In this document: positions 1 through 39,671 of the stretch, one piece after another
Layout: every line of letters begins with the position of its first letter
Position numbering within the stretch: position 1 is the stretch's first letter
Assembly (NCBI GenBank): GCA_964371455.1
Contig: CAYJMB010000002.1
Coordinates: forward strand, 1 to 39,671
Reading direction: 5' to 3'
DNA length: 39,671 bases
From: an uncultured archaeon
Lineage (GTDB): Archaea > Aenigmatarchaeota > Aenigmatarchaeia > GW2011-AR5
Notes under the pieces: generated by a model
Databases searched by the model: none
The model's input: the letters and a program-made list of their open reading frames with translations, nothing else
What the model was told of the DNA's origin: nothing
Position numbers and translations under genes: made by a program

Positions 1-440
1 TATTTTACATTCCTGAGGTGCTCACGCATTATTTTTCCAGGCAATATAGCTTGCAGAGTTTCTGGGGTGACAATAAATATGTGACTTGGTGCCTCTCTTT
101 GGACAGAGCGTTCTGTTTGGCTTGTGTCGCCATGTCGTACTGCTATGTCAATTTCGAGTTTATCGGCCCACCAGAACAGTCTACTTAAGAGGTCTCTGTT
201 TAGACTTCTAAGCGGAGTTATATAGAGCGCAGATATAGGCTTATTTTTATTTTTTGCAATTATGTCCATTATAGGTAAGATAACAGCCTCCGTTTTACCC
301 ATGCCTGTGGCAGACACTAAAAGAATATTGTGCCCTGTTAAAATAGGTTCAATAGCCATCTCTTGTGCTTTTGTGGGCTCCAAAAAGCCTTTTTCTTTTA
401 TCAAATTTTGTATTTTTAGGCTGAGGTGATGAAATCCCAT
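1..440 (-). CDS. Lhr-like DEAD/DEAH-box (SF2) helicase, N-terminal 146 codons only; the gene runs off the left edge
   Basis: Absent from the ORF track because there is no stop in the window. Reverse-strand translation from ATG at 440-438 gives MGFHHLSLKIQNLIKEKGFLEPTKAQEMAIEPILTGHNILLVSATGMGKTEAVILPIM...YITPLRSLNRD...IFIVTPETL. It shows a Q-motif (PTKAQ), Walker A/motif I (SATGMGKT), motif Ia (TPLRSL) and TPE. Confidence 0.7.
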   Translation of the reverse strand, partial: MGFHHLSLKIQNLIKEKGFLEPTKAQEMAIEPILTGHNILLVSATGMGKTEAVILPIMDIIAKNKNKPISALYITPLRSLNRDLLSRLFWWADKLEIDIAVRHGDTSQTERSVQREAPSHIFIVTPETLQAILPGKIMREHLRNVK

Positions 441-504
441 TTGAACACCAACTTAGCTTGTGTAGAAGAGATATCTATTTAATTTGTCAAATATATATAA
501 GGCT

Positions 505-1560
505 ATGAGCCAGAAGAGTTTCAGGGGTATATTGGTTAGAGAGAATCGTTGCCTTCTTTTAAAAATATGTTCTCGCAATTTATACAAAGTTCTTGTAGGA
601 AAATACGCTTCTTTGAAAAGTTTTCGTAATGGGCGTGTAGTCTTGAAGAGAGATTCTACAGGAATGAAGTTTGTTAGATCAAATAAAGGTGATACAGTAA
701 GAATTGCTTTAACGAAATATATAGAAAGATTTTCTGATAAAAAAATATCAGTCAAGGTATATTTTCATGGGTTTCAAGTTAGCAATATAGTTCAGTATGA
801 TGTTGCATTACAATCTTCTATTTATAGAGGCAATGATATTCCCAAAAAAATTTATTGGATTAAAGGGTTTTTAAGACAAAATAAGAGGGGCATAAAACTA
901 ACACTTCACCGGAAAGCTATTGCAAATTTGGCAAGAGAAACACCTTTCCGTGTGTTATTTCAAGTCACAGATAAAGGAATAATTCTAAGAAAATCAAATG
1001 ACAAACTAAGTGGAAGAAAATTATACTCAATTCATAAAACAAAAAATAACTCCCATGTTACAGAAATAGCTTATCCGAAAGAACTACAAAAAAAATTTAC
1101 TGGTTACATTGGTATTCCTATAGATGAATTTGGAATTACTTCGGATAAATTTTCTATGACAGAGACAGAAGGCAAGCTTTTACTGGAATTAACAAAAAAA
1201 GGACTAGATACGTTACCAGGAACCACTCATACACTTGGTGATATAATTTTACCTTGTGGAGGGTATATTGAAGTCACAAATTTCAATCCTTCTGGTAAGA
1301 AGAACTCTAGGCATACATCATCAACAATGCAGATAAGAGGCAAGATATTTGAAGCAGAACATATGTCAATTCACAGAGGTGTAAAGCCTACTTTTATTGT
1401 TATTAACAGATCATGGTCGGGAAACAAGTATCTGCAAGAAGAATTAAAAGAGGCTAAAAAGCACGAGGTTTACACACTTTTTACTGATTTTAAGAATAAT
1501 TGGGAAGGGTCTATTTCCAACAAAATAATAAAAATTTATAATCCCATTGTTCTGAAATAA
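505..1560 (+). CDS. Hypothetical protein, AT-rich orphan
   Basis: ORF-track frame 484..1560. The first ATG is at 505, with a TATA-like tatttaat about 30 nt upstream. The gene is visibly more AT-rich than its flanks and has no motif I can assign. The pattern GDIILPCGGYIEVT in the C-terminal half is only vaguely nuclease-like. The start is uncertain; the next in-frame ATG is at 664. Confidence 0.5.
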   Translation: MSQKSFRGILVRENRCLLLKICSRNLYKVLVGKYASLKSFRNGRVVLKRDSTGMKFVRSNKGDTVRIALTKYIERFSDKKISVKVYFHGFQVSNIVQYDVALQSSIYRGNDIPKKIYWIKGFLRQNKRGIKLTLHRKAIANLARETPFRVLFQVTDKGIILRKSNDKLSGRKLYSIHKTKNNSHVTEIAYPKELQKKFTGYIGIPIDEFGITSDKFSMTETEGKLLLELTKKGLDTLPGTTHTLGDIILPCGGYIEVTNFNPSGKKNSRHTSSTMQIRGKIFEAEHMSIHRGVKPTFIVINRSWSGNKYLQEELKEAKKHEVYTLFTDFKNNWEGSISNKIIKIYNPIVLK

Positions 1561-1569
1561 TAAAATAAC

Positions 1570-2256
1570 TCAGTCCTTCAGTTCAAGATCCTTTATTGTG
1601 CCCAGGTCAGTGCCGTCAAGAAGATAACAGTGTGCATATTTTTTGTCCAAGCACTTTGCGATGGGGCCGAGCAGATCGTCTCTGTTCACTATTGTGGCGC
1701 CGGCCAATTCGTTAAATGCAGGCAGAATAATGATGCTCTTGCCCTTGTAATGCCTCTTTAACGGTCCTTTGACCCAGACAGGCTCCACATAAGTTGCGCC
1801 CATCTCATCCCTGAACTTGACATGCGGCTGGTTATGGCCGATGACTATGAATTTTTTTGTCGTCTTTATCTTCCTATGGCCGTGCGTGAATGCATAGTCC
1901 CTATATGTGTAAGATTTTTTCACTTTCACGTGTGGAGGGACAAGCCTCTCAATCCTGCCGTCGTGATTTCCCTTCACAAGTATAATTTTTTTAAAATTCA
2001 ATAAGGAGAAGAATTCCGGGATTTCTTTTTCCTCCTGCCAGCTGATGTTTGGTATGTGATGCTTCACATCACCGAGGAGGATGAGCTTCCTGGCTCTGGC
2101 CTGTTTTTTAAGGCTGTTCAGCTTTGCGGCCATTGTTTTTATCTGACTTGGCAGCAGTATGCCTTTCTCGCGTATATCTTTTGTTATGCCGATATGCACA
2201 TCTGCTATTACAAGCATGCTGCCGAGCTTCATGACAGGCTTATCTGCAATGAACAT
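1570..2256 (-). CDS. Calcineurin-like metallophosphoesterase (MJ0037/TIGR00024-like)
   Basis: Metallophosphoesterase motifs occur in order: IADVHIG, LLGDVKH, VKGNHDG, FTHGH, IGHNQPH. Confidence 0.8.
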   Translation of the reverse strand: MFIADKPVMKLGSMLVIADVHIGITKDIREKGILLPSQIKTMAAKLNSLKKQARARKLILLGDVKHHIPNISWQEEKEIPEFFSLLNFKKIILVKGNHDGRIERLVPPHVKVKKSYTYRDYAFTHGHRKIKTTKKFIVIGHNQPHVKFRDEMGATYVEPVWVKGPLKRHYKGKSIIILPAFNELAGATIVNRDDLLGPIAKCLDKKYAHCYLLDGTDLGTIKDLELKD

Positions 2257-2268
2257 GATTATTGCTAA

Positions 2269-4389
2269 CTAGAAAAGTTTTAATCCTGACATGATATTTT
2301 TCAGCAGCGACAGGATATGGAAATTTATCATGTAACTGCTGACAGCCCGTGCTGATGGGAGGTTTGTTAACATTCCAGTAGTTTGTACCGGCGAGTCTTT
2401 TTTGGTTTGTGATGCTGTTTTATTCTCTACTTGCGAGATGACAAGAGATGCGTTTTCTGTTGTCAGATCTATTGCATCTGCCAATACAGTTGCATTTAAT
2501 AATGACCTGCTGATTATAATTTCCACCGTCTTGTCGTATGTTTTGTTTGATTTGGCCCTTATTCTCAGATAATAGACACCTTCACTGATATCTTCTTTTA
2601 TTTTATTTTGCAGGATTAGCGTCATATTTTTTGATGCATTGAGGCTTACTGCTACAGGGTTTGGCACCCATCCACCTTCGCTGGCCAGGGAAGAGCCCCT
2701 GAACACGTAGGAATAAACAGAAATGTTTTTCCTTACATCAAAAAGATTCTTTACCATGGCTGTTGTTTTTAGCTCATCGCCTGTGACTGCTGTTTCATTG
2801 TAAGAAAGGACATCGATACCGATGGTATTTTCAGTCTGCCGGAAAGGAAGGCCACTCGTTGAAGATGAAGAACTGCTTGAAGTGCTCCCTGAGGCAGAAG
2901 ATTGCGGCGGGCAATTTGTTCCTTCGATGGTGAGGGAAGACGACACAGTTATGTCCAAACCTGAGACGAAGAGTGCATGCGAGCCGCTCTTGATAGAGCT
3001 GTCGCAGTTCTGCTTTATCTGGACAGGAACTTTTAGCCTGTACATTTTGTATTTATCATTGACGTGTACAGTGCTGACGCTACTGGATTTTTTGCCATCT
3101 TTTTCTGTCCACAAGTCTACTGCATATTTGGCTGTGTTGCCTTTGTAGATCTCTAATTCCACAAGAACAACATCTCCGAATTTTGTGATGTTGTCATGAC
3201 TGATTATTAATATTGATGATCCGTTGCTCTGGGCTGCGCCTTTTACTGCTAATGATGCTGCGGCTTCTATCTCTGTCATGTTATTACAGGTTGCGTTGAC
3301 AACTTTTGAACGGATTATGTATGCCTGGCTACCGTTCAGATCAGGAGGCGTCCAGTCGCGAGATACGGACTTATAGCATTTCATCTCTTGAGTGGTGTTG
3401 GTCTTTTCCTTTGCTGCAGCGCCAAAGAGATCCTCGATCCAGTACTCGATAGTCACGTTATGATCCTTGTTCTCGCATTTTGTGTCGTTCAGTTCGATAA
3501 AATACCGGAATGACTCCGATGCGTTGGCAAAAATTGGCGTCAGAATACGCACAGAAATAAAGCACTGCACTAGCGAGGAAAGGACAGATATCTGGGAGCA
3601 GCTGGACTGGTTTTCGTATGCGGTTGTCAAGTTCCAGCAGAGCGTCAGATTGCCTGTCGCCAGAGGATAAAAAGAAGCCAAAGTGACTGAGCAGGAGATA
3701 TTCTGGGCAAAGTTTTCTGATTTGCTGTACGTTGCATTTGTCAGATTGTACTGAAGTGTCATGTCTACACTTTCACAGGAATCAGCACTTAGATTAAATA
3801 GAGAATAATTTATATTTTCCATGAACGTTGTTGAAAAATTAACCGCAAATTTTGGCAGCTTTTTGTTTTGCGAGCCTGGCGTGGGTGTACACTCTTGCAA
3901 GGTTGAATTGGACTCGGGATAAGCGCAAAGGGTTTTGTTATTGTTGGCGCCGCCAAGGGATGAATTATAGTAAAGAGATGCTGAGTGTGTGGTGTTGGAC
4001 AGATACAATGTTTCATTATTGTTTGAGAGACCACCGCAGAGCGTGCTTGCGTTTGTGTGAAGAGCGAGGCCAGATACATTGTAGTGATTATAGGCAAGCG
4101 TGCCTGACCCACCGTCTGTGATCACAGCAAAGCCGGCAGGCGGGAGGTCAAATGTCGTGTTGCTGTAGGTTTTGTTGTCAGTCTGGTTTACAAGGCCTTT
4201 CAATAAGGAGACATTGCAGAGAGTCCAGTTTTCCAGAGAGATTGTGTCGTTTGTCGGGTTATAGATTTCTATCCATTCGTCATAGCTCTCGTTCACGGGA
4301 GGGTCGTACATCACTTCTGTGATAAGCAAAGACGCATAAGCAGGAGTGATTAAGAACAGCAACAACAAGGCCGGAAACCATGGCTGCAT
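2269..4389 (-). CDS. Secreted cell-surface protein with N-terminal lamin-tail domain (LTD), Ser-rich linker and Ig-like repeats; predicted heavily N-glycosylated
   Basis: The likely true start is M61 of the ORF (ATG at 4389-4387), giving signal peptide MQPWFPALLLLFLITPAYA. An LTD signature follows (LLITEVMYDPPVNESYDEWIEIYNPT...ISLENWTL). I count 40 N-X-S/T sequons in 706 aa, plus a poly-Ser linker SSASGSTSSSSSSSTSG. Confidence 0.75.
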   Translation of the reverse strand: MQPWFPALLLLFLITPAYASLLITEVMYDPPVNESYDEWIEIYNPTNDTISLENWTLCNVSLLKGLVNQTDNKTYSNTTFDLPPAGFAVITDGGSGTLAYNHYNVSGLALHTNASTLCGGLSNNNETLYLSNTTHSASLYYNSSLGGANNNKTLCAYPESNSTLQECTPTPGSQNKKLPKFAVNFSTTFMENINYSLFNLSADSCESVDMTLQYNLTNATYSKSENFAQNISCSVTLASFYPLATGNLTLCWNLTTAYENQSSCSQISVLSSLVQCFISVRILTPIFANASESFRYFIELNDTKCENKDHNVTIEYWIEDLFGAAAKEKTNTTQEMKCYKSVSRDWTPPDLNGSQAYIIRSKVVNATCNNMTEIEAAASLAVKGAAQSNGSSILIISHDNITKFGDVVLVELEIYKGNTAKYAVDLWTEKDGKKSSSVSTVHVNDKYKMYRLKVPVQIKQNCDSSIKSGSHALFVSGLDITVSSSLTIEGTNCPPQSSASGSTSSSSSSSTSGLPFRQTENTIGIDVLSYNETAVTGDELKTTAMVKNLFDVRKNISVYSYVFRGSSLASEGGWVPNPVAVSLNASKNMTLILQNKIKEDISEGVYYLRIRAKSNKTYDKTVEIIISRSLLNATVLADAIDLTTENASLVISQVENKTASQTKKDSPVQTTGMLTNLPSARAVSSYMINFHILSLLKNIMSGLKLF

Positions 4390-4496
4390 ACTGTAACCTA
4401 CAACATTAATGCATAAAAATTGCAGGCAAATCGCACAATCTAGTTGAGAACATGACGGAAAATGTCTTTGTTGCGCATGGCTTGGAACACAGTCTT

Positions 4497-4723
4497 CGCC
4501 AAGGTTAACTATATATACTGGATTCAGACAATTAGAATAAAGAGTGAGACGCAATGAAAGGAATAACACCAGTTATAGCGATAATTTTGCTTCTGCTAAT
4601 AACAATCGCGATGGTCGGCTTCGCATTTGTCTGGTTCTCCAGGGTGGCAACCACATCAGGGACAAACATAGAGAGCCAGCTGAACACTACATTTGGGGCA
4701 AGCGGGAAAAAAGTCGGCATTGA
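4497..4723 (+). repeat. Direct repeat copy 1 (227 bp): pilin promoter, 5' UTR and first 56.7 codons
   Basis: Base-by-base comparison with 5490..5716 (offset 993) shows 226/227 identity. The single mismatch is 4514 t versus 5507 a. Confidence 0.95.
4509..4517 (+). promoter_or_regulatory. Candidate TATA box of pilin gene 1 (ctatatata)
   Basis: AT-rich TATA-like element 37 nt upstream of ATG 4554. A purine-rich GAGTGAG lies 6-12 nt upstream of the ATG as a possible SD. Confidence 0.4.
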
Positions 4724-4955
4724 TGCAATCAGCGCCGCGGCAGCTGCTGTTTCAATAAGGAATACAGGCAGCGCAACTATAGCAGCAGGAGAAATAGCTG
4801 TCTATGCTGGTGGCTCAGTTGTTGTGTGCACGCCTGCCTTGGGTTCGCTAGCTCCTGGTGCAGTCGCTACATGCGACTGGTCTGCAGGATCCTGCACCAG
4901 CGGGACAGTGATACGCGTCACAGCGCCTGGCGGATCCGATGAGACCACATGCTGA
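4554..4955 (+). CDS. Archaeal type IV pilin-like protein (class III signal peptide, Pilin_N/PF07790-like N-terminus)
   Basis: The N-terminus MKGITPVIAIILLLLITIAMVGFAFVWF matches the archaeal pilin pattern K/R-G-(I/V)-(S/T)-P-V-I followed by a hydrophobic helix. The C-terminal motif is SLAPGAV..C....C......IRVTAPG..DET.C. Confidence 0.8.
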   Translation: MKGITPVIAIILLLLITIAMVGFAFVWFSRVATTSGTNIESQLNTTFGASGKKVGIDAISAAAAAVSIRNTGSATIAAGEIAVYAGGSVVVCTPALGSLAPGAVATCDWSAGSCTSGTVIRVTAPGGSDETTC

Positions 4956-5062
4956 TTTGTCGTATACAAAACATTCACAGCAAGCGGTGGATGAATTGCC
5001 GCCGCATCTATTTCTGAAGGCGTGAGAAAAGAAAAGATGATGCAAAAGGAGGAAAACCGAAA

Positions 5063-5443
5063 TTATTTTATCATCTTTAGAGTTTCCTTCGCCACACCTC
5101 TAACTTCTTTATTAGGGTCGTTTTTGGCTATATTTTTAATTTTCTGAATAGCCGAAGAATTAAGTTTCCCAATTCGGCGCAGTGCATATATTGAATACTT
5201 TCTCACTTTGAAGTGTTCATCTTTTAAGGCCTTAACTAGGTAAGGAATTGCCTCTTCGCGCCGGAGCATTCCGAAAAGTTCTGCTGATCCAGCACGCACA
5301 TGCCAATCTTTGTCTTGTAAAATTGATTTTGAGAGAAACGGTATTGCTTTATACCCAATCCAACTTACAGCAACAGCAGCATACCAACGAATACTCCATT
5401 GTTTGATATTGCTACCAGGTGTACCCAGTGTTTTAAGAAGAGA
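5063..5443 (-). pseudogene. HEAT-repeat (PBS-lyase HEAT-like) gene fragment, 5'-truncated
   Basis: The track ORF 5063..5299 starts at GTG. The HEAT-repeat reading frame stays open 48 codons further upstream (…IRWYAAVAVSWIGYKAIPFLSKSILQDKDWHVRAGSAELFG…) to a stop at 5444-5446, with no ATG/GTG/TTG in that stretch. Repeat units of type D.D..VR..A...LG...AIP.L are visible. The fragment is AT-rich. Confidence 0.5.
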
Positions 5444-5489
5444 TTATAAAACTTTCCACAAATTTAGGTGACGTTTACTTTGCAGCCCA

Positions 5490-5716
5490 CGCCAAGGTTA
5501 ACTATAAATACTGGATTCAGACAATTAGAATAAAGAGTGAGACGCAATGAAAGGAATAACACCAGTTATAGCGATAATTTTGCTTCTGCTAATAACAATC
5601 GCGATGGTCGGCTTCGCATTTGTCTGGTTCTCCAGGGTGGCAACCACATCAGGGACAAACATAGAGAGCCAGCTGAACACTACATTTGGGGCAAGCGGGA
5701 AAAAAGTCGGCATTGA
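5490..5716 (+). repeat. Direct repeat copy 2 (227 bp)
   Basis: Same comparison as copy 1. Identity ends abruptly after ...aaaaaagtcggcattga (4723/5716). Confidence 0.95.
5502..5510 (+). promoter_or_regulatory. Candidate TATA box of pilin gene 2 (ctataaata)
   Basis: Same position as in copy 1. The only mismatch between the two repeat copies lies inside this element. Confidence 0.4.
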
Positions 5717-5951
5717 CTCAAGAACTACGACGGTAGTTGCAGTCAGGAATATCGGGAGCGTGACACTTCAGACTTCAGAGATATCTGTTTATGTGGACGG
5801 CGGCTTGAGGACATGCACATGGGCTGGCGCTATAACGTCTCTTGCACCAGGGGCTGTAGGGAGCTGCACATTCAGCGGCGCTGCCTGTGCCGGGCCTGCC
5901 AGAATAAGGGTGACGGCACCGGGAAATGCGGACGAGACTGCGTGCCCGTAA
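5547..5951 (+). CDS. Archaeal type IV pilin-like protein, paralog of 4554..4955
   Basis: The first 57 aa are identical to the paralog. The C-terminal half is roughly 45 percent identical by eye and keeps SLAPGAV.SC and IRVTAPG.ADET.C. Confidence 0.8.
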   Translation: MKGITPVIAIILLLLITIAMVGFAFVWFSRVATTSGTNIESQLNTTFGASGKKVGIDSRTTTVVAVRNIGSVTLQTSEISVYVDGGLRTCTWAGAITSLAPGAVGSCTFSGAACAGPARIRVTAPGNADETACP

Positions 5952-6150
5952 TTTTGTTCTCTTGAAAAACAGAAAAGAATCCAGAAATGTAGTTAGAAAC
6001 TTGTCTCAACATCTCCGCAAATTATATAAACAAGAAAGAACAATTAGTTACATAATTAAAAATGGAGGGTGCGCAAAATGGCAAAAAGAAAGAGAAAGAA
6101 ATAATGTGAATAACTTTTTCTTTTGATTTATTTAATTGGTTTATGATAAT

Positions 6151-6897
6151 TTATTCGCACTTTGCAATAAATTTCATATTTTCTGTAACTTGGTTTCTTA
6201 TTTTTTCTACGTTATTAACTGCGAAACGTGACTGTATTTTCAGATACATTTCCAGAGGCTCCTGATGCTCTGGTTTGTAGTTGAGAGTCGTGTTGGTGCC
6301 AATGAATTCAAGCAAAGGCCAGAGATTGGTGTTCACTGCCATCCTGCTCACTTCTATCGTATTCGAAGAATCAAATCCCCAGAGCTTCGGCGAGGGACAG
6401 TGCACCTCGAGGAAGACAAAACCGGATACGGATTTTGCTTTCAGCAGCTTTCTCATGTAGTCTTCGGGAAATGATGGAGAAGCCGTTGCTGCGTACCTTG
6501 CGCTGACAAGATGTACCAGCTGCTTCTCGACATCTGATCTGGAACTGCTAGAAGATGAGCCTGCATTGTTGCAGCATACGTAGACTATATTTTCCTGAAC
6601 ATTCTTGAAAGAAGCTATGTATTTTTTGGTTGCGATATCTCCGGCAAAGACCAGTACCAACTGTCCTGTTGCTTTTGCGAGGCCTCTGGCAGCAGCGAGC
6701 GGATTTTCTGATACGATAGAGCTTAACTTCAAATATGGAGCGTTCTTTGACATCGCTCCCGGAGAAAAAACAAGAAGGAACCTTTTGTCTGCAAATGCCT
6801 GGAGCGCGAGCTTCATTGCAATCATCCAGCCCTCACCATGATCTGCAACAGTATTTCCAAAAACCTGTTTTGGCTGGACTATCAGATCAACTACCAT
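6151..6897 (-). CDS. porB: 2-oxoacid:ferredoxin oxidoreductase beta (TPP-binding) subunit-like, motif-degenerate
   Basis: PorB-like blocks are present: LVLVFAGD, NIVYVCCNN, YAATASPSFPEDYMRKLLKAK, HCPSPKLWGF, AVNTNLWPLLEF. The N-terminal Cys pair region reads VADHGEGW, and GDG...NxxxxNTG reads GDI...NNAGSSSSSS. Confidence 0.7.
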   Translation of the reverse strand: MVVDLIVQPKQVFGNTVADHGEGWMIAMKLALQAFADKRFLLVFSPGAMSKNAPYLKLSSIVSENPLAAARGLAKATGQLVLVFAGDIATKKYIASFKNVQENIVYVCCNNAGSSSSSSRSDVEKQLVHLVSARYAATASPSFPEDYMRKLLKAKSVSGFVFLEVHCPSPKLWGFDSSNTIEVSRMAVNTNLWPLLEFIGTNTTLNYKPEHQEPLEMYLKIQSRFAVNNVEKIRNQVTENMKFIAKCE

Positions 6898-6912
6898 ACA
6901 TATTACCTACAA

Positions 6913-7347
6913 TTACCTGTTTGCCATTCTTTTTAACTTATTCTTCATGTCATCTATTTTCCGGTGCAGCTCTTTTATGCGTGAGTCAAGAATGGTCTCC
7001 TGGCCTGGCAGAAAGTACCATGTGCCGAGCTCTTTATACCCTTTTCCCAGATAGACACGCTTTATAGGAAGTCCGCGGCGCGATGCCATGAGGAACAATT
7101 CATTGTGCTTGGGAAATTTGTGCATGACATGGACAGCAGCAACCGGCCCATGTAATTTCAGGAAGGTAATAAATTCATTGATGTTGCCCTGCTCAGGCTT
7201 GCGCAAGCCCTTTACCCAATGGTATACTGCTGAATAAGAAATGCCAAGCTGCTTTGCAATGTCCCTGATACCCTTGCCCTGATTGTAAAGCGCGACAGCC
7301 TCATCGTATGTCTTTCCGTAGAATTCGCGGCCTCGGCGAAGTTTCAT
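6913..7347 (-). CDS. Helix-turn-helix DNA-binding protein, function unknown
   Basis: N-terminal HTH: GIRDIAKQLGISYSAVYHWVKG. It ends 15 nt upstream of porB on the same strand. No transposase catalytic domain is present. Confidence 0.5.
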   Translation of the reverse strand: MKLRRGREFYGKTYDEAVALYNQGKGIRDIAKQLGISYSAVYHWVKGLRKPEQGNINEFITFLKLHGPVAAVHVMHKFPKHNELFLMASRRGLPIKRVYLGKGYKELGTWYFLPGQETILDSRIKELHRKIDDMKNKLKRMANR

Positions 7348-7521
7348 GGAATTAATTTGTGACTGAAAGATAAAAAGAGGCTCCGGAGCTACCCTTAATG
7401 CTCATCAGACAACAAGAAGCATCTAACGACACTTCATACGCCTTTCACACTGGGACAGTCTTCGTCATCGCCAGTGTAGATTAGGACGAAAGGGTTAAAA
7501 GGCTTTTGAAATCCAACAAGC

Positions 7522-8454
7522 ATGCAAATCGGGCCGGAAGATCAAGAACTCTATACAGATTTTTTCCGGCAAGAGCCCGTCAGCGAACTTTACGCAAACA
7601 ACTGGGCCTACATCATCCAGGCATGCCGGGGAAGTGGCGGACTTGGGCACAAATACTTCGACGGCACGACGCTTGTCAGCATAGGCAAGCATGATGGACA
7701 CTATGTGCTGGTCAGGCCGCTTGGGGCAAATCCGGTAGCTGCTGTGCAAATGCTGGCAAAAAGACTGCATAAAATTTCAAAGAAACCTGTTTATGCAAAG
7801 CACGTCTTGCCGGAGCAGGCAGCTGATTTCAAATGCATCGGCTTCAGCGACATGCGCCAATACCCATGGTCAGCTGCTTCCCCATTGGATGACGACACAT
7901 TCCCGCAAGTGGTTGTTGCTCTTGACAACATTTTTCGCGTCGAGCAGAAGGAAAGCAGAGAATTAAGGCTGAGATTGAACAGGTTTTTGAATTATGCTGC
8001 TGAAAACCTTACATTACAGGAAGCGTGCTTTTTGTTTGCGCCTGAGCTGTATAATCCGGAAAAACACCTCTATCAAAAGACGCATGCAGTGAGAGTTTTA
8101 GAGAAATGGGCCAGCAAAAACAAAGAGCTTATGGATGCGTACACTAACATGATAGAGTACCCGCCTTCAGAAGGGTTTTGCTATATCATGAGAATTGGCA
8201 TCAAGGCTAGGGGCTTCTATGTTTTTGGCAAGATAGGAGAGAGGACTGTTGGGTGCCATGCAACTATCGCTGATTACAGACAGATGCCGGGACTTTCTGA
8301 AGCAGCGCTGATGAAATGTTTTGGCTCTTTACACAACAAAGGGATAAGACGAGTAAACTTGGGAGGCTCTGAGACAGAAGCCCTGTACAAGTTCAAGCTG
8401 AAATTCCGCCCGCACGAATTAAAGGAAGCAACGCACATGGTCTATTTGCCTTAG
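7522..8454 (+). CDS. Hypothetical protein, possibly DUF2156/GNAT-fold (MprF C-terminal-like)
   Basis: Clean 310-aa ORF. The family call rests only on size and loose resemblance. Its stop codon overlaps the porA stop (convergent genes). Confidence 0.3.
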   Translation: MQIGPEDQELYTDFFRQEPVSELYANNWAYIIQACRGSGGLGHKYFDGTTLVSIGKHDGHYVLVRPLGANPVAAVQMLAKRLHKISKKPVYAKHVLPEQAADFKCIGFSDMRQYPWSAASPLDDDTFPQVVVALDNIFRVEQKESRELRLRLNRFLNYAAENLTLQEACFLFAPELYNPEKHLYQKTHAVRVLEKWASKNKELMDAYTNMIEYPPSEGFCYIMRIGIKARGFYVFGKIGERTVGCHATIADYRQMPGLSEAALMKCFGSLHNKGIRRVNLGGSETEALYKFKLKFRPHELKEATHMVYLP

Positions 8455-9488
8455 ATCCAGTAAACCTCTTCCTTCTCGGCTTTCTCCAGTTTCGCAAAGA
8501 TGTCTGAGAAATCCTTCTCTGACAGATATTTCTCCAAAGAGATGAAGCTCAGGGAAAATTTTGCCATGGGTTTAATCTCCTGATACAAGGGGGAAAATGC
8601 ACCCGAGCTGGATGCAAAATCCAGGACAGCAACTTTCTTTTCTTTCAGGATTGCCAAGGCGTTCAGAGGGAAAGGACGATAAACCCTGATTCTCACCAAC
8701 CCGACTTTCTTGCCCTGCATGCGCAGGTTGTTCACTGCGGCTCTGGCTGTGCTGCTATGGTAGCCATATGTAACAAGGAGGAGCTCGGCATCGTCTGCCT
8801 GGTATTTTTCAACTGCTGGCCAGGATCTTTTGAATTTCTTCTTCCAGTTTTCATCTATTAAAGCGGCTATTTTGAGCACACTTTCCATGGCTTTTTGCTG
8901 CTGCTGCCGGGAGTGCGCATCATAATGTCCCAGGTGTGAAGGATTTTTCATATCCAACTTATGGGGAATTTTTACTTTTGGGAGGAAATTCTTTATTATC
9001 TGGCCTGATGGCAGTGACAAAGGCTCTGAGTAGTTCATGGGACCGTCCCATGCGATAACACAGGGGAGGAGGACTTTGCTGTCCACACAAAGTCTGAAAG
9101 ACATGATGATTGTATCCAACAACTCCTGATGAGATTCACAGAAGACAATAATACAGCCTGCATCGCGCAGAGACATCACGCTCTCCGGATGGGCTGCTGC
9201 AAAAATTATGACAGGCATCCTGACTAACGCTGCTTCCTTTACTGCTGCCGGGTCCGGATGCGCGATGGGCACAAAGGCACGCTTTTCAACAGACGACGCA
9301 GCAACAGCCGCGGTTATGGCAGATGCGGCAGAGTCTGATTCCAGCACATCTGCCTGCATAAGAGGCTTAATATGTTCCACTACAGGAAATGAACTATCCT
9401 GTGCATAAGAAACAAGATTTACCATGGACAGCTGTACAGCATGAGCCACGACTTCTGGCGTAGACAACAATTCATTTTTAATTATCAT
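8451..9488 (-). CDS. porA: 2-oxoacid:ferredoxin oxidoreductase alpha subunit-like, N-terminal motifs divergent
   Basis: The likely start is MIIKNELLS (ATG 9488-9486), which overlaps the porD stop (TAATG). The C-terminal domain is well conserved (LLLVTYGYHSSTARAAVNNLRMQGKKVGLVRIRVYRPFPLNAL...VAVLD). In the N-terminal domain GNEAVA, YPITP and ESEHSA read as TPEVVA, YAQDS and ESDSAA. Confidence 0.75.
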   Translation of the reverse strand: MIIKNELLSTPEVVAHAVQLSMVNLVSYAQDSSFPVVEHIKPLMQADVLESDSAASAITAAVAASSVEKRAFVPIAHPDPAAVKEAALVRMPVIIFAAAHPESVMSLRDAGCIIVFCESHQELLDTIIMSFRLCVDSKVLLPCVIAWDGPMNYSEPLSLPSGQIIKNFLPKVKIPHKLDMKNPSHLGHYDAHSRQQQQKAMESVLKIAALIDENWKKKFKRSWPAVEKYQADDAELLLVTYGYHSSTARAAVNNLRMQGKKVGLVRIRVYRPFPLNALAILKEKKVAVLDFASSSGAFSPLYQEIKPMAKFSLSFISLEKYLSEKDFSDIFAKLEKAEKEEVYWI

Positions 9489-9751
9489 TACTTCTCCTCT
9501 ATGATGGCTGTGGTGGGACATTCCCGCAGGCAGATAAGGCAGCCATCGCATAAATCGTAGGTAATAACAGGCCAGCCTTTCTGGTTTATTGAAATGGCAT
9601 TTCTTGGGCAGAACACAACACAGTTGTAGTTCTTTTCGCATACACTCAGGTTTATCTTTGGCTTGAAAATGCGCATATCAGCGGGCTTACCCGCTTGCTG
9701 TGGGGTGTGGGGCTGAACTTTTTTCTGCTTTACTTCATGATCAGCTAGCAT
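9488..9751 (-). CDS. porD: 2-oxoacid:ferredoxin oxidoreductase delta subunit (ferredoxin-like)
   Basis: The second cluster motif CDGCLICLRECP is intact. The first is atypical (CEKNYNCVVFCP). Size is 87 aa, and the gene sits between the gamma and alpha subunits. Confidence 0.75.
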   Translation of the reverse strand: MLADHEVKQKKVQPHTPQQAGKPADMRIFKPKINLSVCEKNYNCVVFCPRNAISINQKGWPVITYDLCDGCLICLRECPTTAIIEEK

Positions 9752-9761
9752 AAATTTTCCC

Positions 9762-10238
9762 CTACTTCACATTCCTAAAGCCCTCGTCAAGGGCGAGGTG
9801 CAGCTCCTTTCTGTCGCCTACTGCAAGCTTCGCAGATTTGACTGTGATTTTGTCACAGTGCTTCACAAGCGCGCCGAGCATTACTGCGCTGGGTTCTGGC
9901 TTTCTTACTACATTCAATGCAAGGGATGTTGCATTGAGGCTGTAAACCTTCAGCTTTCTTTTTTTGATCACAGGCGATTTGGGCTTTTCTGCATTCAATA
10001 TGACTACAGACTTCTCTTTCGCGTGCTTCAGGGCTTCCTGGAAATTCTGAGAGTCCAGAAGCAAGAGGAAATCTGGGAATTCCTCCTGCTTTGAGAGGAT
10101 GGGCTTTTTGTCCAGTTTGACGTATCCTTTCCGAGGCAGGCAGAACGATTGGACAAACAGGCCAGAGAAATAACATGCTTTAGCAATCATTTTTGTCAGA
10201 GATTCCGGCTCCAGACTTTCAATCTTTATCACTAGCAT
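9762..10238 (-). CDS. porG: 2-oxoacid:ferredoxin oxidoreductase gamma subunit-like (divergent)
   Basis: 158 aa, 10 nt upstream of porD, with gamma-like layout (…KMIAKACYFSGLFVQSF…PDFLLLLD…). The usual GRGGQG motif is absent. Confidence 0.6.
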   Translation of the reverse strand: MLVIKIESLEPESLTKMIAKACYFSGLFVQSFCLPRKGYVKLDKKPILSKQEEFPDFLLLLDSQNFQEALKHAKEKSVVILNAEKPKSPVIKKRKLKVYSLNATSLALNVVRKPEPSAVMLGALVKHCDKITVKSAKLAVGDRKELHLALDEGFRNVK

Positions 10239-10333
10239 AACGTAATAATTGGTGACTAATTGATATATAGTTATGCTGCAAGCAAGGAGGTTCGTATCTT
10301 TTGAGCAAGGACGAACTCAAATAAAGAACGCAT

Positions 10334-10627
10334 TTACTGGGCAGTCGGCGTTTCTTCCATTTCGCTGGTCACTGGCTGGATGTGCTTTATTATTACTATG
10401 TCGCCTATGCTCTGGACCATGCTGTAGGGGACTATGACGCCTTTCTTGTCGCCCACAAGGTCTGCCAAGAAGGAGCCGCGCACAGCATCCACGACCAGCG
10501 ACTTGACGCGGAATTTCTCCAGGTCCAGTCCTATGTCCAGGACTTTTCCGGAATATACACCTCTGTGGGTGAACACGTCTTTTCTTGTTATGTCTGAGAA
10601 ACTTTTCACATTTACTGGCATTACCAC
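10334..10627 (-). CDS. PRC-barrel domain protein
   Basis: PRC-barrel pattern: ITRKDVFTHRGVYSGKVLDIGLDLEKFRVKSLVV...GVIVPYSMVQSIGDIVII. SD GGAGGT lies 8 nt upstream of the ATG. Confidence 0.75.
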   Translation of the reverse strand: MVMPVNVKSFSDITRKDVFTHRGVYSGKVLDIGLDLEKFRVKSLVVDAVRGSFLADLVGDKKGVIVPYSMVQSIGDIVIIKHIQPVTSEMEETPTAQ

Positions 10628-10696
10628 GACCTCCTTTTGCTATGCTATCTATAGCGGCAGAGGAATTTAAAGATTCGGGGATTTTGGCATATATAT

Positions 10697-10960
10697 TCAC
10701 GTTTTCCGTGCAATTTTCGCGACAGTGTAATGCAACTGTAATGTCATGACTATGATTTTGGCATCAGCTATTTTGGAAAAACCGCCCTCTTTGGCCATGA
10801 TGTCATAGGTTCTCCTTCCTATGATCATGTGCCCTGCCTGCTTTATCATACTGCTGAAGCTTTTCCATTCCAGAGCAGAAACAAAGCTGGTGTCGTCGTC
10901 CTCTTTGGCAATAAGCCCGTTAACGGTCATGGCCATGTACAGGATCGCTTTCATAATCAT
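10697..10960 (-). CDS. RibD C-terminal/DHFR-like domain protein, apparently truncated (87 aa; family members are about twice this length as I recall)
   Basis: The N-terminal half matches the family (KAILYMAMTVNGLIAKEDDD...MIIGRRTYDIM). The ORF then ends just before the PRC-barrel promoter. Confidence 0.45.
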   Translation of the reverse strand: MIMKAILYMAMTVNGLIAKEDDDTSFVSALEWKSFSSMIKQAGHMIIGRRTYDIMAKEGGFSKIADAKIIVMTLQLHYTVAKIARKT

Positions 10961-11033
10961 ATCTTTCTGTTTTTGATATTTAAGTGTTAGGAAGGAAGTT
11001 TGATAAGGAAGGAAACGCGGGTTTCGTCCTTAT

Positions 11034-11158
11034 GCTGGGGTAGCCAAGTTTGGTCCAAGCGCTTCAGGCGCGGCTAACGGCGCATTTCCTTTTGGAACGT
11101 CACGGTTTGCTAAACCTGTGTGCTTCGGCACACGAGGGTTCAAATCCCTCCCCCAGCG
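11034..11158 (+). tRNA. tRNA-Ser(GCT), type II, with one intron of about 37 nt 5' of the anticodon loop
   Basis: Acceptor GCTGGGG/CCCCAGC with discriminator G. T-arm GAGGG-TTCAAAT-CCCTC. Long variable arm GTGTGC-TTCG-GCACAC. Removing 11069..11105 gives anticodon arm CAGGT-TTGCTAA-ACCTG. The D-arm fits poorly (GCC...GCG, 2-3 extra nt), so the junction is uncertain. Confidence 0.7.
11069..11105 (+). other. tRNA-Ser intron (non-canonical position, about 30/31; junction ambiguous by 2 nt, and a 40-nt alternative exists at 26/27)
   Basis: Splicing is needed to create the perfect 5-bp anticodon stem CAGGT/ACCTG. Confidence 0.55.
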
Positions 11159-11315
11159 CTTATGAGAATGATGCTTACAGATGGATTACGCTTGCTGATG
11201 CCAAAACAATGAAGTTCAGGGACGCTGCTGAAAAGAAGACCATCATGCAGCTGCTTGGCGAGAGGAAATGGCAGTAGAATAGCAAATCTGAACATTTTAA
11301 AGAGGCTGCGGGCAC

Positions 11316-11723
11316 ATGAAAGAAACGCATGTTGTGACATCTATTCTCATGTGCGAAGGGAAGATACTCATAGTCAAGAGAAGCGAGAGGGTAGGGTCGT
11401 TCAGGGGGAAATGGGCAGGCATCTCAGGGTATATTGAAGCAGGAGAAAATCCCCTGGAATGCGCCATTAAGGAAATCAGGGAAGAGACAGGACTCAAGGA
11501 GGAAGAGATAAAATTAATATCAGAGGGCGACTCTGTGATTACAAAAAAAGACGGCGAGACATGGGTTGTGCACCCCTTCCTCTTTGAAACAGGGAAAAGC
11601 GAGATATGCCTGGACTGGGAGCATGAGCAGTGCGAGTGGATTGAGGCGAAAGATCTGGGAAACTACGAGACAGTGCCCAGCCTGAAAGAAGTCCTGGAGA
11701 GCGTGCTCAGTTCGCGTAAATGA
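11316..11723 (+). CDS. Nudix hydrolase
   Basis: Nudix box GKWAGISGYIEAGENPLECAIKEIREETGL (GX5EX7REUXEEXGU). Confidence 0.85.
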   Translation: MKETHVVTSILMCEGKILIVKRSERVGSFRGKWAGISGYIEAGENPLECAIKEIREETGLKEEEIKLISEGDSVITKKDGETWVVHPFLFETGKSEICLDWEHEQCEWIEAKDLGNYETVPSLKEVLESVLSSRK

Positions 11724-11775
11724 TTTTGCTATTGGTCTCACGAAGAAGATAAAAATCTACAGGGTAATACTTATA

Positions 11776-11964
11776 GTGAGCATAATGATACTAGATAAAT
11801 GGCAGGTCCTAGGAATTACAGCCTTGATTTTTAACCCTGTGCCGACAGGCATACTGGCCGGCTACTTCCTGCACAGGGACAAGTACGGCTCGGGGAAGTT
11901 CATCATGCTGCTATCAGTTATCTGGGCTGCAGCACTTATTTATTTCTTGTACGCAAGGAGCTAA
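11776..11964 (+). CDS. Small membrane protein (2 TM)
   Basis: GTG start at 11776, with an alternative ATG at 11785. Two hydrophobic segments. It lies between the two Nudix genes on the same strand. Confidence 0.4.
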   Translation: MSIMILDKWQVLGITALIFNPVPTGILAGYFLHRDKYGSGKFIMLLSVIWAAALIYFLYARS

Positions 11965-11973
11965 GGTGAAATC

Positions 11974-12438
11974 ATGATCAAAGGAACTTTGTGCTACATT
12001 GTGACAGAAGGGAAGATTCTTCTCATAAAAAAGAAGACTGGTTTGGGAGAAGGGAAGTTCAATGGCCCGGGCGGCAAGGTAGAAGACGGCGAGACAGCGG
12101 AGAGCGCGGCTGTGAGGGAATTCGTGGAAGAGACAGGCGTCATGCCGCTTGACCCAGAGCATGCAGGCACAGTAGCATTTTACTTTGGGCAGAAAGAGAA
12201 ACCAGACTGGCTGGTGCACATCTTCAAAGCAGCGCGTTTCAAGGGCGAACCTGTCAATACAGAGGAAGCTGAGCCGCAGTGGTTTGGGCTAGATGCTATC
12301 CCATACAACCACATGTGGCCTGATGACAGGATATGGATGCCCCTCATGCTAGCAGGCAAAAAGTTCATGGGGAAATTTTACTTCGATGAAAAAGGGGAAG
12401 AAATGAAAGAGCATGAGATCATTGCTGTGGAGACTTGA
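11974..12438 (+). CDS. Nudix hydrolase (MutT-like)
   Basis: Nudix box GPGGKVEDGETAESAAVREFVEETGV. Confidence 0.85.
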   Translation: MIKGTLCYIVTEGKILLIKKKTGLGEGKFNGPGGKVEDGETAESAAVREFVEETGVMPLDPEHAGTVAFYFGQKEKPDWLVHIFKAARFKGEPVNTEEAEPQWFGLDAIPYNHMWPDDRIWMPLMLAGKKFMGKFYFDEKGEEMKEHEIIAVET

Positions 12439-12487
12439 GCACATGGAAAAATGGGTCGGGGCAGAATCGAACTGCCTGTTTCTGCCT

Positions 12488-12530
12488 TACCTATAAAATG
12501 GGGTACGATGCATCGAAGATGCAGGGTACT
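12488..12530 (-). other. tRNA-Val intron 2, canonical 37/38 position, 43 nt
   Basis: It lies between CTTACA and A-GGCAG and contains the hairpin GCATC-TTC-GATGC. Confidence 0.7.
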
Positions 12531-12541
12531 TGTAAGGGCAG

Positions 12542-12573
12542 CGTTTAGCCGATTGAGATACCAAAGCTGCTTC
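12542..12573 (-). other. tRNA-Val intron 1, non-canonical, 32 nt, between the D-arm and the anticodon stem (position 26/27, or alternatively 21/22)
   Basis: The length arithmetic fits exactly (149-43-32=74). The precise junction is not resolved. Confidence 0.55.
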
Positions 12574-12644
12574 AATCACATGCCGGTAGACCACCGACCC
12601 ATGATGAATAATTTAAAGACAATACATAAATAGTTGGAAAGGAA

Positions 12645-12941
12645 TTGAAGCATATGGCTGATTCAGTTGAAGAGAAAGCAAAGCAGTACATGGATGTGCG
12701 GACTGTCATACTGACTTCAATAATTTCTGCATTCGGTTTTGTGCTTGCACTATTCTGGAACGAGGCTGTGAAATCGGCAATAGAGCAGGTTGTGCCAAGA
12801 GGCGATTCGGTTACAGCAAAATTCATGGCTGCAATAATAGTGACTATTGTTGTCGTCGTCCTAATATTCATTATAATCAAGAGCCAGAAGATTGCGGAAA
12901 AGAGAGTGACTGCATTAACGAGAAAGATGAATGAGAAATAA
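12645..12941 (+). CDS. Small membrane protein (2 TM)
   Basis: Clean ORF with TM segments ILTSIISAFGFVLALFW and FMAAIIVTIVVVVLIFIII. Confidence 0.55.
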   Translation: MKHMADSVEEKAKQYMDVRTVILTSIISAFGFVLALFWNEAVKSAIEQVVPRGDSVTAKFMAAIIVTIVVVVLIFIIIKSQKIAEKRVTALTRKMNEK

Positions 12942-13046
12942 TTATCGGCGATTAACTAAGTGCGTTTCATATTCCAATTGCACTGCTTCTGTAATTGCTC
13001 CCAAGAATATACAAGATTTAAATACGGGCTTTGACATATAAAGAAT

Positions 13047-13517
13047 ATGAAAACGTCCCTCATTGTCTGGGGCATTATCATGCTTATTGTATTCTCAGGA
13101 GCCAATTGGCTTTTGGCAAACAAACTGCTTGCAGAAGCCTGGATATGGGTGATACTGGCAATAATTCTCGTTGTAGCCAATTTCCTGCTTGGCAGGACAT
13201 TCAAGAAAATGCCGAAAGGCACAGAGACTATGTGGATGGCGCTTAATGTATTTGGCTTTATAACAACGCTGGCTGTTGCTGTTGGCGTTGTGCCTGCGCC
13301 ACCCTGGTGGCTGATGTCACTGTGGCTGCTCCTTATGGGAGGCGCTGTGGCTATCGGGGGACATGCTGGCAATAACGCACTGAATATGTTCATGGGGCTG
13401 ATAATGATATTTGCGTCTTTGTCTGTTGCAGGCTTTGGCAATTCTTATCTGCTTGCAGGCTCGCTGTTTTTTGGATTCCTCGCAGTGGTGCACGGCTACT
13501 TCTTCGGTGAAGAATAA
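13047..13517 (+). CDS. Integral membrane protein (4-5 TM)
   Basis: Hydrophobic throughout; no family assigned. Confidence 0.55.
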   Translation: MKTSLIVWGIIMLIVFSGANWLLANKLLAEAWIWVILAIILVVANFLLGRTFKKMPKGTETMWMALNVFGFITTLAVAVGVVPAPPWWLMSLWLLLMGGAVAIGGHAGNNALNMFMGLIMIFASLSVAGFGNSYLLAGSLFFGFLAVVHGYFFGEE

Positions 13518-14188
13518 AACCAAGATTCCTTTTCAATTAAAGCAATGTACATATAATTGCCTGAATCTATGAACTTTCTGATGCGCCATCCCGTTCCTTG
13601 AAGAATGTTGTTCATTTCTTTTTTTGAAACAAGCAAGTAATCAAGCCAATCTCCTTTATGTTTTTTGAATCTTATTCTTATCCTCAGCTGGCCAGCCATT
13701 CTCCCACGCCTTTTATTAAATTTGTGATATTCAAGGTGTGCCGGATCTTTAGTATTATATGGATCGAGGCTTTCAGCAATAATTAGAGCTTTCTTCGTAG
13801 TTATTTTATGCAAGATTTTCAACAAATGCTTGGCTTTTTTGAAACTTCCGAACAAGCCAAAATTGTTGCCATACATAATTACCGTATCGAATGAATCCGG
13901 CTTGAATTTTCTTATTTCATCTATGGACATGACCAAAGCTCTCTTGACACCCCTTGCTTTGCACACCTTAATAGCAAGAGGAGAATTGTCTATGGCCGTA
14001 ATGTCAAAACCTTTCTTCTGGAGATAAAGAGATACCCTTCCAGCTCCGCAGCCGATATCCAAAACATGTCCTTTTGCAAACTTAATAGCTTTCTTCTGCC
14101 AAAGAGGCCAATTTTTATAACCTGCAAATTTGTTTTCAAAGTATAAAAAATGGAAAAACATCAATTCAATTTCTGCACTAATTTTCAT
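13496..14188 (-). CDS. Class I SAM-dependent methyltransferase
   Basis: Motif I VLDIGCGAGRVSLYL, then motif II ITAIDNS. The start is uncertain: ORF-track start 14335, with ATG candidates at 14188 and 14161. Confidence 0.8.
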   Translation of the reverse strand: MKISAEIELMFFHFLYFENKFAGYKNWPLWQKKAIKFAKGHVLDIGCGAGRVSLYLQKKGFDITAIDNSPLAIKVCKARGVKRALVMSIDEIRKFKPDSFDTVIMYGNNFGLFGSFKKAKHLLKILHKITTKKALIIAESLDPYNTKDPAHLEYHKFNKRRGRMAGQLRIRIRFKKHKGDWLDYLLVSKKEMNNILQGTGWRIRKFIDSGNYMYIALIEKESWFYSSPKK

Positions 14189-14465
14189 GCTTTGCACCAA
14201 AACACGTATTATTAAAGAAATATATGAGTCTAACGTGGTAAAGATGAATTGCATTGCATGCGGAGAGCAGACATTGCTGACCAGCAAATGTTGTGAAGTG
14301 ATAGCAGCATTTTGCAATGAGCATCTCCCTATCAAGATAAGAATTCCTTTAGTCGTTCAGCACTGAACAGCCTAGGACAGAAAATCCCTTTCTTGTAAGA
14401 AAGGTCTTTGCATACCCCAAAGAACAGTTGGGATATTATAGTGGAGGACCATAGGAGGTGGTTGC

Positions 14466-14627
14466 ATGAATAAGGGATTTATTGCGAAGATTCCAAAATG
14501 CTGCGGCCGAGCAATGGAGATAAGAATGGAGACTCCACGATTTCTTGAGCTGTGCTGCAGTTACTGTGATGATGCGGTGTACGTCAAAAAAGACTATGTA
14601 AAAGGGCCGCAGCTTCTTGACGACTGA
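14466..14627 (+). CDS. Small Cys-rich (zinc-ribbon-like) protein, 53 aa
   Basis: Below the ORF-track cutoff. A strong SD (taGGAGGTGgttgc) precedes the ATG. Sequence: MNKGFIAKIPKCCGRAMEIRMETPRFLELCCSYCDDAVYVKKDYVKGPQLLDD, with two Cys pairs spaced 17 aa apart. Preferred over the antisense 73-aa ORF 14436..14657. Confidence 0.45.
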   Translation: MNKGFIAKIPKCCGRAMEIRMETPRFLELCCSYCDDAVYVKKDYVKGPQLLDD

Positions 14628-14631
14628 ACTA

Positions 14632-15132
14632 ATGATTCTTAAAGTTTCAAACACCAAAATTACAAAAGAGTTAAAAGAGTTGAACCTGACTATGACAGAA
14701 AAATCGACAAAAAAAGTGAAGTGGAATGAGACAACATTCTTTATGATAATAGCTGTTTATCTTATTGTTATAGTATTTTCTGGCATATATTTATTTGCAT
14801 GGCAGGGATTCGGTTCCAAGGGACTCGTCTTTTCTATAGCAGGAAGAGACCAGGTGCTCAATGCATTTGACATCATACTGCTCGCAGCAACCATTGCAGC
14901 ATTTTTCCTTGTTGCAATTTCACTGCTGGCATTCAAGAGGCGCAAGGACAACAGGATTTTAATTCTGGCTCTAGCATTCTTCTTTTTTGCACTGAGCGAG
15001 ATACTCCAGCTCTTTGAGAATTTTTTCCCTGCGGAGTACATATTCATCAGCAACGCGGGCAAAGTCCTTGACCTGCTCATTCTGCTGTCATTTGCAATGC
15101 TGGTTTATGCCAGGTACTACAAGCCAAGGTGA
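14632..15132 (+). CDS. Integral membrane protein (4 TM)
   Basis: ORF-track frame 14617..15132 (TTG start); first ATG at 14632. It overlaps the downstream regulator start by 4 nt. Confidence 0.55.
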   Translation: MILKVSNTKITKELKELNLTMTEKSTKKVKWNETTFFMIIAVYLIVIVFSGIYLFAWQGFGSKGLVFSIAGRDQVLNAFDIILLAATIAAFFLVAISLLAFKRRKDNRILILALAFFFFALSEILQLFENFFPAEYIFISNAGKVLDLLILLSFAMLVYARYYKPR

Positions 15133-15662
15133 TAGCTATGCCAGACCCCCTGCAGCTGGAGGTCAGAAAGAACATTTACGACACAATATGCAAGTATCCC
15201 GGCATACACATGCGCGAACTGCAGAGGCAGCTGCAACTTGCCACCGGCAGCATGGACTATCATCTGCACTTTCTTCATAAAAATGGCCTCATCAGGCTGG
15301 AAAAGACCGGACGGTTCACAAGATACTACAATGCCATGGAGGCGTTCTCCGAGGCGGAAAAGCACGTGCTGTCCATCCTCAGGCAAGAAAAGCTCAGGCA
15401 TATCGTTCTATTTTTGCTGCAGAAGAAACATGCGAATGCGACAAATATCTCAGAAGCTACAGGGCTTCAGCCTTCCAATCTTTCAGGACATCTCAAGACG
15501 CTGGAAAACAATGGCATCATCCAGTACAGCAAAAAAGGCAGATTCCGCTTCTATGAGGTCAAAGACAAAGATATGATAATCAAGTGCCTTGTTGTGCACA
15601 AAAAGAGCTTCCTTGACCAGATGGTTGATAATTTTATAGACGCGTGGATCGGGGAAGAATGA
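15129..15662 (+). CDS. Transcriptional regulator with two ArsR-like winged-helix domains
   Basis: wHTH 1: IHMRELQRQLQLATGSMDYHLHFLHKNGLI. wHTH 2: NISEATGLQPSNLSGHLKTLENNGIIQYSKKGRFRFYEV. GTG start at 15129, alternative ATG at 15138. Confidence 0.75.
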   Translation: MIAMPDPLQLEVRKNIYDTICKYPGIHMRELQRQLQLATGSMDYHLHFLHKNGLIRLEKTGRFTRYYNAMEAFSEAEKHVLSILRQEKLRHIVLFLLQKKHANATNISEATGLQPSNLSGHLKTLENNGIIQYSKKGRFRFYEVKDKDMIIKCLVVHKKSFLDQMVDNFIDAWIGEE

Positions 15663-15752
15663 GAAATGAAAGAAATGACTTGTCAACTATGCTTACAACA
15701 ATTATGAAAGACTTGCGAGAGCAGATTTTATCATAGGAGCAATTCCATAGGC

Positions 15753-16742
15753 ATGATGCTGAAAATAGTAAAAAGCTATGCTGCGCCGCTATACGGCAGG
15801 GTTGGCGGCAGGATAAAGATAAGCCCTTTCCGCTATGTTGACTTCAGGAAGATGTTTTCGCAAATGACTGAAGAAGAAAGGATACGATACTATGCTGTAT
15901 TTGGCGGCACGCCGTATTATCTTGCGCGCGCAAAAGATACGGCAGGTGACATTTACAGTCGGATTTATACGCTCGTACTGATGCGGGACGGAAAGCTAAG
16001 GGACGAGTCAGAGATACTCATGGAAGCCGAGAACCTCAGGACGCACGCAAAGTACAATTCCATACTGCAGGCGATTTCCATGGGCAAGGAGGCGACAAAA
16101 GAGATTGAGGACTATACGCGTATCAAAAGAACAACGCTTCCCACCTACCTAAAAAACCTTGAAAAGCTGCTTGACATCGTCGAAAAAGTCGAGCCTGTCA
16201 TGGGAAAGGAGCGCCACGGCCGCTACAGGATAAGCGACAATTTCTTCAGGTTCTGGTACAAATTTGTATTTCCCAACCAGAGCCTCTTTAACATGGCAGA
16301 CGGCGCAGAAAAGGTTCATGCCATGATCAAGGACAACATGAACGCCTATATTGCAAAGACCTTTGAGAAGATTGTACATGAGCTACTCCTGCTGTACTCT
16401 GGCAGGGCGATAAAGGGCCTCGAGATAGACTTCGACCAAATAGGCAGCTGGTGGGACAGGAAAGCAAACGAAATAGATATCGTGGCATTCAACAGGAAAA
16501 AAGGGCCTGTCCTCCTAGGAGAAATAAAATGGACAAATGAGAAAGTGGACACCGATCTTCTCAACGACCTTGCCAGGAAAGCCAAGCTGGTAAACTTCAG
16601 GGGCGAATACAAGCTCATGATCGTTTCAAAGAGCGGCTTCACGAAGAAATGCATAGAAAAGATGGAACAGATGAAATGTGTTTACCTGGATCTGGCTGAT
16701 ATAGAGAAGTTGTTTGATGAATGCATAAATGAGGTGATGTAG
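15753..16742 (+). CDS. Archaeal ATPase (PF01637)/DUF234 family protein lacking the P-loop N-terminus
   Basis: The ORF begins at the post-Walker-B block (SYAAPLYGRVGGRIKISPF) and ends with a DUF234-like block (IGSWWDRKANEIDIVAF...LGEIKW). Only 90 nt separate it from the upstream gene, so the roughly 130-150 aa with Walker A/B is absent. Confidence 0.65.
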   Translation: MMLKIVKSYAAPLYGRVGGRIKISPFRYVDFRKMFSQMTEEERIRYYAVFGGTPYYLARAKDTAGDIYSRIYTLVLMRDGKLRDESEILMEAENLRTHAKYNSILQAISMGKEATKEIEDYTRIKRTTLPTYLKNLEKLLDIVEKVEPVMGKERHGRYRISDNFFRFWYKFVFPNQSLFNMADGAEKVHAMIKDNMNAYIAKTFEKIVHELLLLYSGRAIKGLEIDFDQIGSWWDRKANEIDIVAFNRKKGPVLLGEIKWTNEKVDTDLLNDLARKAKLVNFRGEYKLMIVSKSGFTKKCIEKMEQMKCVYLDLADIEKLFDECINEVM

Positions 16743-17291
16743 TTGGATATAGTGCAAAAAGCGTTGCAGTTTGCTTACGAGCACCACAAGCCCCAGAAAA
16801 GAAAAGGCACAGACATCCCGTATTTTGTGCATATTCTTGATGTCGCCTCGATCCTGCTGAAAAATGGAGCCGAGGACGATGTCGTGGCTGCCGGAATTCT
16901 TCACGATATTGTAGAAGACGGCGAATATACCAAAGTGACGGAAAACATGATCAGGGAGGAATTTGGCAATAAAATAGCGGACCTTGTAATGAGCGTCACA
17001 GAGCGGGACAAAAGCCTCCCATGGAAAAAACGAAAGGAAATTGCAGTAGATCATCTGAAGCATGGTTCAATTGTTGTCCACATGATCAAGTGCGCGGATA
17101 AGCTATCCAATATAAGGGATTTGATAACCGATCATAAATTGCACGGGGAGAAAATGTGGAAAAGGTTTAACGCATCAAAGCAAGACGAAGCGTGGTATTA
17201 CAGGGAAGTATTGAGGTGTCTGAAAATTAAAGGCACGCCCATGTATCAGGAGTACAGAGAATGCGTAGAGAATTTGTTTGGGCGCAGATAA
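16743..17291 (+). CDS. HD-domain phosphohydrolase (SpoT/Mesh1-like (p)ppGpp hydrolase fold)
   Basis: ALQFAYEHHKPQKRKGTDIPYFVHILDVASIL...AAGILHDIVEDG, containing the HD motif. TTG start. Confidence 0.8.
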   Translation: MDIVQKALQFAYEHHKPQKRKGTDIPYFVHILDVASILLKNGAEDDVVAAGILHDIVEDGEYTKVTENMIREEFGNKIADLVMSVTERDKSLPWKKRKEIAVDHLKHGSIVVHMIKCADKLSNIRDLITDHKLHGEKMWKRFNASKQDEAWYYREVLRCLKIKGTPMYQEYRECVENLFGRR

Positions 17292-17598
17292 TGAAAAAGG
17301 CAAATGAAGTCCACAAGCCAGAAGGCAAGGTATTCCTGATAAGCGACACGCACTTTGACCACGAGAATATCATAAAGTACTGCAGCAGGCCGTTCAAGTC
17401 GAAGGACGAAATGAACAAGACAATAATCGATAACTGGAATTCTGTTGTTGGATTCCGACACTGTATACATTCTTGGCGATGTGACATTCGGGCAAGCTGA
17501 AAGGAAAAAAGTTCCTGGTCAAGGGAAACCATGACAAAGGCAAAGTCACAAAAGCCAATAAAATTGCAAATAGCACGATATTGGAATATAGCGCCTGA
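17291..17598 (+). pseudogene. Calcineurin-like metallophosphoesterase, two frameshifts and 3' truncation
   Basis: Frame 1: MKKANEVHKPEGKVFLISDTHFDHENIIKYCSRPFKSKDEMNKTIIDNWNSVVG. Frame 2: SDTVYILGDVTFG. Frame 3: KLKGKKFLVKGNHDKG...ILEYSA*. Together these rebuild the canonical D.H / GD / GNHD order. The gene ends 13 nt before tRNA-Glu, and no GH/H.H C-terminal motifs are present. Confidence 0.7.
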
Positions 17599-17610
17599 AA
17601 ATTCACTCAA

Positions 17611-17733
17611 TGCTCCCACCGGGATTCGAACCCGGGTACCCGCAGCTCACAGAATACCTGCAAGCTTCCACGGCTCTCTTTTTCCTGATGAAACGAAAGG
17701 CCGCTATCCTTGACCGGACTAGACTATGGGAGC
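17611..17733 (-). tRNA. tRNA-Glu(TTC), interrupted: an 18-nt canonical intron plus an unresolved 29-30 nt insertion
   Basis: The reverse strand reads GCTCCCA TA GTCT AGTCCGGTCAA GGAT A GCGGC CTTTCG [18 nt] A GCCGT ...34 nt... CCGGG TTCGAAT CCCGG TGGGAGC A. The anticodon is at 17697-17695. Confidence 0.8.
17676..17693 (-). other. tRNA-Glu intron at 37/38 with a textbook bulge-helix-bulge motif
   Basis: The anticodon stem is GCGGC/GCCGT. The central 4-bp helix is CTTT/AAAG, flanked by 3-nt bulges CG|T and AG|A on opposite strands. The distal helix is TTC/GAA with loop ATCAG. Confidence 0.8.
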
Positions 17734-17801
17734 GCCTAAGGTAATGTTGAACGAAGCTTTTTAAAAAGATTTTATTTGAAATTCCTTACGGCGAGTATTC
17801 A

Positions 17802-18224
17802 CTATAACCCTAACATCTCATTGGCTCTCTCGCAATCCATCTTTATCTGCTCTACCAGCTCAGAAACAGAACCAAATTTTCTTTCCTCACGCAGGAAGTC
17901 AATGAAGAATATTTCTATTTCTTGGCCATACAAGTCAGAAGAGAAATCAAAGATATGGACTTCTGCCATGAACTCGTTTCTGCTGAATGTCGGGGCGTAG
18001 CCGATATTCGCAGCACCGCTGTATACACTATCGCCGATACGGACTTTCACTGCGTAGACACCTCTTAGCGGCGTCTCATCAGCTTCAATTCTTATGTTGG
18101 CTGTAGGAAAGCCTATCTTCTTTCCGCGGCCGTCGGCTTTCTCTACAACGCCTTTTACAGAGTAGTAGTATCCACGCTTTTCTGCAAACTGCTTTACCAT
18201 CCCAAGAGCAATCAATGAAGGCAT
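17802..18224 (-). CDS. Riboflavin kinase, bacterial/eukaryotic flavokinase type (stand-alone RibF C-terminal-like domain)
   Basis: GRGKKIGFPTANI...GVYAV...YSGAANIGYAPTF...AEVHIFDFSSDLYGQEIEIFFIDFLREERKFGSVSELVEQIKMD. Confidence 0.8.
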   Translation of the reverse strand: MPSLIALGMVKQFAEKRGYYYSVKGVVEKADGRGKKIGFPTANIRIEADETPLRGVYAVKVRIGDSVYSGAANIGYAPTFSRNEFMAEVHIFDFSSDLYGQEIEIFFIDFLREERKFGSVSELVEQIKMDCERANEMLGL

Positions 18225-18274
18225 GGATATACCTCAACAGAAAAGCTTATATGGATTTTAGCAGTAGATGACAT

Positions 18275-18604
18275 ATGGAAGGTCCTGAAGACGCAGAAAT
18301 TACAGCAGAAAAACTGGCAGAAAAAAAGAAACGCGGAGAAGATTTTGTGCTGCTTGACGTGCGCGAAAACTGGGAGCGCGAGATATGCAGACTGGAAGGA
18401 GACATTCAGATACCTATGCGCGATGTCAGGACAAGATTCACTGAACTGCCAAAAGACAAGGAAATAATTGCCTACTGCCACACAGGAAACAGGAGTTTCT
18501 GGATCACAAACTTTCTTGTTTCGCAGGGATTCAATGCCAAGAACCTGACAGGAGGAATAGACGAGTGGGCTGAGAAGATAGAGCCTGGGATGAGAAGGTA
18601 CTGA
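18275..18604 (+). CDS. Rhodanese-domain sulfurtransferase
   Basis: Active-site loop AYCHTGNRS; FVLLDVRE...E; GGIDEW. Confidence 0.85.
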   Translation: MEGPEDAEITAEKLAEKKKRGEDFVLLDVRENWEREICRLEGDIQIPMRDVRTRFTELPKDKEIIAYCHTGNRSFWITNFLVSQGFNAKNLTGGIDEWAEKIEPGMRRY

Positions 18605-18652
18605 GCCGATTGAATACAAGATTTATAAGTTGTATTTCTCAATAATGAATTT

Positions 18653-19915
18653 ATGATTCACAACGAGATTAAGAGAAGGTATAAACAGGAAAAAGACTTA
18701 ATATTTCCTGATTATGAAAAATATTGTTTATCTAATGTGTCGCCTACTATAGAAAAGATTCTTGGTTTAAAGACTAAACGACCAACTATACAAGTAACGG
18801 CAAAAAGCGAAAAGGTCGTGTTACTTTTATTGGATGGATTTGGTTTCAGTCAGTGGAGTTTTCAACACGATCTTGTAGAAGCGTTTACTAAAGTTGGGGA
18901 CATTTTTCCAATTACAACAGTATTTCCATCAACAACTGCTGCTGGTGTTACTGCAGTACATACAGGACTAACGCCACAAGAACATGCTCTATTTGAATGG
19001 TACATGTATTTTAATGAATATGATATGATTATAGCTACTCTACCTTTTGTATCGGAATTTGATAAGAAAAGATTCACCAAAATTAACCCAAACCCAAAAA
19101 TACTATTCAAGCAGGAGACAATATATGAAAGGCTAAAAAGAGAGGGGATAAAATCATATATTTTCGTGTCTGAAAAGATAGTAAAAGGAGCTTATTCCAA
19201 GCTTGTCCACAAAGGAGCGATACCAGTACCTTACCACAATATTTCTGATTTATTTATGCATTTGAAACAAAAATTGATATTGCCAGAAAAAGCCTACTAC
19301 TTTCTATACTACCCTGAAATTGACTCTTTATCGCACCAATACGGCCCTTTATCGGAAAGTATTGATTACGAAAAGAATCTGGTATTTACAGCACTTAAGC
19401 AGTTTGTTGAAGGCTTGCCTGCAAATATAGCGAAGAACGTCACCTTGATCATCTCTGCGGATCACGGACAAATAAGAACAGACAAAAGAACTGTTTTACT
19501 AAATAAATACCATTGGTTTGACAAAATCCTCAAAAAAAGTAAACAAGGGCGCTTAATACAGCCTTATGGCAGCATGCGAGATGTATTTATTCAGGTGAAA
19601 CCAGAGAAACTGGAAGAAACAAAAGAAAGATTAGGGAAACTTGATGCAGAAATATTGGACGTAAAAGAAGCGATCAAAAATGGGCTGTTCGGTCTAAATA
19701 AAGCTTCAAAGGAATTTACTGAACGTGCAGGAGATATAATAATTTTGCCTAGAAAGAATGGAATGATTTGGTACAAGCACAGTAAGGCGGAGGACATAAA
19801 TTTCTTAGGAATGCACGGAGGTCTTACACAAGATGAGATGCTGATTCCTCTGGCTGTAATAAATCTTAATGAATTATTAAAAGCGTTAAAAAGACCGGCT
19901 TACTTTTCAGGATAA
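18653..19915 (+). CDS. Alkaline-phosphatase superfamily protein (type I phosphodiesterase/nucleotide pyrophosphatase-like)
   Basis: LLLLDGFGFSQW, FPSTTAAGVTAVHTGLTPQEH, DSLSHQYGP, ISADHGQ, GMHGGLTQDEMLIPL. The gene is visibly AT-rich relative to its neighbours. Confidence 0.75.
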   Translation: MIHNEIKRRYKQEKDLIFPDYEKYCLSNVSPTIEKILGLKTKRPTIQVTAKSEKVVLLLLDGFGFSQWSFQHDLVEAFTKVGDIFPITTVFPSTTAAGVTAVHTGLTPQEHALFEWYMYFNEYDMIIATLPFVSEFDKKRFTKINPNPKILFKQETIYERLKREGIKSYIFVSEKIVKGAYSKLVHKGAIPVPYHNISDLFMHLKQKLILPEKAYYFLYYPEIDSLSHQYGPLSESIDYEKNLVFTALKQFVEGLPANIAKNVTLIISADHGQIRTDKRTVLLNKYHWFDKILKKSKQGRLIQPYGSMRDVFIQVKPEKLEETKERLGKLDAEILDVKEAIKNGLFGLNKASKEFTERAGDIIILPRKNGMIWYKHSKAEDINFLGMHGGLTQDEMLIPLAVINLNELLKALKRPAYFSG

Positions 19916-19940
19916 ATAGTTTCGCGCGTTCTATGAAACT

Positions 19941-20618
19941 ATGATAGACTTCAACAAGATGGTTGATAATTATATCAGACGGGAGCAGCGACCCAAGGCA
20001 GTGGGCAGATACTACCCTTCTGAGATTGGGCTGTGCATGAGAAAGCTCTGGTACTCTTACAAGTTCCCATCCGAGATCGAGACTGACCTTCTTAAGATAT
20101 TTGAGGTCGGCAATATCATGCATGACTTTGTTGTGGACGTTCTGAAGAGCGACAAGAACCCTGATGTGGACCTCATCAAGAGCGAGTTCCCTCTGAGGCT
20201 GGATCGCGGCGATTTCGTTGTTTCAGGCAGGGTTGACAACCTCATTCTTGTAAAGGCAAACGGCAAAGAGGTTCTGGTTGAGGTCAAGTCGACCAGCGAT
20301 GTCGCATTCGTTAATGAAGCTGCGCCACACAACAAGATGCAGCTGCAGCTCTATATGCATATCACAGGCATACATAACGGCATCCTGCTTTACCTGGATA
20401 AAAAGAACCTGCAGAGCAAGGTATATGTTGTGGACTATGATGAAGAAGAGGCGAAGCGTGTCATGGAGAGATTCGGCATGCTTCACGATAATCTGAAACT
20501 GGGAAAACTGCCTGAGCCTGAGGCGCGCAGCAGCAAGGACACGACATGGCAGTGCAAGTTCTGCGAGTTCAGGGAAAGGTGCTATGCTGCGACGCCGAGC
20601 AGCGAGAGATGGCTGTGA
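19941..20618 (+). CDS. Cas4-like PD-(D/E)XK nuclease with 4-Cys cluster (stand-alone, no CRISPR nearby)
   Basis: N-terminal Cys (GLCMRKLWY), nuclease core GRVDNLIL...VLVEVKS, QLQLYMH (QxxxY) and C-terminal CKFCEFRERC. Confidence 0.7.
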   Translation: MIDFNKMVDNYIRREQRPKAVGRYYPSEIGLCMRKLWYSYKFPSEIETDLLKIFEVGNIMHDFVVDVLKSDKNPDVDLIKSEFPLRLDRGDFVVSGRVDNLILVKANGKEVLVEVKSTSDVAFVNEAAPHNKMQLQLYMHITGIHNGILLYLDKKNLQSKVYVVDYDEEEAKRVMERFGMLHDNLKLGKLPEPEARSSKDTTWQCKFCEFRERCYAATPSSERWL

Positions 20619-20621
20619 CCC

Positions 20622-20918
20622 AAAGGCAGAGTTGCATTAATTACTGGCGCATCAAGTGGAATGGGCAGGGCGATAGCATTAGAGTTGGGCCGAGAAGGTG
20701 CAAATGTTGTCGTGAACTATAATAATTCTGAAGCTGATGCATTCGCTTTCAGGGACGTTGCAAAGCATATGAAGGAACGAAATTATGGCAAAATCATAAA
20801 CATAGCTTCGGATGCAGGAGTACATGCACAGAAATTGCAAGGAATAGAATATGGCATTTCAAAAGCAGGCTTGGTTTATTTCACACGCTCGCTTGCAAGA
20901 ACTTTTGTCTGCCCTTAG
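20622..20918 (+). pseudogene. Short-chain dehydrogenase/reductase remnant
   Basis: The frame opens directly after the upstream stop, and no start codon precedes the Rossmann motif ([19 protein letters not shown]). The sequence jumps from NYNNSEADA straight to ...[12 protein letters not shown]...YGISKAG, skipping the central roughly 70 aa including the NNAG region, and stops shortly after. Confidence 0.6.
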
Positions 20919-20958
20919 TTGACAATACCTTTTAAGGTTTTCTGTTGGATTATCTTTA

Positions 20959-21627
20959 ATGGTTTTTATGCCAAGAAAAAAGGCGGCAAAAGACAACAAG
21001 GCAAGAGCAAAACAGGAAAAGCTTCGCATACTCGTAGCCAGCGATGTGCACGGCAATGCGAGGATCATGAAGAAACTGGCCGAGAGGGCTTACAAGGAAA
21101 AAGTAGACGTTGTTGTTTTGTGCGGCGATCTGACGGATTTTGATACGTACAGCAAAGGCATGATTGCACCGTTCTTGGAAAAGAAAAAGGAAGTGCTTTT
21201 TGTTGTGGGCAACCATGACATCACAGCGGGCGATGTTTTTGCGGACAAGTACAAGATCAAGAACCTGCAGTTCTACCCTGTAAAGATCAAGAACGTGGGG
21301 TTTTTCGGCTGCGGCACTGCTTCTGTCGGCCCTAATGTGCTTTCGGAGGAGGAAATTGCGTATTATATAAGCAAAGGATTTGAGAAGGTGAAGGATGCAG
21401 AGAAGAAAATTCTGGTCACGCACATGCGGCCTGCCGGAAGCGTGATAGAGAGGATGATACCGCGCCTCAGATACTCAGGCAGCGAGGCGATCAAGGACGC
21501 GATAAAGAAATTCAAGCCTGATATCAATGTGTGCGGGCATATACACGAGGCAGAAGACCTTGTGGAAAAGATCGGGAACACGGTGGTTATTGGTGCAGGG
21601 CCTGAGGGGAAGGTCATTGAGGTATGA
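20959..21627 (+). CDS. Calcineurin-like metallophosphoesterase
   Basis: ILVASDVHGN, VVLCGDLTD, VVGNHD, LVTHMRP, VCGHIHE. Confidence 0.8.
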   Translation: MVFMPRKKAAKDNKARAKQEKLRILVASDVHGNARIMKKLAERAYKEKVDVVVLCGDLTDFDTYSKGMIAPFLEKKKEVLFVVGNHDITAGDVFADKYKIKNLQFYPVKIKNVGFFGCGTASVGPNVLSEEEIAYYISKGFEKVKDAEKKILVTHMRPAGSVIERMIPRLRYSGSEAIKDAIKKFKPDINVCGHIHEAEDLVEKIGNTVVIGAGPEGKVIEV

Positions 21628-21865
21628 AGCGGAGTGCAGAGCGGACGCAATTGGAAAATCAAGGTGCACATCGGGTATTAAGAACAGGAGGGACTGGAGT
21701 ATCTAAATCCCCTTTAGAATTTCCGACATTGGATAGAACAGAATATTTTAACGACAATTGGTCTACAAGCTGCTACTACAATTTAGATTCAGCGAGTCAT
21801 ATATAATTTATCAACGTACAGTGGATCAAGATCACTCTTTTAATCCTACTGTCATATTAACTATT

Positions 21866-22555
21866 ATGCAAAGAGTGAATTTCACCGAAGTAATAGCCCG
21901 TTACAGGAATGGTGAGAGGGATTTCTCACACGTCATACTGCAGAATGCAGACATGAGCAATGTGAGCTTACAAGGCATAATTTTTATAGGGTCCGATCTT
22001 ACAGGCACTAATTTTTCCAACTCAGACCTCGCAGATGCTGATTTCACAGACTGCAACCTCAGCAAATGTCTGTTTGACAACGCAGTGCTGAAAAACACCA
22101 AATTCGAAGGCGCGAACCTCACGAGGGCGAGCATAAGGAATGTTGCCATAGAAAGGACCAGCTTCAGGAAAGCGAATTTCATGTGGGCGCATCTCTGCGG
22201 AAATGATCTTGTGAGGGCTGATCTCACAGACGCTGTTCTGGACTGGTCCTGCCTGATTGGGAGCAATGTCACAGATGAGCAGGCTGCTGCCATACCACAG
22301 CAGGCGCTGTTGACAAGGACAGCCCAGCATCAAACACAAACAGCAGGCAATTACGGCTATCCAGTTCAGGGCAAGAGCGGATACGGGCAAATACAGCAAG
22401 CTGGACAACAAGGATACGGCGGCGGGCAAAGCCAAGGGCAGGCCCAGGGAAACTATGTCCTTGGGCAGGGTGAATACCATGCTGAAACATCAAAAGGAAC
22501 GAGCGGATTGCCGCCGCCGCTGCAGAAAAAGAAGGAAGAGCACAAGGAGTATTGA
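21866..22555 (+). CDS. Pentapeptide-repeat protein with Q/G-rich C-terminal tail
   Basis: Tandem A(D/N)LxX repeats run from ADMSNVSLQGIIFIGSDLTGTNFSNSDLADADFTDCNLSKC... onward. The tail reads QQAGQQGYGGGQSQGQAQGNY. The likely start is ATG 21866 (MQRVNF). Confidence 0.8.
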   Translation: MQRVNFTEVIARYRNGERDFSHVILQNADMSNVSLQGIIFIGSDLTGTNFSNSDLADADFTDCNLSKCLFDNAVLKNTKFEGANLTRASIRNVAIERTSFRKANFMWAHLCGNDLVRADLTDAVLDWSCLIGSNVTDEQAAAIPQQALLTRTAQHQTQTAGNYGYPVQGKSGYGQIQQAGQQGYGGGQSQGQAQGNYVLGQGEYHAETSKGTSGLPPPLQKKKEEHKEY

Positions 22556-22681
22556 ATATGATTTCTAAGATTAAAATTGAGGATAAAGTAGAGGGGATTA
22601 AATAGCAATCAGATAAATAACCTTACATTTTTGGCTTATTTATTTTCTTGCGTGACAATAAGAAGCAAGGAGAAGGCTATC

Positions 22682-23515
22682 ATGTTGATTGAACTGCATT
22701 CGCATACGCATCATTCGCACCAGAAAAAAGTTTTTTATGATGGCACATGCTCGCCTGAGGAGATGGTCAGGGCAGCGAGCAGGCTTGGGCTTGGCGCTAT
22801 CGCTATTACAGATCATGATTCCCCACAAGGCGCTAAAGAAGCCAGAAAATTCCAGAAAAAGTACAATATTATAGTTATTCCAGGAGAGGAAGTAACCACA
22901 GCAGACGGGCACTGCATTGCACTGGGTATAGAGGAACTGATAAAGCCTGGCATGACAATTGAGGAGACCCTGGATAATGTACACCAGCAAGGTGGTGTAG
23001 GCATTTCTTCACACCCTTTTGACGTTAAAAAAGACGGCTTGCGCGAGAAAGCAAAACTCTGTGATGCATTGGAAATTTTCAATGCACTGAACATAGACAG
23101 GCTGACAAACATCAGGGCCAGGAACTTTGCGTTTGAGAACAACATGATAGGGGTGGCTGCAAGCGATGCACACCACACGAGCATGATAGGACACGGGACA
23201 ATAGAAGCAGATGCTGACAGCGTTGATGGAATACTGAGGTGCATAAAGGGGAACAGGTTCCAGCGCGTGACAAAATACCCGTCTGTGAAAACAGTCATGA
23301 ACTATGCTATTTTGAGGTTAAAGCTGTCCTATGATTACACATCCAATTACATAGAAAAGAATTATTCATTCCCGAAGAGGCATATAGCGAGAAATCTGCT
23401 GGGCATGGTTAACAGAAGCCCGGGGAAGATAGATTATATGTTCAGGGGCATGGCATACGTGAGCTTTGCTGGCGTGCTTGCATACAGTGCGGCGAGACAT
23501 GCGCTGAAAAGATAG
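22682..23515 (+). CDS. PHP-family metal-dependent phosphoesterase with C-terminal TM segment
   Basis: ELHSHTHHS, AITDHD, IPGEEV, SSHPFD, AASDAHH. The likely start is MLIELH (ATG 22682). Confidence 0.8.
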   Translation: MLIELHSHTHHSHQKKVFYDGTCSPEEMVRAASRLGLGAIAITDHDSPQGAKEARKFQKKYNIIVIPGEEVTTADGHCIALGIEELIKPGMTIEETLDNVHQQGGVGISSHPFDVKKDGLREKAKLCDALEIFNALNIDRLTNIRARNFAFENNMIGVAASDAHHTSMIGHGTIEADADSVDGILRCIKGNRFQRVTKYPSVKTVMNYAILRLKLSYDYTSNYIEKNYSFPKRHIARNLLGMVNRSPGKIDYMFRGMAYVSFAGVLAYSAARHALKR

Positions 23516-23517
23516 TT

Positions 23518-23790
23518 TTTATTCGTCAAACAGCTGTTGCTATTTTTCTTAGAGATAGAAAACTGCTCATGGAAAAGCGCAATAATAACAGAAAAGTCTA
23601 TGCAGGATTTTTAATGTGCCCAAGTGGGCATGCAGACTTCTCTTTACGATAAAAGAGTATAGACTCTTTTTCTCAGCAACACTTTAGGCACAACTTCATG
23701 CTTGTTCAGAACTATGCAAGTGATATTAAGAAATCACAAGAAGCTGATAAACTCATTTGGATGTCTTATGCCGACTTGAAGACTAATTAA
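23518..23790 (+). pseudogene. Possible Nudix-like gene remnant
   Basis: A single 90-codon frame with no start codon and an in-frame TAA at 23650-23652: ...TAVAIFLRDRKLLMEKRNNNRKVYAGFLMCPSGHADFSLR*KSIDSF...FMLVQNYASDIKKSQEADKLIWMSYADL. It resembles Nudix N- and C-terminal blocks but has no Nudix box. Confidence 0.3.
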
Positions 23791-23814
23791 AAACTTTCCA
23801 TACAACCTATTTCT

Positions 23815-24435
23815 ATGAACGCTGTTGCCGAGCTGAAGATGCTGAAGAAAGAATACCCAGATGCAAAATATTACCTGAACTTTTCCAGCCCTCTAGAGCT
23901 CGTTGCTGCGGCAATTCTCTCAGCGCAGTGCAGGGACGAAGTTGTGAACGCGACCACGAAAGTGCTGTTCAAGAAATACAGAACTGCAAAAGATTTTGCC
24001 GGGCTGGATGAGAATGACATCAAGTCCATTACATTCTTCAAGAACAAGGCTGCCAGTATCAGAAAGGCTACGAAGATTATAGATGAGAAATATGGGGGGA
24101 AAGTTCCAAAAACAACAGAAGAACTCACAGAGCTGCCTGGCATCGGCAGGAAGACTGCGAATGCTATACTGCAGAATGCTTTTGATATTGTTGACGGTGT
24201 CATTGTGGACACACATGTAATCCGAGTCGCGTACAGACTTGGCTGGACAAAAAACAAAAATCCGGATAAGATTGAGCAAGACCTGATGAGGTTATTTCCA
24301 AGGCAACATTGGAAAGAAATCCCGCACCTCCTCAAAAGCCATGGCAGGGCTGTGTGCAAGGCTCCTGTCCCGGAGTGCAGCAGGTGCGTGCTCAATAAAT
24401 TGTGCCCGAAGGTTGAGGTAATGAAGAAGGTGTAA
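23815..24435 (+). CDS. nth: Endonuclease III (HhH-GPD DNA glycosylase/AP lyase)
   Basis: HhH motif LTELPGIGRKTANAIL, catalytic region VDTHV.RV, and Fe-S loop CKAPVPECSRCVLNKLC (C-X6-C-X2-C-X5-C). Confidence 0.9.
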   Translation: MNAVAELKMLKKEYPDAKYYLNFSSPLELVAAAILSAQCRDEVVNATTKVLFKKYRTAKDFAGLDENDIKSITFFKNKAASIRKATKIIDEKYGGKVPKTTEELTELPGIGRKTANAILQNAFDIVDGVIVDTHVIRVAYRLGWTKNKNPDKIEQDLMRLFPRQHWKEIPHLLKSHGRAVCKAPVPECSRCVLNKLCPKVEVMKKV

Positions 24436-24447
24436 GGCGAAGAAGAT

Positions 24448-24648
24448 ATGAATAGACATATGCATGCTGCTCATATGAAAAGAGAGATCCCAGAGGCTAA
24501 GAAGATGCTTGTGCAATTAAAGAAATATGACAGAGCTCATGGTATCCCTCATGGCGACTACAGCGAAATAGAAATTGCACAAAGCGGCGTATATTTAACA
24601 AAGCCAGGCGAAAAATTGAAAATAGCTTTTCTGAAAAAGACAGGTTGA
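24448..24648 (+). CDS. Hypothetical small protein (66 aa)
   Basis: It fills the gap between nth and the Mrp-like gene on the same strand. No motif identified. Confidence 0.4.
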   Translation: MNRHMHAAHMKREIPEAKKMLVQLKKYDRAHGIPHGDYSEIEIAQSGVYLTKPGEKLKIAFLKKTG

Positions 24649-24652
24649 TTTC

Positions 24653-25435
24653 ATGCCAGAAATTCTTACTCCGATGGACAGAATGCAGCAGCAGGTTGAT
24701 AACGTTAGTGAAAACCTTCAGCGCATCCGCTATAAAGTAGCTGTGCTCAGCGGCAAAGGCGGCGTGGGCAAGACAACAATTGCTGTGAACATCGCTGCGC
24801 TGCTTGCTGCCCGCGGCTACAAAGTAGGATTGCTTGATGCAGATATTGACTGTCCGAATGTGGGGAAGATACTGGGGATTGCTGAAACCTTTGAGATTCA
24901 GGACAACAAAAAACTTGCGCCTATAGAGAAATTTGGGATAAAAATTGCCAGCATGTCGTTCTTCGGACAGCCAGAAGATGCGCCGCATATTTTCAGGGGG
25001 CCTATAATACATAGTTCCATTCTCCAGCTCCTGAGCATGACAGAGTGGGGGCTGCTGGATTTCCTCATAACAGACATGCCGCCTGGAACATCAGATGCCA
25101 CACTTACCCTGATGCAGTTTGTGCCGCTGGATGGCATTATCATAGTGACAACACCACAGGAATTGTCATTGACAGATGCAATAAAATCCGCCAATGTTGC
25201 AAGGCAATTCGGGAAAAGATTCGGGATTGCGGAAAACATGGCGGGAGATGTTTTCGGGAAGGGTGATGACAAGATAGCAAAAAAACTGGGAGCGCCGTTT
25301 CTTGGATCGGTTCCTCTCTCAAAGGACATCAGAGAGAGCTGCGATGAGCACACGCCTATCGTGCTGACAAATGAAAAGATCAGGAAAGAGTTTGAGAGAA
25401 TTGTGGAGAATTTGAGAAAGAGGGTTTTGGAATAA
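24653..25435 (+). CDS. Mrp/NBP35/ApbC-family Fe-S cluster carrier ATPase
   Basis: Deviant Walker A VLSGKGGVGKTT; LLDADI; ITDMPPGTSD. Confidence 0.85.
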   Translation: MPEILTPMDRMQQQVDNVSENLQRIRYKVAVLSGKGGVGKTTIAVNIAALLAARGYKVGLLDADIDCPNVGKILGIAETFEIQDNKKLAPIEKFGIKIASMSFFGQPEDAPHIFRGPIIHSSILQLLSMTEWGLLDFLITDMPPGTSDATLTLMQFVPLDGIIIVTTPQELSLTDAIKSANVARQFGKRFGIAENMAGDVFGKGDDKIAKKLGAPFLGSVPLSKDIRESCDEHTPIVLTNEKIRKEFERIVENLRKRVLE

Positions 25436-25436
25436 G

Positions 25437-25804
25437 ATGATTTCGATGAATAAAGTCTACATCGCTAAGACGAAAAATAAAGGGCGAGGAATTTTCGCAT
25501 CAAAGATATCAAAAGAGGCGAACTAACATTCGTTTTCAGATGCAGCATAGTCAGAGAGAGTATGCCAGACGATTAAAATGCACACTGCAGATAAGTTCTA
25601 ATAGATGGATAGACCCTGCCAAAAAATTGTTCGGCAGATTTATTAATCATTCATGCAACCCAAATACCAGAATAAAAGGACGACAAAAATTCAATAACAG
25701 ACGATGGTCCGCTCTGGAGAATACACTGTAAATGCGGGTCGAAAAATTGCAGAAAAATAATAAGAAGCATTCAATTTTTACCGCCTAATTTATTTGTGAA
25801 ATAA
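25437..25804 (+). pseudogene. SET-domain methyltransferase, three frameshifts
   Basis: The pieces lie in frames 0/2/1/2: MISMNKVYIAKTKNKGRGIFASK | DIKRGELTFVFRCSIV | LQISSNRWIDPAKKLFGRFINHSCNPN | DDGPLWRIHCKCGSKNCRKII. Together they rebuild a canonical small SET domain with post-SET Cys. Confidence 0.65.
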
Positions 25805-25909
25805 ATGCCTTTCATTCCAGAGTTTCTACAAAAATCGTATATTTACAGCCAAAAATTAAACATAAGGTGCTGACATAAATTCTTAAAGATTCTCGTCTTT
25901 TTCTCTCAT

Positions 25910-26644
25910 ATGATAGATTTTGATACGTATATGGGAACGCAGCTTGCTGGAGTGGAGCCGCTTCGAAGAGAAGAGATGGAGAATATCGAACTGCCGAATA
26001 TACAAGGCATTTTTGGCATTGCAGATAGAATCAGGGCTTACAATGATTTTATGTCTGATTATGAAGAAAAAATTCACGTAATACCATACCAAATTCAGAC
26101 AAAAAGAAATTTTCTTGCAGAACTACAGAAGGACTTAAATGCTGCTGAATATGTATTGGATGCCGGCTGTGGCATAGGACTGGACGTATGCTTCCTGCAG
26201 CTGCGGCATCCTGAGAAAAAATTCTTTGCGTATGACATGTCAAAAAAGAATGTGAAAAAAGCCAAAGAAAGAGCAAAGCAGCTGAAAGTGGCTGATAATT
26301 TTGTTGCCGCAGAACATGACACAATGCCATTCAGAATAGAACAATTTGATCTCATCTACTTTGATAATTCTCTGCTGGGAGAAAGCATGTTTCTGGATGG
26401 AATGGGAATAAGACAATTTCTTTATCAAAGGATTAGAACAATAACGGCTCATTTACGCATAGGAGGAAAAGTAGTTAATACTTATGCATTTTCTCCATAT
26501 CATGACCAGCAGCCACGTCTATGGCATTTTGATGCTGCACAAGAGGCAGGCCTTAGATACATAGGGCAGGTTACAATACGTGAGCCTGATCAAGAAAGCG
26601 ATTATGTGGGCTGTCTCATAGACAGGTTCGAAAAATCTGCATAA
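25910..26644 (+). CDS. Class I SAM-dependent methyltransferase
   Basis: Motif I VLDAGCGIGLDVCFL; FAYDMS; IYFDNS. Confidence 0.75.
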   Translation: MIDFDTYMGTQLAGVEPLRREEMENIELPNIQGIFGIADRIRAYNDFMSDYEEKIHVIPYQIQTKRNFLAELQKDLNAAEYVLDAGCGIGLDVCFLQLRHPEKKFFAYDMSKKNVKKAKERAKQLKVADNFVAAEHDTMPFRIEQFDLIYFDNSLLGESMFLDGMGIRQFLYQRIRTITAHLRIGGKVVNTYAFSPYHDQQPRLWHFDAAQEAGLRYIGQVTIREPDQESDYVGCLIDRFEKSA

Positions 26645-26648
26645 GCAA

Positions 26649-26987
26649 TTAAATTTGAATTTTGTGTCTCTTCAACTTTCTCTTCAGCAGTGCTATCAGT
26701 TGTGGGGAATTTCTTGGATAATCATCACGGATGCCAAGCACTTTTATTTTTTTGTTGATGCCAGGAATATATTTGAACTTCTCAAGGAGAAAGGATTTCT
26801 GGCCTTCGTCTTTTTCGTTCATGACAAAAATAATGTCTGCCCAGTTCGCAAGCTTCTCGTCAACTTTGACAGTGGAGAGGAACCCTAACCCGGCAGATTT
26901 TGCCTTATGATTTTTGCTGTGCTTGAACAACTGCTCTGCTGTGACGCTGCGGTTCATGTGAGCTGTGCAGACAAAGAGGAGTTTCAT
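26649..26987 (-). CDS. Low-molecular-weight phosphotyrosine phosphatase-like protein (short form)
   Basis: P-loop FVCTAHMNRS (CX5RS) near the N-terminus; candidate general acid in GIRDDY. Confidence 0.7.
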   Translation of the reverse strand: MKLLFVCTAHMNRSVTAEQLFKHSKNHKAKSAGLGFLSTVKVDEKLANWADIIFVMNEKDEGQKSFLLEKFKYIPGINKKIKVLGIRDDYPRNSPQLIALLKRKLKRHKIQI

Positions 26988-27122
26988 GAGAAATTACTGT
27001 AATTCTGAGTTTAAGAAATCAGTTAGTTTACTAACTTTTCCAATGGCATTTTTTTCCGATGGCACTTCCGATTTTGAAACCAACAACCGATAGTTTTATT
27101 AAGGTTGCCGTATTTCAATAGC

Positions 27123-27365
27123 ATGATAAAAATGTCTAGACGAAAAAGTGCAGAAACTGTTGTTTCAGAAGTGCTTCAAGAAGGAACAAATTACCCAGAA
27201 CTAGGAATATACAGAGGCGCTATTTCACTAGAATGTTATGCTGTCGGTAAAAAAGAGCCATCTACATCAGAAACCCGCTATACATTTGATGACGGCAAAG
27301 GTTATCCAATGCTAACAGCTGAGGAAGTCTGCAAGAAACTGCATTTGCGGGTATCAGCGAAATGA
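27123..27365 (+). CDS. Hypothetical protein
   Basis: ORF-track frame 27105..27365 (TTG start); first ATG at 27123. No motif identified. Confidence 0.35.
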   Translation: MIKMSRRKSAETVVSEVLQEGTNYPELGIYRGAISLECYAVGKKEPSTSETRYTFDDGKGYPMLTAEEVCKKLHLRVSAK

Positions 27366-27959
27366 TTTCCCGCAGCCGCAGCTTGCTTTCTCGTTGGGAT
27401 TGGAGATCTTGAAGCCTGCGCCTTGCAGGGATTCTACATAATCAACAGTCACGTTCTGGAGCATATTTGCGCTTTCCTGGTCGATGAAAACACGGACGCC
27501 GTGCTGGTCGATAACAACGTCGTCGTCACCCCTGATCTTCTCAAAATCCATGTTGTACATATAACCTGAGCAGCCTCCGCGAACGACGCCTATGCGCAGG
27601 CCATAACCTTTCTTGCCCTGCTGCTCTGCAAGATAGCGGACCTTGTCTGCGGCCAGCTGTGTGAGTTCGATAGAGAAATCAGCATGTTCAGAGCCAGCTT
27701 CTGCGTGCTCGTTTTCGGCTAGCGCAGGCTGAGAAGACTTTTTTGCAATGTAATCATTAATTTCCTGCACCATCATGTCAATCTCCCCGTCAGGAATGCC
27801 ATGTCCCCTTGCTCCCATCTCCACGCTCTCAAATGTATTGACAGAGCAGCCGAAGCAGTGCAGGCCGTGAGACATCATGATCTCTGCTGTGTCCGGGTAC
27901 TTCTCGATGACTTCGCCGACGGTCATGTCCTTGGTTACGAATATGATTTGCTGGTCCAT
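27354..27959 (-). CDS. Fusion protein: DUF1858-like redox-disulfide domain plus HesB/IscA-type Fe-S scaffold
   Basis: N-terminal domain: ITKDMTVGEVIEKYPDTAEIMMSHGLHCFGCSV...ESVEMGARGHGI. An acidic linker follows. C-terminal IscA domain: GLRIGVVRGGCSGYMY...SCGCGKSF. Confidence 0.8.
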   Translation of the reverse strand: MDQQIIFVTKDMTVGEVIEKYPDTAEIMMSHGLHCFGCSVNTFESVEMGARGHGIPDGEIDMMVQEINDYIAKKSSQPALAENEHAEAGSEHADFSIELTQLAADKVRYLAEQQGKKGYGLRIGVVRGGCSGYMYNMDFEKIRGDDDVVIDQHGVRVFIDQESANMLQNVTVDYVESLQGAGFKISNPNEKASCGCGKSFR

Positions 27960-28139
27960 AAGGATCACTATATTTAACTTCAATAGATGGATTTAAATTG
28001 GTTTTTCTCTTCTTGCTGCCGGCTCTTATGCGCATGCTTTGTTAACGCAACGAATTTGGGCGTAATCTCAGGTTATCGAGTTGTTGGCATAGTGCGTCCA
28101 AGGCTCTCTCTTCTCTGGTGAGACAACCTTCAGAGTGCA

Positions 28140-28394
28140 CTAAACAATCTTCTCGCCTGTTTCTTTGTTTATGATGTGTATGACAACTGCCGGGCAGCCT
28201 TCTGCTGCCTGCTTGTTGATTTCCAAGTCTTTTTCGTCTATCTCCCTTTCAAACTGGCCTTCTGCTACTTCTTTGCCGTCCACAAGATCAGCTTTGCCAT
28301 CCTGGTTCATGACCCAATGATCTGGCGCTACGGCTGCGCAGACACCGGCGCCGATGCAGCCGTTTCTGTCGTATTGGATAATATATTTTCCCAT
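28140..28394 (-). CDS. Small mono-cluster ferredoxin
   Basis: YDRNGCIGAGVCAAVAPDHW...AAEGCPAVVIHI, the pattern of single-cluster Fer4_15-like ferredoxins. Confidence 0.8.
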   Translation of the reverse strand: MGKYIIQYDRNGCIGAGVCAAVAPDHWVMNQDGKADLVDGKEVAEGQFEREIDEKDLEINKQAAEGCPAVVIHIINKETGEKIV

Positions 28395-28473
28395 TGTTTT
28401 ACCTACTCACGAAATATATTTAAAACGACTTGAAATTGCAGCACAAATAAAAAGGAAACGGTTAATGCAGGAT

Positions 28474-31400
28474 TTAATGACCTGAACATCCGCAGCCTCC
28501 ACCACCACAGCCGCACGTTCCATGATCAGAAGCTTTATCTTGAATAACTGTGAGAGATGTCTCTTTTCTTTTTGCGAGCTCCTGGGCTGCTGCCTGCTTG
28601 ATATCGTCAACGCTGCAGCAGTCTCCAGCAAGAGCACCGCCGCTTGCCGGGTGGCTCATTGTAGGTTTCTTTGGGAAGTGAGAAACTCCAGACTTGCCTG
28701 CACCTGCGGGCATAGGGAATGTGATGGCAGGTTCTTCGGCATTTGCAACTTCTTCGTCTCCCCAGTCTGCTTCAAAGTACTGGCGCGTCTTGAACTTGCG
28801 GTGCTTGTCAAAATTCGCTTTGATCGCGAGCATCTCCTCTTTTGTAAGCCTGCGGTGGTACTTGTCCTTTGAGAGCTGCTTGCCTGTTTTCTTCTCCCAC
28901 TCTGAGAACGGAATGGAGAATTTTCTCTGTATGCGGTCTCTATACAATTCAGGGATAACGTTGAATGTGCAGAACGGAATAACGCGGCCGTCAGGAGTTG
29001 CGTAGTGAATATCACACTTGTGTATGCGGTCTATATCCCAGTTGAACGGGTCCTGGAAGTGCATCATACCGATGAATAAAGAATTCTTGTGGAAGTCTGC
29101 GAGACCGTGATAGTTGCCGCCCTGCATGGCTCCTGTGAGCATGCGGACGAACTTCAGATTCTTTGGCTTGTGCTCTTCGTCAACATACTTGCGGATGTTC
29201 CACATAAGCTTTGCCAATACCCAGGATTTTCGCATCTTCTTGTATTTGGCATTGTTGATCTCTCGCGTCAGTTCACCGAGATAGTCAAAGAAGCCATCAA
29301 TGTCAAAGAAGCGCGTAATAGGGACGAGCTTCATGTTATCGCCATCACCGTCTTTGAAAACATACGTTGCCATGCCGCAGGCGAAGTGGATAGAAAGACG
29401 ATACTTAGGCTCATCTTTCAGGGCTTCCACGAAATCTGTGACCTGCTTTGCGCATGGCACAGGGAAGAAATCCTCGCGCCCGACCTGGCCGTCTGTCTGC
29501 TCTTCAATACGCTTGATTGCTCCAGGGATTGTAATCCTCTGTCTCTTTCTTAGCTGGTCTGGCATTCTGCCGACAAGAGAGACAGGCTGGAAATTGACAG
29601 AGCGCACTGTGTCAATATTGCCCGCGCCAAACCGGATGATGTCACCGAGCTCGTGGTCATTTACACCGCCTATGACTGTCGGCACAAGCACAACGCCAAG
29701 GCCGGCTTGCCTGCAGGACTCAATGGCTGACTGGGCTTCCCAATAGTTTTTTGGATTTGTTTCAGGCGCCATACCATCAAAGCTCATGTAGAGATTGTTC
29801 ACACCTGCTTCACGGATTTTTTTTGCAAGTTCAGGGTCTTTGGCAAGATTTACTCCATTCGTATTGAGCTGGACGTGGTCGTATCCAATTTCTTTGGCAG
29901 CTCTGATAATATCAGGAAGATCTTCACGCAAAGTTGGCTCGCCGCCTGTGATCTGCACTGCATTGGCACCGACAGGCTTGATATTTCTCATCCTGCGCAG
30001 CATGAATTTTATCTGGTCCATGCTGGGCTCATAAATAGGCTCGCCTTCTTTTGCATAAAAGAAGCAGTTGCTTACAAGGATCCCGTCACCTGCCAAAAAC
30101 ACATGTTCCATATTCTCTACTTCAATATCGTACACATATTCTTCTGTTTGTCTTGCCAGAATTTCCTTTACTTCATCTACAACAAAGTCTCCAATCCTTT
30201 CGATCCTTGCCCCTCTTCGTGGCGTAAGCCCGAGAAGCCTGGCTTTGTGGCCTTGCCGAAGGTCCAAAGCAGCAGCGAGTTTTTCCATGTCTTTGCCCGA
30301 TACATAAATCTTGTGCAAGTCATAGTTTGCGCCTTTTATCTTTTCTTTGGGAACTGTATAGATGCGGCAGAATACACCCAGCGAAGACAGCAAATACATG
30401 ACATCTCTTGCCAATCCTCTGGAAACAGTTGCCAGTCCCATGCTGGCATGCCTTTTCCCGCGCGTAACAAAACCATCTCCATTAAACAGGCCGCTTAACA
30501 GTGCTGTCTTTAATGCGTAAGGCATGCCAAAAAACATCTTTGGAACCCTTTTTCCTGAAGCTTTCTCAGGAATGCCTAATACATACTTGAAGACAAGTCT
30601 CATATTCCTGGAACCAATTACGATCTGCGGTGCCTTGCCATACTTTTCAAGATTAAGAGTACTGTACTGAAGACCCAGCCTCTTTATGCAGTCTATAATT
30701 TCGACTGCATGCATTTTGTCCTTGCATGTTATGCGCAGGTCTTTGTATGTGTAGTGCCCGTTGGCAATAAAGTAGCCTATAATTTTTGCCAAGTCCTTGC
30801 TTGTTTTCAGCCTTCTAGGAAGTTTTTCCTTGGTTGCATCCCTTCCAAAAGTAACTTCATGATTTGTGTCCGGCAGTTTGTAAAATTCAGAAAGCGGCAT
30901 AGTATCCCGTGATCGCCAGCTATAGAAAAGCCCGCCTGAAGTACCTGTCAGGGCAGCTCTCACATTGTGGACATATATTTTTTGTTTTTCCACGTCAGGA
31001 ATAGCTGAAAATGCTTCAAGAAGGTCTATCTCAATCTCGTGTGCAGCGGGCAGAGCCGCGCCTGCCAACAGTTTATCGCCGATTTTTAATTCGCTGGCCG
31101 GCTTCTTTAAAAGGTCCTTGCCGTCTAACATCGCAAGCATGTGTTCTGGCGTGACTTTGATGCGCCTTCCCGTCTTTGTTCTGACCTCCAATAAAGAGCC
31201 TTTGTACGGCCTTGTGAAAACTTTTTTTATTTTTGCCCATGTCGCAATACCTGAGCTGAATGTCAGGGTTTCTGTGCCATCCAAATATGCGAATTCGCCT
31301 TCGATATCGTTAATTTTGATTTTTGTGGGCTGACTGCCCGGTATATTTAACAATGTCTCTATTTTCTCAAGAGACACTACCCCATTTCTTCTGACTATCA

Positions 31401-31914
31401 ATTCCTCTTCCCCCGGGAGACAATACCAACAAGTCAAGTCGCAGCGGTTTGTAATTACGATGTTGCCCAGTCCTGTATGGGACTCATGTTCAACACAAAG
31501 GCCGCAATCAGTGGGGCAATCAATATCAAACTTGCTCTTGTCTATGTGCGGATTGAGAATCTTGATTCCAGGGTCCTGGAAGCGCTCTGCTTTCTTAAAC
31601 ATCTCGTAGTCAGACCAGTAGAGCTCCTTGGTCACGCCGTGCTCTACGCAACTCTTGATGACCCATACTTTGTTGTTGCGGGCATATGTGACTGCGTCGA
31701 TCTTAATCCTGTCCCATTTTTCCTCGTCCACGCATCCCGGGCACAGGCTCTGGTGAAATTTCAGGACAAGAGTATCTGCGGGTAAAAGAGAAAGAAGAGC
31801 CTGTTTTCTTTCATGAGTGAAATTCTTAACATAGGGCGATGTCGGGACAATTTCGATATTCTGTGTAACTTCTTTCGGGTCGTGTGTAATAGCTTGCGGG
31901 TATGCATTTACCAT
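28474..31914 (-). CDS. Radical SAM enzyme of the MJ0619/Tes (tetraether lipid synthase)-like family, interrupted by an intein
   Basis: N-terminal zinc-ribbon pattern SLCPGC...SCVEHG. Second Cys site CPTDCGLCVEHESHTG. Radical SAM motif NRCDLTCWY-C, split by the intein. GGEPTL SAM-binding block downstream. SD GGAGGT lies 7 nt before ATG 31914; the alternative upstream ATG is 31953. Confidence 0.8.
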   Translation of the reverse strand: MVNAYPQAITHDPKEVTQNIEIVPTSPYVKNFTHERKQALLSLLPADTLVLKFHQSLCPGCVDEEKWDRIKIDAVTYARNNKVWVIKSCVEHGVTKELYWSDYEMFKKAERFQDPGIKILNPHIDKSKFDIDCPTDCGLCVEHESHTGLGNIVITNRCDLTCWYCLPGEEELIVRRNGVVSLEKIETLLNIPGSQPTKIKINDIEGEFAYLDGTETLTFSSGIATWAKIKKVFTRPYKGSLLEVRTKTGRRIKVTPEHMLAMLDGKDLLKKPASELKIGDKLLAGAALPAAHEIEIDLLEAFSAIPDVEKQKIYVHNVRAALTGTSGGLFYSWRSRDTMPLSEFYKLPDTNHEVTFGRDATKEKLPRRLKTSKDLAKIIGYFIANGHYTYKDLRITCKDKMHAVEIIDCIKRLGLQYSTLNLEKYGKAPQIVIGSRNMRLVFKYVLGIPEKASGKRVPKMFFGMPYALKTALLSGLFNGDGFVTRGKRHASMGLATVSRGLARDVMYLLSSLGVFCRIYTVPKEKIKGANYDLHKIYVSGKDMEKLAAALDLRQGHKARLLGLTPRRGARIERIGDFVVDEVKEILARQTEEYVYDIEVENMEHVFLAGDGILVSNCFFYAKEGEPIYEPSMDQIKFMLRRMRNIKPVGANAVQITGGEPTLREDLPDIIRAAKEIGYDHVQLNTNGVNLAKDPELAKKIREAGVNNLYMSFDGMAPETNPKNYWEAQSAIESCRQAGLGVVLVPTVIGGVNDHELGDIIRFGAGNIDTVRSVNFQPVSLVGRMPDQLRKRQRITIPGAIKRIEEQTDGQVGREDFFPVPCAKQVTDFVEALKDEPKYRLSIHFACGMATYVFKDGDGDNMKLVPITRFFDIDGFFDYLGELTREINNAKYKKMRKSWVLAKLMWNIRKYVDEEHKPKNLKFVRMLTGAMQGGNYHGLADFHKNSLFIGMMHFQDPFNWDIDRIHKCDIHYATPDGRVIPFCTFNVIPELYRDRIQRKFSIPFSEWEKKTGKQLSKDKYHRRLTKEEMLAIKANFDKHRKFKTRQYFEADWGDEEVANAEEPAITFPMPAGAGKSGVSHFPKKPTMSHPASGGALAGDCCSVDDIKQAAAQELAKRKETSLTVIQDKASDHGTCGCGGGGCGCSGH
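30067..31422 (-). mobile_element. Intein (452 aa) with LAGLIDADG homing-endonuclease domain
   Basis: It starts with Cys (CLPGEEELIV) and has block B VTPEHML, LAGLIDADG motifs IIGYFIANGHY and LLSGLFNGDGFV, and block G GDGILVSN, followed by +1 Cys (CFFYAKEG). Excision restores CDLTCWYC. Confidence 0.85.
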
Positions 31915-32252
31915 CTGGATACCTCCTGTTCTGCAATACGCCTTCGGCGCCATACTTGTTTGCGATTAAATCCATGACTCTGCCATATAAACTTTTAGCG
32001 ATTTCTAAAAGTTATAAATGTATTAGCGTGAATGATATTTAAAGGTTGATGTGTCGGTGGGGAGACATATCATTCATGATTTTGTTGAAGTTTTTCAATG
32101 TCTTTACGTAATTCAAGCAAATAAGGAGTCACTACAGCTGCTGCTGAGATTGGTCTTCCCACAAAACGCCTCCAGAACTCAGTCCAATGTTCAGTAGCAT
32201 ATTCGAATAGTACCATTATAATCCTTTTAACCCTTTCCTCTAATTAATCTGC

Positions 32253-32711
32253 ATGCCAGACGGAGATGTGAACAAAAAGATATTTGCGACGTTTGCCAGC
32301 GTGGCATCGGCGCTGGGATTCAGCGAGGTGCACGGCATGATCATAGGCGCGATTCTTGTTGCGAACAGGCCGCTCTCGCTGCAGGAAATTGCCAAGAGGA
32401 CAGGGTACTCCTTGTCATCGATTTCTATATCCATTGACCTACTTGAGTTAGTCGGGATTGTGCGAAAAATCAAAAACCTCGGTGACCGCAAAATTTATGT
32501 CAAGCTTGAGGGGGATCTTATTGAGAGCCTGAAGAAGGCATTCATGCTGAAAATACAGAAAGAGATGTTCCTCACCAAGATGGAGCTGGAAAAATACAAG
32601 GCAGGCACCAAAGATACAAACATGAAAAGAACCATAGAAGTTTTGCAGCACGAAGTTAACAGGCTACAGAATTATATCAACAGAATGGCTGAGGTTGAGA
32701 TACCGAAGTGA
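32253..32711 (+). CDS. MarR/GbsR-like winged-helix transcriptional regulator
   Basis: wHTH LSLQEIAKRTGYSLSSISISIDLLELVGIVRKI followed by a coiled-coil tail. Confidence 0.65.
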   Translation: MPDGDVNKKIFATFASVASALGFSEVHGMIIGAILVANRPLSLQEIAKRTGYSLSSISISIDLLELVGIVRKIKNLGDRKIYVKLEGDLIESLKKAFMLKIQKEMFLTKMELEKYKAGTKDTNMKRTIEVLQHEVNRLQNYINRMAEVEIPK

Positions 32712-32713
32712 GG

Positions 32714-33307
32714 CTATTTTCTTATCAGAATATCTACTATTTTTCTGAAGTCTTCCATGCCCTTAAAGACAAAAGCTTGCATACCTGCGTTAGCTGCGGC
32801 TTTGACATGCTGTGTGTCATCATCAAAAAATACCATCTCATGCGGCTCAAGCCCTAAAATGCCGATAATAAATCTGAACACTTTCTCATCAGGCTTCGTC
32901 GCTCCTATTTCATGCGATGCGATTATGAAATCGAACAATTTATCCAGAGAAAGCTTCCTGATCATGTAATCCATCCTGTACTTTTCGTTATTGGTGCACA
33001 GAACTAACTTGATATTTCTGTTTCTCAGCTGTTTAACAACCTCTAACATCTCTTGGTTGGCAGTCCCATCGTCAAACCAGTATTCAAGCAGGGCATTTAT
33101 TCCCTTCTTCCACTCCCATTTTCTGATGTAAAGCTTCAGCACTTCTTTCATATCTTTTTTGCCTTCAAGGCATTCCTGAAAATGTCTGTGGAAAAAATCT
33201 TCTATTTCACTGAGAGGCATATCAAAATCCTTGCTGAAACGCCTGCTAAAGAGGTCACTTTCAAAATACAGAACGCCATCGAAGTCGAGTACAACGGCTT
33301 TGATCAT
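32714..33307 (-). CDS. HAD-superfamily hydrolase
   Basis: Motif I VVLDFDGVL, motif II VLCTNN, motif III ATKPD, motif IV FFDDD. The likely start is MIKAVV (ATG 33307). Confidence 0.8.
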   Translation of the reverse strand: MIKAVVLDFDGVLYFESDLFSRRFSKDFDMPLSEIEDFFHRHFQECLEGKKDMKEVLKLYIRKWEWKKGINALLEYWFDDGTANQEMLEVVKQLRNRNIKLVLCTNNEKYRMDYMIRKLSLDKLFDFIIASHEIGATKPDEKVFRFIIGILGLEPHEMVFFDDDTQHVKAAANAGMQAFVFKGMEDFRKIVDILIRK

Positions 33308-33374
33308 AGTTATAGCTGCAGATAAACTATTTAATCTGGTTTTATTGTAATAATAGCAGCAAGGTGTTTTCAGA

Positions 33375-33803
33375 ATGCAACAGCAGCAGAAGATTTTCAG
33401 CATAGAGGAAGCCGATGTTCTTGTGCCTTTCATAAAAAATGCATTCAGCGAGATCTTCAGTCTGAACGAGATCACGAGGTTTTTGGGCATTGATATAAGC
33501 GATTTGGTTAATATCTGGGGAAAGGAAATATCAGAGCCCGGAAATGTTGATTATGAACTGTACAAAGAAAAGTTAGAAAAAAGGAACCAGACAGAGAAGA
33601 AAATTCAAGAGATGTTTGACGAGATATCAAAAACAGGCGCTGTTGTAAAAGACATGGATGTCGGTCTAGTAGATTTCTACTCAAAGAATGGCGATGAGCT
33701 TGTCATGCTGTGCTGGAAATTCGGCGAGGACAGGATAAGGTTCTGGCACCCCGCTTCTGGCGGATTTTCCAGACGGAAGCCAGTTGAGGAATTGAAGAGA
33801 TAA
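33375..33803 (+). CDS. DUF2203-like protein
   Basis: FSIEEADVLVPFI...GAVVKDMDVGLVDFYS...LCWKFGEDRIRFWH. Confidence 0.55.
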   Translation: MQQQQKIFSIEEADVLVPFIKNAFSEIFSLNEITRFLGIDISDLVNIWGKEISEPGNVDYELYKEKLEKRNQTEKKIQEMFDEISKTGAVVKDMDVGLVDFYSKNGDELVMLCWKFGEDRIRFWHPASGGFSRRKPVEELKR

Positions 33804-34020
33804 TGAAGCTGACAACAAATAGGCTTTGTTATATTTCGCTTCGTCGTATGCTGTCGCGAGGCTAAAGAAAGATTCTGTCCGCAAAATAGAGATAATTCTG
33901 ATTGTACTGATACTTATTTCGATAGCAGCCCTGTTCTTGATGGCTGCCGCACCTCCAACAGTGGAAACAATTTCTCAGGCTGTTTGATGCCTTTTTAAAA
34001 TTTCCGCGGAAAAAACTACT

Positions 34021-34323
34021 ATGGCATTCGTAAAAGTGGCATCTGTGCATGACATTAGACCAGGAGAAGGCAAAACAATAACCGCCAATGGAAAAGAAAT
34101 AGCTTTATTCAATGTGAATGGCAGGTTCTTTGCCATTGACAACACATGCCCGCACAGGGGTGGGCCTCTGGGAGAGGGAGAGCTTGCGGATAGCATAGTT
34201 ACATGTCCCTGGCATGGGTGGCAGTATAATGTGCAGACAGGTGAGGGCATCACAATGCCCGTTAGCGTTAAAAGATTCGAGGTCAGAGTGGAGGGCAAAG
34301 ATATTTTGGTGAATGTTCAATAA
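34021..34323 (+). CDS. Rieske [2Fe-2S] domain protein (NirD-like small ferredoxin)
   Basis: CPHRGGPL ... CPWHGWQY. Confidence 0.85.
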   Translation: MAFVKVASVHDIRPGEGKTITANGKEIALFNVNGRFFAIDNTCPHRGGPLGEGELADSIVTCPWHGWQYNVQTGEGITMPVSVKRFEVRVEGKDILVNVQ

Positions 34324-34585
34324 AAATTCGGCAAGCCGTCGGGATATTTTTTCCTTAATTCTCCAACGCGGATTTTGGAAATGTCTTCTAATGTGAACCA
34401 ACCTATCTGATCAGATTTGCCCGGCTCAAGAATCTTGGGCTCCCACTTTTTACTTTACAAACAAAAGCGGGGAAACCCAGTGCCGCTTTTCTTCCTCCCG
34501 GAAACTCCCTTCCTCTTTGTTAACTATAACAGCTCCGACACCTACGCCAATATAATCCACGCCACGTTGCATTTGGTGGATTATG
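34317..34585 (-). pseudogene. Possible Nudix hydrolase remnant (frameshifted)
   Basis: Reverse-strand pieces lie in different frames: VDYIGVGVGAVIVNKEEG, EFPGGRK...FVCKVKSGSP, IGWFTLEDISKIRVGELRKKYPDGLPNFY*. No intact Nudix box is present. Confidence 0.3.
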
Positions 34586-34634
34586 ATTGCTATCTATATA
34601 AATATATTCACTCTAACTGCTCTAAAGTGGTGTT

Positions 34635-36299
34635 ATGACCCAGACAGAAAAAATAAACTGGATGGAATGGGGAAAAGATGCGTTTGAGAGGGCGAAAAAA
34701 GAGAATAGGCCGATATTGTTAGATATATCTGCTGTCTGGTGTCATTGGTGCCACGAGCTCGATAAAAATGCTTATTCTGATCCTGTGGTTATCAAAACAA
34801 TAAATGAAAACTTTGTGCCGATACGCGTTGATACAGACAAAAGACCTGACATCAATGAACGATACAACCAGGGAGGCTGGCCGACTACCGCCTTTCTCAC
34901 GCCAGAGGGCGGGCTCATCGCAGGCGCGACTTATGTCCCGGTGGAGCAGATGAAAGCCCTGCTGCCGCAGGTGAAGTATTTTTACAACACGCAGAAACAG
35001 AATATCAGCAGCACTATACAGAAGCCACAATACAAAGAAGGCGTTGTTTCCGAACAGATAGCACAGGATGTAGCATTATACCTGAAAGATAATTTTGATG
35101 CTGTGCATGGCGGCTTCTACTATGAGCCGAAGTTTCCCATGCCTGAAGCGATTGAGATCGCAATACTTTTGTACATAAAAACACACGACAAAGAGCTGCT
35201 GAACATCGTCAAGACAACTCTTGACAGGATGACAGGCATTTACGACACAGTTGAAAACGGCTTCTTCCGCTATTCTGTGCGACAGGACTGGTCGCTTCCG
35301 CACTATGAGAAAATGCTGGAGGTTAATGCAGGGCTTTTGCAGAATTATGTGCATGCATTTTCATTGACAGGCAAAGAGGATTACAGGAAAATCGCAGAAG
35401 GAATAATAAAATACATCAGGCCAAAGCTTTTTGGCATTGCATTCTATGGCAGCCAGGACGCCGATGAGGAATACTATGCCTTGCCGCTGGCAGAGAGGAA
35501 GCAGGCAAAAGAACCTTTCATAGACAAGACGATATACACGAACTGGAACGGCAAATGCATTGCTGCATTTGTAGATGCGTACGCTGTTCTCGGCGATGCC
35601 ACGCTTTTGACTGATGCACAAAAGGTCCTCAATTTTCTCATTGACAGCTGCTATAATGAAAAGCAGGGCATGTGTCACTATCATGATGGCAAGAAAAATG
35701 TTTTCGGGTTGCTGACTGATAATGTCTGGATGATGGCGGCATTACTGAAAATGTACCAAGCAACAGCAGAGAGAACGTATCTGGAAACTGCGGAGAAGAT
35801 TGCTGATTACATAATAAAAAATCTCAAGGACAAGAAAGGATTTTTTGACAGGATTAAGGAAAAAGAAGGACTCGGACTTCTTAAGGAAAGGAACAAGTCC
35901 ATACTGGAGAACTCGATTGCTGCTATGGTTTTCACCGAACTCACAAAACTGACAGGAAAGGAGGAATACATCAAGGTAGCAGAAGGATGCTTATCAATAT
36001 TCTCACAAGATTACAAAGCTTATGGAATCCATGCTGCCCTTTACGCACTCGCTGTTGAGAAATTCCTGGACAACATTCATGTTGTAGTTGTCGGAGATGC
36101 GAAAGACGAAGAAGAAACAAGAAAGCTGGCTGCTATTTCCGATCCGAGAATAATTGTGCAATTTCTGGATGAGAAGCAAGATGAAAAAGATGTCAAGAAA
36201 TTAGGCTATGGAAGAGGAGTTTTCGTGTGCCATGGAAGCACGTGCAATAAGTTCAACACAATAGAAGAAGCGATGAGGAAACTAAGCGGCTTTGAGTGA
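34635..36299 (+). CDS. Thioredoxin-domain DUF255 protein (YyaL/SPATA20-like)
   Basis: INWMEWGKDAFERAKKENRPILLDISAVWCHWCHELD...FVPIRVDTDKRPDINERY, followed by a long alpha-helical domain. Confidence 0.85.
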   Translation: MTQTEKINWMEWGKDAFERAKKENRPILLDISAVWCHWCHELDKNAYSDPVVIKTINENFVPIRVDTDKRPDINERYNQGGWPTTAFLTPEGGLIAGATYVPVEQMKALLPQVKYFYNTQKQNISSTIQKPQYKEGVVSEQIAQDVALYLKDNFDAVHGGFYYEPKFPMPEAIEIAILLYIKTHDKELLNIVKTTLDRMTGIYDTVENGFFRYSVRQDWSLPHYEKMLEVNAGLLQNYVHAFSLTGKEDYRKIAEGIIKYIRPKLFGIAFYGSQDADEEYYALPLAERKQAKEPFIDKTIYTNWNGKCIAAFVDAYAVLGDATLLTDAQKVLNFLIDSCYNEKQGMCHYHDGKKNVFGLLTDNVWMMAALLKMYQATAERTYLETAEKIADYIIKNLKDKKGFFDRIKEKEGLGLLKERNKSILENSIAAMVFTELTKLTGKEEYIKVAEGCLSIFSQDYKAYGIHAALYALAVEKFLDNIHVVVVGDAKDEEETRKLAAISDPRIIVQFLDEKQDEKDVKKLGYGRGVFVCHGSTCNKFNTIEEAMRKLSGFE

Positions 36300-36494
36300 A
36301 TCTGACTCTAGGGTTAATTCTGCTGGCATATCAGGATGATACTCACTTATCTCAGGAACACGTTCAATACTGCCGTGTATTAAAAAGTAACAATATGAAC
36401 CGTCTGGTAACTGTTTTCTTACATACGCTGCACGGTATCTGGCCGGTCTGCCTTCTCCAACAGGCGAAGAAATAAATTCATACCATTCTTCCAT
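36282..36494 (-). CDS. Hypothetical protein
   Basis: ORF-track 36282..36578, with an internal ATG at 36494 (MEEWYEF). It overlaps the upstream convergent gene by 18 nt. No motif identified. Confidence 0.3.
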   Translation of the reverse strand: MEEWYEFISSPVGEGRPARYRAAYVRKQLPDGSYCYFLIHGSIERVPEISEYHPDMPAELTLESDSLKAA

Positions 36495-36645
36495 GCAATC
36501 GCCTAATAAAATGCTGCATTTACTGCATTTATATTGTAAAAAGATGTTAATATATTTTCTTTTAAAACTTGCCTGCAATAAATGACAAAGCTAATGGCGA
36601 CAAAATCGTCATATGACTAAGCAGGGGTCGTGTAGCCTGGTCCAA

Positions 36646-36694
36646 CCCTTTTTGCTCGCGCAAAAAACGTTGACGGGAAAAGGGTTACAGAAAA
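36646..36694 (+). other. tRNA-Leu intervening sequence 1 (about 49 nt, in the D-loop)
   Basis: It lies between AGCCTGGTCCAA and TCAC and forms the 9-bp helix AACCCTTTT/AAAAGGGTT. The junction is approximate. Confidence 0.55.
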
Positions 36695-36716
36695 TCACGC
36701 AAGGTTGAGGGCCTTG

Positions 36717-36763
36717 TTCCTTAGGGCGTGATGCGCTGTGCGCATCATACGGGGCATGGATAC
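36717..36763 (+). other. tRNA-Leu variable region of 47 nt; probably a 13-17 nt variable arm plus an intervening sequence of about 30 nt
   Basis: It contains the 9-bp hairpin GTGATGCGC-TGT-GCGCATCAT. The boundaries are not resolved. Confidence 0.4.
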
Positions 36764-36773
36764 GAGAGTTCAA

Positions 36774-36882
36774 GCGCAGGAAACCCAAGGTTTCCTACCG
36801 CCCTACCTTTCCTTAATAGCAGCTTTGCTGCAGAGGATAAGTAGACCGGTAGAGAAGGATACTTCCTTCTCTGCGGGAACAA
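36774..36882 (+). other. tRNA-Leu intervening sequence 3 (109 nt, in the T-loop)
   Basis: It splits TTCAAAT. The closing helix is CGCAG/CTGCG, and internal hairpins are GGAAACC/GGTTTCC, CTACCG/CGGTAG, GCAGC/GCTGC and GAGAAGG/CCTTCTC. The junction is ambiguous by 2-3 nt. Confidence 0.6.
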
Positions 36883-36928
36883 ATCTCTCCCCCTGCACTC
36901 TTTTATAGATTCGTGTAAAGCATTTCTC

Positions 36929-37437
36929 ATGCCTGTGAACAAAGAAAAGCTCATTCAGATGTTCCTAGATAGAGAGGCGTTCAGGACAGGAAGTTACCAG
37001 CTGGCAAGCGCGAGAATATCGCCATACTATTTCCATAGTGGACCTCCTACAGGAAAATAGAAAAAGATCATGGCGAGAAAGGGAAAAATTTTGGAGCTAT
37101 AATAATGCCGTATTCGCGACAAGTTCTAGTTGAAGACGCACTTTCGACAGCAGGTTCTTCTGAAGAAGCATTGGCAGAAGTGCAGTCTGCTGCAGGGTAT
37201 GTGCAGGTTCCTGCTCTTGTCGTTGGCCTTGACAGGCAAGAAATTAGAGAGACAGATGCTGCTTCCGTGGAATTCGAGAAGAAGCATGGGATACCTGTAT
37301 ATTCGATGCTTATGATTTCGGATATATTTGAATACCTCAAGAAATGCGGAATGATCCCGAATCAGCAGGAAGATTTTATAATGTCTTACTGGAAAAAATT
37401 TGGAAGCCCTCAACTGAAGGCGCTGTACAAACTATAA
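36929..37437 (+). pseudogene. pyrE: Orotate phosphoribosyltransferase remnant (internal deletion plus frame change)
   Basis: N-terminal piece MPVNKEKLIQMFLDREAFRTGSYQLASARISPYYFHSGPPTGK* occupies frame A. Frame B then reads RKIEKDHGEKGKNFGAIIMPYSRQVLVEDALSTAGSSEEAL...VVGLDRQE. The roughly 70 aa normally between SPYY and RKE.K.HG are missing. Confidence 0.6.
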
Positions 37438-37476
37438 TGAAATTAGCTTAAAATAATTTCTCCTCTTATTCTTAGC

Positions 37477-37749
37477 ATGCTGCGGGCAAGGCTCATTATT
37501 TCAGGCCTAGTACATGGCGTTGGGTTCCGTTCTTATACGAGAAACAATGCAAAATCACTCGGGCTTAAGGGATATGTGCGCAATCTCAGGAGCGGCAAGG
37601 TGGAAGTCGTCATTGAGGGCTACCAGAAGCAGATAGACGATCTCCTTGACCTGATGCACAAGGGGCCATTTCATTCGCAGGTTGAGGACATACAAGTGAT
37701 CTGGGAAGACCCGACCAATGCCTTCAAGGATTTTACTGTTGAGATGTGA
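37477..37749 (+). CDS. acyP: Acylphosphatase
   Basis: ISGLVHGVGFRSYT...GLKGYVRNLRSGKVEVVIEG; 90 aa. Confidence 0.9.
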   Translation: MLRARLIISGLVHGVGFRSYTRNNAKSLGLKGYVRNLRSGKVEVVIEGYQKQIDDLLDLMHKGPFHSQVEDIQVIWEDPTNAFKDFTVEM

Positions 37750-37782
37750 TAAGTTTAAAAACTTTTTGACTAATTCCGGGAA

Positions 37783-38223
37783 ATGTTAAAAGTAGACGAT
37801 CTCGGAACTTTACAAAATAATGATGACAGATACATAGATTGTTACGTATCCACAGATGTGGGTGAAATTGAGGCTTTTCTAGAAAATATAGGGTTCGAAG
37901 AACGAGAAGAGGAGAAGGATGTAAGAACCCTGGCAGATTACTATGACGATTCGGAATTTTATGGGGGGTATACGCTTCTCATTCAGCCGCAAACTGGGTT
38001 GAAGATTGATGGTGTTGATGTTCCGCTGGAAGAAGCAGTGAGAGCCAGAAAAGAAATAGGTTTTATGCCTATGTCTAAATTGAGGATATATGCACTTAGG
38101 GATGGCATAGATAAAAAACTGTCACCAGTAATGAGTCAGTTGACTTCTGAAAGGCAAAATATGGCATTTGTCAATGAAAGTTATTCAAGAGTTCACGTTA
38201 GACTTTCTGAATTCTATTGTTAA
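37783..38223 (+). CDS. Hypothetical protein
   Basis: Clean 146-aa acidic ORF; no motif identified. Confidence 0.4.
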   Translation: MLKVDDLGTLQNNDDRYIDCYVSTDVGEIEAFLENIGFEEREEEKDVRTLADYYDDSEFYGGYTLLIQPQTGLKIDGVDVPLEEAVRARKEIGFMPMSKLRIYALRDGIDKKLSPVMSQLTSERQNMAFVNESYSRVHVRLSEFYC

Positions 38224-38225
38224 CT

Positions 38226-38858
38226 TTAGACCTTCACCACCTTTGCGGACATCAAAATCTTCGTTACAGCGTAGCCGAATACAAAGCCACCGATGTGCGC
38301 AAAGAATGCGATGCCGCTGCCTGTGCCGCCTACGAGGCTGACTGCGCCGAAGATGAGCTGAAGCACGAACCAGAAAACAAGCATGAGATATGCAGGCACG
38401 GTTGTTGCGCCTACACGCGAGAGAACATGCACACGGACTTTCGGGAACATGGCGAGGTAGGCGCCCAGCACGCCTGATATCGCGCCGCTTGCGCCTATCG
38501 CAGGGATCACTGAGCCGATGTTTGTCAGGAAATGAGCGGCTGTGGCTGCAATGCCTGAAAGCAGATAGAAAATTATATACTTTGCCCTGCCTAGCTTGTC
38601 TTCGACATTGTCGCCGAATATGAAGAGGAACCACATGTTGCCGAAGATATGATCGAGGCCGCCATGCAGGAACATGGACGTGAAGACTGTAATGAGCATG
38701 AGATCTGCTGGCTTGAAGCCGTAGGTGTCTATGACATTTTCAAAATTTGTCAGGCTCCAGATGAAAATGATAACATTGACAGCAATGAGTGCGTAGGTGA
38801 TGTAGGGCTTTGTCCTGCTGACATTCTCGTCTTTGTAAGGGAAGAACTGGCCTTTCAT
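38226..38858 (-). CDS. Rhomboid-family intramembrane serine protease
   Basis: FLHGGLDHIFGNMWFLFIFG (HxxxN), GASGAISGVLGA (GxSG), and a distal His in FFAHIGG. Six TM segments. Confidence 0.85.
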   Translation of the reverse strand: MKGQFFPYKDENVSRTKPYITYALIAVNVIIFIWSLTNFENVIDTYGFKPADLMLITVFTSMFLHGGLDHIFGNMWFLFIFGDNVEDKLGRAKYIIFYLLSGIAATAAHFLTNIGSVIPAIGASGAISGVLGAYLAMFPKVRVHVLSRVGATTVPAYLMLVFWFVLQLIFGAVSLVGGTGSGIAFFAHIGGFVFGYAVTKILMSAKVVKV

Positions 38859-38894
38859 GTATAAAATATGAAAAATGCAAATAAAAAGTTAAAA

Positions 38895-39245
38895 TTAATT
38901 TATCATGTCTTTAGAATAACTATCATCTTCAGACGAAACACCGTATATTTCCTTTTGAAGGTCTAAGATTTGTCTTCTCAGCATTTTTCCTTTATCTGTC
39001 AGTCTGTAAACAGGTTGTGCGTGATCCTCTCCAAGAAGATAACCTTTAGATTGAAGACCCTCTAGAGTCATTTCAAATTTACGTATTTCTTGCTCTGAAG
39101 TTCTGGTCAAGTCGATGTATTCTAAATTAAGATGTAGGGACGTTTTTAATCTTTCTGAGGCAATTTCTGCTTCTCTGTTGCTGATACATATTGCAGGATT
39201 GCCTGTTAATTCACTATAAGGTATCATCTCATCTTCGTGATCCAA
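38895..39245 (-). CDS. Hypothetical protein with possible C-terminal winged-helix
   Basis: LEGLQSKGYLLGEDHAQPVYRLTDKGKML resembles a wHTH wing. The gene is AT-rich. Confidence 0.4.
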   Translation of the reverse strand: MDHEDEMIPYSELTGNPAICISNREAEIASERLKTSLHLNLEYIDLTRTSEQEIRKFEMTLEGLQSKGYLLGEDHAQPVYRLTDKGKMLRRQILDLQKEIYGVSSEDDSYSKDMIN

Positions 39246-39623
39246 AATCTTGACTAAACATACAAGAAGTTAGTAACAAATAACCTTTAAAAGTCTTAGC
39301 TCGTATATTTATACTGCTTCCGATGTTGATATCGGAAAGGATTTGACGGGGAAAGTTTGGCAATTTTCCTGACTTTTTGCTGGCTAGTGCGTACAATGAA
39401 CCAGCTGTCAATGATGCTTACTGGTGAGTCGCGAGACTCGCCATGAGACTGCAATATATTGCGTTAGAACTCTGAGCTTGTGCTAAGCACGCGGTGAGGA
39501 GATCAATCATGTTGCAGTAAATTATGAAGGCCTGACCTAATGATCATGCCAGATGGAAGCGCAAGCAGGCAAAACTCTACTAAAGGTAAGGGACATACAC
39601 ATTTGTGTAGTATTCTTCCAACA

Positions 39624-39671
39624 ATTCCGGTTGATCCCGCCGGAGACTACTCCTATCAGGTTCCGACTAAG
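39624..39671 (+). rRNA. 16S rRNA, 5' end only (runs off the right edge)
   Basis: ATTCCGGTTGATCCCGCCGGAGACTACTCCTATCAGGTTCCGACTAAG matches the universal archaeal SSU 5' terminus (ATTCCGGTTGATCCYGCCGGAGG...GTCCGACTAAG). Confidence 0.85.

Follow-up and report, generated by a model that had tools for sequence, protein, structure and literature searches.

Two tandem type IV pilin genes in an archaeal genome carry a nearly identical block of 227 nt, which spans the promoter, the 5′ untranslated region and the codons for the N-terminal part of the protein, and they are strongly diverged beyond it. The pair lies on the forward strand of a DNA stretch of 39,671 nt (39.7 kb), which was analysed as a whole and is referred to here as the window. 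Comparison with related genomes indicates that the block probably results from a recent ectopic gene conversion, mainly from the second gene (pilB) to the first (pilA), superimposed on an older exchange in codons 29–57.

The two copies of the module, 4497–4723 (copy 1) and 5490–5716 (copy 2), both on the forward strand, were compared in register at an offset of 993 and are identical at 226 of 227 positions. The only mismatch is T at 4514 and A at 5507, and the longest exact run is 209 nt. Each copy is composed of 57 nt upstream of the ATG (56 of them identical), codons 1–56 and two bases of codon 57; this last codon is GAT in one gene and GAC in the other and specifies Asp in both. The borders are sharp to within 1–2 nt on each side. 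On the left, mismatches are found at 4493, 4495 and 4496, and identity farther upstream is at the random level; on the right, positions 4724 and 4725 are mismatched and the rest of the coding sequence is 52% identical (116/223). There is one difference in 227 positions inside the tract against 107 in 223 beyond it (Fisher p = 7e-39). Likewise, dS between pilins A and B is 0.024 across codons 1–57 and saturated in the remaining coding sequence. At the protein level, residues 1–57 are the same in both pilins, and the C-terminal parts share 36 of 74 residues (49%). The pair therefore displays the pattern by which gene conversion is recognized: otherwise diverged paralogues share a nearly identical tract that begins and ends abruptly, synonymous and non-coding sites included.

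The initial annotation had reported this identity, had placed the TATA-like box, the 5′ untranslated region and codons 1–57 within the module, and had described a stepwise rather than gradual loss of identity at 4723/5716. All three statements were reproduced by the alignment, and the C-terminal protein identity, then put at about 45% by eye, is close to the measured value. The 227-nt pair is the only sizeable repeat found in a search of the whole window; the remaining hits are a few chance matches of 28–34 nt with 74–79% identity. According to our own calculation, the longest exact match expected by chance in 39.7 kb is about 15 nt. No Rfam match was found in the module, nor any unusual RNA structure (fold z-score −0.58).

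On the evidence of sequence and modelled fold, both genes are archaeal type IV pilin genes of Aenigmarchaeota (DPANN), which specifies the kind of pilin that the first annotation had recognized. Archaeal type IV pilins are the subunits of adhesive surface filaments. Pilin A (4554–4955, forward strand) has 133 aa and pilin B (5547–5951, forward strand) has 134 aa. In each, an MKG prepilin leader precedes a predicted helix (residues 4–50) and an Ig-like head (residues 54–133 in A), the head being different in the two proteins. Both begin with MKG followed by ITPVIAIILLLLITIAMVGFAFVWF, and the predicted prepilin-peptidase site between them conforms to the arrangement of class III signal peptides, in which a [K/R][G/A/S] site lies at the extreme N-terminus, before and not after a hydrophobic H-domain of about 20 residues or more. 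Sites of the KG type (KGIS, KGQV) are found among characterized archaeal pilins (Table 1 in PMC4371748). The archaellin/type IV pilin N-terminal domain model TIGR02537 matches both proteins with 21.9 bits (cut-off 20). The matches to the UpsA and UpsB models are weak and well under the equivalog cut-offs, and the Pfam model PF07790 (Pilin_N) gives 9–12 bits against a cut-off of 25.2; several members of the family carry a precomputed PF07790 match. The AlphaFold2 model (pLDDT 87.6) comprises the 4–50 helix and seven strands, and its top Foldseek matches are 8fk7 (Pyrobaculum calidifontis pilus), 8fj5 (Haloferax volcanii pilus) and 8q30 (Sulfolobus Aap); 8fk7 was also retrieved by a PDB sequence profile search (E = 5e-8). 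The model has the lollipop fold of solved archaeal pilus subunits, with a long N-terminal helix and then a beta-sandwich head.

In solved archaeal pili, the N-terminal pilin helix constitutes the core of the filament. The module contains the TATA-like box, a Shine–Dalgarno-like motif, the leader, the entire core helix and the beginning of strand β1. The earlier designation of this block as a signal-peptide module does not agree with the model: only MKG would be removed, and the H-domain, helix 4–50, would stay in the mature pilin together with the start of β1.

The TATA-like box reads TATATATA in copy 1 (4510–4517, forward strand) and TATAAATA in copy 2 (5503–5510, forward strand), and it holds the single mismatch of the module, as first annotated; the initial annotation had also raised the hypothesis that this base could make the two promoters differ in strength. 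For comparison, 80 related loci from GTDB species representatives were surveyed (labelled L001 and so on below). Many of 75 related pilin genes have a similar TATA-like motif 38–47 nt before their start codon, which supports its assignment as a promoter element. The form TATATATA is present in both pilin genes of L001 and in L006, and A at 5507 is therefore considered the derived base. The form TATAAATA is natural in L021; both variants of the box are thus found in related pilin promoters. The hexamer GAGTGA, Shine–Dalgarno-like and situated 7–12 nt 5′ of the ATG (4542–4547 in copy 1 and 5535–5540 in copy 2, forward strand), recurs in related genes, where GAGTGA or GGTGA occupies the same position, and is the putative ribosome-binding site.

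Across the family, residues 1–28 are almost invariant and residues 29–57 are variable. The near-invariance of the former might suggest that purifying selection alone, without recombination, holds the N-terminal part identical. This explanation is extremely unlikely, as the identity reaches all synonymous sites, the 57 non-coding nucleotides and the family-variable residues 29–57. A direct comparison is provided by L001, a syntenic relative of about 85% nucleotide identity that was assembled as an independent MAG. It carries orthologues of both pilins, and its gene order (LTD protein, pilA′, pilB′) is that of the window. The pilA′/pilB′ pair differs at 49 of 224 module sites, against one of 227 in the window (p = 2e-15). 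In codons 1–28 of this pair, dS is 1.5 and dN is 0.065: the helix is conserved as protein in L001, yet its synonymous sites are not, so purifying selection on the helix alone does not yield identity of the DNA.

Beyond the module, the relationships are those of orthologues. From nt 171 to the end of the coding sequence, pilin B is 87% identical to B′ and 65–68% identical to its counterpart in the outgroup L006, which has pilB only; pilin A is 70% identical to A′, and A-type and B-type sequences are 52–56% identical to each other. The diverged head-coding parts concerned are 4724–4952 in pilin A and 5717–5948 in pilin B, both on the forward strand. The pilin A head is the more diverged from its orthologue (dN 0.229, dS 1.07; 70% nucleotide identity against a genome background of 84–87%), with the L001 protein, P0002, being 80% identical to pilin A overall; for the pilin B head against B′, dN is 0.052 and dS is 0.46. 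The paralogues accordingly group by genome within the tract (A = B) and by orthology outside it, a phylogenetic incongruence. These comparisons support a history in which the 3′ halves are old orthologous lineages, and the promoter and the 5′ 170 nt would have been made identical very recently. The first reading of the locus, in which gene conversion or recombination homogenized the 5′ module, rather than duplication followed by drift, is strengthened by the comparison with L001 and L006.

The same two genomes give an indication of direction. In the region from −50 to −8, copy 1 matches L006 pilB at 40 of 43 positions and L001 pilB′ at 38 of 43, copy 2 having one match fewer in each case; the match to the region upstream of L001 pilA′ is 13/43 ungapped (64% gapped). 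The promoter of the module is of B-type origin, in copy 1 as well. Of the sites that distinguish A′ from B′, 26 are B′-type in the module and nine are A′-type; the final four are all A′-type. Both copies are present in the window, B-type in the promoter and over most of the tract; the donor is thus retained and identifiable, as in a non-reciprocal transfer, and the larger part of the tract was probably donated by copy 2. This direction of conversion, based on one close relative (L001) and one outgroup (L006), is likely. The last ~20 nt at the 3′ end are A-type, and for this reason more than one tract is probably involved.

An older exchange is suggested by nt 85–170, where A′ and B′ are 86% identical and B′ and L006 pilB only 53%. 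It is better supported by this outgroup comparison than by a 36-nt exact patch in L001. That patch, together with 13 sites at which A equals B and differs from A′ and B′, themselves equal, was considered as proof of conversion in L001 and dropped; substitutions in the pilB lineage of the window before copying explain these sites equally well.

Identity tracts are not restricted to the window. The 80 loci include 12 other tandem pilin pairs, and six of these have sharp exact tracts, whose positions vary. In L051 the tract is 442 nt long and covers the whole gene and its promoter, with a unique spacer of 583 nt; in L024 it is 274 nt and confined to the 3′ part; in L027 it starts from the ATG and is 105 nt. 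The others measure 142 nt (L022), 66 nt (L020) and 36 nt (L001). The tract ends in L024, L022 and L027 lie inside homologous coding DNA, as conversion predicts. This recurrence points to generic recombination between tandem paralogues and not to a dedicated cassette system. Small as the survey is, it suggests that such tracts are common among the tandem pilins of Aenigmarchaeota.

The surroundings of the window pair are less simple. The genes are separated by a unique spacer of 534 nt (4956–5489), which is not present in L001, where the spacer is 69 nt; no similar copy of this DNA was found elsewhere in the window or in L001. On its minus strand, from 5063 to about 5445, it contains a truncated HEAT-repeat frame that lacks a start codon; no HEAT homologue was found among the 80 related loci. 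The intergenic region between the LTD gene and pilA is 164 nt, against 245 nt in L001, and is rearranged and unalignable past the first 35 nt. In addition, the left border of the tract is situated in DNA that is non-homologous between pilA′ and pilB′ of L001, so that the tract is not fully accounted for by a textbook conversion, which has homology on either side. The shortened LTD–pilA region and the 534-nt segment to the left of copy 2 imply that the locus also went through an illegitimate junction, an insertion or a deletion at least once.

These features speak for another route, in which unequal crossing-over with deletion, or a non-homologous copy-and-paste of the pilB 5′ part by replication template switching, would replace classical conversion and give the same product, a pilB 5′ module on a pilA 3′ half. 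The whole-gene copy of L051, with its promoter and its unique intervening spacer, fits this route as well. We nevertheless consider it unlikely, because several independent events (triplication, deletion and insertion) with coinciding ends would be required, and both the A-type last ~20 nt in the two copies and the older exchange in codons 29–57 would be left unexplained. The tracts of L024, L022 and L027, which start and stop within homologous coding DNA, are also at odds with it.

An error of assembly was considered too. Similar but non-identical 5′ regions, of one genome or of different strains, could have been collapsed to one consensus and used twice, or contigs could have been misjoined across the repeat; bubble popping between two very similar stretches might also have exaggerated the identity, in a partial homogenization; the source appears to be an uncultured Aenigmarchaeota population, and a 227-nt repeat is longer than common k-mer sizes. 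Moreover, searches for an independent assembly of the population were negative: the module and its junctions gave 0 matches in exact-pattern scans of JGI metagenome contigs, and exact-protein look-ups returned nothing on record for either pilin. A scan of viral contigs found no relatives. An artefact is still quite improbable. The tandem pilA–pilB order is confirmed by an independent MAG (L001), and direct repeats cause errors of copy number only, not such an order of unique flanks. Because one mismatch persists in the repeat, the two copies did not arise by simple duplication of a single consensus. Similar sharp tracts were seen in several MAGs that come from different studies and were built with different assemblers, and a collapse would itself presuppose true copies of high similarity, so that identity would in any case still drop to the 52% seen past the tract.

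Programmed variation of a surface filament protein would likewise produce a constant 5′ part with variable 3′ parts, and the initial annotation had offered an exchange of C-terminal cassettes as one reading. The pilin A head, which diverges faster than the genome background, and the frequent mosaic tracts of related tandem pairs could be taken in its favour. In the Moraxella Piv system and the shufflon of plasmid R64, inverted repeats bound alternative 3′ segments and a site-specific recombinase is encoded nearby. In the window, no inverted repeats were found flanking either pilin gene, and the two genes share one strand. A Pfam search of 27 window ORFs, among them most of the ORFs above about 200 aa, revealed no recombinase, no prepilin peptidase of the PibD/FlaK type and no ATPase or platform protein of the PilB/PilC type. 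The ORF at 6913–7347 (HTH_7, resolvase HTH) was examined as a possible invertase and rejected; its 144-aa product has an N-terminal HTH only, without a recombinase catalytic domain, and it is a conserved neighbour of the pilin locus in about 28 of the 80 loci.

The Neisseria pilE/pilS system consists of one expressed gene and many promoterless, 5′-truncated silent donors, has special initiating elements and transfers the variable part (PMC13321361). It resembles the window in that conversion acts on type IV pilin genes with a constant N-terminal and a variable C-terminal part. It differs in that the window has two pilin N-termini only, both with promoter and ATG and thus belonging to complete genes. 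A six-frame motif scan and repeat search of the whole window found no further module copies or pilin genes, even partial, and no silent copies were seen; no G4 motif, defined as (G3+N1-7)3G3+, was found on either strand between 4000 and 6300. The search proposed in the initial annotation, for additional copies of the module joined to other 3′ halves, gave none in the window or in the JGI contigs scanned. Furthermore, the copied segment is the constant one, and the positions of the tracts vary freely across other genomes. Programmed variation is thus very unlikely, and cassette exchange was not retained.

Gene conversion between tandem paralogues, the reading that we prefer, has several parallels. 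The adhesion pilins PilA1–PilA6 of Haloferax volcanii share a near-identical H-domain of 30 aa and differ in their C-terminal parts; this domain is required for assembly, and each pilin can form pili with different adhesion properties (Esquivel et al. 2013; PMC4371748; PMC7002104). As in Haloferax, where the pilin genes do not lie beside the assembly genes, the window contains two pilin paralogues with an identical H-domain and different C-terminal parts, and no assembly genes were found among the 27 window ORFs searched. In the window pair, the identity is shown for the DNA itself, takes in the promoter and continues to residue 57, over the whole helix; it is datable as recent and can be assigned to conversion of tandem genes, and the organism is a DPANN archaeon. 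We found no statement that attributes the identity of PilA1–PilA6 to gene conversion.

In the tandem flaA/flaB genes of Campylobacter, intragenomic recombination homogenizes parts of the genes (Meinersmann and Hiett 2000; Harrington 1997; Wassenaar 1995, cited after PMC5126078). These are likewise tandem filament-subunit genes that exchange segments within a genome, but they are bacterial flagellins of unrelated fold and keep distinct promoters (sigma28 and sigma54), whereas the window pair had its promoter copied. In the tandem lpl lipoprotein paralogues of Staphylococcus aureus, a conserved stretch is the site of homologous recombination that reshuffles the variable parts (Tsuru and Kobayashi 2008, PMC2568036). 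There too a conserved stretch of tandem paralogues recombines, and the evolutionary unit is not the ORF. However, the conserved region of lpl is central, with 5′ and 3′ variable regions shuffled among many copies and strains, and in the window there are two copies, homogenized at the 5′ end and promoter.

The history could be reconstructed as follows. Non-reciprocal homologous recombination between the tandem paralogues, perhaps seeded by the conserved helix-coding DNA, would have overwritten the promoter, the 5′ untranslated region and the first ~150 nt of pilin A with pilin B sequence. The last ~20 nt of the block, A-derived in appearance, may represent a short reverse exchange or a heteroduplex repair patch. 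Both genes now have the same TATA box (except for one base), putative ribosome-binding region, MKG leader and helix 4–50, and the Ig-like heads, presumably surface-exposed, are still only about 49% identical. Tracts that homogenize the heads, which are present in other genomes, were presumably purged by selection at the window locus, and we infer that selection acts on the heads. Pilins A and B would now be co-regulated, cut by the same prepilin peptidase and served by shared assembly machinery; possibly they enter one filament and still show different surfaces.

The window pair is a clean yet ordinary instance of a known process and implies no new mechanism. The locus offers a dated and direction-resolved case of concerted evolution among type IV pilin genes of an archaeon, in which the copied block takes in the promoter and stops just past the filament-core helix. 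Paralogous pilins with one core, one promoter and different heads matter for the construction and regulation of the filaments and for the way in which their surface is diversified. Host attachment in DPANN archaea is a role for which pili are prime candidates. It is conceivable, although we regard so broad an extension as doubtful, that frequent conversion of tandem pilins is a standing mechanism in Aenigmarchaeota, perhaps in DPANN overall, which keeps the core helix and promoter interchangeable and the heads mosaic. If this were true, a genome-reduced symbiont could cheaply vary its host-attachment filaments or escape pilus-binding viruses without dedicated machinery, and the 227-nt direct repeats would also permit recombination by which one head is reversibly lost or amplified. 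In practice, pilin phylogenies and orthology calls in these Aenigmarchaeota genomes will mislead if the 5′ and 3′ parts of the genes are not handled separately.

The two tandem forward-strand genes at 4554–4955 (pilin A, 133 aa) and 5547–5951 (pilin B, 134 aa) are archaeal type IV pilins of this Aenigmarchaeota (DPANN) genome, as judged from their leader, domain match, predicted fold and resemblance to solved pili. Both N-termini read MKG-ITPVIAIILLLLITIAMVGFAFVWF: a short, charged leader that closes with K-G precedes a long hydrophobic stretch, the characteristic layout of class III (prepilin) signal peptides in archaea. The NCBIfam archaellin/type IV pilin N-terminal domain model scores 21.9 bits, above its cut-off of 20; together with the pilus-like predicted fold, this upholds the pilin call of the initial annotation. 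Matches to the UpsA and UpsB pilin models are weak, and Pfam gives a weak Pilin_N hit and sub-threshold CARDB-like hits in the C-terminal part. The AlphaFold2 model, built from 32 family members (pLDDT 87.6), has a single long helix (residues 4–50) followed by a seven-stranded sandwich. Among solved structures it best matches the type IV pili of Pyrobaculum calidifontis and Haloferax volcanii and the Sulfolobus Aap filament (best-matching entries 8fk7 and 8fj5); a sequence profile search also matches 8fk7 (E = 5e-8). A large protein collection yielded 256 relatives, the named ones being annotated as Aenigmarchaeota hypothetical proteins, type IV pilins or 'flagellin-like'.

Each gene starts within one copy of a near-identical module, copy 1 at 4497–4723 and copy 2 at 5490–5716. 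In register (offset 993 nt), the only differing base is T at 4514 against A at 5507, and uninterrupted identity extends over at most 209 nt; the coordinates and the count of 226/227 in the initial annotation are correct, as is its description of a stepwise rather than gradual loss of identity. On the left, mismatches occur at 4493, 4495 and 4496, and identity upstream of these is at random level; on the right, 4724 and 4725 are mismatched and identity in the rest of the coding sequence is 52%. The step, from 1 difference in 227 positions inside to 107 in 223 beyond, is highly significant (Fisher p = 7e-39). A whole-window search found no other comparable repeat in the 39.7 kb. Both copies contain identical 62-aa antisense ORFs (4532–4720 and 5525–5713, minus strand), which are a mechanical by-product of the repeat; nothing points to real genes.

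The 57 nt of the module ahead of the ATG carry a TATA-like box (TATATATA at 4510–4517; TATAAATA at 5503–5510) and, in both copies, a GAGTGA motif 7–12 nt before the start codon. Many of 75 collected related pilin genes have a TATA-like element 38–47 nt upstream, and GAGTGA or GGTGA near −10 is also recurrent; this recurrence supports the assignment of the putative elements to promoter and ribosome binding. The coding part comprises the three-residue leader, the entire predicted helix and the first residues of strand beta1, identity breaking off at base 3 of codon 57, so that 'signal-peptide module', the label first given to it, does not describe its extent. Neither Rfam families nor unusual RNA structures were found in the module.

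Purifying selection alone is excluded as the reason for this identity, since synonymous and non-coding sites are identical too. Across the family, residues 1–28 are nearly invariant and residues 29–57 variable, so protein-level constraint cannot explain identity of the whole block. A close relative bears on the same point. The protein closest to pilin A, P0002 (80% identical), comes from JACQNX010000051.1 (locus L001), a contig of another Aenigmarchaeota MAG with syntenic order: metallophosphatase, Lamin-Tail-Domain (LTD) surface protein, pilA', 69-nt spacer, pilB'. Its flanking DNA is 84–87% identical to that of the window, and within the module 49 of 224 positions distinguish its two pilin genes (p = 2e-15 relative to the window pair). 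Their codons 1–28 have a dS of 1.5 although the helix protein sequence is nearly the same; selection on the helix thus does not hold the DNA identical. Past nucleotide 170, B and B' are 87% identical and A and A' 70%, against 52–56% for any A with any B. Paralogues identical inside the tract and nearest to their own orthologues outside it are the classical gene-conversion signature, and the proposal that conversion homogenized the 5' module is supported by this pattern and by the differences within the L001 pair. The head of pilin A (4724–4952 vs L001 6171–6399) is 70% identical at the nucleotide level, with dN 0.23 and dS 1.07; that of pilin B is 87% identical to its orthologue (dN 0.05), and flanking genes are at 84–87%. 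These values indicate that the head of pilin A evolved faster or was replaced, and they would fit either relaxed or diversifying selection acting on one head.

The direction of transfer can be approached with another syntenic genome, more distantly related (L006, CAYJRV010000012.1), which has one pilin at the locus, of B type. Positions −50 to −8 of the module match the upstream region of this gene at 40/43 sites and that of pilB' at 38/43, against 13/43 (ungapped; 64% gapped) for pilA'. On this evidence, the promoter and leader region of the module is the ancestral pilB promoter, now driving pilA too in the window lineage. Among the 49 module positions that differ between A' and B', the module agrees with B' at 26, with A' at 9 and with neither at 14, which suggests that most of the tract was transferred from B to A. 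At the last four of these positions (+152 to +163) the module is of A' type throughout; the final 20 nt or so may reflect transfer in the opposite direction or patchy heteroduplex repair. Codons 29–57 were affected by an older exchange as well, because over nucleotides 85–170 A' and B' are 86% identical and B' and L006 pilB just 53%, the reverse of the 3' half (B' vs L006 68%, vs A' 55%). The latest event was very recent, given one difference in 227 nt against a between-genome dS of about 0.5–1.

The tract's left border lies in DNA that is non-homologous between pilA' and pilB'. The LTD–pilA intergenic region measures 164 nt in the window and 245 nt in L001, alignable over the first 35 nt only, and the pilA–pilB separation is 591 nt vs 69 nt. 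The window has an extra 534 nt (4956–5489), absent from L001, with a minus-strand HEAT-repeat frame (5063–5445) open for about 127 codons. No start codon precedes the HEAT-like sequence: the first ATG, GTG or TTG is a GTG at 5299, mid-repeat, and adding the stretch upstream of it raises the HEAT_2 score from 44.7 to 68.9 bits. The frame looks like a 5'-truncated gene remnant adjoining module copy 2. The non-homologous border, the shortened intergenic region and the extra DNA together show that the locus has also undergone one or more illegitimate joinings, insertions or deletions; template switching, or unequal crossing-over followed by a deletion, is a possible route to this arrangement.

A survey with one genome per species (GTDB) gave 80 loci encoding relatives. 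Tandem pilin pairs occur in 12 of them besides the window, and in six of the 12 the genes share long exact stretches that end abruptly: 442 nt in L051 (the whole gene, extended by about 55 nt upstream and by 40 nt or more downstream, with 583 nt between the copies), 274 nt in L024 (coding nucleotide 78 up to a point close to the 3' end; identity in the preceding 77 nt is only about 72%), 142 nt in L022 (3' part), 105 nt in L027 (starting at the ATG), 66 nt in L020 (inside a 5' segment of about 200 nt that is nearly identical) and 36 nt in L001 (coding nucleotides 90–125). As tract position varies and the head is sometimes the homogenized part, the survey argues for generic homologous recombination of tandem paralogues rather than a system maintaining specifically a 5' cassette. 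The cassette-style exchange that the initial annotation had allowed for is likewise not supported, nor is a programmed cassette or invertase system: the window has just two pilin starts, both in complete genes, with neither inverted repeats around them nor a G4 motif on either strand of 4000–6300, and the small HTH protein close by has no recombinase domain and keeps its place beside the pilin genes in about 28 loci.

L024 (4001–4873) and L022 (4001–4770) show the reverse of the window pattern, the head-coding 3' part being 100% identical and the first 77–90 nt or so (conserved helix) differing at many synonymous sites. In L051 the identical genes (3955–4439 and 4937–5421) share upstream sequence from the TATA box onwards, and the 583-nt unique spacer holds a small minus-strand membrane-protein-like ORF, a layout closely resembling the 993-nt spacing of the window. 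The pilin genes of L036 (1154–1629) and L037 (3921–4396), with 80 nt upstream, are identical over 476 nt; the MAG names differ (RIFCSPLOWO2_01_FULL_48_10 and GW2011_AR5), and these may be very close genomes or a shared locus.

An assembly artefact is possible but unlikely, and at most the true identity could be somewhat under 100%. Scans of JGI metagenome contigs and exact-protein look-ups found no independent assembly; however, the tandem pilA–pilB arrangement is also seen in another MAG, one mismatch persists within the repeat, direct repeats are unable to produce this order of unique flanks, and similar tracts occur in MAGs of different studies.

The neighbourhood of the pilin locus is conserved across Aenigmarchaeota (L001, L006, L012, L034, L037 and others). 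On the minus strand it includes the large LTD surface protein (2269–4389), with many N-glycosylation sequons and hits in 16 loci, a provisionally porB-like protein without Pfam hit (6151–6897; 32 loci) and the 144-aa protein with an N-terminal HTH (6913–7347); a functional link of these neighbours to pili is possible. No gene for pilus assembly turned up in Pfam scans of 27 window ORFs, most of the large ones among them. Elsewhere the window looks chromosomal, with pyruvate:ferredoxin oxidoreductase subunits, Fe–S assembly, repair enzymes and a radical SAM protein (1159 aa, 28474–31953, minus strand) bearing an intein with a LAGLIDADG homing-endonuclease domain (Intein_splicing, LAGLIDADG_3). 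Rfam matches a tRNA at 17611–17733 (minus strand, 123 nt, 43.4 bits), presumably interrupted by an intron; no tRNA was called anywhere in the window by ARAGORN.

The filament core of solved archaeal type IV pili is built from the N-terminal helices, with the Ig-like domains on the outside. Since conversion left pilins A and B with a common promoter, leader, peptidase site and core helix, we infer that they are regulated together, undergo the same processing and fit one assembly machinery, perhaps even a single filament; their exposed surfaces would nonetheless differ. The closest described parallel is Haloferax volcanii, whose six adhesion pilins have a near-identical H-domain and can each form pili, with differing adhesion (PMC4371748, PMC7002104). 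Recombination is also described between the tandem filament-subunit genes flaA and flaB of Campylobacter (as cited in PMC5126078) and at conserved stretches of tandem paralogues in the S. aureus lpl cluster (PMC2568036). Our literature search found no paper on such exchange in DPANN or Aenigmarchaeota pilins. The window pair adds a new instance of a known process from a group that has received little study. It is of value chiefly because donor, tract and timing are cleanly resolved and the promoter was copied too, and because it hints that exchanges of this kind are frequent in Aenigmarchaeota pilins.

Follow-up and report, generated by a model that had tools for sequence, protein, structure and literature searches.

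The question raised by this locus is whether four genes resembling those for a 2-oxoacid:ferredoxin oxidoreductase (OFOR), which are both split and motif-degenerate, still encode a working enzyme or a complex kept for another role. The DNA analysed, hereafter called the window, is a 39,671-nucleotide stretch from an uncultured archaeon of the Aenigmatarchaeota. ORF coordinates at 6151 to 10238 bore out the layout of the original prediction, including a por-like set in which the gamma, delta and alpha genes are separated from the beta gene (Table 1). The usual por order is a contiguous porC-porD-porA-porB (PMC13768988); here gene X, an RNA and a convergently transcribed gene lie between alpha and beta and break this order. 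The convergent gene overlaps alpha by 4 nt. The alpha ORF extends to 9641, but translation almost certainly begins at position 9488, since the ATG there overlaps the delta stop codon as ATGA and is the start used in the orthologues. The TATA-like box upstream of gamma is conserved in five orthologous loci.

Table 1. Features of the split POR-like locus, by position in the window
Feature	Position	Strand	Details
Gamma-like (PorC / domain III)	9762..10238	-	158 aa; PF01558 4.5e-11, TIGR02175
Delta-like (PorD / domain V), ferredoxin-type	9488..9751	-	87 aa; TIGR02179
Alpha-like (PorA / domains I+II)	8451..9488	-	345 aa; start = ATG at 9488
LPG_synthase_C / DUF2156-like gene	7522..8454	+	310 aa; PF09924 1.3e-06
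Box C/D-like structured RNA	7375..7474	-	conservation and covariation in relatives
X, HTH protein	6913..7347	-	144 aa; HTH_23 6.7e-08
Beta-like (PorB / domain VI)	6151..6897	-	248 aa; sequence alignments, AF2 fold match
TATA-like box ATAACTATATAT, inferred promoter	10263..10274	-	~30 nt upstream of gamma ATG

Homologues of OFOR domains I and II (alpha), III (gamma), V (delta) and VI (beta) were all detected with Pfam, NCBIfam and PDB sequences. PFOR requires domains I, II, III and VI, of which VI binds the proximal cluster (PMC13768988). All four subunits matched POR families, although none passed the curated NCBIfam PorA/B/C/D cut-offs: alpha scored 151 bits with PorA_Arch (cut-off, 550), beta 102 bits with PorB (cut-off, 405) in a match spanning residues 133-243 only, gamma 45 bits with PorC_KorC (TIGR02175; cut-off, 81) and delta 58.7 bits with PorD_KorD (TIGR02179; cut-off, 60.05). 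A Pfam search of beta gave no match to TPP_enzyme_C. The motif claims were tested by alignment to canonical PorB, 9bt4 and 1b0p, and the roles of alpha residues were mapped via 9bt4 (chain 9bt4_B) to 1b0p_A (D. africanus PFOR numbering). The alignments confirmed that the set is motif-degenerate, and neither they nor the full-length structural match of beta revealed cluster or TPP motifs that were present but shifted. The structural blocks are retained, as the original prediction had held: the C-terminal half of beta is ~45-50% identical to M. acetivorans PorB (9bt4_C), the alpha profile matches 9bt4_B at 5.8e-50, and domain II of alpha is recognized as PFOR_II (2.6e-17).

In beta, the CxGCG block reads D19-H-G-E22-G, the (P/S)GC block reads SPGA48, and the PCP motif reads P168-S169-P170. 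The original prediction had correctly reported the changes in the CxGCG, ATGC, GDG and NN blocks but overlooked the change of PCP to PSP; because this fourth ligand is also gone, none of the four Cys of the proximal [4Fe-4S] cluster remains (D19, E22, A48 and S169 occupy their positions), and the same is true of nine clade orthologues. GDG reads G86-D87-I88, the spacing from GDG to NN is 4 residues shorter than canonical, and N110-N111 is followed by a poly-Ser stretch that replaces a deleted active-site loop of ~20 residues. The orthologues retain D87 and N110/N111, which in the TPP motif are the ligands for Mg-diphosphate. Structure prediction, one of the checks originally proposed, yielded an AF2 model of beta (pLDDT, 79.8; pTM, 0.83) that matched the beta folds of oxalate oxidoreductase (OOR; 5c4i_C; TM, 0.83) and POR (9bt4_C; TM, 0.77) over its full length, with low confidence in the poly-Ser loop only. 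The beta fold is predicted to be intact.

Alignment likewise upheld the reported changes in alpha of YPITP to YAQDS and of ESE to ESD, which convert Thr31 of the D. africanus enzyme to Asp31 and its TPP-activating Glu64 to Asp52. The NR + SAPINIWNDHQD loop has become AH100P with a 10-residue deletion, and Arg114 is replaced by His100. Thr31 and Arg114, which bind the substrate carboxylate, and the DHxD loop that follows are absent from alpha. The Glu64 position is occupied by Asp in three clade members and by Pro in L006, is masked (X) in L010, and in other genera is Gln, Val, Ala or Arg. In gamma, the GRGGQG motif (GxGGQG of the CoA-binding domain III) was confirmed to be missing, having been deleted or replaced (IKIE---SLEPES), and the ERRG motif is absent; the GxGGQG loop is retained in the relatives L008, L025, L026 and L029.

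Delta was said to have one atypical cluster motif, and this is motif 1, which has three Cys (C38-x5-C44-x3-C48-P), Cys II being replaced by Asn41, and is compatible with a [3Fe-4S] cluster. Motif 2 is complete (C68xxC71xxC74xxxC78P). C44, C48, C68, C71, C74 and C78 are invariant in six orthologues, and the Cx5CxxxCP plus CxxCxxCxxxCP pattern is common to most of the family. Of ten family genomes, most have delta as their best or sole dicluster-ferredoxin domain. Further delta Cys have been lost in L008, L027 and L037, though the complex is kept there.

Compared with canonical PorCDAB (M. acetivorans POR, PDB 9BT4; oxalate oxidoreductase, 5C4I), the window encodes the same four homologous subunits in the order gamma-delta-alpha-...-beta, but each class of residue on which OFOR chemistry depends is either absent or changed (the four proximal Cys, Glu64, Thr31, Arg114, the Gly-rich loop of gamma and the 20-aa active-site loop of beta), GDG is gone, motif 1 of delta is down to three Cys, and the operon is interrupted. 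The subunits also are shorter than their canonical counterparts (PorA, ~383-403 aa; PorB, ~290-314 aa). The porCDAB genes of the sister family f2 (L035 and L036), which are orthologous by tree and synteny and have X and the RNA as neighbours, are near-canonical: their order is contiguous, beta (300-303 aa) and alpha (383-389 aa) are of canonical length, beta has its four Cys, GDG and the long loop, and alpha has Arg114 and the DHxD loop. Even there, however, the Glu64 position of alpha no longer carries Glu (ESP). Motif loss forms a gradient across genera, and sequence comparison places the window's genus at the extreme end of this family-wide degeneration. A second, independent loss of all four proximal-cluster Cys was found in genus g17, which suggests that the cluster is dispensable for the present role of the complex.

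Orthologues of the set span one Aenigmatarchaeota family with conserved synteny and show the same motif losses; eleven further family loci were examined beyond the closest orthologues. In order to assess selection, another of the checks proposed at the outset, dN/dS was estimated against orthologues. Values for gamma, delta, alpha and beta were 0.085-0.19 in two unsaturated pairs, and the N-terminal "dead" halves had an omega of 0.08-0.13, the same as the C-terminal halves; the dS range behind dN/dS of 0.08-0.19 was 0.2-1.5. Between genera, synonymous sites are saturated and the proteins still are 50-70% identical. All subunits are under purifying selection, including the former cofactor-binding halves. 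The syntenic orthologues, low dN/dS and intact predicted beta fold indicate that the set is not a pseudogene. All four genes were present in 17/17 family-f1 and clade loci examined, and their frames are open in all 17. No POR-like genes were found beside X in the loci fetched from families f5, f7 and f8, and a search for a beta-like gene was negative in 7/8 f7 genomes, the eighth giving a weak partial match. The set is thus kept or lost as a whole.

A search for a second, intact OFOR revealed a canonical KorAB-type enzyme in the window's own genome and a canonical OFOR in nearly all relatives. Contig C73 of the window's genome carries KorA (a gamma-alpha fusion) and the first 34 codons of KorB, which reach the contig end; KorAB is intact in G005 and G002, and a canonical alpha occurs in nearly all of the 61 relatives. 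The working OFOR of the window's genome appears to be of the same delta-less, two-subunit type as that of Sulfurisphaera tokodaii (5B46). Real OFOR activity most likely resides in a separate enzyme, of either the KorAB or the four-subunit type.

One of the two possibilities originally offered, a POR that is catalytically dead and retained for some other role, is well supported by the residue losses, their sharing among orthologues, purifying selection and the canonical OFOR alongside. We therefore favour, with some reserve, the view that the four genes descend from a porCDAB set that no longer works as an OFOR and that they are kept as a folded, probably assembled alpha-beta-gamma-delta pseudoenzyme, most likely a scaffold for the Fe-S subunit delta. 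Delta, in which one [4Fe-4S] motif is complete and the other motif has three Cys and is [3Fe-4S]-like, would be the only subunit on which cofactor-type constraint still acts, and because this constraint is left on delta, the complex most likely survives as a scaffold presenting a 7Fe-ferredoxin-like subunit. The 3-Cys plus 4-Cys pattern resembles that of a 7Fe ferredoxin, although here it is embedded in a dead alpha-beta-gamma scaffold and not in a free small protein. The role of such a delta would be that of an electron carrier or redox module, and we propose that alpha, beta and gamma would be kept because delta relies on them to fold and to dock. In Sulfolobus, the acceptor of OFOR is a 7Fe ferredoxin. 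A plausible partner of delta would be the two-subunit KorAB encoded elsewhere in the genome, a partnership that we can only infer. The degenerate set also persists in genomes whose canonical four-subunit OFOR includes a delta of its own, so the proposed KorAB link would not be exclusive, and a small single-cluster ferredoxin encoded in the window (28143-28385) means that delta is not the sole possible electron carrier. Also counting against a mere scaffold, the conserved D87 and N110/N111 might still bind some diphosphate ligand, and the clade-conserved replacement motifs (GEG, SPG[AS], GD[IV], NNAGS and PSP) could represent a rebuilt ligand site.

These last observations raise the alternative, which we regard as rather unlikely, that the OFOR scaffold was neofunctionalised round the old TPP/cluster pocket for a new ligand or for a non-redox, cluster-independent reaction. 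Conservation within the clade is consistent with it (GEG, 8/9; HCPSP, 9/9; NN(A/G)GS, 8/9; D87, invariant), as are the equal constraint on the former cofactor-binding halves and a long stem branch to the window clade (0.48 substitutions per site) with conservation thereafter. However, the range of residues at the Glu64 position (Asp, Pro, Gln, Val, Ala or Arg) reveals no shared catalytic solution, confidence in the beta model is low in the poly-Ser loop alone, and no candidate reaction or pathway neighbour was found. It is unlikely in particular that the replacement motifs, with Asp87 and Asn110/111, form a rebuilt pocket for a new diphosphate-containing or metal ligand on a scaffold that is no longer a redox enzyme, perhaps tied functionally to the embedded RNA-plus-X unit; if they did, this would be the first OFOR-derived sensor or non-redox enzyme.

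The interruption of the operon bears on a further possibility. The alpha/beta split is ancient and conserved and does not reflect decay. In every family-f1 locus X is located between alpha and beta, and it adjoins beta even where X is inverted. Start and stop codons overlap in L008, L033 and L034, and in the window the gap between X and beta is 15 nt, which points to their cotranscription. The DUF2156-like gene occurs at the same site in L004/L005 and L011 and is missing from L006/L007, L008, L010 and L024; on this distribution it is a later, lineage-specific insertion outside the POR-like unit. The tight association of X with beta could mean that the pseudo-OFOR senses a redox state or metabolite, through delta or the old pocket, and modulates X, as a DNA- or RNA-binding protein, and perhaps the adjacent K-turn RNA. 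We give this only a slim chance, since X and the RNA also occur in families lacking POR-like genes (f5, f7 and f8) and in f2 lie outside the contiguous porCDAB, so the linkage reflects old synteny and X is independent of the complex. The split goes back to an old rearrangement by which the box C/D-like RNA plus X, a unit that is order-specific and unrelated to the POR-like genes, came to lie between alpha and beta.

Slimmer still is the chance that the genes are functionless relics in slow decay. The gradient of motif loss would lead to the complete loss in several families (f5, f7 and f8) as its end-point, and family f3 has shortened beta genes (202-226 aa) with occasional in-frame stops (G054). 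Against this stand the low dN/dS over the dS range sampled, the open frames, the identity retained between genera at saturated synonymous sites, and the rapidity with which reduced, ~1-Mb genomes shed useless DNA. That the set is a very divergent, still active OFOR is highly improbable: the four subunits, the modelled beta fold and the retained D87 and N111 would fit, and "por" genes have been counted as functional in Aenigmarchaeota (PMC8407114), but the proximal cluster, described as essential (PMC13768988), has no Cys left, Glu64, Thr31, Arg114 and the CoA loop are absent, and TPP_enzyme_C is undetected.

The pseudo-OFOR reading has consequences for annotation. Metabolic reconstructions of DPANN archaea, Aenigmarchaeota among them, take "por" genes to encode a working pyruvate/acetyl-CoA step (for example, PMC8407114); with a dead pseudo-OFOR beside a normal OFOR, genome surveys that count a working "por" are probably wrong. 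Throughout one whole family the status of the "por" genes as OFORs runs from doubtful to clearly dead, and function should not be assigned to them by transfer in annotation pipelines. The family also offers a natural series from a near-canonical enzyme to a cofactor-less complex, with two independent proximal-cluster losses in ~1 Mb genomes and with purifying selection throughout, and would be a useful system for studying the retention of multisubunit pseudoenzymes, for example by entrenchment around an Fe-S subunit.

The box C/D-like RNA had gone unnoticed before this follow-up, as had the standing of X as an order-wide HTH core gene. Together they make up a new order-specific RNA-protein unit; no description of this pairing of an RNA with a tandem-HTH protein was found in Rfam or PDB. 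X occurs in 60/61 of the order's genomes and was not found outside the order. The protein starts with a homeodomain-like HTH, continues with a winged-helix-like middle part and ends in a long helix (AF2 pLDDT, 84.7), with no significant fold match in PDB. The RNA has no Rfam match and no complementarity of at least 10 nt to the 16S or 23S of two relatives (G005 and G016). It occurs as one copy per genome in 37/61 relatives, usually 15-85 nt upstream of X. Its terminal GGC/GCC stem, K-turn-like geometry and box order, C (GAUGA), D' (xxGA), C' (xAUGA) and D (CUGA in most relatives), resemble those of archaeal box C/D sRNAs, whereas its spacers are 15-16 nt instead of 12 and the D box is CGGA in the window clade. 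Typical box C/D sRNAs have RUGAUGA as box C and CUGA as box D, and their guides of about 12 nt are complementary to rRNA or tRNA. Unlike those of box C/D sRNAs, the two spacer regions pair with each other and covary. Across the alignment, 88.6% of cells were paired compared with 25-43% when the sequences were slid, and 0/500 shuffles reached the observed covariation.

Gene calls on the contig, which belongs to a 0.886-Mb archaeal MAG (124 contigs, 73% complete), bore out the layout described in the original prediction, in which the four POR-like subunit genes are interrupted between alpha and beta by a convergent gene and by a gene for a 144-aa helix-turn-helix (HTH) protein, here called X. 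Both gamma and X have a conserved TATA-like box at about 30 nt upstream, which suggests two putative transcription units, gamma-delta-alpha and X-beta. The convergent gene, which is similar to DUF2156/LPG_synthase_C proteins (aminoacyl-tRNA-dependent transferase fold), has a 4-nt overlap with the alpha stop.

Features of the POR-like region and two further genes of the contig
Feature	Coordinates	Strand	Remark
Small ferredoxin homolog	28143-28385	-	Fer4_13/15 type
PRC-barrel protein	10334-10627	-	directly upstream of gamma
Gamma-like	9762-10238	-	gene call
Delta-like	9488-9751	-	gene call
Alpha-like	ORF reaches 9641; true start is almost certainly the ATG at 9488	-	overlaps delta stop, as in orthologs
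DUF2156/LPG_synthase_C-like	7522-8454	+	convergent with alpha
Structured RNA	7375-7474	-	conserved element seen on comparison of sequences upstream of X
X (144-aa HTH)	6913-7347	-	gene call
Beta-like	6151-6897	-	15 nt behind X

All four proteins matched POR families, each below the curated cutoff: alpha scored 151 bits against a cutoff of 550 (PorA), beta 102 against 405 (PorB), gamma 45 against 81 (PorC) and delta 58.7 against 60.05 (PorD). Pfam TPP_enzyme_C gave no match to beta. Residue roles were mapped by alignment of Methanosarcina acetivorans PorA (9bt4_B) to Desulfovibrio africanus PFOR (1b0p). This placed the Thr of YPITP at Thr31, the second Glu of ESE at Glu64 and the Arg of NR at Arg114, residues whose functional roles are established by structural work on PFOR. 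Domains I and VI of PFOR bind TPP and pyruvate, domain VI holds the proximal cluster, and domain III binds CoA (PMC13768988). At the three mapped positions alpha has Asp31, Asp52 and His100, and the loop that follows carries a 10-residue deletion. The first two agree with the original prediction, which had read YAQDS for YPITP and ESD for ESE. Its list of beta losses also was recovered by alignment with canonical PorB: CxGCG is replaced by D-H-G-E-G, xGC by SPGA and GDG by GDI, and after the NN pair come a run of Ser and a gap where some 20 residues are deleted. In addition, PCP reads PSP, and all four proximal-cluster cysteines are absent. Gamma lacks GRGGQG, as proposed, and also the ERRG motif. 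Delta, for which one atypical cluster motif had been noted, has a complete motif 2, and its motif 1 is Cx5CxxxCP, with the second Cys missing; judged from sequence, this pattern is typical of a [3Fe-4S] site. The C-terminal half of beta and domain II of alpha, structural blocks that had been described as conserved, are still close to the canonical proteins.

A search with beta returned nine orthologs (49 to 62% identity), all of which share every loss, plus one intermediate form. Their contigs have the same neighborhood, comprised of a PRC-barrel gene, gamma-delta-alpha, X and beta, followed by genes for SAM synthetase, an LTD protein, a metallophosphoesterase and an Lhr helicase. Estimation of dN/dS, which had been proposed alongside the original prediction, revealed purifying selection on each of gamma, delta, alpha, X and beta (0.085 to 0.19 in the only two usable pairs, L004-L010 and L004-L011, most pairs being saturated at synonymous sites). 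The N-terminal, former cofactor-binding halves of alpha and beta were constrained like the C-terminal halves (omega, 0.08 to 0.13). Apart from the first five residues and the poly-Ser loop, no part of beta is disordered in its AlphaFold model (pLDDT 79.8; pTM 0.83), and this model aligns along the whole chain with the beta subunits of oxalate oxidoreductase and POR (TM, 0.77 to 0.83). The POR-like genes are not pseudogenes.

For 20 genomes of the order, the X neighborhood was then retrieved and its genes assigned with HMMs derived from the window clade. The sister family (f2) has contiguous gamma-delta-alpha-beta genes of canonical lengths with X outside the cluster; its beta keeps the four cysteines, GDG and the long loop, and its alpha keeps Arg114. 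The otherwise canonical f2 alpha genes (L035/L036) carry ESP in place of ESE at the Glu64 position, which may reflect either an alignment shift of two residues or an enzyme already unusual in the whole order. At loci of the window's own family (f1), X always lies between alpha and beta, inverted in some, and the 20-residue beta loop is always missing. In most f1 genera CxGCG, GDG and the Cys of PCP are still present, the third Cys varies (C, E, D or S), and alpha has FPAPLS for YPITP and Gln at the Glu64 position. The Gly-rich loop of gamma and the Arg loop of alpha are missing in several genera. Loss of all four cysteines happened twice, once in the window clade and once in genus g17; the two are parted by a branch with SH-aLRT 96 in a concatenated alpha-plus-beta tree. 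None of the four POR-like genes was found beside X in the fetched loci of families f5, f7 and f8, and of eight f7 genomes, one gave a weak partial beta-like match and the other seven none. The window therefore is the most degenerate state of this series, yet it is conserved.

X was present in 60 of the 61 genomes of the order and in none elsewhere among 300 genomes of the phylum. It is a core gene confined to one Aenigmatarchaeota order, with a predicted tandem HTH/winged-helix fold and coiled-coil helix: in the model, a three-helix HTH like that of Cbp2 at the N terminus is followed by a winged-helix-like section and, at the C terminus, a long helix. Comparison of this fold with the PDB gave no significant match, the best being Cbp2 (2lvs), IstA, ScpB and MarR (all E ~0.2).

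A covariance model found the structured RNA in 37 of 61 relatives, as a single copy in each, usually on the strand of X and 15 to 85 nt upstream of it. Among 30 distinct sequences, 88.6% of cells were paired, compared with 25 to 43% when partners were slid, and eleven pairs showed compensatory changes; the observed values were reached in 0 of 500 shuffles. Fitting of the alignment to the model biases it toward structure, yet the difference is wide. In the consensus, the boxes C (GAUGA), D' (xxGA), C' (xAUGA) and D (CUGA or CGGA) occur in that order, with a terminal GGC/GCC stem and with spacers of 15 to 16 nt that are paired with each other. A search of the 16S and 23S rRNAs of two relatives for a target of this box C/D-like RNA gave only 8- to 9-nt matches at chance level (the MAG has no rRNA genes of its own), and Rfam gave no match. 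The palindrome GCTCCGGAGC was considered as an operator for X and rejected in favor of the RNA, since it lies anywhere from 15 to 545 nt from X and forms the 3' strand of the covarying helix. The RNA also accompanies X in families in which X is away from the POR-like genes. The split of the operon thus goes back to an old rearrangement, by which the RNA and X came to lie as a unit between alpha and beta. The DUF2156-like gene, which among the loci examined lies between alpha and this unit in the window, L004/L005 and L011, is a later insertion.

The search for a second, intact OFOR that had been suggested with the original prediction found a canonical one in the same MAG. Its 3.3-kb contig C73 carries a canonical gamma-alpha fusion KorA with intact GNEA, YPMTP and EDE motifs. 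A KorB reading frame occupies 3166-3267 and is cut by the contig end after 34 codons (tblastn with KorB of G002, a genome of the same genus); the fragment is 91% identical to the congener's KorB. Nearly all 61 relatives have a canonical alpha alongside the degenerate one, either of a 380- to 390-aa type or as a 600- to 620-aa fusion, and G005 and G002 have complete KorAB. Together, these genes indicate that the catalytic job probably is covered elsewhere in the genome. The G002 KorB gene (L089, 2395-4317, minus strand) has a LAGLIDADG intein exactly at the GIGC cluster-ligand cysteine; perhaps an intein also lies behind the cut of the window's own KorB. Intein-like matches were seen on contigs C13, C10 and C8 of the MAG.

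The four POR-like genes stand or fall as a set, and this speaks for a complex. These comparisons show one that would be unable to perform OFOR chemistry as it is understood and that is kept by selection. Six cysteines of delta are invariant in the window clade, the 3+4 Cys pattern is common to most of the family, and in most genomes of the family delta is either the sole dicluster-ferredoxin domain or the one that matches best. We infer that these cysteines are the only cofactor-type constraint left. It is because constraint of this kind is left on delta only that we favor the notion that a scaffolded 7Fe-ferredoxin-like delta module would be retained, possibly serving the delta-less KorAB, with alpha, beta and gamma entrenched as its structural support. 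A stronger form, with delta as the only ferredoxin, was dropped. In a regex scan of the 73%-complete assembly, no CxxCxxCxxxCP ORF other than delta had come up; tblastn then located the small ferredoxin (see table), and relatives gave one or two other weak ferredoxin matches. The first motif of the small ferredoxin is CxxAxxC, a three-Cys, [3Fe-4S]-like form.

That separate ferredoxin is one weak point of the scaffold proposal, and the absence of further delta cysteines in some relatives is another. A third is that the replacement motifs are conserved, as are Asp87 and Asn110/111, so that a rebuilt ligand site is conceivable. Neofunctionalization of the complex is unlikely. The idea that X is a fifth subunit of the OFOR or its dedicated regulator was downgraded, since X also occurs in families that lack POR-like genes and, in f2, is located outside porCDAB; a regulatory link to X is improbable. 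With purifying selection on every subunit, slow decay is distinctly improbable, and an enzyme still active without its cluster ligands is the least credible explanation.

The degenerate POR-like genes bear on metabolic inference in DPANN archaea, as the Aenigmarchaeota "por" has been treated as functional (PMC8407114), and they offer a natural series of pseudoenzyme evolution. Our literature search found no paper that pairs OFOR with "pseudoenzyme," and a 2026 review of PFOR (PMC13768988) does not mention inactive or DPANN forms.

The PRC-barrel protein upstream of gamma is exceptionally well conserved: it is 88 to 90% identical where the POR-like subunits are 57 to 70% identical, and 67% identical to its counterpart in L008. 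Its gene still adjoins X in L040, a locus from which the POR-like genes are deleted.

Follow-up and report, generated by a model that had tools for sequence, protein, structure and literature searches.

Two or three probable BHB introns in each of four tRNA genes from an Aenigmatarchaeota genome with mostly interrupted tRNA genes

Multiple-intron tRNA genes are said to have been described in the Thermoproteales (Pyrobaculum, Thermofilum and Caldivirga) by Sugahara in 2008 and Fujishima in 2010, in connection with 'large-scale intron transposition'. The Thermoproteales genes have since been reviewed (PMC4090602, PMC4033280). In DPANN archaea, a tRNA splicing endonuclease (EndA) with a single alpha-type subunit and a Nanoarchaeum-type loop ('L3') has been tied to disrupted tRNA genes (Hirata et al. 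2012, PMC3488258; Kaneta et al. 2018, PMC5829648), while classical alpha4 enzymes are reported to require a strict BHB motif (PMC5829648, PMC3488258). In the available part of PMC5829648, Aenigmarchaeota are named once only, where the letters of DPANN are spelled out. Also within DPANN, Candidatus Micrarchaeum acidiphilum (ARMAN-2) combines non-canonical and T-loop introns with relaxed BHB motifs and an epsilon2 endonuclease (PMC3239211, PMC3488258), and a 2026 study of interrupted Asgard tRNA genes explicitly left open the route by which archaeal tRNA introns arrive (bioRxiv 10.64898/2026.10.13.758758). The protein-spliced interruption of tRNA genes is therefore a known kind of system, and since Kaneta et al. 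2018 had already linked the L3-loop alpha4 enzyme of DPANN to disrupted tRNAs, we count the tRNA genes described below among it.

The genome that we analysed, an Aenigmatarchaeota (DPANN) MAG of 886 kb in 124 contigs (73% complete), shares features with each of these systems. As in the Thermoproteales, the most heavily interrupted genes hold three or more BHB introns, many sites are non-canonical (D-arm, 28/29, 45/46 and T-loop), CCA is not encoded, and similar intron sequences lie at different sites in different tRNAs, as expected of transposed or duplicated introns. It differs from them in belonging to DPANN rather than TACK, in having a single alpha-type EndA that lacks the Crenarchaea-specific loop in place of an (alpha-beta)2 enzyme, and in that the intron repeat is also found upstream of protein genes and in the 5S rRNA genes of relatives. 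With the L3-loop alpha4 enzymes it shares an EndA built from one alpha-type subunit, in which a Lys/Arg-rich insertion directly precedes the catalytic His, and heavily disrupted tRNA genes; compared with Kaneta et al. 2018, the link is seen here at the scale of a genome in which about 93% of tRNA genes are interrupted. The non-canonical sites, T-loop introns and relaxed motifs recall ARMAN-2, whereas the EndA, at 215 aa, consists of a single N-terminal and a single catalytic domain, and is not the 395-aa three-unit protomer of that organism. Finally, as in some Asgard archaea, a tRNA gene holds about two intervening sequences, annotators overlook many introns in the D-arm, the introns sit at BHB-competent sites, and gains appear to have recurred; unlike in Asgard archaea, a single dispersed element has plainly supplied some of the introns as copies of itself.

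Four tRNA genes were identified in the window, the whole stretch of 39,671 nucleotides that was analysed, and further tRNA exons were found nowhere else in it. All four are split, as the initial annotation had stated, and with nine inserts they exceed its minimum of seven. That annotation had also placed four to five inserts outside the canonical 37/38 site; non-canonical insertion is indeed the rule, but the count was too low, as 7/9 lie elsewhere. An encoded CCA is absent from the 3' ends of all four genes, again as first proposed (...CCCCAGC-G-CTTATG, ...CCGACCC-A-TTTTTC, ...TGGGAGC-A-TTGAGT and ...CCCCTGC-A-CTCTTT). The warning that standard tools would mis-annotate such loci proved justified as well: default ARAGORN recovered none of the unspliced genes (0/4), only the Glu gene, with its two inserts, exceeded the Rfam gathering score in an Infernal search (43.4 bits), and mechanical ORFs of 30-130 aa overlap each of the four loci. 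Once spliced, the products (86, 72, 75 and 86 nt) were called by default ARAGORN as Ser(gct), Val(tac), Glu(ttc) and Leu(gag), and they fold as canonical cloverleaves with every stem intact.

Table 1. Coordinates of the tRNA genes, introns and other features discussed in the text. Positions are those of the window unless a contig is given. Helix lengths are in bp, with inner helices counted up to 6 bp.
Feature	Position	Strand	Length	Exons, site or description	BHB motif
tRNA-Ser(GCU) gene	11034-11158	+	125 nt	exons 11034-11057, 11078-11084, 11104-11158; mature 86 nt, type II	
Ser intron 1	11058-11077	+	20 nt	D-loop 3' side (about 21/22)	strict; score 14; central 4/4, outer 2, inner 5
Ser intron 2	11085-11103	+	19 nt	anticodon stem 5' strand (28/29)	strict; score 15; central 4/4, outer 3, inner 4
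tRNA-Val(UAC) gene	12600-12452	-	149 nt	exons 12600-12579, 12544-12531, 12487-12452; mature 72 nt	
Val intron 1	12545-12578	-	34 nt	D-stem 3' strand (about 23/24)	relaxed; bulges TGT/AAA; central 3/4, outer none, inner at least 6
Val intron 2	12488-12530	-	43 nt	canonical 37/38 site	central 4/4, outer 5 (anticodon stem), inner weak
Stand-alone famA copy	14380-14440	+		intergenic, ~27 nt 5' of ATG 14467; nhmmer E = 8e-16	
tRNA-Glu(UUC) gene	17733-17611	-	123 nt	exons 17733-17694, 17675-17668, 17637-17611; mature 75 nt	
Glu intron 1	17676-17693	-	18 nt	canonical 37/38 site	strict; score 15; central 4/4, outer 5, inner 3
Glu intron 2	17638-17667	-	30 nt	variable loop (45/46)	central 4/4 (CCGT x GCGG), outer 1, inner at least 6
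tRNA-Leu(GAG) gene	36621-36897	+	277 nt	exons 36621-36642, 36693-36724, 36757-36773, 36883-36897; mature 86 nt, type II	
Leu intron 1	36643-36692	+	50 nt	D-loop (about 20a/20b)	relaxed; central 3/4, outer 0, inner at least 6
Leu intron 2	36725-36756	+	32 nt	variable-arm loop	central 4/4, outer 2, inner 1
Leu intron 3	36774-36882	+	109 nt	T-loop (58/59), splits TTCAA|AT	central 4/4 (GTTC x GAAC), outer 4, inner 1
tRNA Thr CGU	C55:1-73			uninterrupted	
tRNA His GUG	C3:29931-30002			uninterrupted	
EndA	C75:2467-3111		215 aa	single alpha-type gene	

All nine boundaries were set from intron-less orthologues of the same family, independently of any splicing motif; in one relative (G007), for example, the compact Leu, Ser and Glu genes measure 87, 88 and 75 nt. 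When the junctions obtained in this way were inspected for BHB geometry, every one of them showed two 3-nt bulges flanking a 4-bp helix, with central pairing of 4/4 in seven and 3/4 in two. Those two, the Val D-stem and Leu D-loop introns, also lack an outer helix, which does not fit the strict BHB that classical alpha4 enzymes are reported to require. While the flanking helices vary, the topology of all nine matches that of a 37/38 intron, and an equally good BHB is found among only 0.04-3.6% of all position pairs of the same genes, depending on the intron. Together with the intact spliced products, this leads us to conclude that the four loci are very probably functional tRNA genes, each with two or three BHB (endonuclease-type) introns.

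In the case of the Ser gene, the spliced product equals two intron-less orthologues (L181, L184) apart from substitutions; both introns are absent from the orthologues in G007 and G016, and an insert at the site of the second is present in G039. For the Val gene, in which the T arm and acceptor stem were located in the sequence, the D-arm is intact in a relative (G029, L165), where it reads 'GTCT ACCGGTA TGAT G', and the 37/38 intron is absent from two others (G017 and G009; L160, L161). The Glu gene can also be read, as by ARAGORN with its intron option (-i), with one 46-nt intron, which leaves a variable loop of 6 nt and GCTGC as the 3' strand of the anticodon stem. We rejected this reading because two orthologues (G003 and G039; L150, L151) carry GCCG(A/C) GGAC without an insert at the site of the second intron, and because the 18-nt and 30-nt introns each give a BHB with central pairing of 4/4.

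The Leu gene, which has intron-less orthologues in three genomes (G007, G033 and G035; L102, L100, L108), is the most heavily interrupted of the four, with an anticodon arm that remains uninterrupted. Splicing its D-loop at gene positions 22|73 yields GGTC|AATCACG, the same as in the orthologues, and a relaxed BHB; a boundary at 25|76 gives no BHB and was discarded. The body of this intron is a T-rich/A-rich hairpin similar to introns in relatives' tRNA genes, and pieces of it are repeated at other loci within the family. The T-loop intron is absent from G007 and others, and an 88%-identical copy of it occurs in a genome of a different genus (G024). Another potential BHB, at 86|105, has a 7-bp outer helix and would excise the 3' half of the anticodon arm; it was rejected because every orthologue has that arm (CAAGG-TTGAGGG-CCTTG) uninterrupted and with 100% conservation, and by our own estimate chance alone would yield about 0.4 such motifs in a gene of 277 nt.

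Since long variable arms are tolerated by type II tRNAs, some inserts, for instance the 32-nt one of the Leu variable arm or short ones in D-loops outside the window, might be kept in the mature RNA as expansions, and several of the short inserts elsewhere do have weak BHB scores. We nevertheless regard retention as highly improbable: the 32-nt insert is exactly missing from the orthologue in a same-genus genome (G039, L094) and from seven others, in which position 104 is joined to 137, its central helix pairs 4/4, and the tRNA fold is incompatible with a D-loop of 20 nt or a T-loop of 116 nt. Removal of all nine inserts is the reading that we carry forward.

The MAG is fragmented, and standard finders miss the loci, both of which might be expected of decaying pseudogenes or of artefacts of assembling a metagenome bin. 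Against this, an independent genome of the same genus carries these interrupted genes too, with an identity of 94-98%. A comparison with same-genus G038 further revealed stronger constraint on exons than on introns, with differences at 2/158 exon and 10/116 intron positions (Fisher p = 0.005), and at 0/72 and 9/77, respectively, in the Val gene. As all stems are intact after splicing and intact second copies of the four tRNAs were not found in the genome, decay or misassembly seems to us barely credible as an account of these loci.

The initial annotation had supposed that the density of interruptions might hold genome-wide, and a census of tRNA genes bore this out. Of about 30 loci (27 scoring above the decoy maximum and three added by hand; a locus on contig C42 that barely exceeded that maximum, with a score of 65.5, was excluded), about 28 are interrupted (~93%), the only uninterrupted ones being Thr CGU and His GUG. 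Our own structure parser gave a genome-wide total of about 50 introns, some with misplaced boundaries, or about 1.9 per tRNA gene. On the four window genes it returned the right intron counts and several wrong boundaries, and its genome-wide output was for this reason used for counts and arm-level locations only.

Turning to the splicing machinery, we found neither of the enzyme types, heterotetrameric or epsilon2, that the initial annotation had named as tolerant of relaxed BHB motifs. Instead, a single alpha-type gene encodes an EndA whose N-terminal (PF02778) and catalytic (PF01974) domains lie in one ORF. Its best PDB match is 1a79, the alpha4 enzyme of M. jannaschii, and the Tyr/His/Lys triad is intact when aligned to that structure. 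The epsilon2 architecture (395 aa, alphaN/alpha/betaC, ASL loop) is not seen in this 215-aa protein, and of 4fz2 only residues 163-288, the alpha unit, align to it. Likewise, no paralogue was detected at E <= 10 in the eight genomes searched, and no separate beta subunit in the 73%-complete source genome or in relatives that are 87-97% complete, although a very divergent beta is conceivable; 40/44 family genomes gave one EndA hit each. The enzyme is presumably a homotetramer.

The interval between Tyr and His holds a positively charged insertion, the Lys-rich loop GVQLKKGPKSAKEH, which lies before the catalytic His. It aligns without gaps to GVIPKKGKRSEREH of N. equitans and represents a 6-residue insertion relative to M. 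jannaschii. The motif was found in 69 Aenigmatarchaeota EndA loci, and nearly all of them conserve the loop. We know of no activity data for L3-loop alpha4 EndA from DPANN. A strict specificity is hard to reconcile with the relaxed and non-canonical substrates that the genome contains, and we infer from them and from the loop that the EndA is probably broadly specific, as the predicted gene structures would require.

Taken together, these data suggest the following course of splicing. Each gene would give rise to one precursor transcript, in which four exon bases 2 nt 5' of the 5' splice site would pair with four intron bases 2 nt 5' of the 3' splice site, so that both splice sites would lie in 3-nt bulges flanking a 4-bp helix. 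The single alpha-type EndA, as a presumed homotetramer, would cut both bulges, its Lys-rich loop beside the catalytic His probably conferring tolerance of relaxed motifs; the exons would then be ligated by RtcB, for which a gene is present on contig C66, and CCA would be added post-transcriptionally. Cleavage at the nine junctions, like the oligomeric state and substrate range of the enzyme, is a prediction made from sequence.

Several introns of the genome are related to a conserved double-hairpin element of about 50-100 nt, famA, with a terminal helix (GCAAATCCC...GGGATTTGC) closing it. Copies of it form the body of at least 10 introns in the source genome, at D-arm, anticodon and T-loop sites, and BLAST clustered eight predicted introns from seven genes of this genome across the same three kinds of site. 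Using nhmmer, we counted about 12 independent copies within tRNA genes, all co-oriented with the tRNA; of 40 copies sampled in relatives, 20 are located within parsed tRNA genes, again co-oriented without exception (20/20). Other copies precede protein genes, and on our reading the element normally occupies promoter-proximal intergenic DNA, with 1-4 nt between it and a start codon. The one stand-alone copy in the window has a counterpart at the orthologous position of same-genus G038; a fifth, hidden tRNA around it was ruled out, as no tRNA exons or T arm are present there. A BHB search near stand-alone copies gave many hits, T-rich/A-rich hairpins producing BHB-like matches by chance. In two relatives the 5S rRNA gene is interrupted by a famA copy, and a 5S rRNA gene was not found in the source genome.

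The makeup of this element bears on whether the window loci might be co-linear split genes, with pieces transcribed separately and joined in trans via the terminal helix of the intron, as in the split tRNAs of Nanoarchaeum. Intergenic famA copies are followed by a BRE/TATA-like box (aaaCCTT..TTCAAATATTA) and abut start codons, and copies within tRNA introns retain an ATATTA box that precedes the 3' strand of their terminal helix (GCAAATCCC/GGGATTTGC), so that the long hairpin-repeat inserts hold both a terminator-like hairpin and a promoter-like sequence. Yet none of the nine window introns is a full famA copy, most are only 18-50 nt long, and cis-splicing of a single transcript accounts for all observations. 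We thus consider joining in trans unlikely and favour cis-splicing.

Intron positions vary between close relatives, a sign of both gain and loss. Intron load likewise varies strongly among close relatives and tracks the copy number of the hairpin repeat, as across 44 genomes the number of compact tRNA genes falls where repeat copies are more numerous (Spearman rho -0.76). Since many introns are copies of dispersed hairpin repeats, the high load in this genus is most likely the outcome of introns having been gained recently and repeatedly. In a stable RNA, the terminal helix of famA, together with a tail of 4 nt whose sequence complements that of the upstream exon, could form a BHB that EndA would be able to remove. 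That famA copies make up a large share of tRNA introns in this Aenigmatarchaeota family, and that an insert in a tRNA or 5S gene survives only in the BHB-competent orientation, is a proposal to which we give about an even chance of being right.

In practical terms, standard pipelines, which miss 3/4 of the window genes and most tRNA genes genome-wide, would report most tRNAs as absent from this genome and probably from many DPANN MAGs, and tRNAs missed in this way skew completeness estimates and inferences on codon usage. The genome also offers a natural test of whether an alpha4-type EndA with a Nanoarchaeum-type Lys-rich loop copes with relaxed BHB motifs in the D-arm, variable loop and T-loop, as the nine junctions and the 215-aa enzyme are defined and could be made in vitro. 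In light of the variation in intron load, its correlation with famA copy number, and the presence of the repeat in intergenic DNA and 5S rRNA genes, this Aenigmatarchaeota family is a good system in which to study the origin of archaeal tRNA introns; if the proposed role of famA is true, it would represent an observable, ongoing route of BHB-intron gain.

The initial annotation held that every tRNA gene in the window is interrupted, by at least seven inserts in all, and this was borne out: a search for T arms with matching acceptor strands, together with direct reading of the sequence, located four tRNA genes that contain nine introns between them. Its warning that standard finders would fail also proved sound, since default ARAGORN recovered none of the four genes, nor any other tRNA, from the unspliced window, and Rfam at its gathering score recovered one (17611-17733 (-), with two large inserts); likewise, none of the four genes encodes a 3' CCA, and mechanical ORFs overlap all four loci. 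When the window was searched by BLAST with 40 reference tRNA genes (Rfam hits from relatives, some of them intron-bearing themselves), no additional tRNA exons were found. Two other RNA features were seen: the 5'-most 48 nt of an archaeal 16S rRNA at the contig end, and a segment within a long ORF that weakly matches a C/D-box snoRNA family of Rfam (25.5 bits, E = 0.55), has GCGG/CCGC terminal pairing and could be an archaeal C/D sRNA.

Intron boundaries were set without recourse to the splicing motif, by searching the window genes against 44 genomes of the same family and fetching their orthologues. Leu(GAG) is intron-less in the relative G007 (87 nt), relative to which the window gene carries inserts of 50 nt (D-loop), 32 nt (variable-arm loop) and 109 nt (T-loop, TTCAA|AT); the Leu gene of the same-genus G039 joins position 104 straight to 137 and is therefore without exactly the 32-nt insert. 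Ser(GCU) is 88 nt long in G007 and G016, and the window gene has extra inserts of 20 nt and 19 nt, while Glu(UUC) is 75 nt long in G007. The second Glu insert was placed at 45/46 because G003 and G039 read GCCGx-GGAC followed by the T stem, and the 34-nt insert of Val within the 3' strand of the D-stem because the D-arm of G029 is intact (GTCT-ACCGGTA-TGAT-G); the 37/38 intron of Val is absent from G017 and G009. Only two of the nine introns are canonical (Val and Glu, 37/38). Inserts outside that site had thus been rightly recognised, but their number had been put too low, at four to five, where we found seven. Sprinzl positions are our own assignment from the cloverleaf.

At all nine junctions, exon bases -5 to -2, counted from the 5' splice site, pair with intron bases -6 to -3, counted from the 3' splice site, and each splice site follows base 2 of a 3-nt bulge, which is the topology of the classical 37/38 intron. 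The central helix of this bulge-helix-bulge (BHB) is 4/4 in seven introns and 3/4 in the Val D-stem and Leu D-loop introns, both of which lack an outer helix and have 6 bp or more in the inner helix (counting stopped at 6). When every position pair in the same genes is scored, only 0.04-3.6% do as well as each real junction, the Leu D-loop value being not fully independent because BHB score and orthologue identity chose among five equal-length alternatives. With the nine inserts removed, ARAGORN recognised Ser(gct) (86 nt), Val(tac) (72 nt), Glu(ttc) (75 nt) and Leu(gag) (86 nt). Moreover, differences from the same-genus G038 number 2/158 in exons and 10/116 in introns (p = 0.005). A near-perfect BHB-like fold, with a 7-bp outer helix, a 4-bp central helix and 3-nt bulges, can also be drawn in Leu at 86|105 (window 36694-36732, gene positions 74-112). 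This candidate was rejected, as it would excise the 3' half of the anticodon arm, which is uninterrupted and conserved in all orthologues; we regard it as a chance or alternative fold.

The genome is an 886-kb MAG of 124 contigs, 73% complete, of which the window is one entire contig, C2. Infernal gave 17 tRNA matches at E <= 1, two of them compact and full-length, and intron-permitting ARAGORN gave 20 genes, three without an intron; one of these, an 84-nt Gly(GCC) gene miscalled as Phe, in fact has a 13-nt insert in its D-loop. A custom cloverleaf parser, in which any of the D, anticodon, variable and T regions may hold an insert and a BHB term enters the score, reproduced the intron counts of the window genes (2, 2, 2 and 3), with some boundaries misplaced, and reached a maximum of 64 on a reversed-sequence decoy genome. 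In total, 27 loci scored above 64.5 by parser or were backed by Infernal (a borderline locus on contig C42 being excluded), with approximately 50 introns in these 27 genes by the parser's estimate, and reading the flanks of repeat copies revealed three more loci. Because only Thr(CGU) and His(GUG) are uninterrupted, some 28 of about 30 tRNA loci (93%) are interrupted; the mostly intact tRNA genes elsewhere that would have spoken against the initial annotation were not seen in this MAG. In the relatives G007 and G032, which have 25-27 Infernal hits, the compact share is about one half and one third, respectively, and strong hits per genome range from 3 to 23 across the family.

The splicing endonuclease EndA has 215 aa, with a Lys-rich N-terminal tail, PF02778 and PF01974. 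Its nearest relatives all come from Candidatus Aenigmatarchaeota MAGs, mostly from groundwater (top identity 95%). Among solved structures it matches the M. jannaschii alpha4 enzyme best (1a79, E = 5e-36), and only the alpha unit of the ARMAN-2 epsilon2 chain can be aligned to it. A single EndA gene is present in 40 of the 44 family genomes, including all ten with >=90% completeness, and a protein search of eight genomes (E <= 10) found no paralogue. Compared with M. jannaschii, EndA has a 6-residue insertion (GVQLKKGPKSAKEH) directly before the catalytic His, which aligns gap-free to the loop GVIPKKGKRSEREH of the N. equitans alpha subunit. This NEQ-specific loop (residues 90-98, with K93, K94, K96 and R97) adjoins the catalytic His and is suspected as the source of broad specificity (Hirata et al., PMC3488258); it is named L3 by Kaneta et al. 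(PMC5829648). The motif was found at 69 Aenigmatarchaeota EndA loci, and nearly all of these keep the loop. The EndA type is thereby identified as alpha4-like with L3, rather than the (alpha-beta)2 or epsilon2 form initially named, and the accompanying idea of heavy reliance on a permissive endonuclease fits. EndA shares its 3.2-kb contig with two multi-intron tRNA genes (790-985, Asn(GUU), and 1649-1781). The ligase gene rtcB is one 909-aa open frame in which some 1.4 kb separates the two halves of the Pfam match, and because the match is split within a single frame, RtcB probably carries an intein.

Many parsed introns contain a recurrent sequence, (A/T)GCAAATCCC-TTTCTTAAAAGAAAGG-TCTTTGCATACCCCAAAGAA...ATATTA...GGGATTTGC, a double-hairpin repeat that we name famA. 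It forms the body of at least ten tRNA introns in the genome, and a profile search found about 12 independent copies in tRNA genes, all tRNA-oriented, at D-arm sites (Val GAC, Gln, Thr, Asn and others), at 37/38 (Trp, Gly, Gln) and in the T-loop (Arg CCU, 59/60). For the copy in the T-loop the BHB is perfect: its inner helix is the terminal helix GCAAATCCC/GGGATTTGC, and the 4-nt tail CGAA pairs with exon TTCG. Seven copies lie outside parsed tRNA genes; the one in the window has its GGGATATTATAG some 27 nt ahead of a small Cys-rich ORF (14467-14628, ATG at 14467). The window's own nine tRNA introns include no famA. The Leu D-loop intron has a T-rich/A-rich hairpin like introns in relatives' tRNA genes, with parts recurring at other loci, and a copy of the Leu T-loop intron, 88% identical, occurs in G024, of another genus. 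The Leu T-loop intron also has a second recurring motif, GCGCAGGAA...CCTACCGC(C/T)CTA..., in common with a T-loop intron on C64 and an intron on C34.

Features of the genome under study and its relatives (C plus number, contigs of this genome; L plus number, loci fetched from relatives)
Feature	Location	Strand	Basis or remarks
tRNA-Ser(GCU)	window 11034-11158	+	T arm/acceptor search and reading; introns 21/22, 28/29 (Sprinzl, from cloverleaf)
tRNA-Val(UAC)	window 12600-12452	-	T arm/acceptor search and reading; introns 23/24, 37/38 (Sprinzl, from cloverleaf)
tRNA-Glu(UUC)	window 17733-17611	-	T arm/acceptor search and reading; Rfam; introns 37/38, 45/46 (Sprinzl, from cloverleaf)
tRNA-Leu(GAG)	window 36621-36897	+	T arm/acceptor search and reading; introns 20a/20b, variable-arm loop, 58/59 (Sprinzl, from cloverleaf)
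16S rRNA, first 48 nt	window 39624-39671	+	contig end
C/D-box snoRNA match	window 15830-15907	+	weak Rfam match
Thr(CGU)	C55:1-73		uninterrupted
His(GUG)	C3:29931-30002		uninterrupted
Thr(GGU)	start of C27		flank of repeat copy
Asn(GUU)	C75:790-985		flank of repeat copy; D-loop famA intron and T-loop intron
Type II tRNA	C11		flank of repeat copy; truncated by contig end
EndA	C75:2467-3111		
RtcB	C66:6-2558	-	
Stand-alone famA	window 14380-14440	+	intergenic; kept at orthologous spot in G038
famA adjoining CAT	C70:1619-1666		1-2 nt from divergent gene start codon
famA adjoining CAT	C79:2539-2585		1-2 nt from divergent gene start codon
famA adjoining CAT	C119:101-141		1-2 nt from divergent gene start codon
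Second intron motif	window 36774-36882; C34:5479-5654; C64:997-1232		shared motif
Interrupted 5S rRNA	L274:306-496 (G022); L278:303-509 (G030)		full-length RF00001 match above gathering score

Across the family, famA is present in 32 of 44 genomes, reaching 19 or more copies per genome, and genomes with more copies tend to have fewer compact tRNA genes with strong scores (Spearman rho -0.76). Since the genomes are not independent of one another phylogenetically, this correlation is purely descriptive. In a sample of 40 copies from 20 relatives, 20 lie in parsed tRNA genes, all co-oriented with the tRNA (mostly in the D-arm, with small numbers in the anticodon arm and in the T-arm), three in tRNA genes missed by the parser, and two interrupt 5S rRNA genes, of G022 and G030, where 76-nt and 92-nt copies sit in loop C with a BHB-like junction. 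The genome under study yielded no 5S rRNA, and an exact-phrase literature search for a 5S rRNA intron matched nothing, which is weak evidence of novelty only. Furthermore, at least 13 of the 40 copies abut CAT, followed by an aaaCCTT..TTCAAATATTA box (for example L245, L247, L259, L263 and L265-L267), and intergenic copies in this genome and its relatives start 1-4 nt from a CAT that is the start codon of an unrelated divergent gene. Given this proximity to CAT and the box, famA seems to belong to a promoter or 5'-leader module.

For Thermoproteales, ARMAN and some further DPANN and Asgard lineages, earlier work (PMC4090602, PMC3239211, PMC5829648 and a 2026 Asgard preprint) has established tRNA genes with several introns, at non-canonical sites and with relaxed BHB motifs, resemblance between introns at different sites, and the occurrence of disrupted tRNA genes together with a loop-bearing EndA. 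The interrupted tRNA genes and loop-bearing EndA described here therefore join an already known kind. In the passages of PMC5829648, Aenigmarchaeota has a single mention, spelling out the DPANN acronym. What goes beyond the literature compared is that introns are repeat-derived, that the repeat also has copies between genes and in 5S rRNA, and that close relatives vary strongly; famA itself may be a mobile element, a promoter or leader module, or both.

Follow-up and report, generated by a model that had tools for sequence, protein, structure and literature searches.

The locus studied here raises the question of which enzyme can have its radical SAM motif interrupted by several hundred residues, what the interrupting segment is, and what becomes of it. 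In the window (the whole stretch of DNA that was analyzed, 39,671 nucleotides from an uncultured archaeon), the mechanical ORF at 28474..31953 on the minus strand encodes 1159 amino acids. Translation probably starts at M14, since AGGAGGT is found 6 nucleotides 5' of the ATG at 31914 and homologs open with MVNAYPQA. We are confident that the gene encodes the tetraether lipid synthase Tes of an uncultured DPANN (Aenigmarchaeota-like) archaeon and carries the mobile "Tes site-a" intein, with predicted class 1 splicing, a probable redox block and a homing endonuclease that is probably inactive (Table 1). The limits of the intein, its absence from orthologs, the identity of the host, the site shared with the Pyrococcus abyssi (Pab) "MoaA" intein and the Ser-Asn end of the family could be established by sequence and comparison.

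Table 1. Features of the tes locus (window coordinates; aa positions in ORF numbering; a slash marks a splice junction)
Feature	Coordinates	Strand	aa	Basis or remark
tes (tetraether lipid synthase, radical SAM), intein included, 1146 aa from M14	28474..31914	-		SD-like AGGAGGT, homolog starts
N-extein, 164 aa	31423..31914	-		Metal motifs matching the GDGT-MAS ligand pattern
Rubredoxin-like motif CPGC...CVEH	within 31423..31914	-		N-extein
N-terminal auxiliary cluster motif CPTDCGLCVEH	within 31423..31914	-		N-extein
CDLTCWY	31423..31443	-	171-177	First two Cys of the radical SAM motif
Intein, 452 aa	30067..31422	-	178-629	Hint splicing domain with nested LAGLIDADG homing endonuclease
Intein start CLPGEE		-	178	Cys1
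Block B TPEH, in VTPEHML	31141..31152	-	267-273 (VTPEHML)	Thr and His predicted to assist the N-S acyl shift
LAGLIDADG motif 1, IIGYFIANG	30757..30783	-	391-399	
Asn codon AAC in LAGLIDADG motif 1	30760..30762	-		Replaces the catalytic Asp
LAGLIDADG motif 2, LLSGLFNGDG	30472..30501	-	485-494	Catalytic Asp kept
Intein C-terminal Ser-Asn (block G)	30067..30072	-		Predicted Asn cyclization step; invariant in alignment A1
Junction VSN/CFFYA		-	627-634	
C-extein, 530 aa plus stop	28474..30066	-		Opens with Cys+1
Cys+1	30064..30066	-		Splice nucleophile and third Cys of CX3CX2C
GGEPT SAM-binding motif, C-terminal cluster domain, Cys/Gly-rich tail	within 28474..30066	-		C-extein
Single-[4Fe-4S] ferredoxin, 84 aa	28140..28394	-		Directly 3' of tes; Pfam Fer4_15
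DUF1858 + Fe-S_biosyn (A-type Fe-S carrier) protein	27354..27983	-		
MarR-family regulator, divergent	32253..32711	+		Upstream of tes; present also in L043

The spliced extein scored 692.8 bits against NF045702 ("tetraether lipid synthase Tes"; cutoff, 450), covering profile positions 3 to 485 of 486, and 103 bits against the Pfam profile Radical_SAM. It matched the GDGT-MAS sequence of 7TOL with an E value of 1.1e-128, CDLTCWYC aligning to CNLNCPIC, and the AF2 models of the extein halves matched 7TOM with a target-normalized TM score of 0.90 (E = 8.9e-38). Membership in the Tes/MJ0619 family, as put forward in the original prediction, is thus borne out. The published ligands of GDGT-MAS are C9X2C12X20C33X2H36 and C73/C77/C80 plus a His (PMC9433317). 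We searched for the four Tes metal sites, namely a rubredoxin-like CX2C..CX2H, the CX3CX2C with a His of the N-terminal cluster, the radical SAM CX3CX2C and the Cys residues plus a Met of the C-terminal cluster. The three motifs on the N-terminal side were all found (CPGC..CVEH, CPTDCGLCVEH and CDLTCWY/C). On the C-terminal side, C846, C967, C982 and M950/M951 were invariant or nearly so in alignment A2, their assignment as ligands coming from the alignment only. The domains follow one another as in MJ0619, the GDGT-MAS from Methanocaldococcus jannaschii (7TOL/7TOM; Lloyd et al. 2022, PMC9433317), and every metal-ligand motif is common to both proteins. Unlike the gene described here, MJ0619 has no intein; Tes MA_1486 (Zeng et al. 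2022, PMC8941075) was a further known Tes used for comparison. Taken together, sequence and models support a Tes/GDGT-MAS-type radical SAM enzyme, with a predicted activity in forming biphytanyl C-C bonds.

The ferredoxin gene next to tes, which is also found there in the homologous loci L043, L044 and L045, is a candidate for the electron donor of Tes. The DUF1858 + Fe-S_biosyn protein may serve in cluster delivery, and the position of its gene is kept in the gene order of L043. A DUF1858-Tes fusion occurs in P0076.

Between CDLTCWY and CFFYAKEG, where an intein had been predicted, residues 178 to 629 scored above the cutoffs of the splicing and endonuclease profiles: 64.2 bits for PF14890 (Pfam Intein_splicing; cutoff, 35.8), 41.5 for TIGR01445 (intein N-terminal region; cutoff, 24.5), 19.3 for TIGR01443 (intein C-terminal region; cutoff, 15.6) and 64.1 for PF14528 (Pfam LAGLIDADG_3; cutoff, 22.5). 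Furthermore, the hallmark motifs were all located in the ORF exactly where they had been reported. The nucleophiles at the junctions are Cys178, Asn629 and Cys630, and all 37 site-a inteins have Cys1, the terminal Asn and Cys+1. Additionally, using the block nomenclature of PMC4031507, T91 and H94 of the intein (block B), D432 and H440 (block F), Cys1, S451 and N452 were invariant in alignment A1. In the AF2 model of the precursor (pLDDT 81.5), the intein part matched the TliVMA intein 7QSU with a TM score of 0.83, and its fold also matched 2CW7. These results support an intein of the class 1 type in which a double-motif LAGLIDADG endonuclease is nested. Its penultimate residue is Ser and not the His (G:6) that as a rule helps the cyclization of Asn. 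This Ser had been noted before as a departure from the usual pattern; the residue is indeed there, but it is not evidence of decay, because it is a trait of the family: 36 of the 37 site-a inteins end in SN, that of P. abyssi included, and one ends in GN. Since the intein directly precedes the third Cys of CX3CX2C, Cys+1 is also the third cluster ligand, as originally proposed.

Alignment A2 includes 18 intein-free homologs. All were contiguous across the junction, where they read ...C(D or N)L(T, S or N)CWY/CFFY..., with the intein columns empty (0 residues) and no segment alignable to residues 178 to 629, in line with the predicted insertion. One of them, L043, has an extein that is 94% identical, and the DNA junctions of the intein were compared with this intein-free allele. 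L043 and the intein-bearing L044 are syntenic, both having MarR followed by tes-fdx-DUF1858/IscA. Similarly, most Thermococcus Tes proteins have no intein.

Its sequence identifies the intein as the "Tes site-a" allele, which is already known and has for a long time been catalogued as the P. abyssi "MoaA" intein (InBase "Pab Moaa"). The Pab protein (CAB49617/Q9V0T6) is called "Molybdenum cofactor biosynthesis MoaA" in UniRef and "tetraether lipid synthase Tes, intein-containing" at NCBI, and it is still named MoaA in the literature (PMC3922620, PMC10663303). Its junctions, NRCNLNCWY/CFPP...VSN/CFFYAREG, place the intein at the identical point (..C-x3-C-W-Y/C1 ... S-N/C+1-F-F-Y-A..), in a host of the same family. 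The two inteins are 45% identical over their full length (E = 4e-131) and have the same architecture of Hint domain and double LAGLIDADG, with 455 residues in Pab and 452 here. However, the Pab host is a hyperthermophilic euryarchaeon, whereas the present one belongs to a mesophile-associated DPANN lineage, and our extein has additional N- and C-terminal extensions. LAGLIDADG motif 1 also differs, the Pab intein having Asp at the position of our Asn. The full protein scored 1164 bits against NF045703 ("tetraether lipid synthase Tes, intein-containing"), below the cutoff of 1700; the intein maps to positions 156 to 610 of this exception model, at the same place in the host, in a sequence that is divergent and lies outside the curated Thermococcales/Archaeoglobus-type set, whereas NF045702 is passed by the spliced extein. 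The GDGT-MAS and Tes papers (PMC9433317 and PMC8941075) contain no mention of an intein, and in the literature searched we found no paper linking the Tes site-a intein to tetraether lipid synthesis. The novelty implied by the original prediction was nevertheless overstated, as the intein is already catalogued; what is modestly new is its DPANN (Aenigmarchaeota-like) host, along with the connection to tetraether lipids.

We propose that the 1146-aa precursor would be translated as one chain and would then undergo canonical class 1 splicing by the Hint domain. Cys1 would attack the carbonyl of Tyr(-1) in an N-S acyl shift assisted by the Thr and His of block B, the N-extein would pass to Cys+1 by transthioesterification, cyclization of the terminal Asn would free the intein, and an S-N shift would form the peptide bond. 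The product would be a 694-aa enzyme with CDLTCWYC intact, in which the former +1 Cys ligates the SAM-binding [4Fe-4S] cluster, and the predicted splice-junction peptide of the ligated Tes is ...DLTCWYCFFYAK.... Formally, the precursor still spells CDLTCWYC, with Cys1 at the position of the third Cys; it is plausible that it would be unable to assemble the cluster before splicing.

The redox trap of the Pab MoaA intein was reportedly the subject of a study by Callahan et al. (2011, Nat Struct Mol Biol 18:630). According to two reviews, a disulfide between Cys-3 and Cys1 controls the activity of this intein (PMC3922620, PMC10663303). Because the intein described here has the same CxxC pair (C(-3)-W-Y-C1, against C-W-Y-C1 in Pab), such a disulfide would block splicing when oxidized and release it on reduction. 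We thus infer that splicing is probably blocked under oxidizing conditions, a behavior transferred from Pab by homology, at 45% identity, via the two reviews. Catalytic Cys residues are likewise redox or metal sensitive in the Mycobacterium tuberculosis SufB intein and in the Pab PolII intein with its Cys1-Cys+1 disulfide, and splicing can be conditional (PMC3922620, PMC8891592). These inteins control Fe-S or redox-sensitive proteins and occupy other hosts and sites, whereas in Tes the +1 Cys would itself ligate the catalytic radical SAM cluster.

The endonuclease had been suspected of decaying. The acid position holds Asp in motif 2 and Asn in motif 1, where 36 of the 37 site-a inteins have Asp and only the present one has Asn, encoded by AAC where L044 has GAT. 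The identical AAC is found in L045, a separate assembly from Logan; this assembly possibly derives from the window's own reads, so that the two could still have an error in common, or the Asn could reflect variation within the population. In I-CreI (D20N) and PI-SceI (D218/D326 mutants), an Asp-to-Asn exchange at the equivalent position abolishes cleavage. Since one of two catalytic motifs is affected, double-strand cleavage, and hence homing, has probably been lost in this copy. The substitution is the sole support for decay: the domain is full length, and dN/dS was ~0.05 to 0.08 for the endonuclease, compared to ~0.10 for the Hint domain and ~0.02 for the extein (versus L044), values that are rough because dS was saturated (>1.2). 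As judged from these rates, both intein domains are under purifying selection, and the Asn suggests that one catalytic center was knocked out recently, without general erosion.

Could the intein be a domesticated posttranslational switch that makes GDGT synthesis depend on redox state or on the availability of Fe-S, retained because it protects an oxygen-labile enzyme? We consider this unlikely, even though the CxxC pair Cys-3/Cys1 is present in every site-a intein, PMC3922620 and PMC10663303 describe redox control for the homolog in Pab, purifying selection acts on the Hint domain, an intact splicing domain sits beside a likely dead endonuclease in the present copy, and the genes next to tes are Fe-S related. 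Indeed, the CxxC pair belongs to the motif of the host itself and would be there regardless of any selection for trapping. No lineage depends on the intein, since it is lacking in relatives with 94% identical exteins and in most Thermococcus Tes proteins. Moreover, the similarity of inteins correlated only loosely with that of exteins (r = 0.53), the intein being more alike than the host in some pairs, which fits horizontal spread, and purifying selection on the endonuclease fits ongoing homing within the family. Slightly less probable still is the more far-reaching idea that the "MoaA" redox-trap intein is a switch of tetraether synthesis, in the precursor of which Cys-7, Cys-3 and Cys1 make up a CX3CX2C and Cys1 could be tied up either in a disulfide, when oxidized, or as a ligand of a premature Fe-S cluster, splicing and the membrane monolayer both being redox/Fe-S gated and the loss of homing in the DPANN copy, with splicing kept, marking early domestication.

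It is very improbable that the intein is splicing-dead, through the penultimate Ser or other changes, leaving tes in effect a pseudogene and the organism without tetraethers of its own making. DPANN archaea are often assumed to obtain lipids from their hosts (PMC8941075), and the missing His and the inactivating type of substitution in the endonuclease would suit such a reading. However, inteins without the penultimate His can splice, this residue being common but not obligatory according to references cited in PMC4031507, and the Ser-Asn end is the norm of the family, including cultured GDGT-producing Thermococcales and the studied P. abyssi intein. The catalytic splicing residues are all invariant as well, and the 3441-nt frame is intact with an extein under the constraint given above, whereas a dead gene would be expected to gather changes. 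Finally, a lineage-specific domain retained in the mature enzyme is effectively refuted, as intein-specific HMMs match both ends of the 452-aa segment, both junctions carry nucleophiles at the exact position, the 18 homologs lack it to the residue, and it splits a metal-binding motif that needs contiguity.

We thus favor a tes gene with a mobile intein that is primarily selfish, because some hosts carry it while near-identical ones do not. The locus should be annotated as a single, intein-bearing tes gene, neither as a fusion nor as "MoaA-like", and for Tes phylogenies and GDGT-proxy surveys the spliced sequence alone is suitable. These findings leave existing knowledge of how inteins or Tes work unchanged. 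The site-a allele occurs across Thermococcales, Archaeoglobi, several Thermoproteota lineages and DPANN. What the window contributes is a DPANN host, in whose copy the endonuclease has probably been inactivated. Overall, the best-known natural "redox-trap" intein resides in a tetraether lipid synthase and not in molybdenum cofactor synthesis, and the "oxygen is toxic to MoaA" story of a 2023 review therefore needs rereading in terms of membrane lipid synthesis.

The excised segment alone matched the Pfam models Intein_splicing (64.2 bits, cutoff 35.8) and LAGLIDADG_3 (64.1 bits, cutoff 22.5), and it scored above the cutoffs of both the N-terminal and the C-terminal intein region models of NCBIfam. 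The insert in tes is thus an intein, as had been proposed, its Hint-type and LAGLIDADG parts being recognized separately, and every motif named in the original prediction was recovered in the ORF translation. The solved structures nearest to it were archaeal LAGLIDADG inteins, namely PI-PkoII (2CW7, 6e-18) and the VMA inteins 7QSS/7QSU.

Features of the tes locus (residues in the numbering of the 1159-aa ORF; arrow, splice junction)
Feature	Position	Strand	Remark
tes ORF	28474..31953	-	1159 aa
Intein	30067..31422, aa 178-629	-	452 aa; each sub-interval re-translated
CDLTCWY	aa 171-177		
CLPGEE	from aa 178		
VTPEHML	aa 267-273		
IIGYFIANG	aa 391-399		
LLSGLFNGDG	aa 485-494		
VSN↓CFFYA	aa 627-634		
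Ferredoxin, single-cluster	28140..28394	-	84 aa; 3' of tes
DUF1858 + A-type Fe-S carrier (Fe-S_biosyn)	27354..27983	-	3' of tes
MarR-type regulator		divergent	5' of tes
Mrp/NUBPL-type Fe-S ATPase	24653-25435	+	near tes

To identify the host enzyme, we analyzed the extein after splicing in silico. It matched the NCBIfam model NF045702 (tetraether lipid synthase Tes) with 692.8 bits (cutoff 450) over 483 of 486 profile positions, and the sequence of the GDGT-MAS crystal structure (MJ0619, 7TOL) with E = 1.1e-128. All metal sites described for GDGT-MAS (PMC9433317) were found: the radical-SAM motif, where CDLTCWYC aligns to CNLNCPIC; the N-terminal auxiliary cluster site of three Cys and one His, as in that study; a rubredoxin-like C-X2-C...C-X2-H site; and invariant Cys and Met residues where the C-terminal cluster domain aligns. 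In an AlphaFold2 model of the whole precursor (mean pLDDT, 81.5), the extein halves form a fold that superposes on 7TOM (target-normalised TM, 0.90) and the intein superposes on the TliVMA intein (TM, 0.83), confidence dropping below 50 exactly at the two junctions (residues 161-164 and 618-624). Profile, structure match, metal sites and fold all place the host in the Tes/MJ0619 family, and by homology Cys+1 is the third ligand of the SAM-binding cluster, as originally predicted. The protein also carries a lineage-specific C-terminal extension of about 145 aa (28474-28910, minus strand), which lies outside the Tes profile and is mostly modeled at pLDDT < 50, including its Cys/Gly-rich end, GDCCS...HGTCGCGGGGCGCSGH. 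Similar tails occur in the homologs P0002, P0006, P0007 and P0009, and the extension may bind metal.

Translation of tes probably begins at M14 (ATG at 31914). This ATG follows an AGGAGGT at a distance of six bases, with a TTTATA-like box farther 5', and MVNAYPQA is the N terminus of all close homologs. A promoter and terminator scan, which used a bacterial consensus on this archaeal host, was uninformative, with promoter-like matches rarer than in shuffled sequences.

We then compared homologs with and without the insert. Across the 452 intein columns of an alignment of 68 sequences, none of the 18 intein-free homologs had a single residue, and they read without a gap across the junction, ...NRC(D/N)L(T/S/N)CWY↓CFFY(A/S/L)(K/R)E..., so that the segment is not an alignable domain of the family. 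One of them, P0006, has an extein 94% identical to that of the window and sits in a syntenic locus (L043), with MarR followed by tes, ferredoxin and DUF1858/Fe-S_biosyn. In the intein-bearing relative P0002 (locus L044), the immediate 3' neighbor of tes is likewise the ferredoxin. At one orthologous locus, the intein is thus present in some genomes and absent from others. The junctions were also compared with those of L043 at the DNA level; the empty target at L043 is TGCTGGTAC↓TGTTTTTTTTACGCTAAAGAAGG, and the junction peptide of the ligated window Tes would span DLTCWYCFFYAK.

This intein is not new in kind, since the allele has already been curated, and studied biochemically under another host name. 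Such proteins are covered by NF045703 (tetraether lipid synthase Tes, intein-containing), an NCBIfam model of the "exception" type. Its intein lies at profile positions 156-610, where the window Tes is also interrupted, and proteins so named are found in Thermococcus, Pyrococcus and Archaeoglobus. That of Pyrococcus abyssi (CAB49617/WP_010867823/Q9V0T6) is called "Molybdenum cofactor biosynthesis MoaA" by UniRef and "tetraether lipid synthase Tes, intein-containing" by NCBI. Its junctions read NRCNLNCWY↓CFPPTEE...DGILVSN↓CFFYAREG, and its intein is 45% identical to that of the window over the full length (E = 4e-131). In the published Pab MoaA intein, a textbook example, a native disulfide between Cys-3 of the N-extein and Cys1 stops splicing until it is reduced (Callahan et al. 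2011, per PMC3922620 and PMC10663303). Cys-3 of that description is the second Cys of CX3CX2C, and the arrangement in the window is the same (C-W-Y-C1). The published intein is equated with that of Q9V0T6 on the basis of name, organism and this Cys-3/Cys1 geometry. In the accessible literature, we found no paper tying an intein to tetraether synthesis, Tes or radical SAM; the word "intein" is absent from both Tes discovery papers, and a 2023 review still accounts for the redox trap by "oxygen is toxic to MoaA" (PMC10663303). The host has thus apparently been re-identified as Tes in database names but not in accessible literature.

Two residues had been read as departures from the usual intein pattern. 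The penultimate Ser does not bear this out: of the 37 inteins compared at this site (site a, between CDLTCWY and CFFYA), all but one, which has Gly-Asn, terminate in Ser-Asn, as does that of P. abyssi. Judged from these sequences, the Ser is a conserved family trait and no sign of decay; inteins lacking a penultimate His are documented in references cited in PMC4031507. The Asn in the first LAGLIDADG motif, by contrast, is a real deviation, as Asp stands there in 36 of the 37 and Asn in this copy alone. Its codon is AAC, compared to GAT in the closest relative. LAGLIDADG enzymes with such an Asp-to-Asn change (I-CreI D20N, PI-SceI D218/D326 mutants) lose one catalytic metal ligand, and by analogy double-strand cleavage should be lost here. 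The same AAC codon is found in a second assembly, a 4199-nt Logan contig of a public sequencing run (L045, ERR4904390). Over tes and the ferredoxin this contig matches the window at 100% identity, which makes the run the likely source sample of the window; the contig possibly derives from the same reads, so an assembly artefact may still lie behind the Asn. This change is the one sign of the endonuclease decay suspected in the original prediction. The rest of the endonuclease is not eroding: it retains its full length and an intact motif 2, and its dN/dS against four relatives is about 0.05-0.08 versus ~0.10 for the Hint domain, values that are qualitative only, dS being saturated. Later stages of loss are seen in other lineages: P0149 carries a mini-intein without endonuclease at site a, and motif 2 of P0064 contains Asn. 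The insert of P0182 is just 24-27% identical to other site-a inteins, with an extein 89% identical, and may be another intein lineage at or near this site.

Splicing of this copy most likely follows the standard four steps. The precursor would be translated, the Hint domain would splice, and the ligated enzyme would recover CDLTCWYC and then bind the radical-SAM cluster. The precursor may be unable to bind this cluster, as originally proposed; its sequence still reads CX3CX2C, with Cys1 in the place of the third Cys, and the Hint fold holds Cys+1 next to Cys1. Splicing could become conditional through a disulfide like that of Pab, or even if metal bound too early at Cys1. We consider it improbable that the intein serves as a regulatory switch on Tes. 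It behaves as a mobile parasite, because it is patchy among near-identical hosts, because the similarity of inteins tracks that of exteins only loosely (r = 0.53), and because in some cross-phylum pairs the inteins are clearly more alike than the hosts (e.g., 65% versus 48%).

Other radical SAM sites are also occupied. A second Tes site, GANAVQ(L/F)↓S...HN↓TGGEPT, lies immediately N-terminal to the GGEP SAM-binding motif in P0007, P0021, P0047, P0103 and P0149; both sites are filled in some proteins (P0007, 1666 aa; P0103, 1527 aa) and just the second in others. P0083 (993 aa), a radical SAM protein of another kind that has a B12-binding domain, harbors a related LAGLIDADG intein at CPFRCFF↓C...HN↓CNWP, likewise at the third Cys of CX3CX2C. 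Inteins may thus have targeted this position repeatedly in different radical SAM families.

The order tes, ferredoxin, DUF1858/IscA is kept in the intein-free L043 (8237-9319), and in the homolog P0076 DUF1858 is fused to Tes. This arrangement suggests a small module that would feed electrons and clusters to Tes. Elsewhere in the window, a 554-aa thioredoxin-like DUF255 (DsbH-type) protein (34635-36299, plus strand) has a six-hairpin glycosidase-like C-terminal part and is also adjacent in L044, and the only Pfam match of a 766-aa protein (2269-4569, minus strand) is a lamin-tail domain. ARAGORN reported zero tRNAs in the window. A 123-nt match at 17611-17733 (minus strand; 43.4 bits, gathering score 29) covers the tRNA model of Rfam from end to end and therefore probably contains an intron.

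A genome scan with the intein profile returned 42 loci, a lower bound on the distribution as it missed P. abyssi, which was found by protein search and cluster look-up. Five weak matches (L038-L042) were inteins of class III and class II ribonucleotide reductases, unrelated to Tes. The three closest intein-bearing loci (L001-L003) include one groundwater MAG, and among named homologs the nearest are MAG proteins of "Candidatus Aenigmarchaeota". The remaining hosts recovered belong mostly to thermophilic lineages: Thermococcales, Archaeoglobaceae, Desulfurococcales, Caldarchaeum, Brockarchaeota and other Thermoproteota. Possible contamination from a host organism has been raised as a concern (PMC8941075). 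The intein-free ortholog, however, sits on contigs up to 730 kb, and Tes therefore belongs to these genomes. Overall, the original prediction was largely correct, and the window holds a further member of a known allele; its host lineage is new, and its endonuclease is probably disabled.
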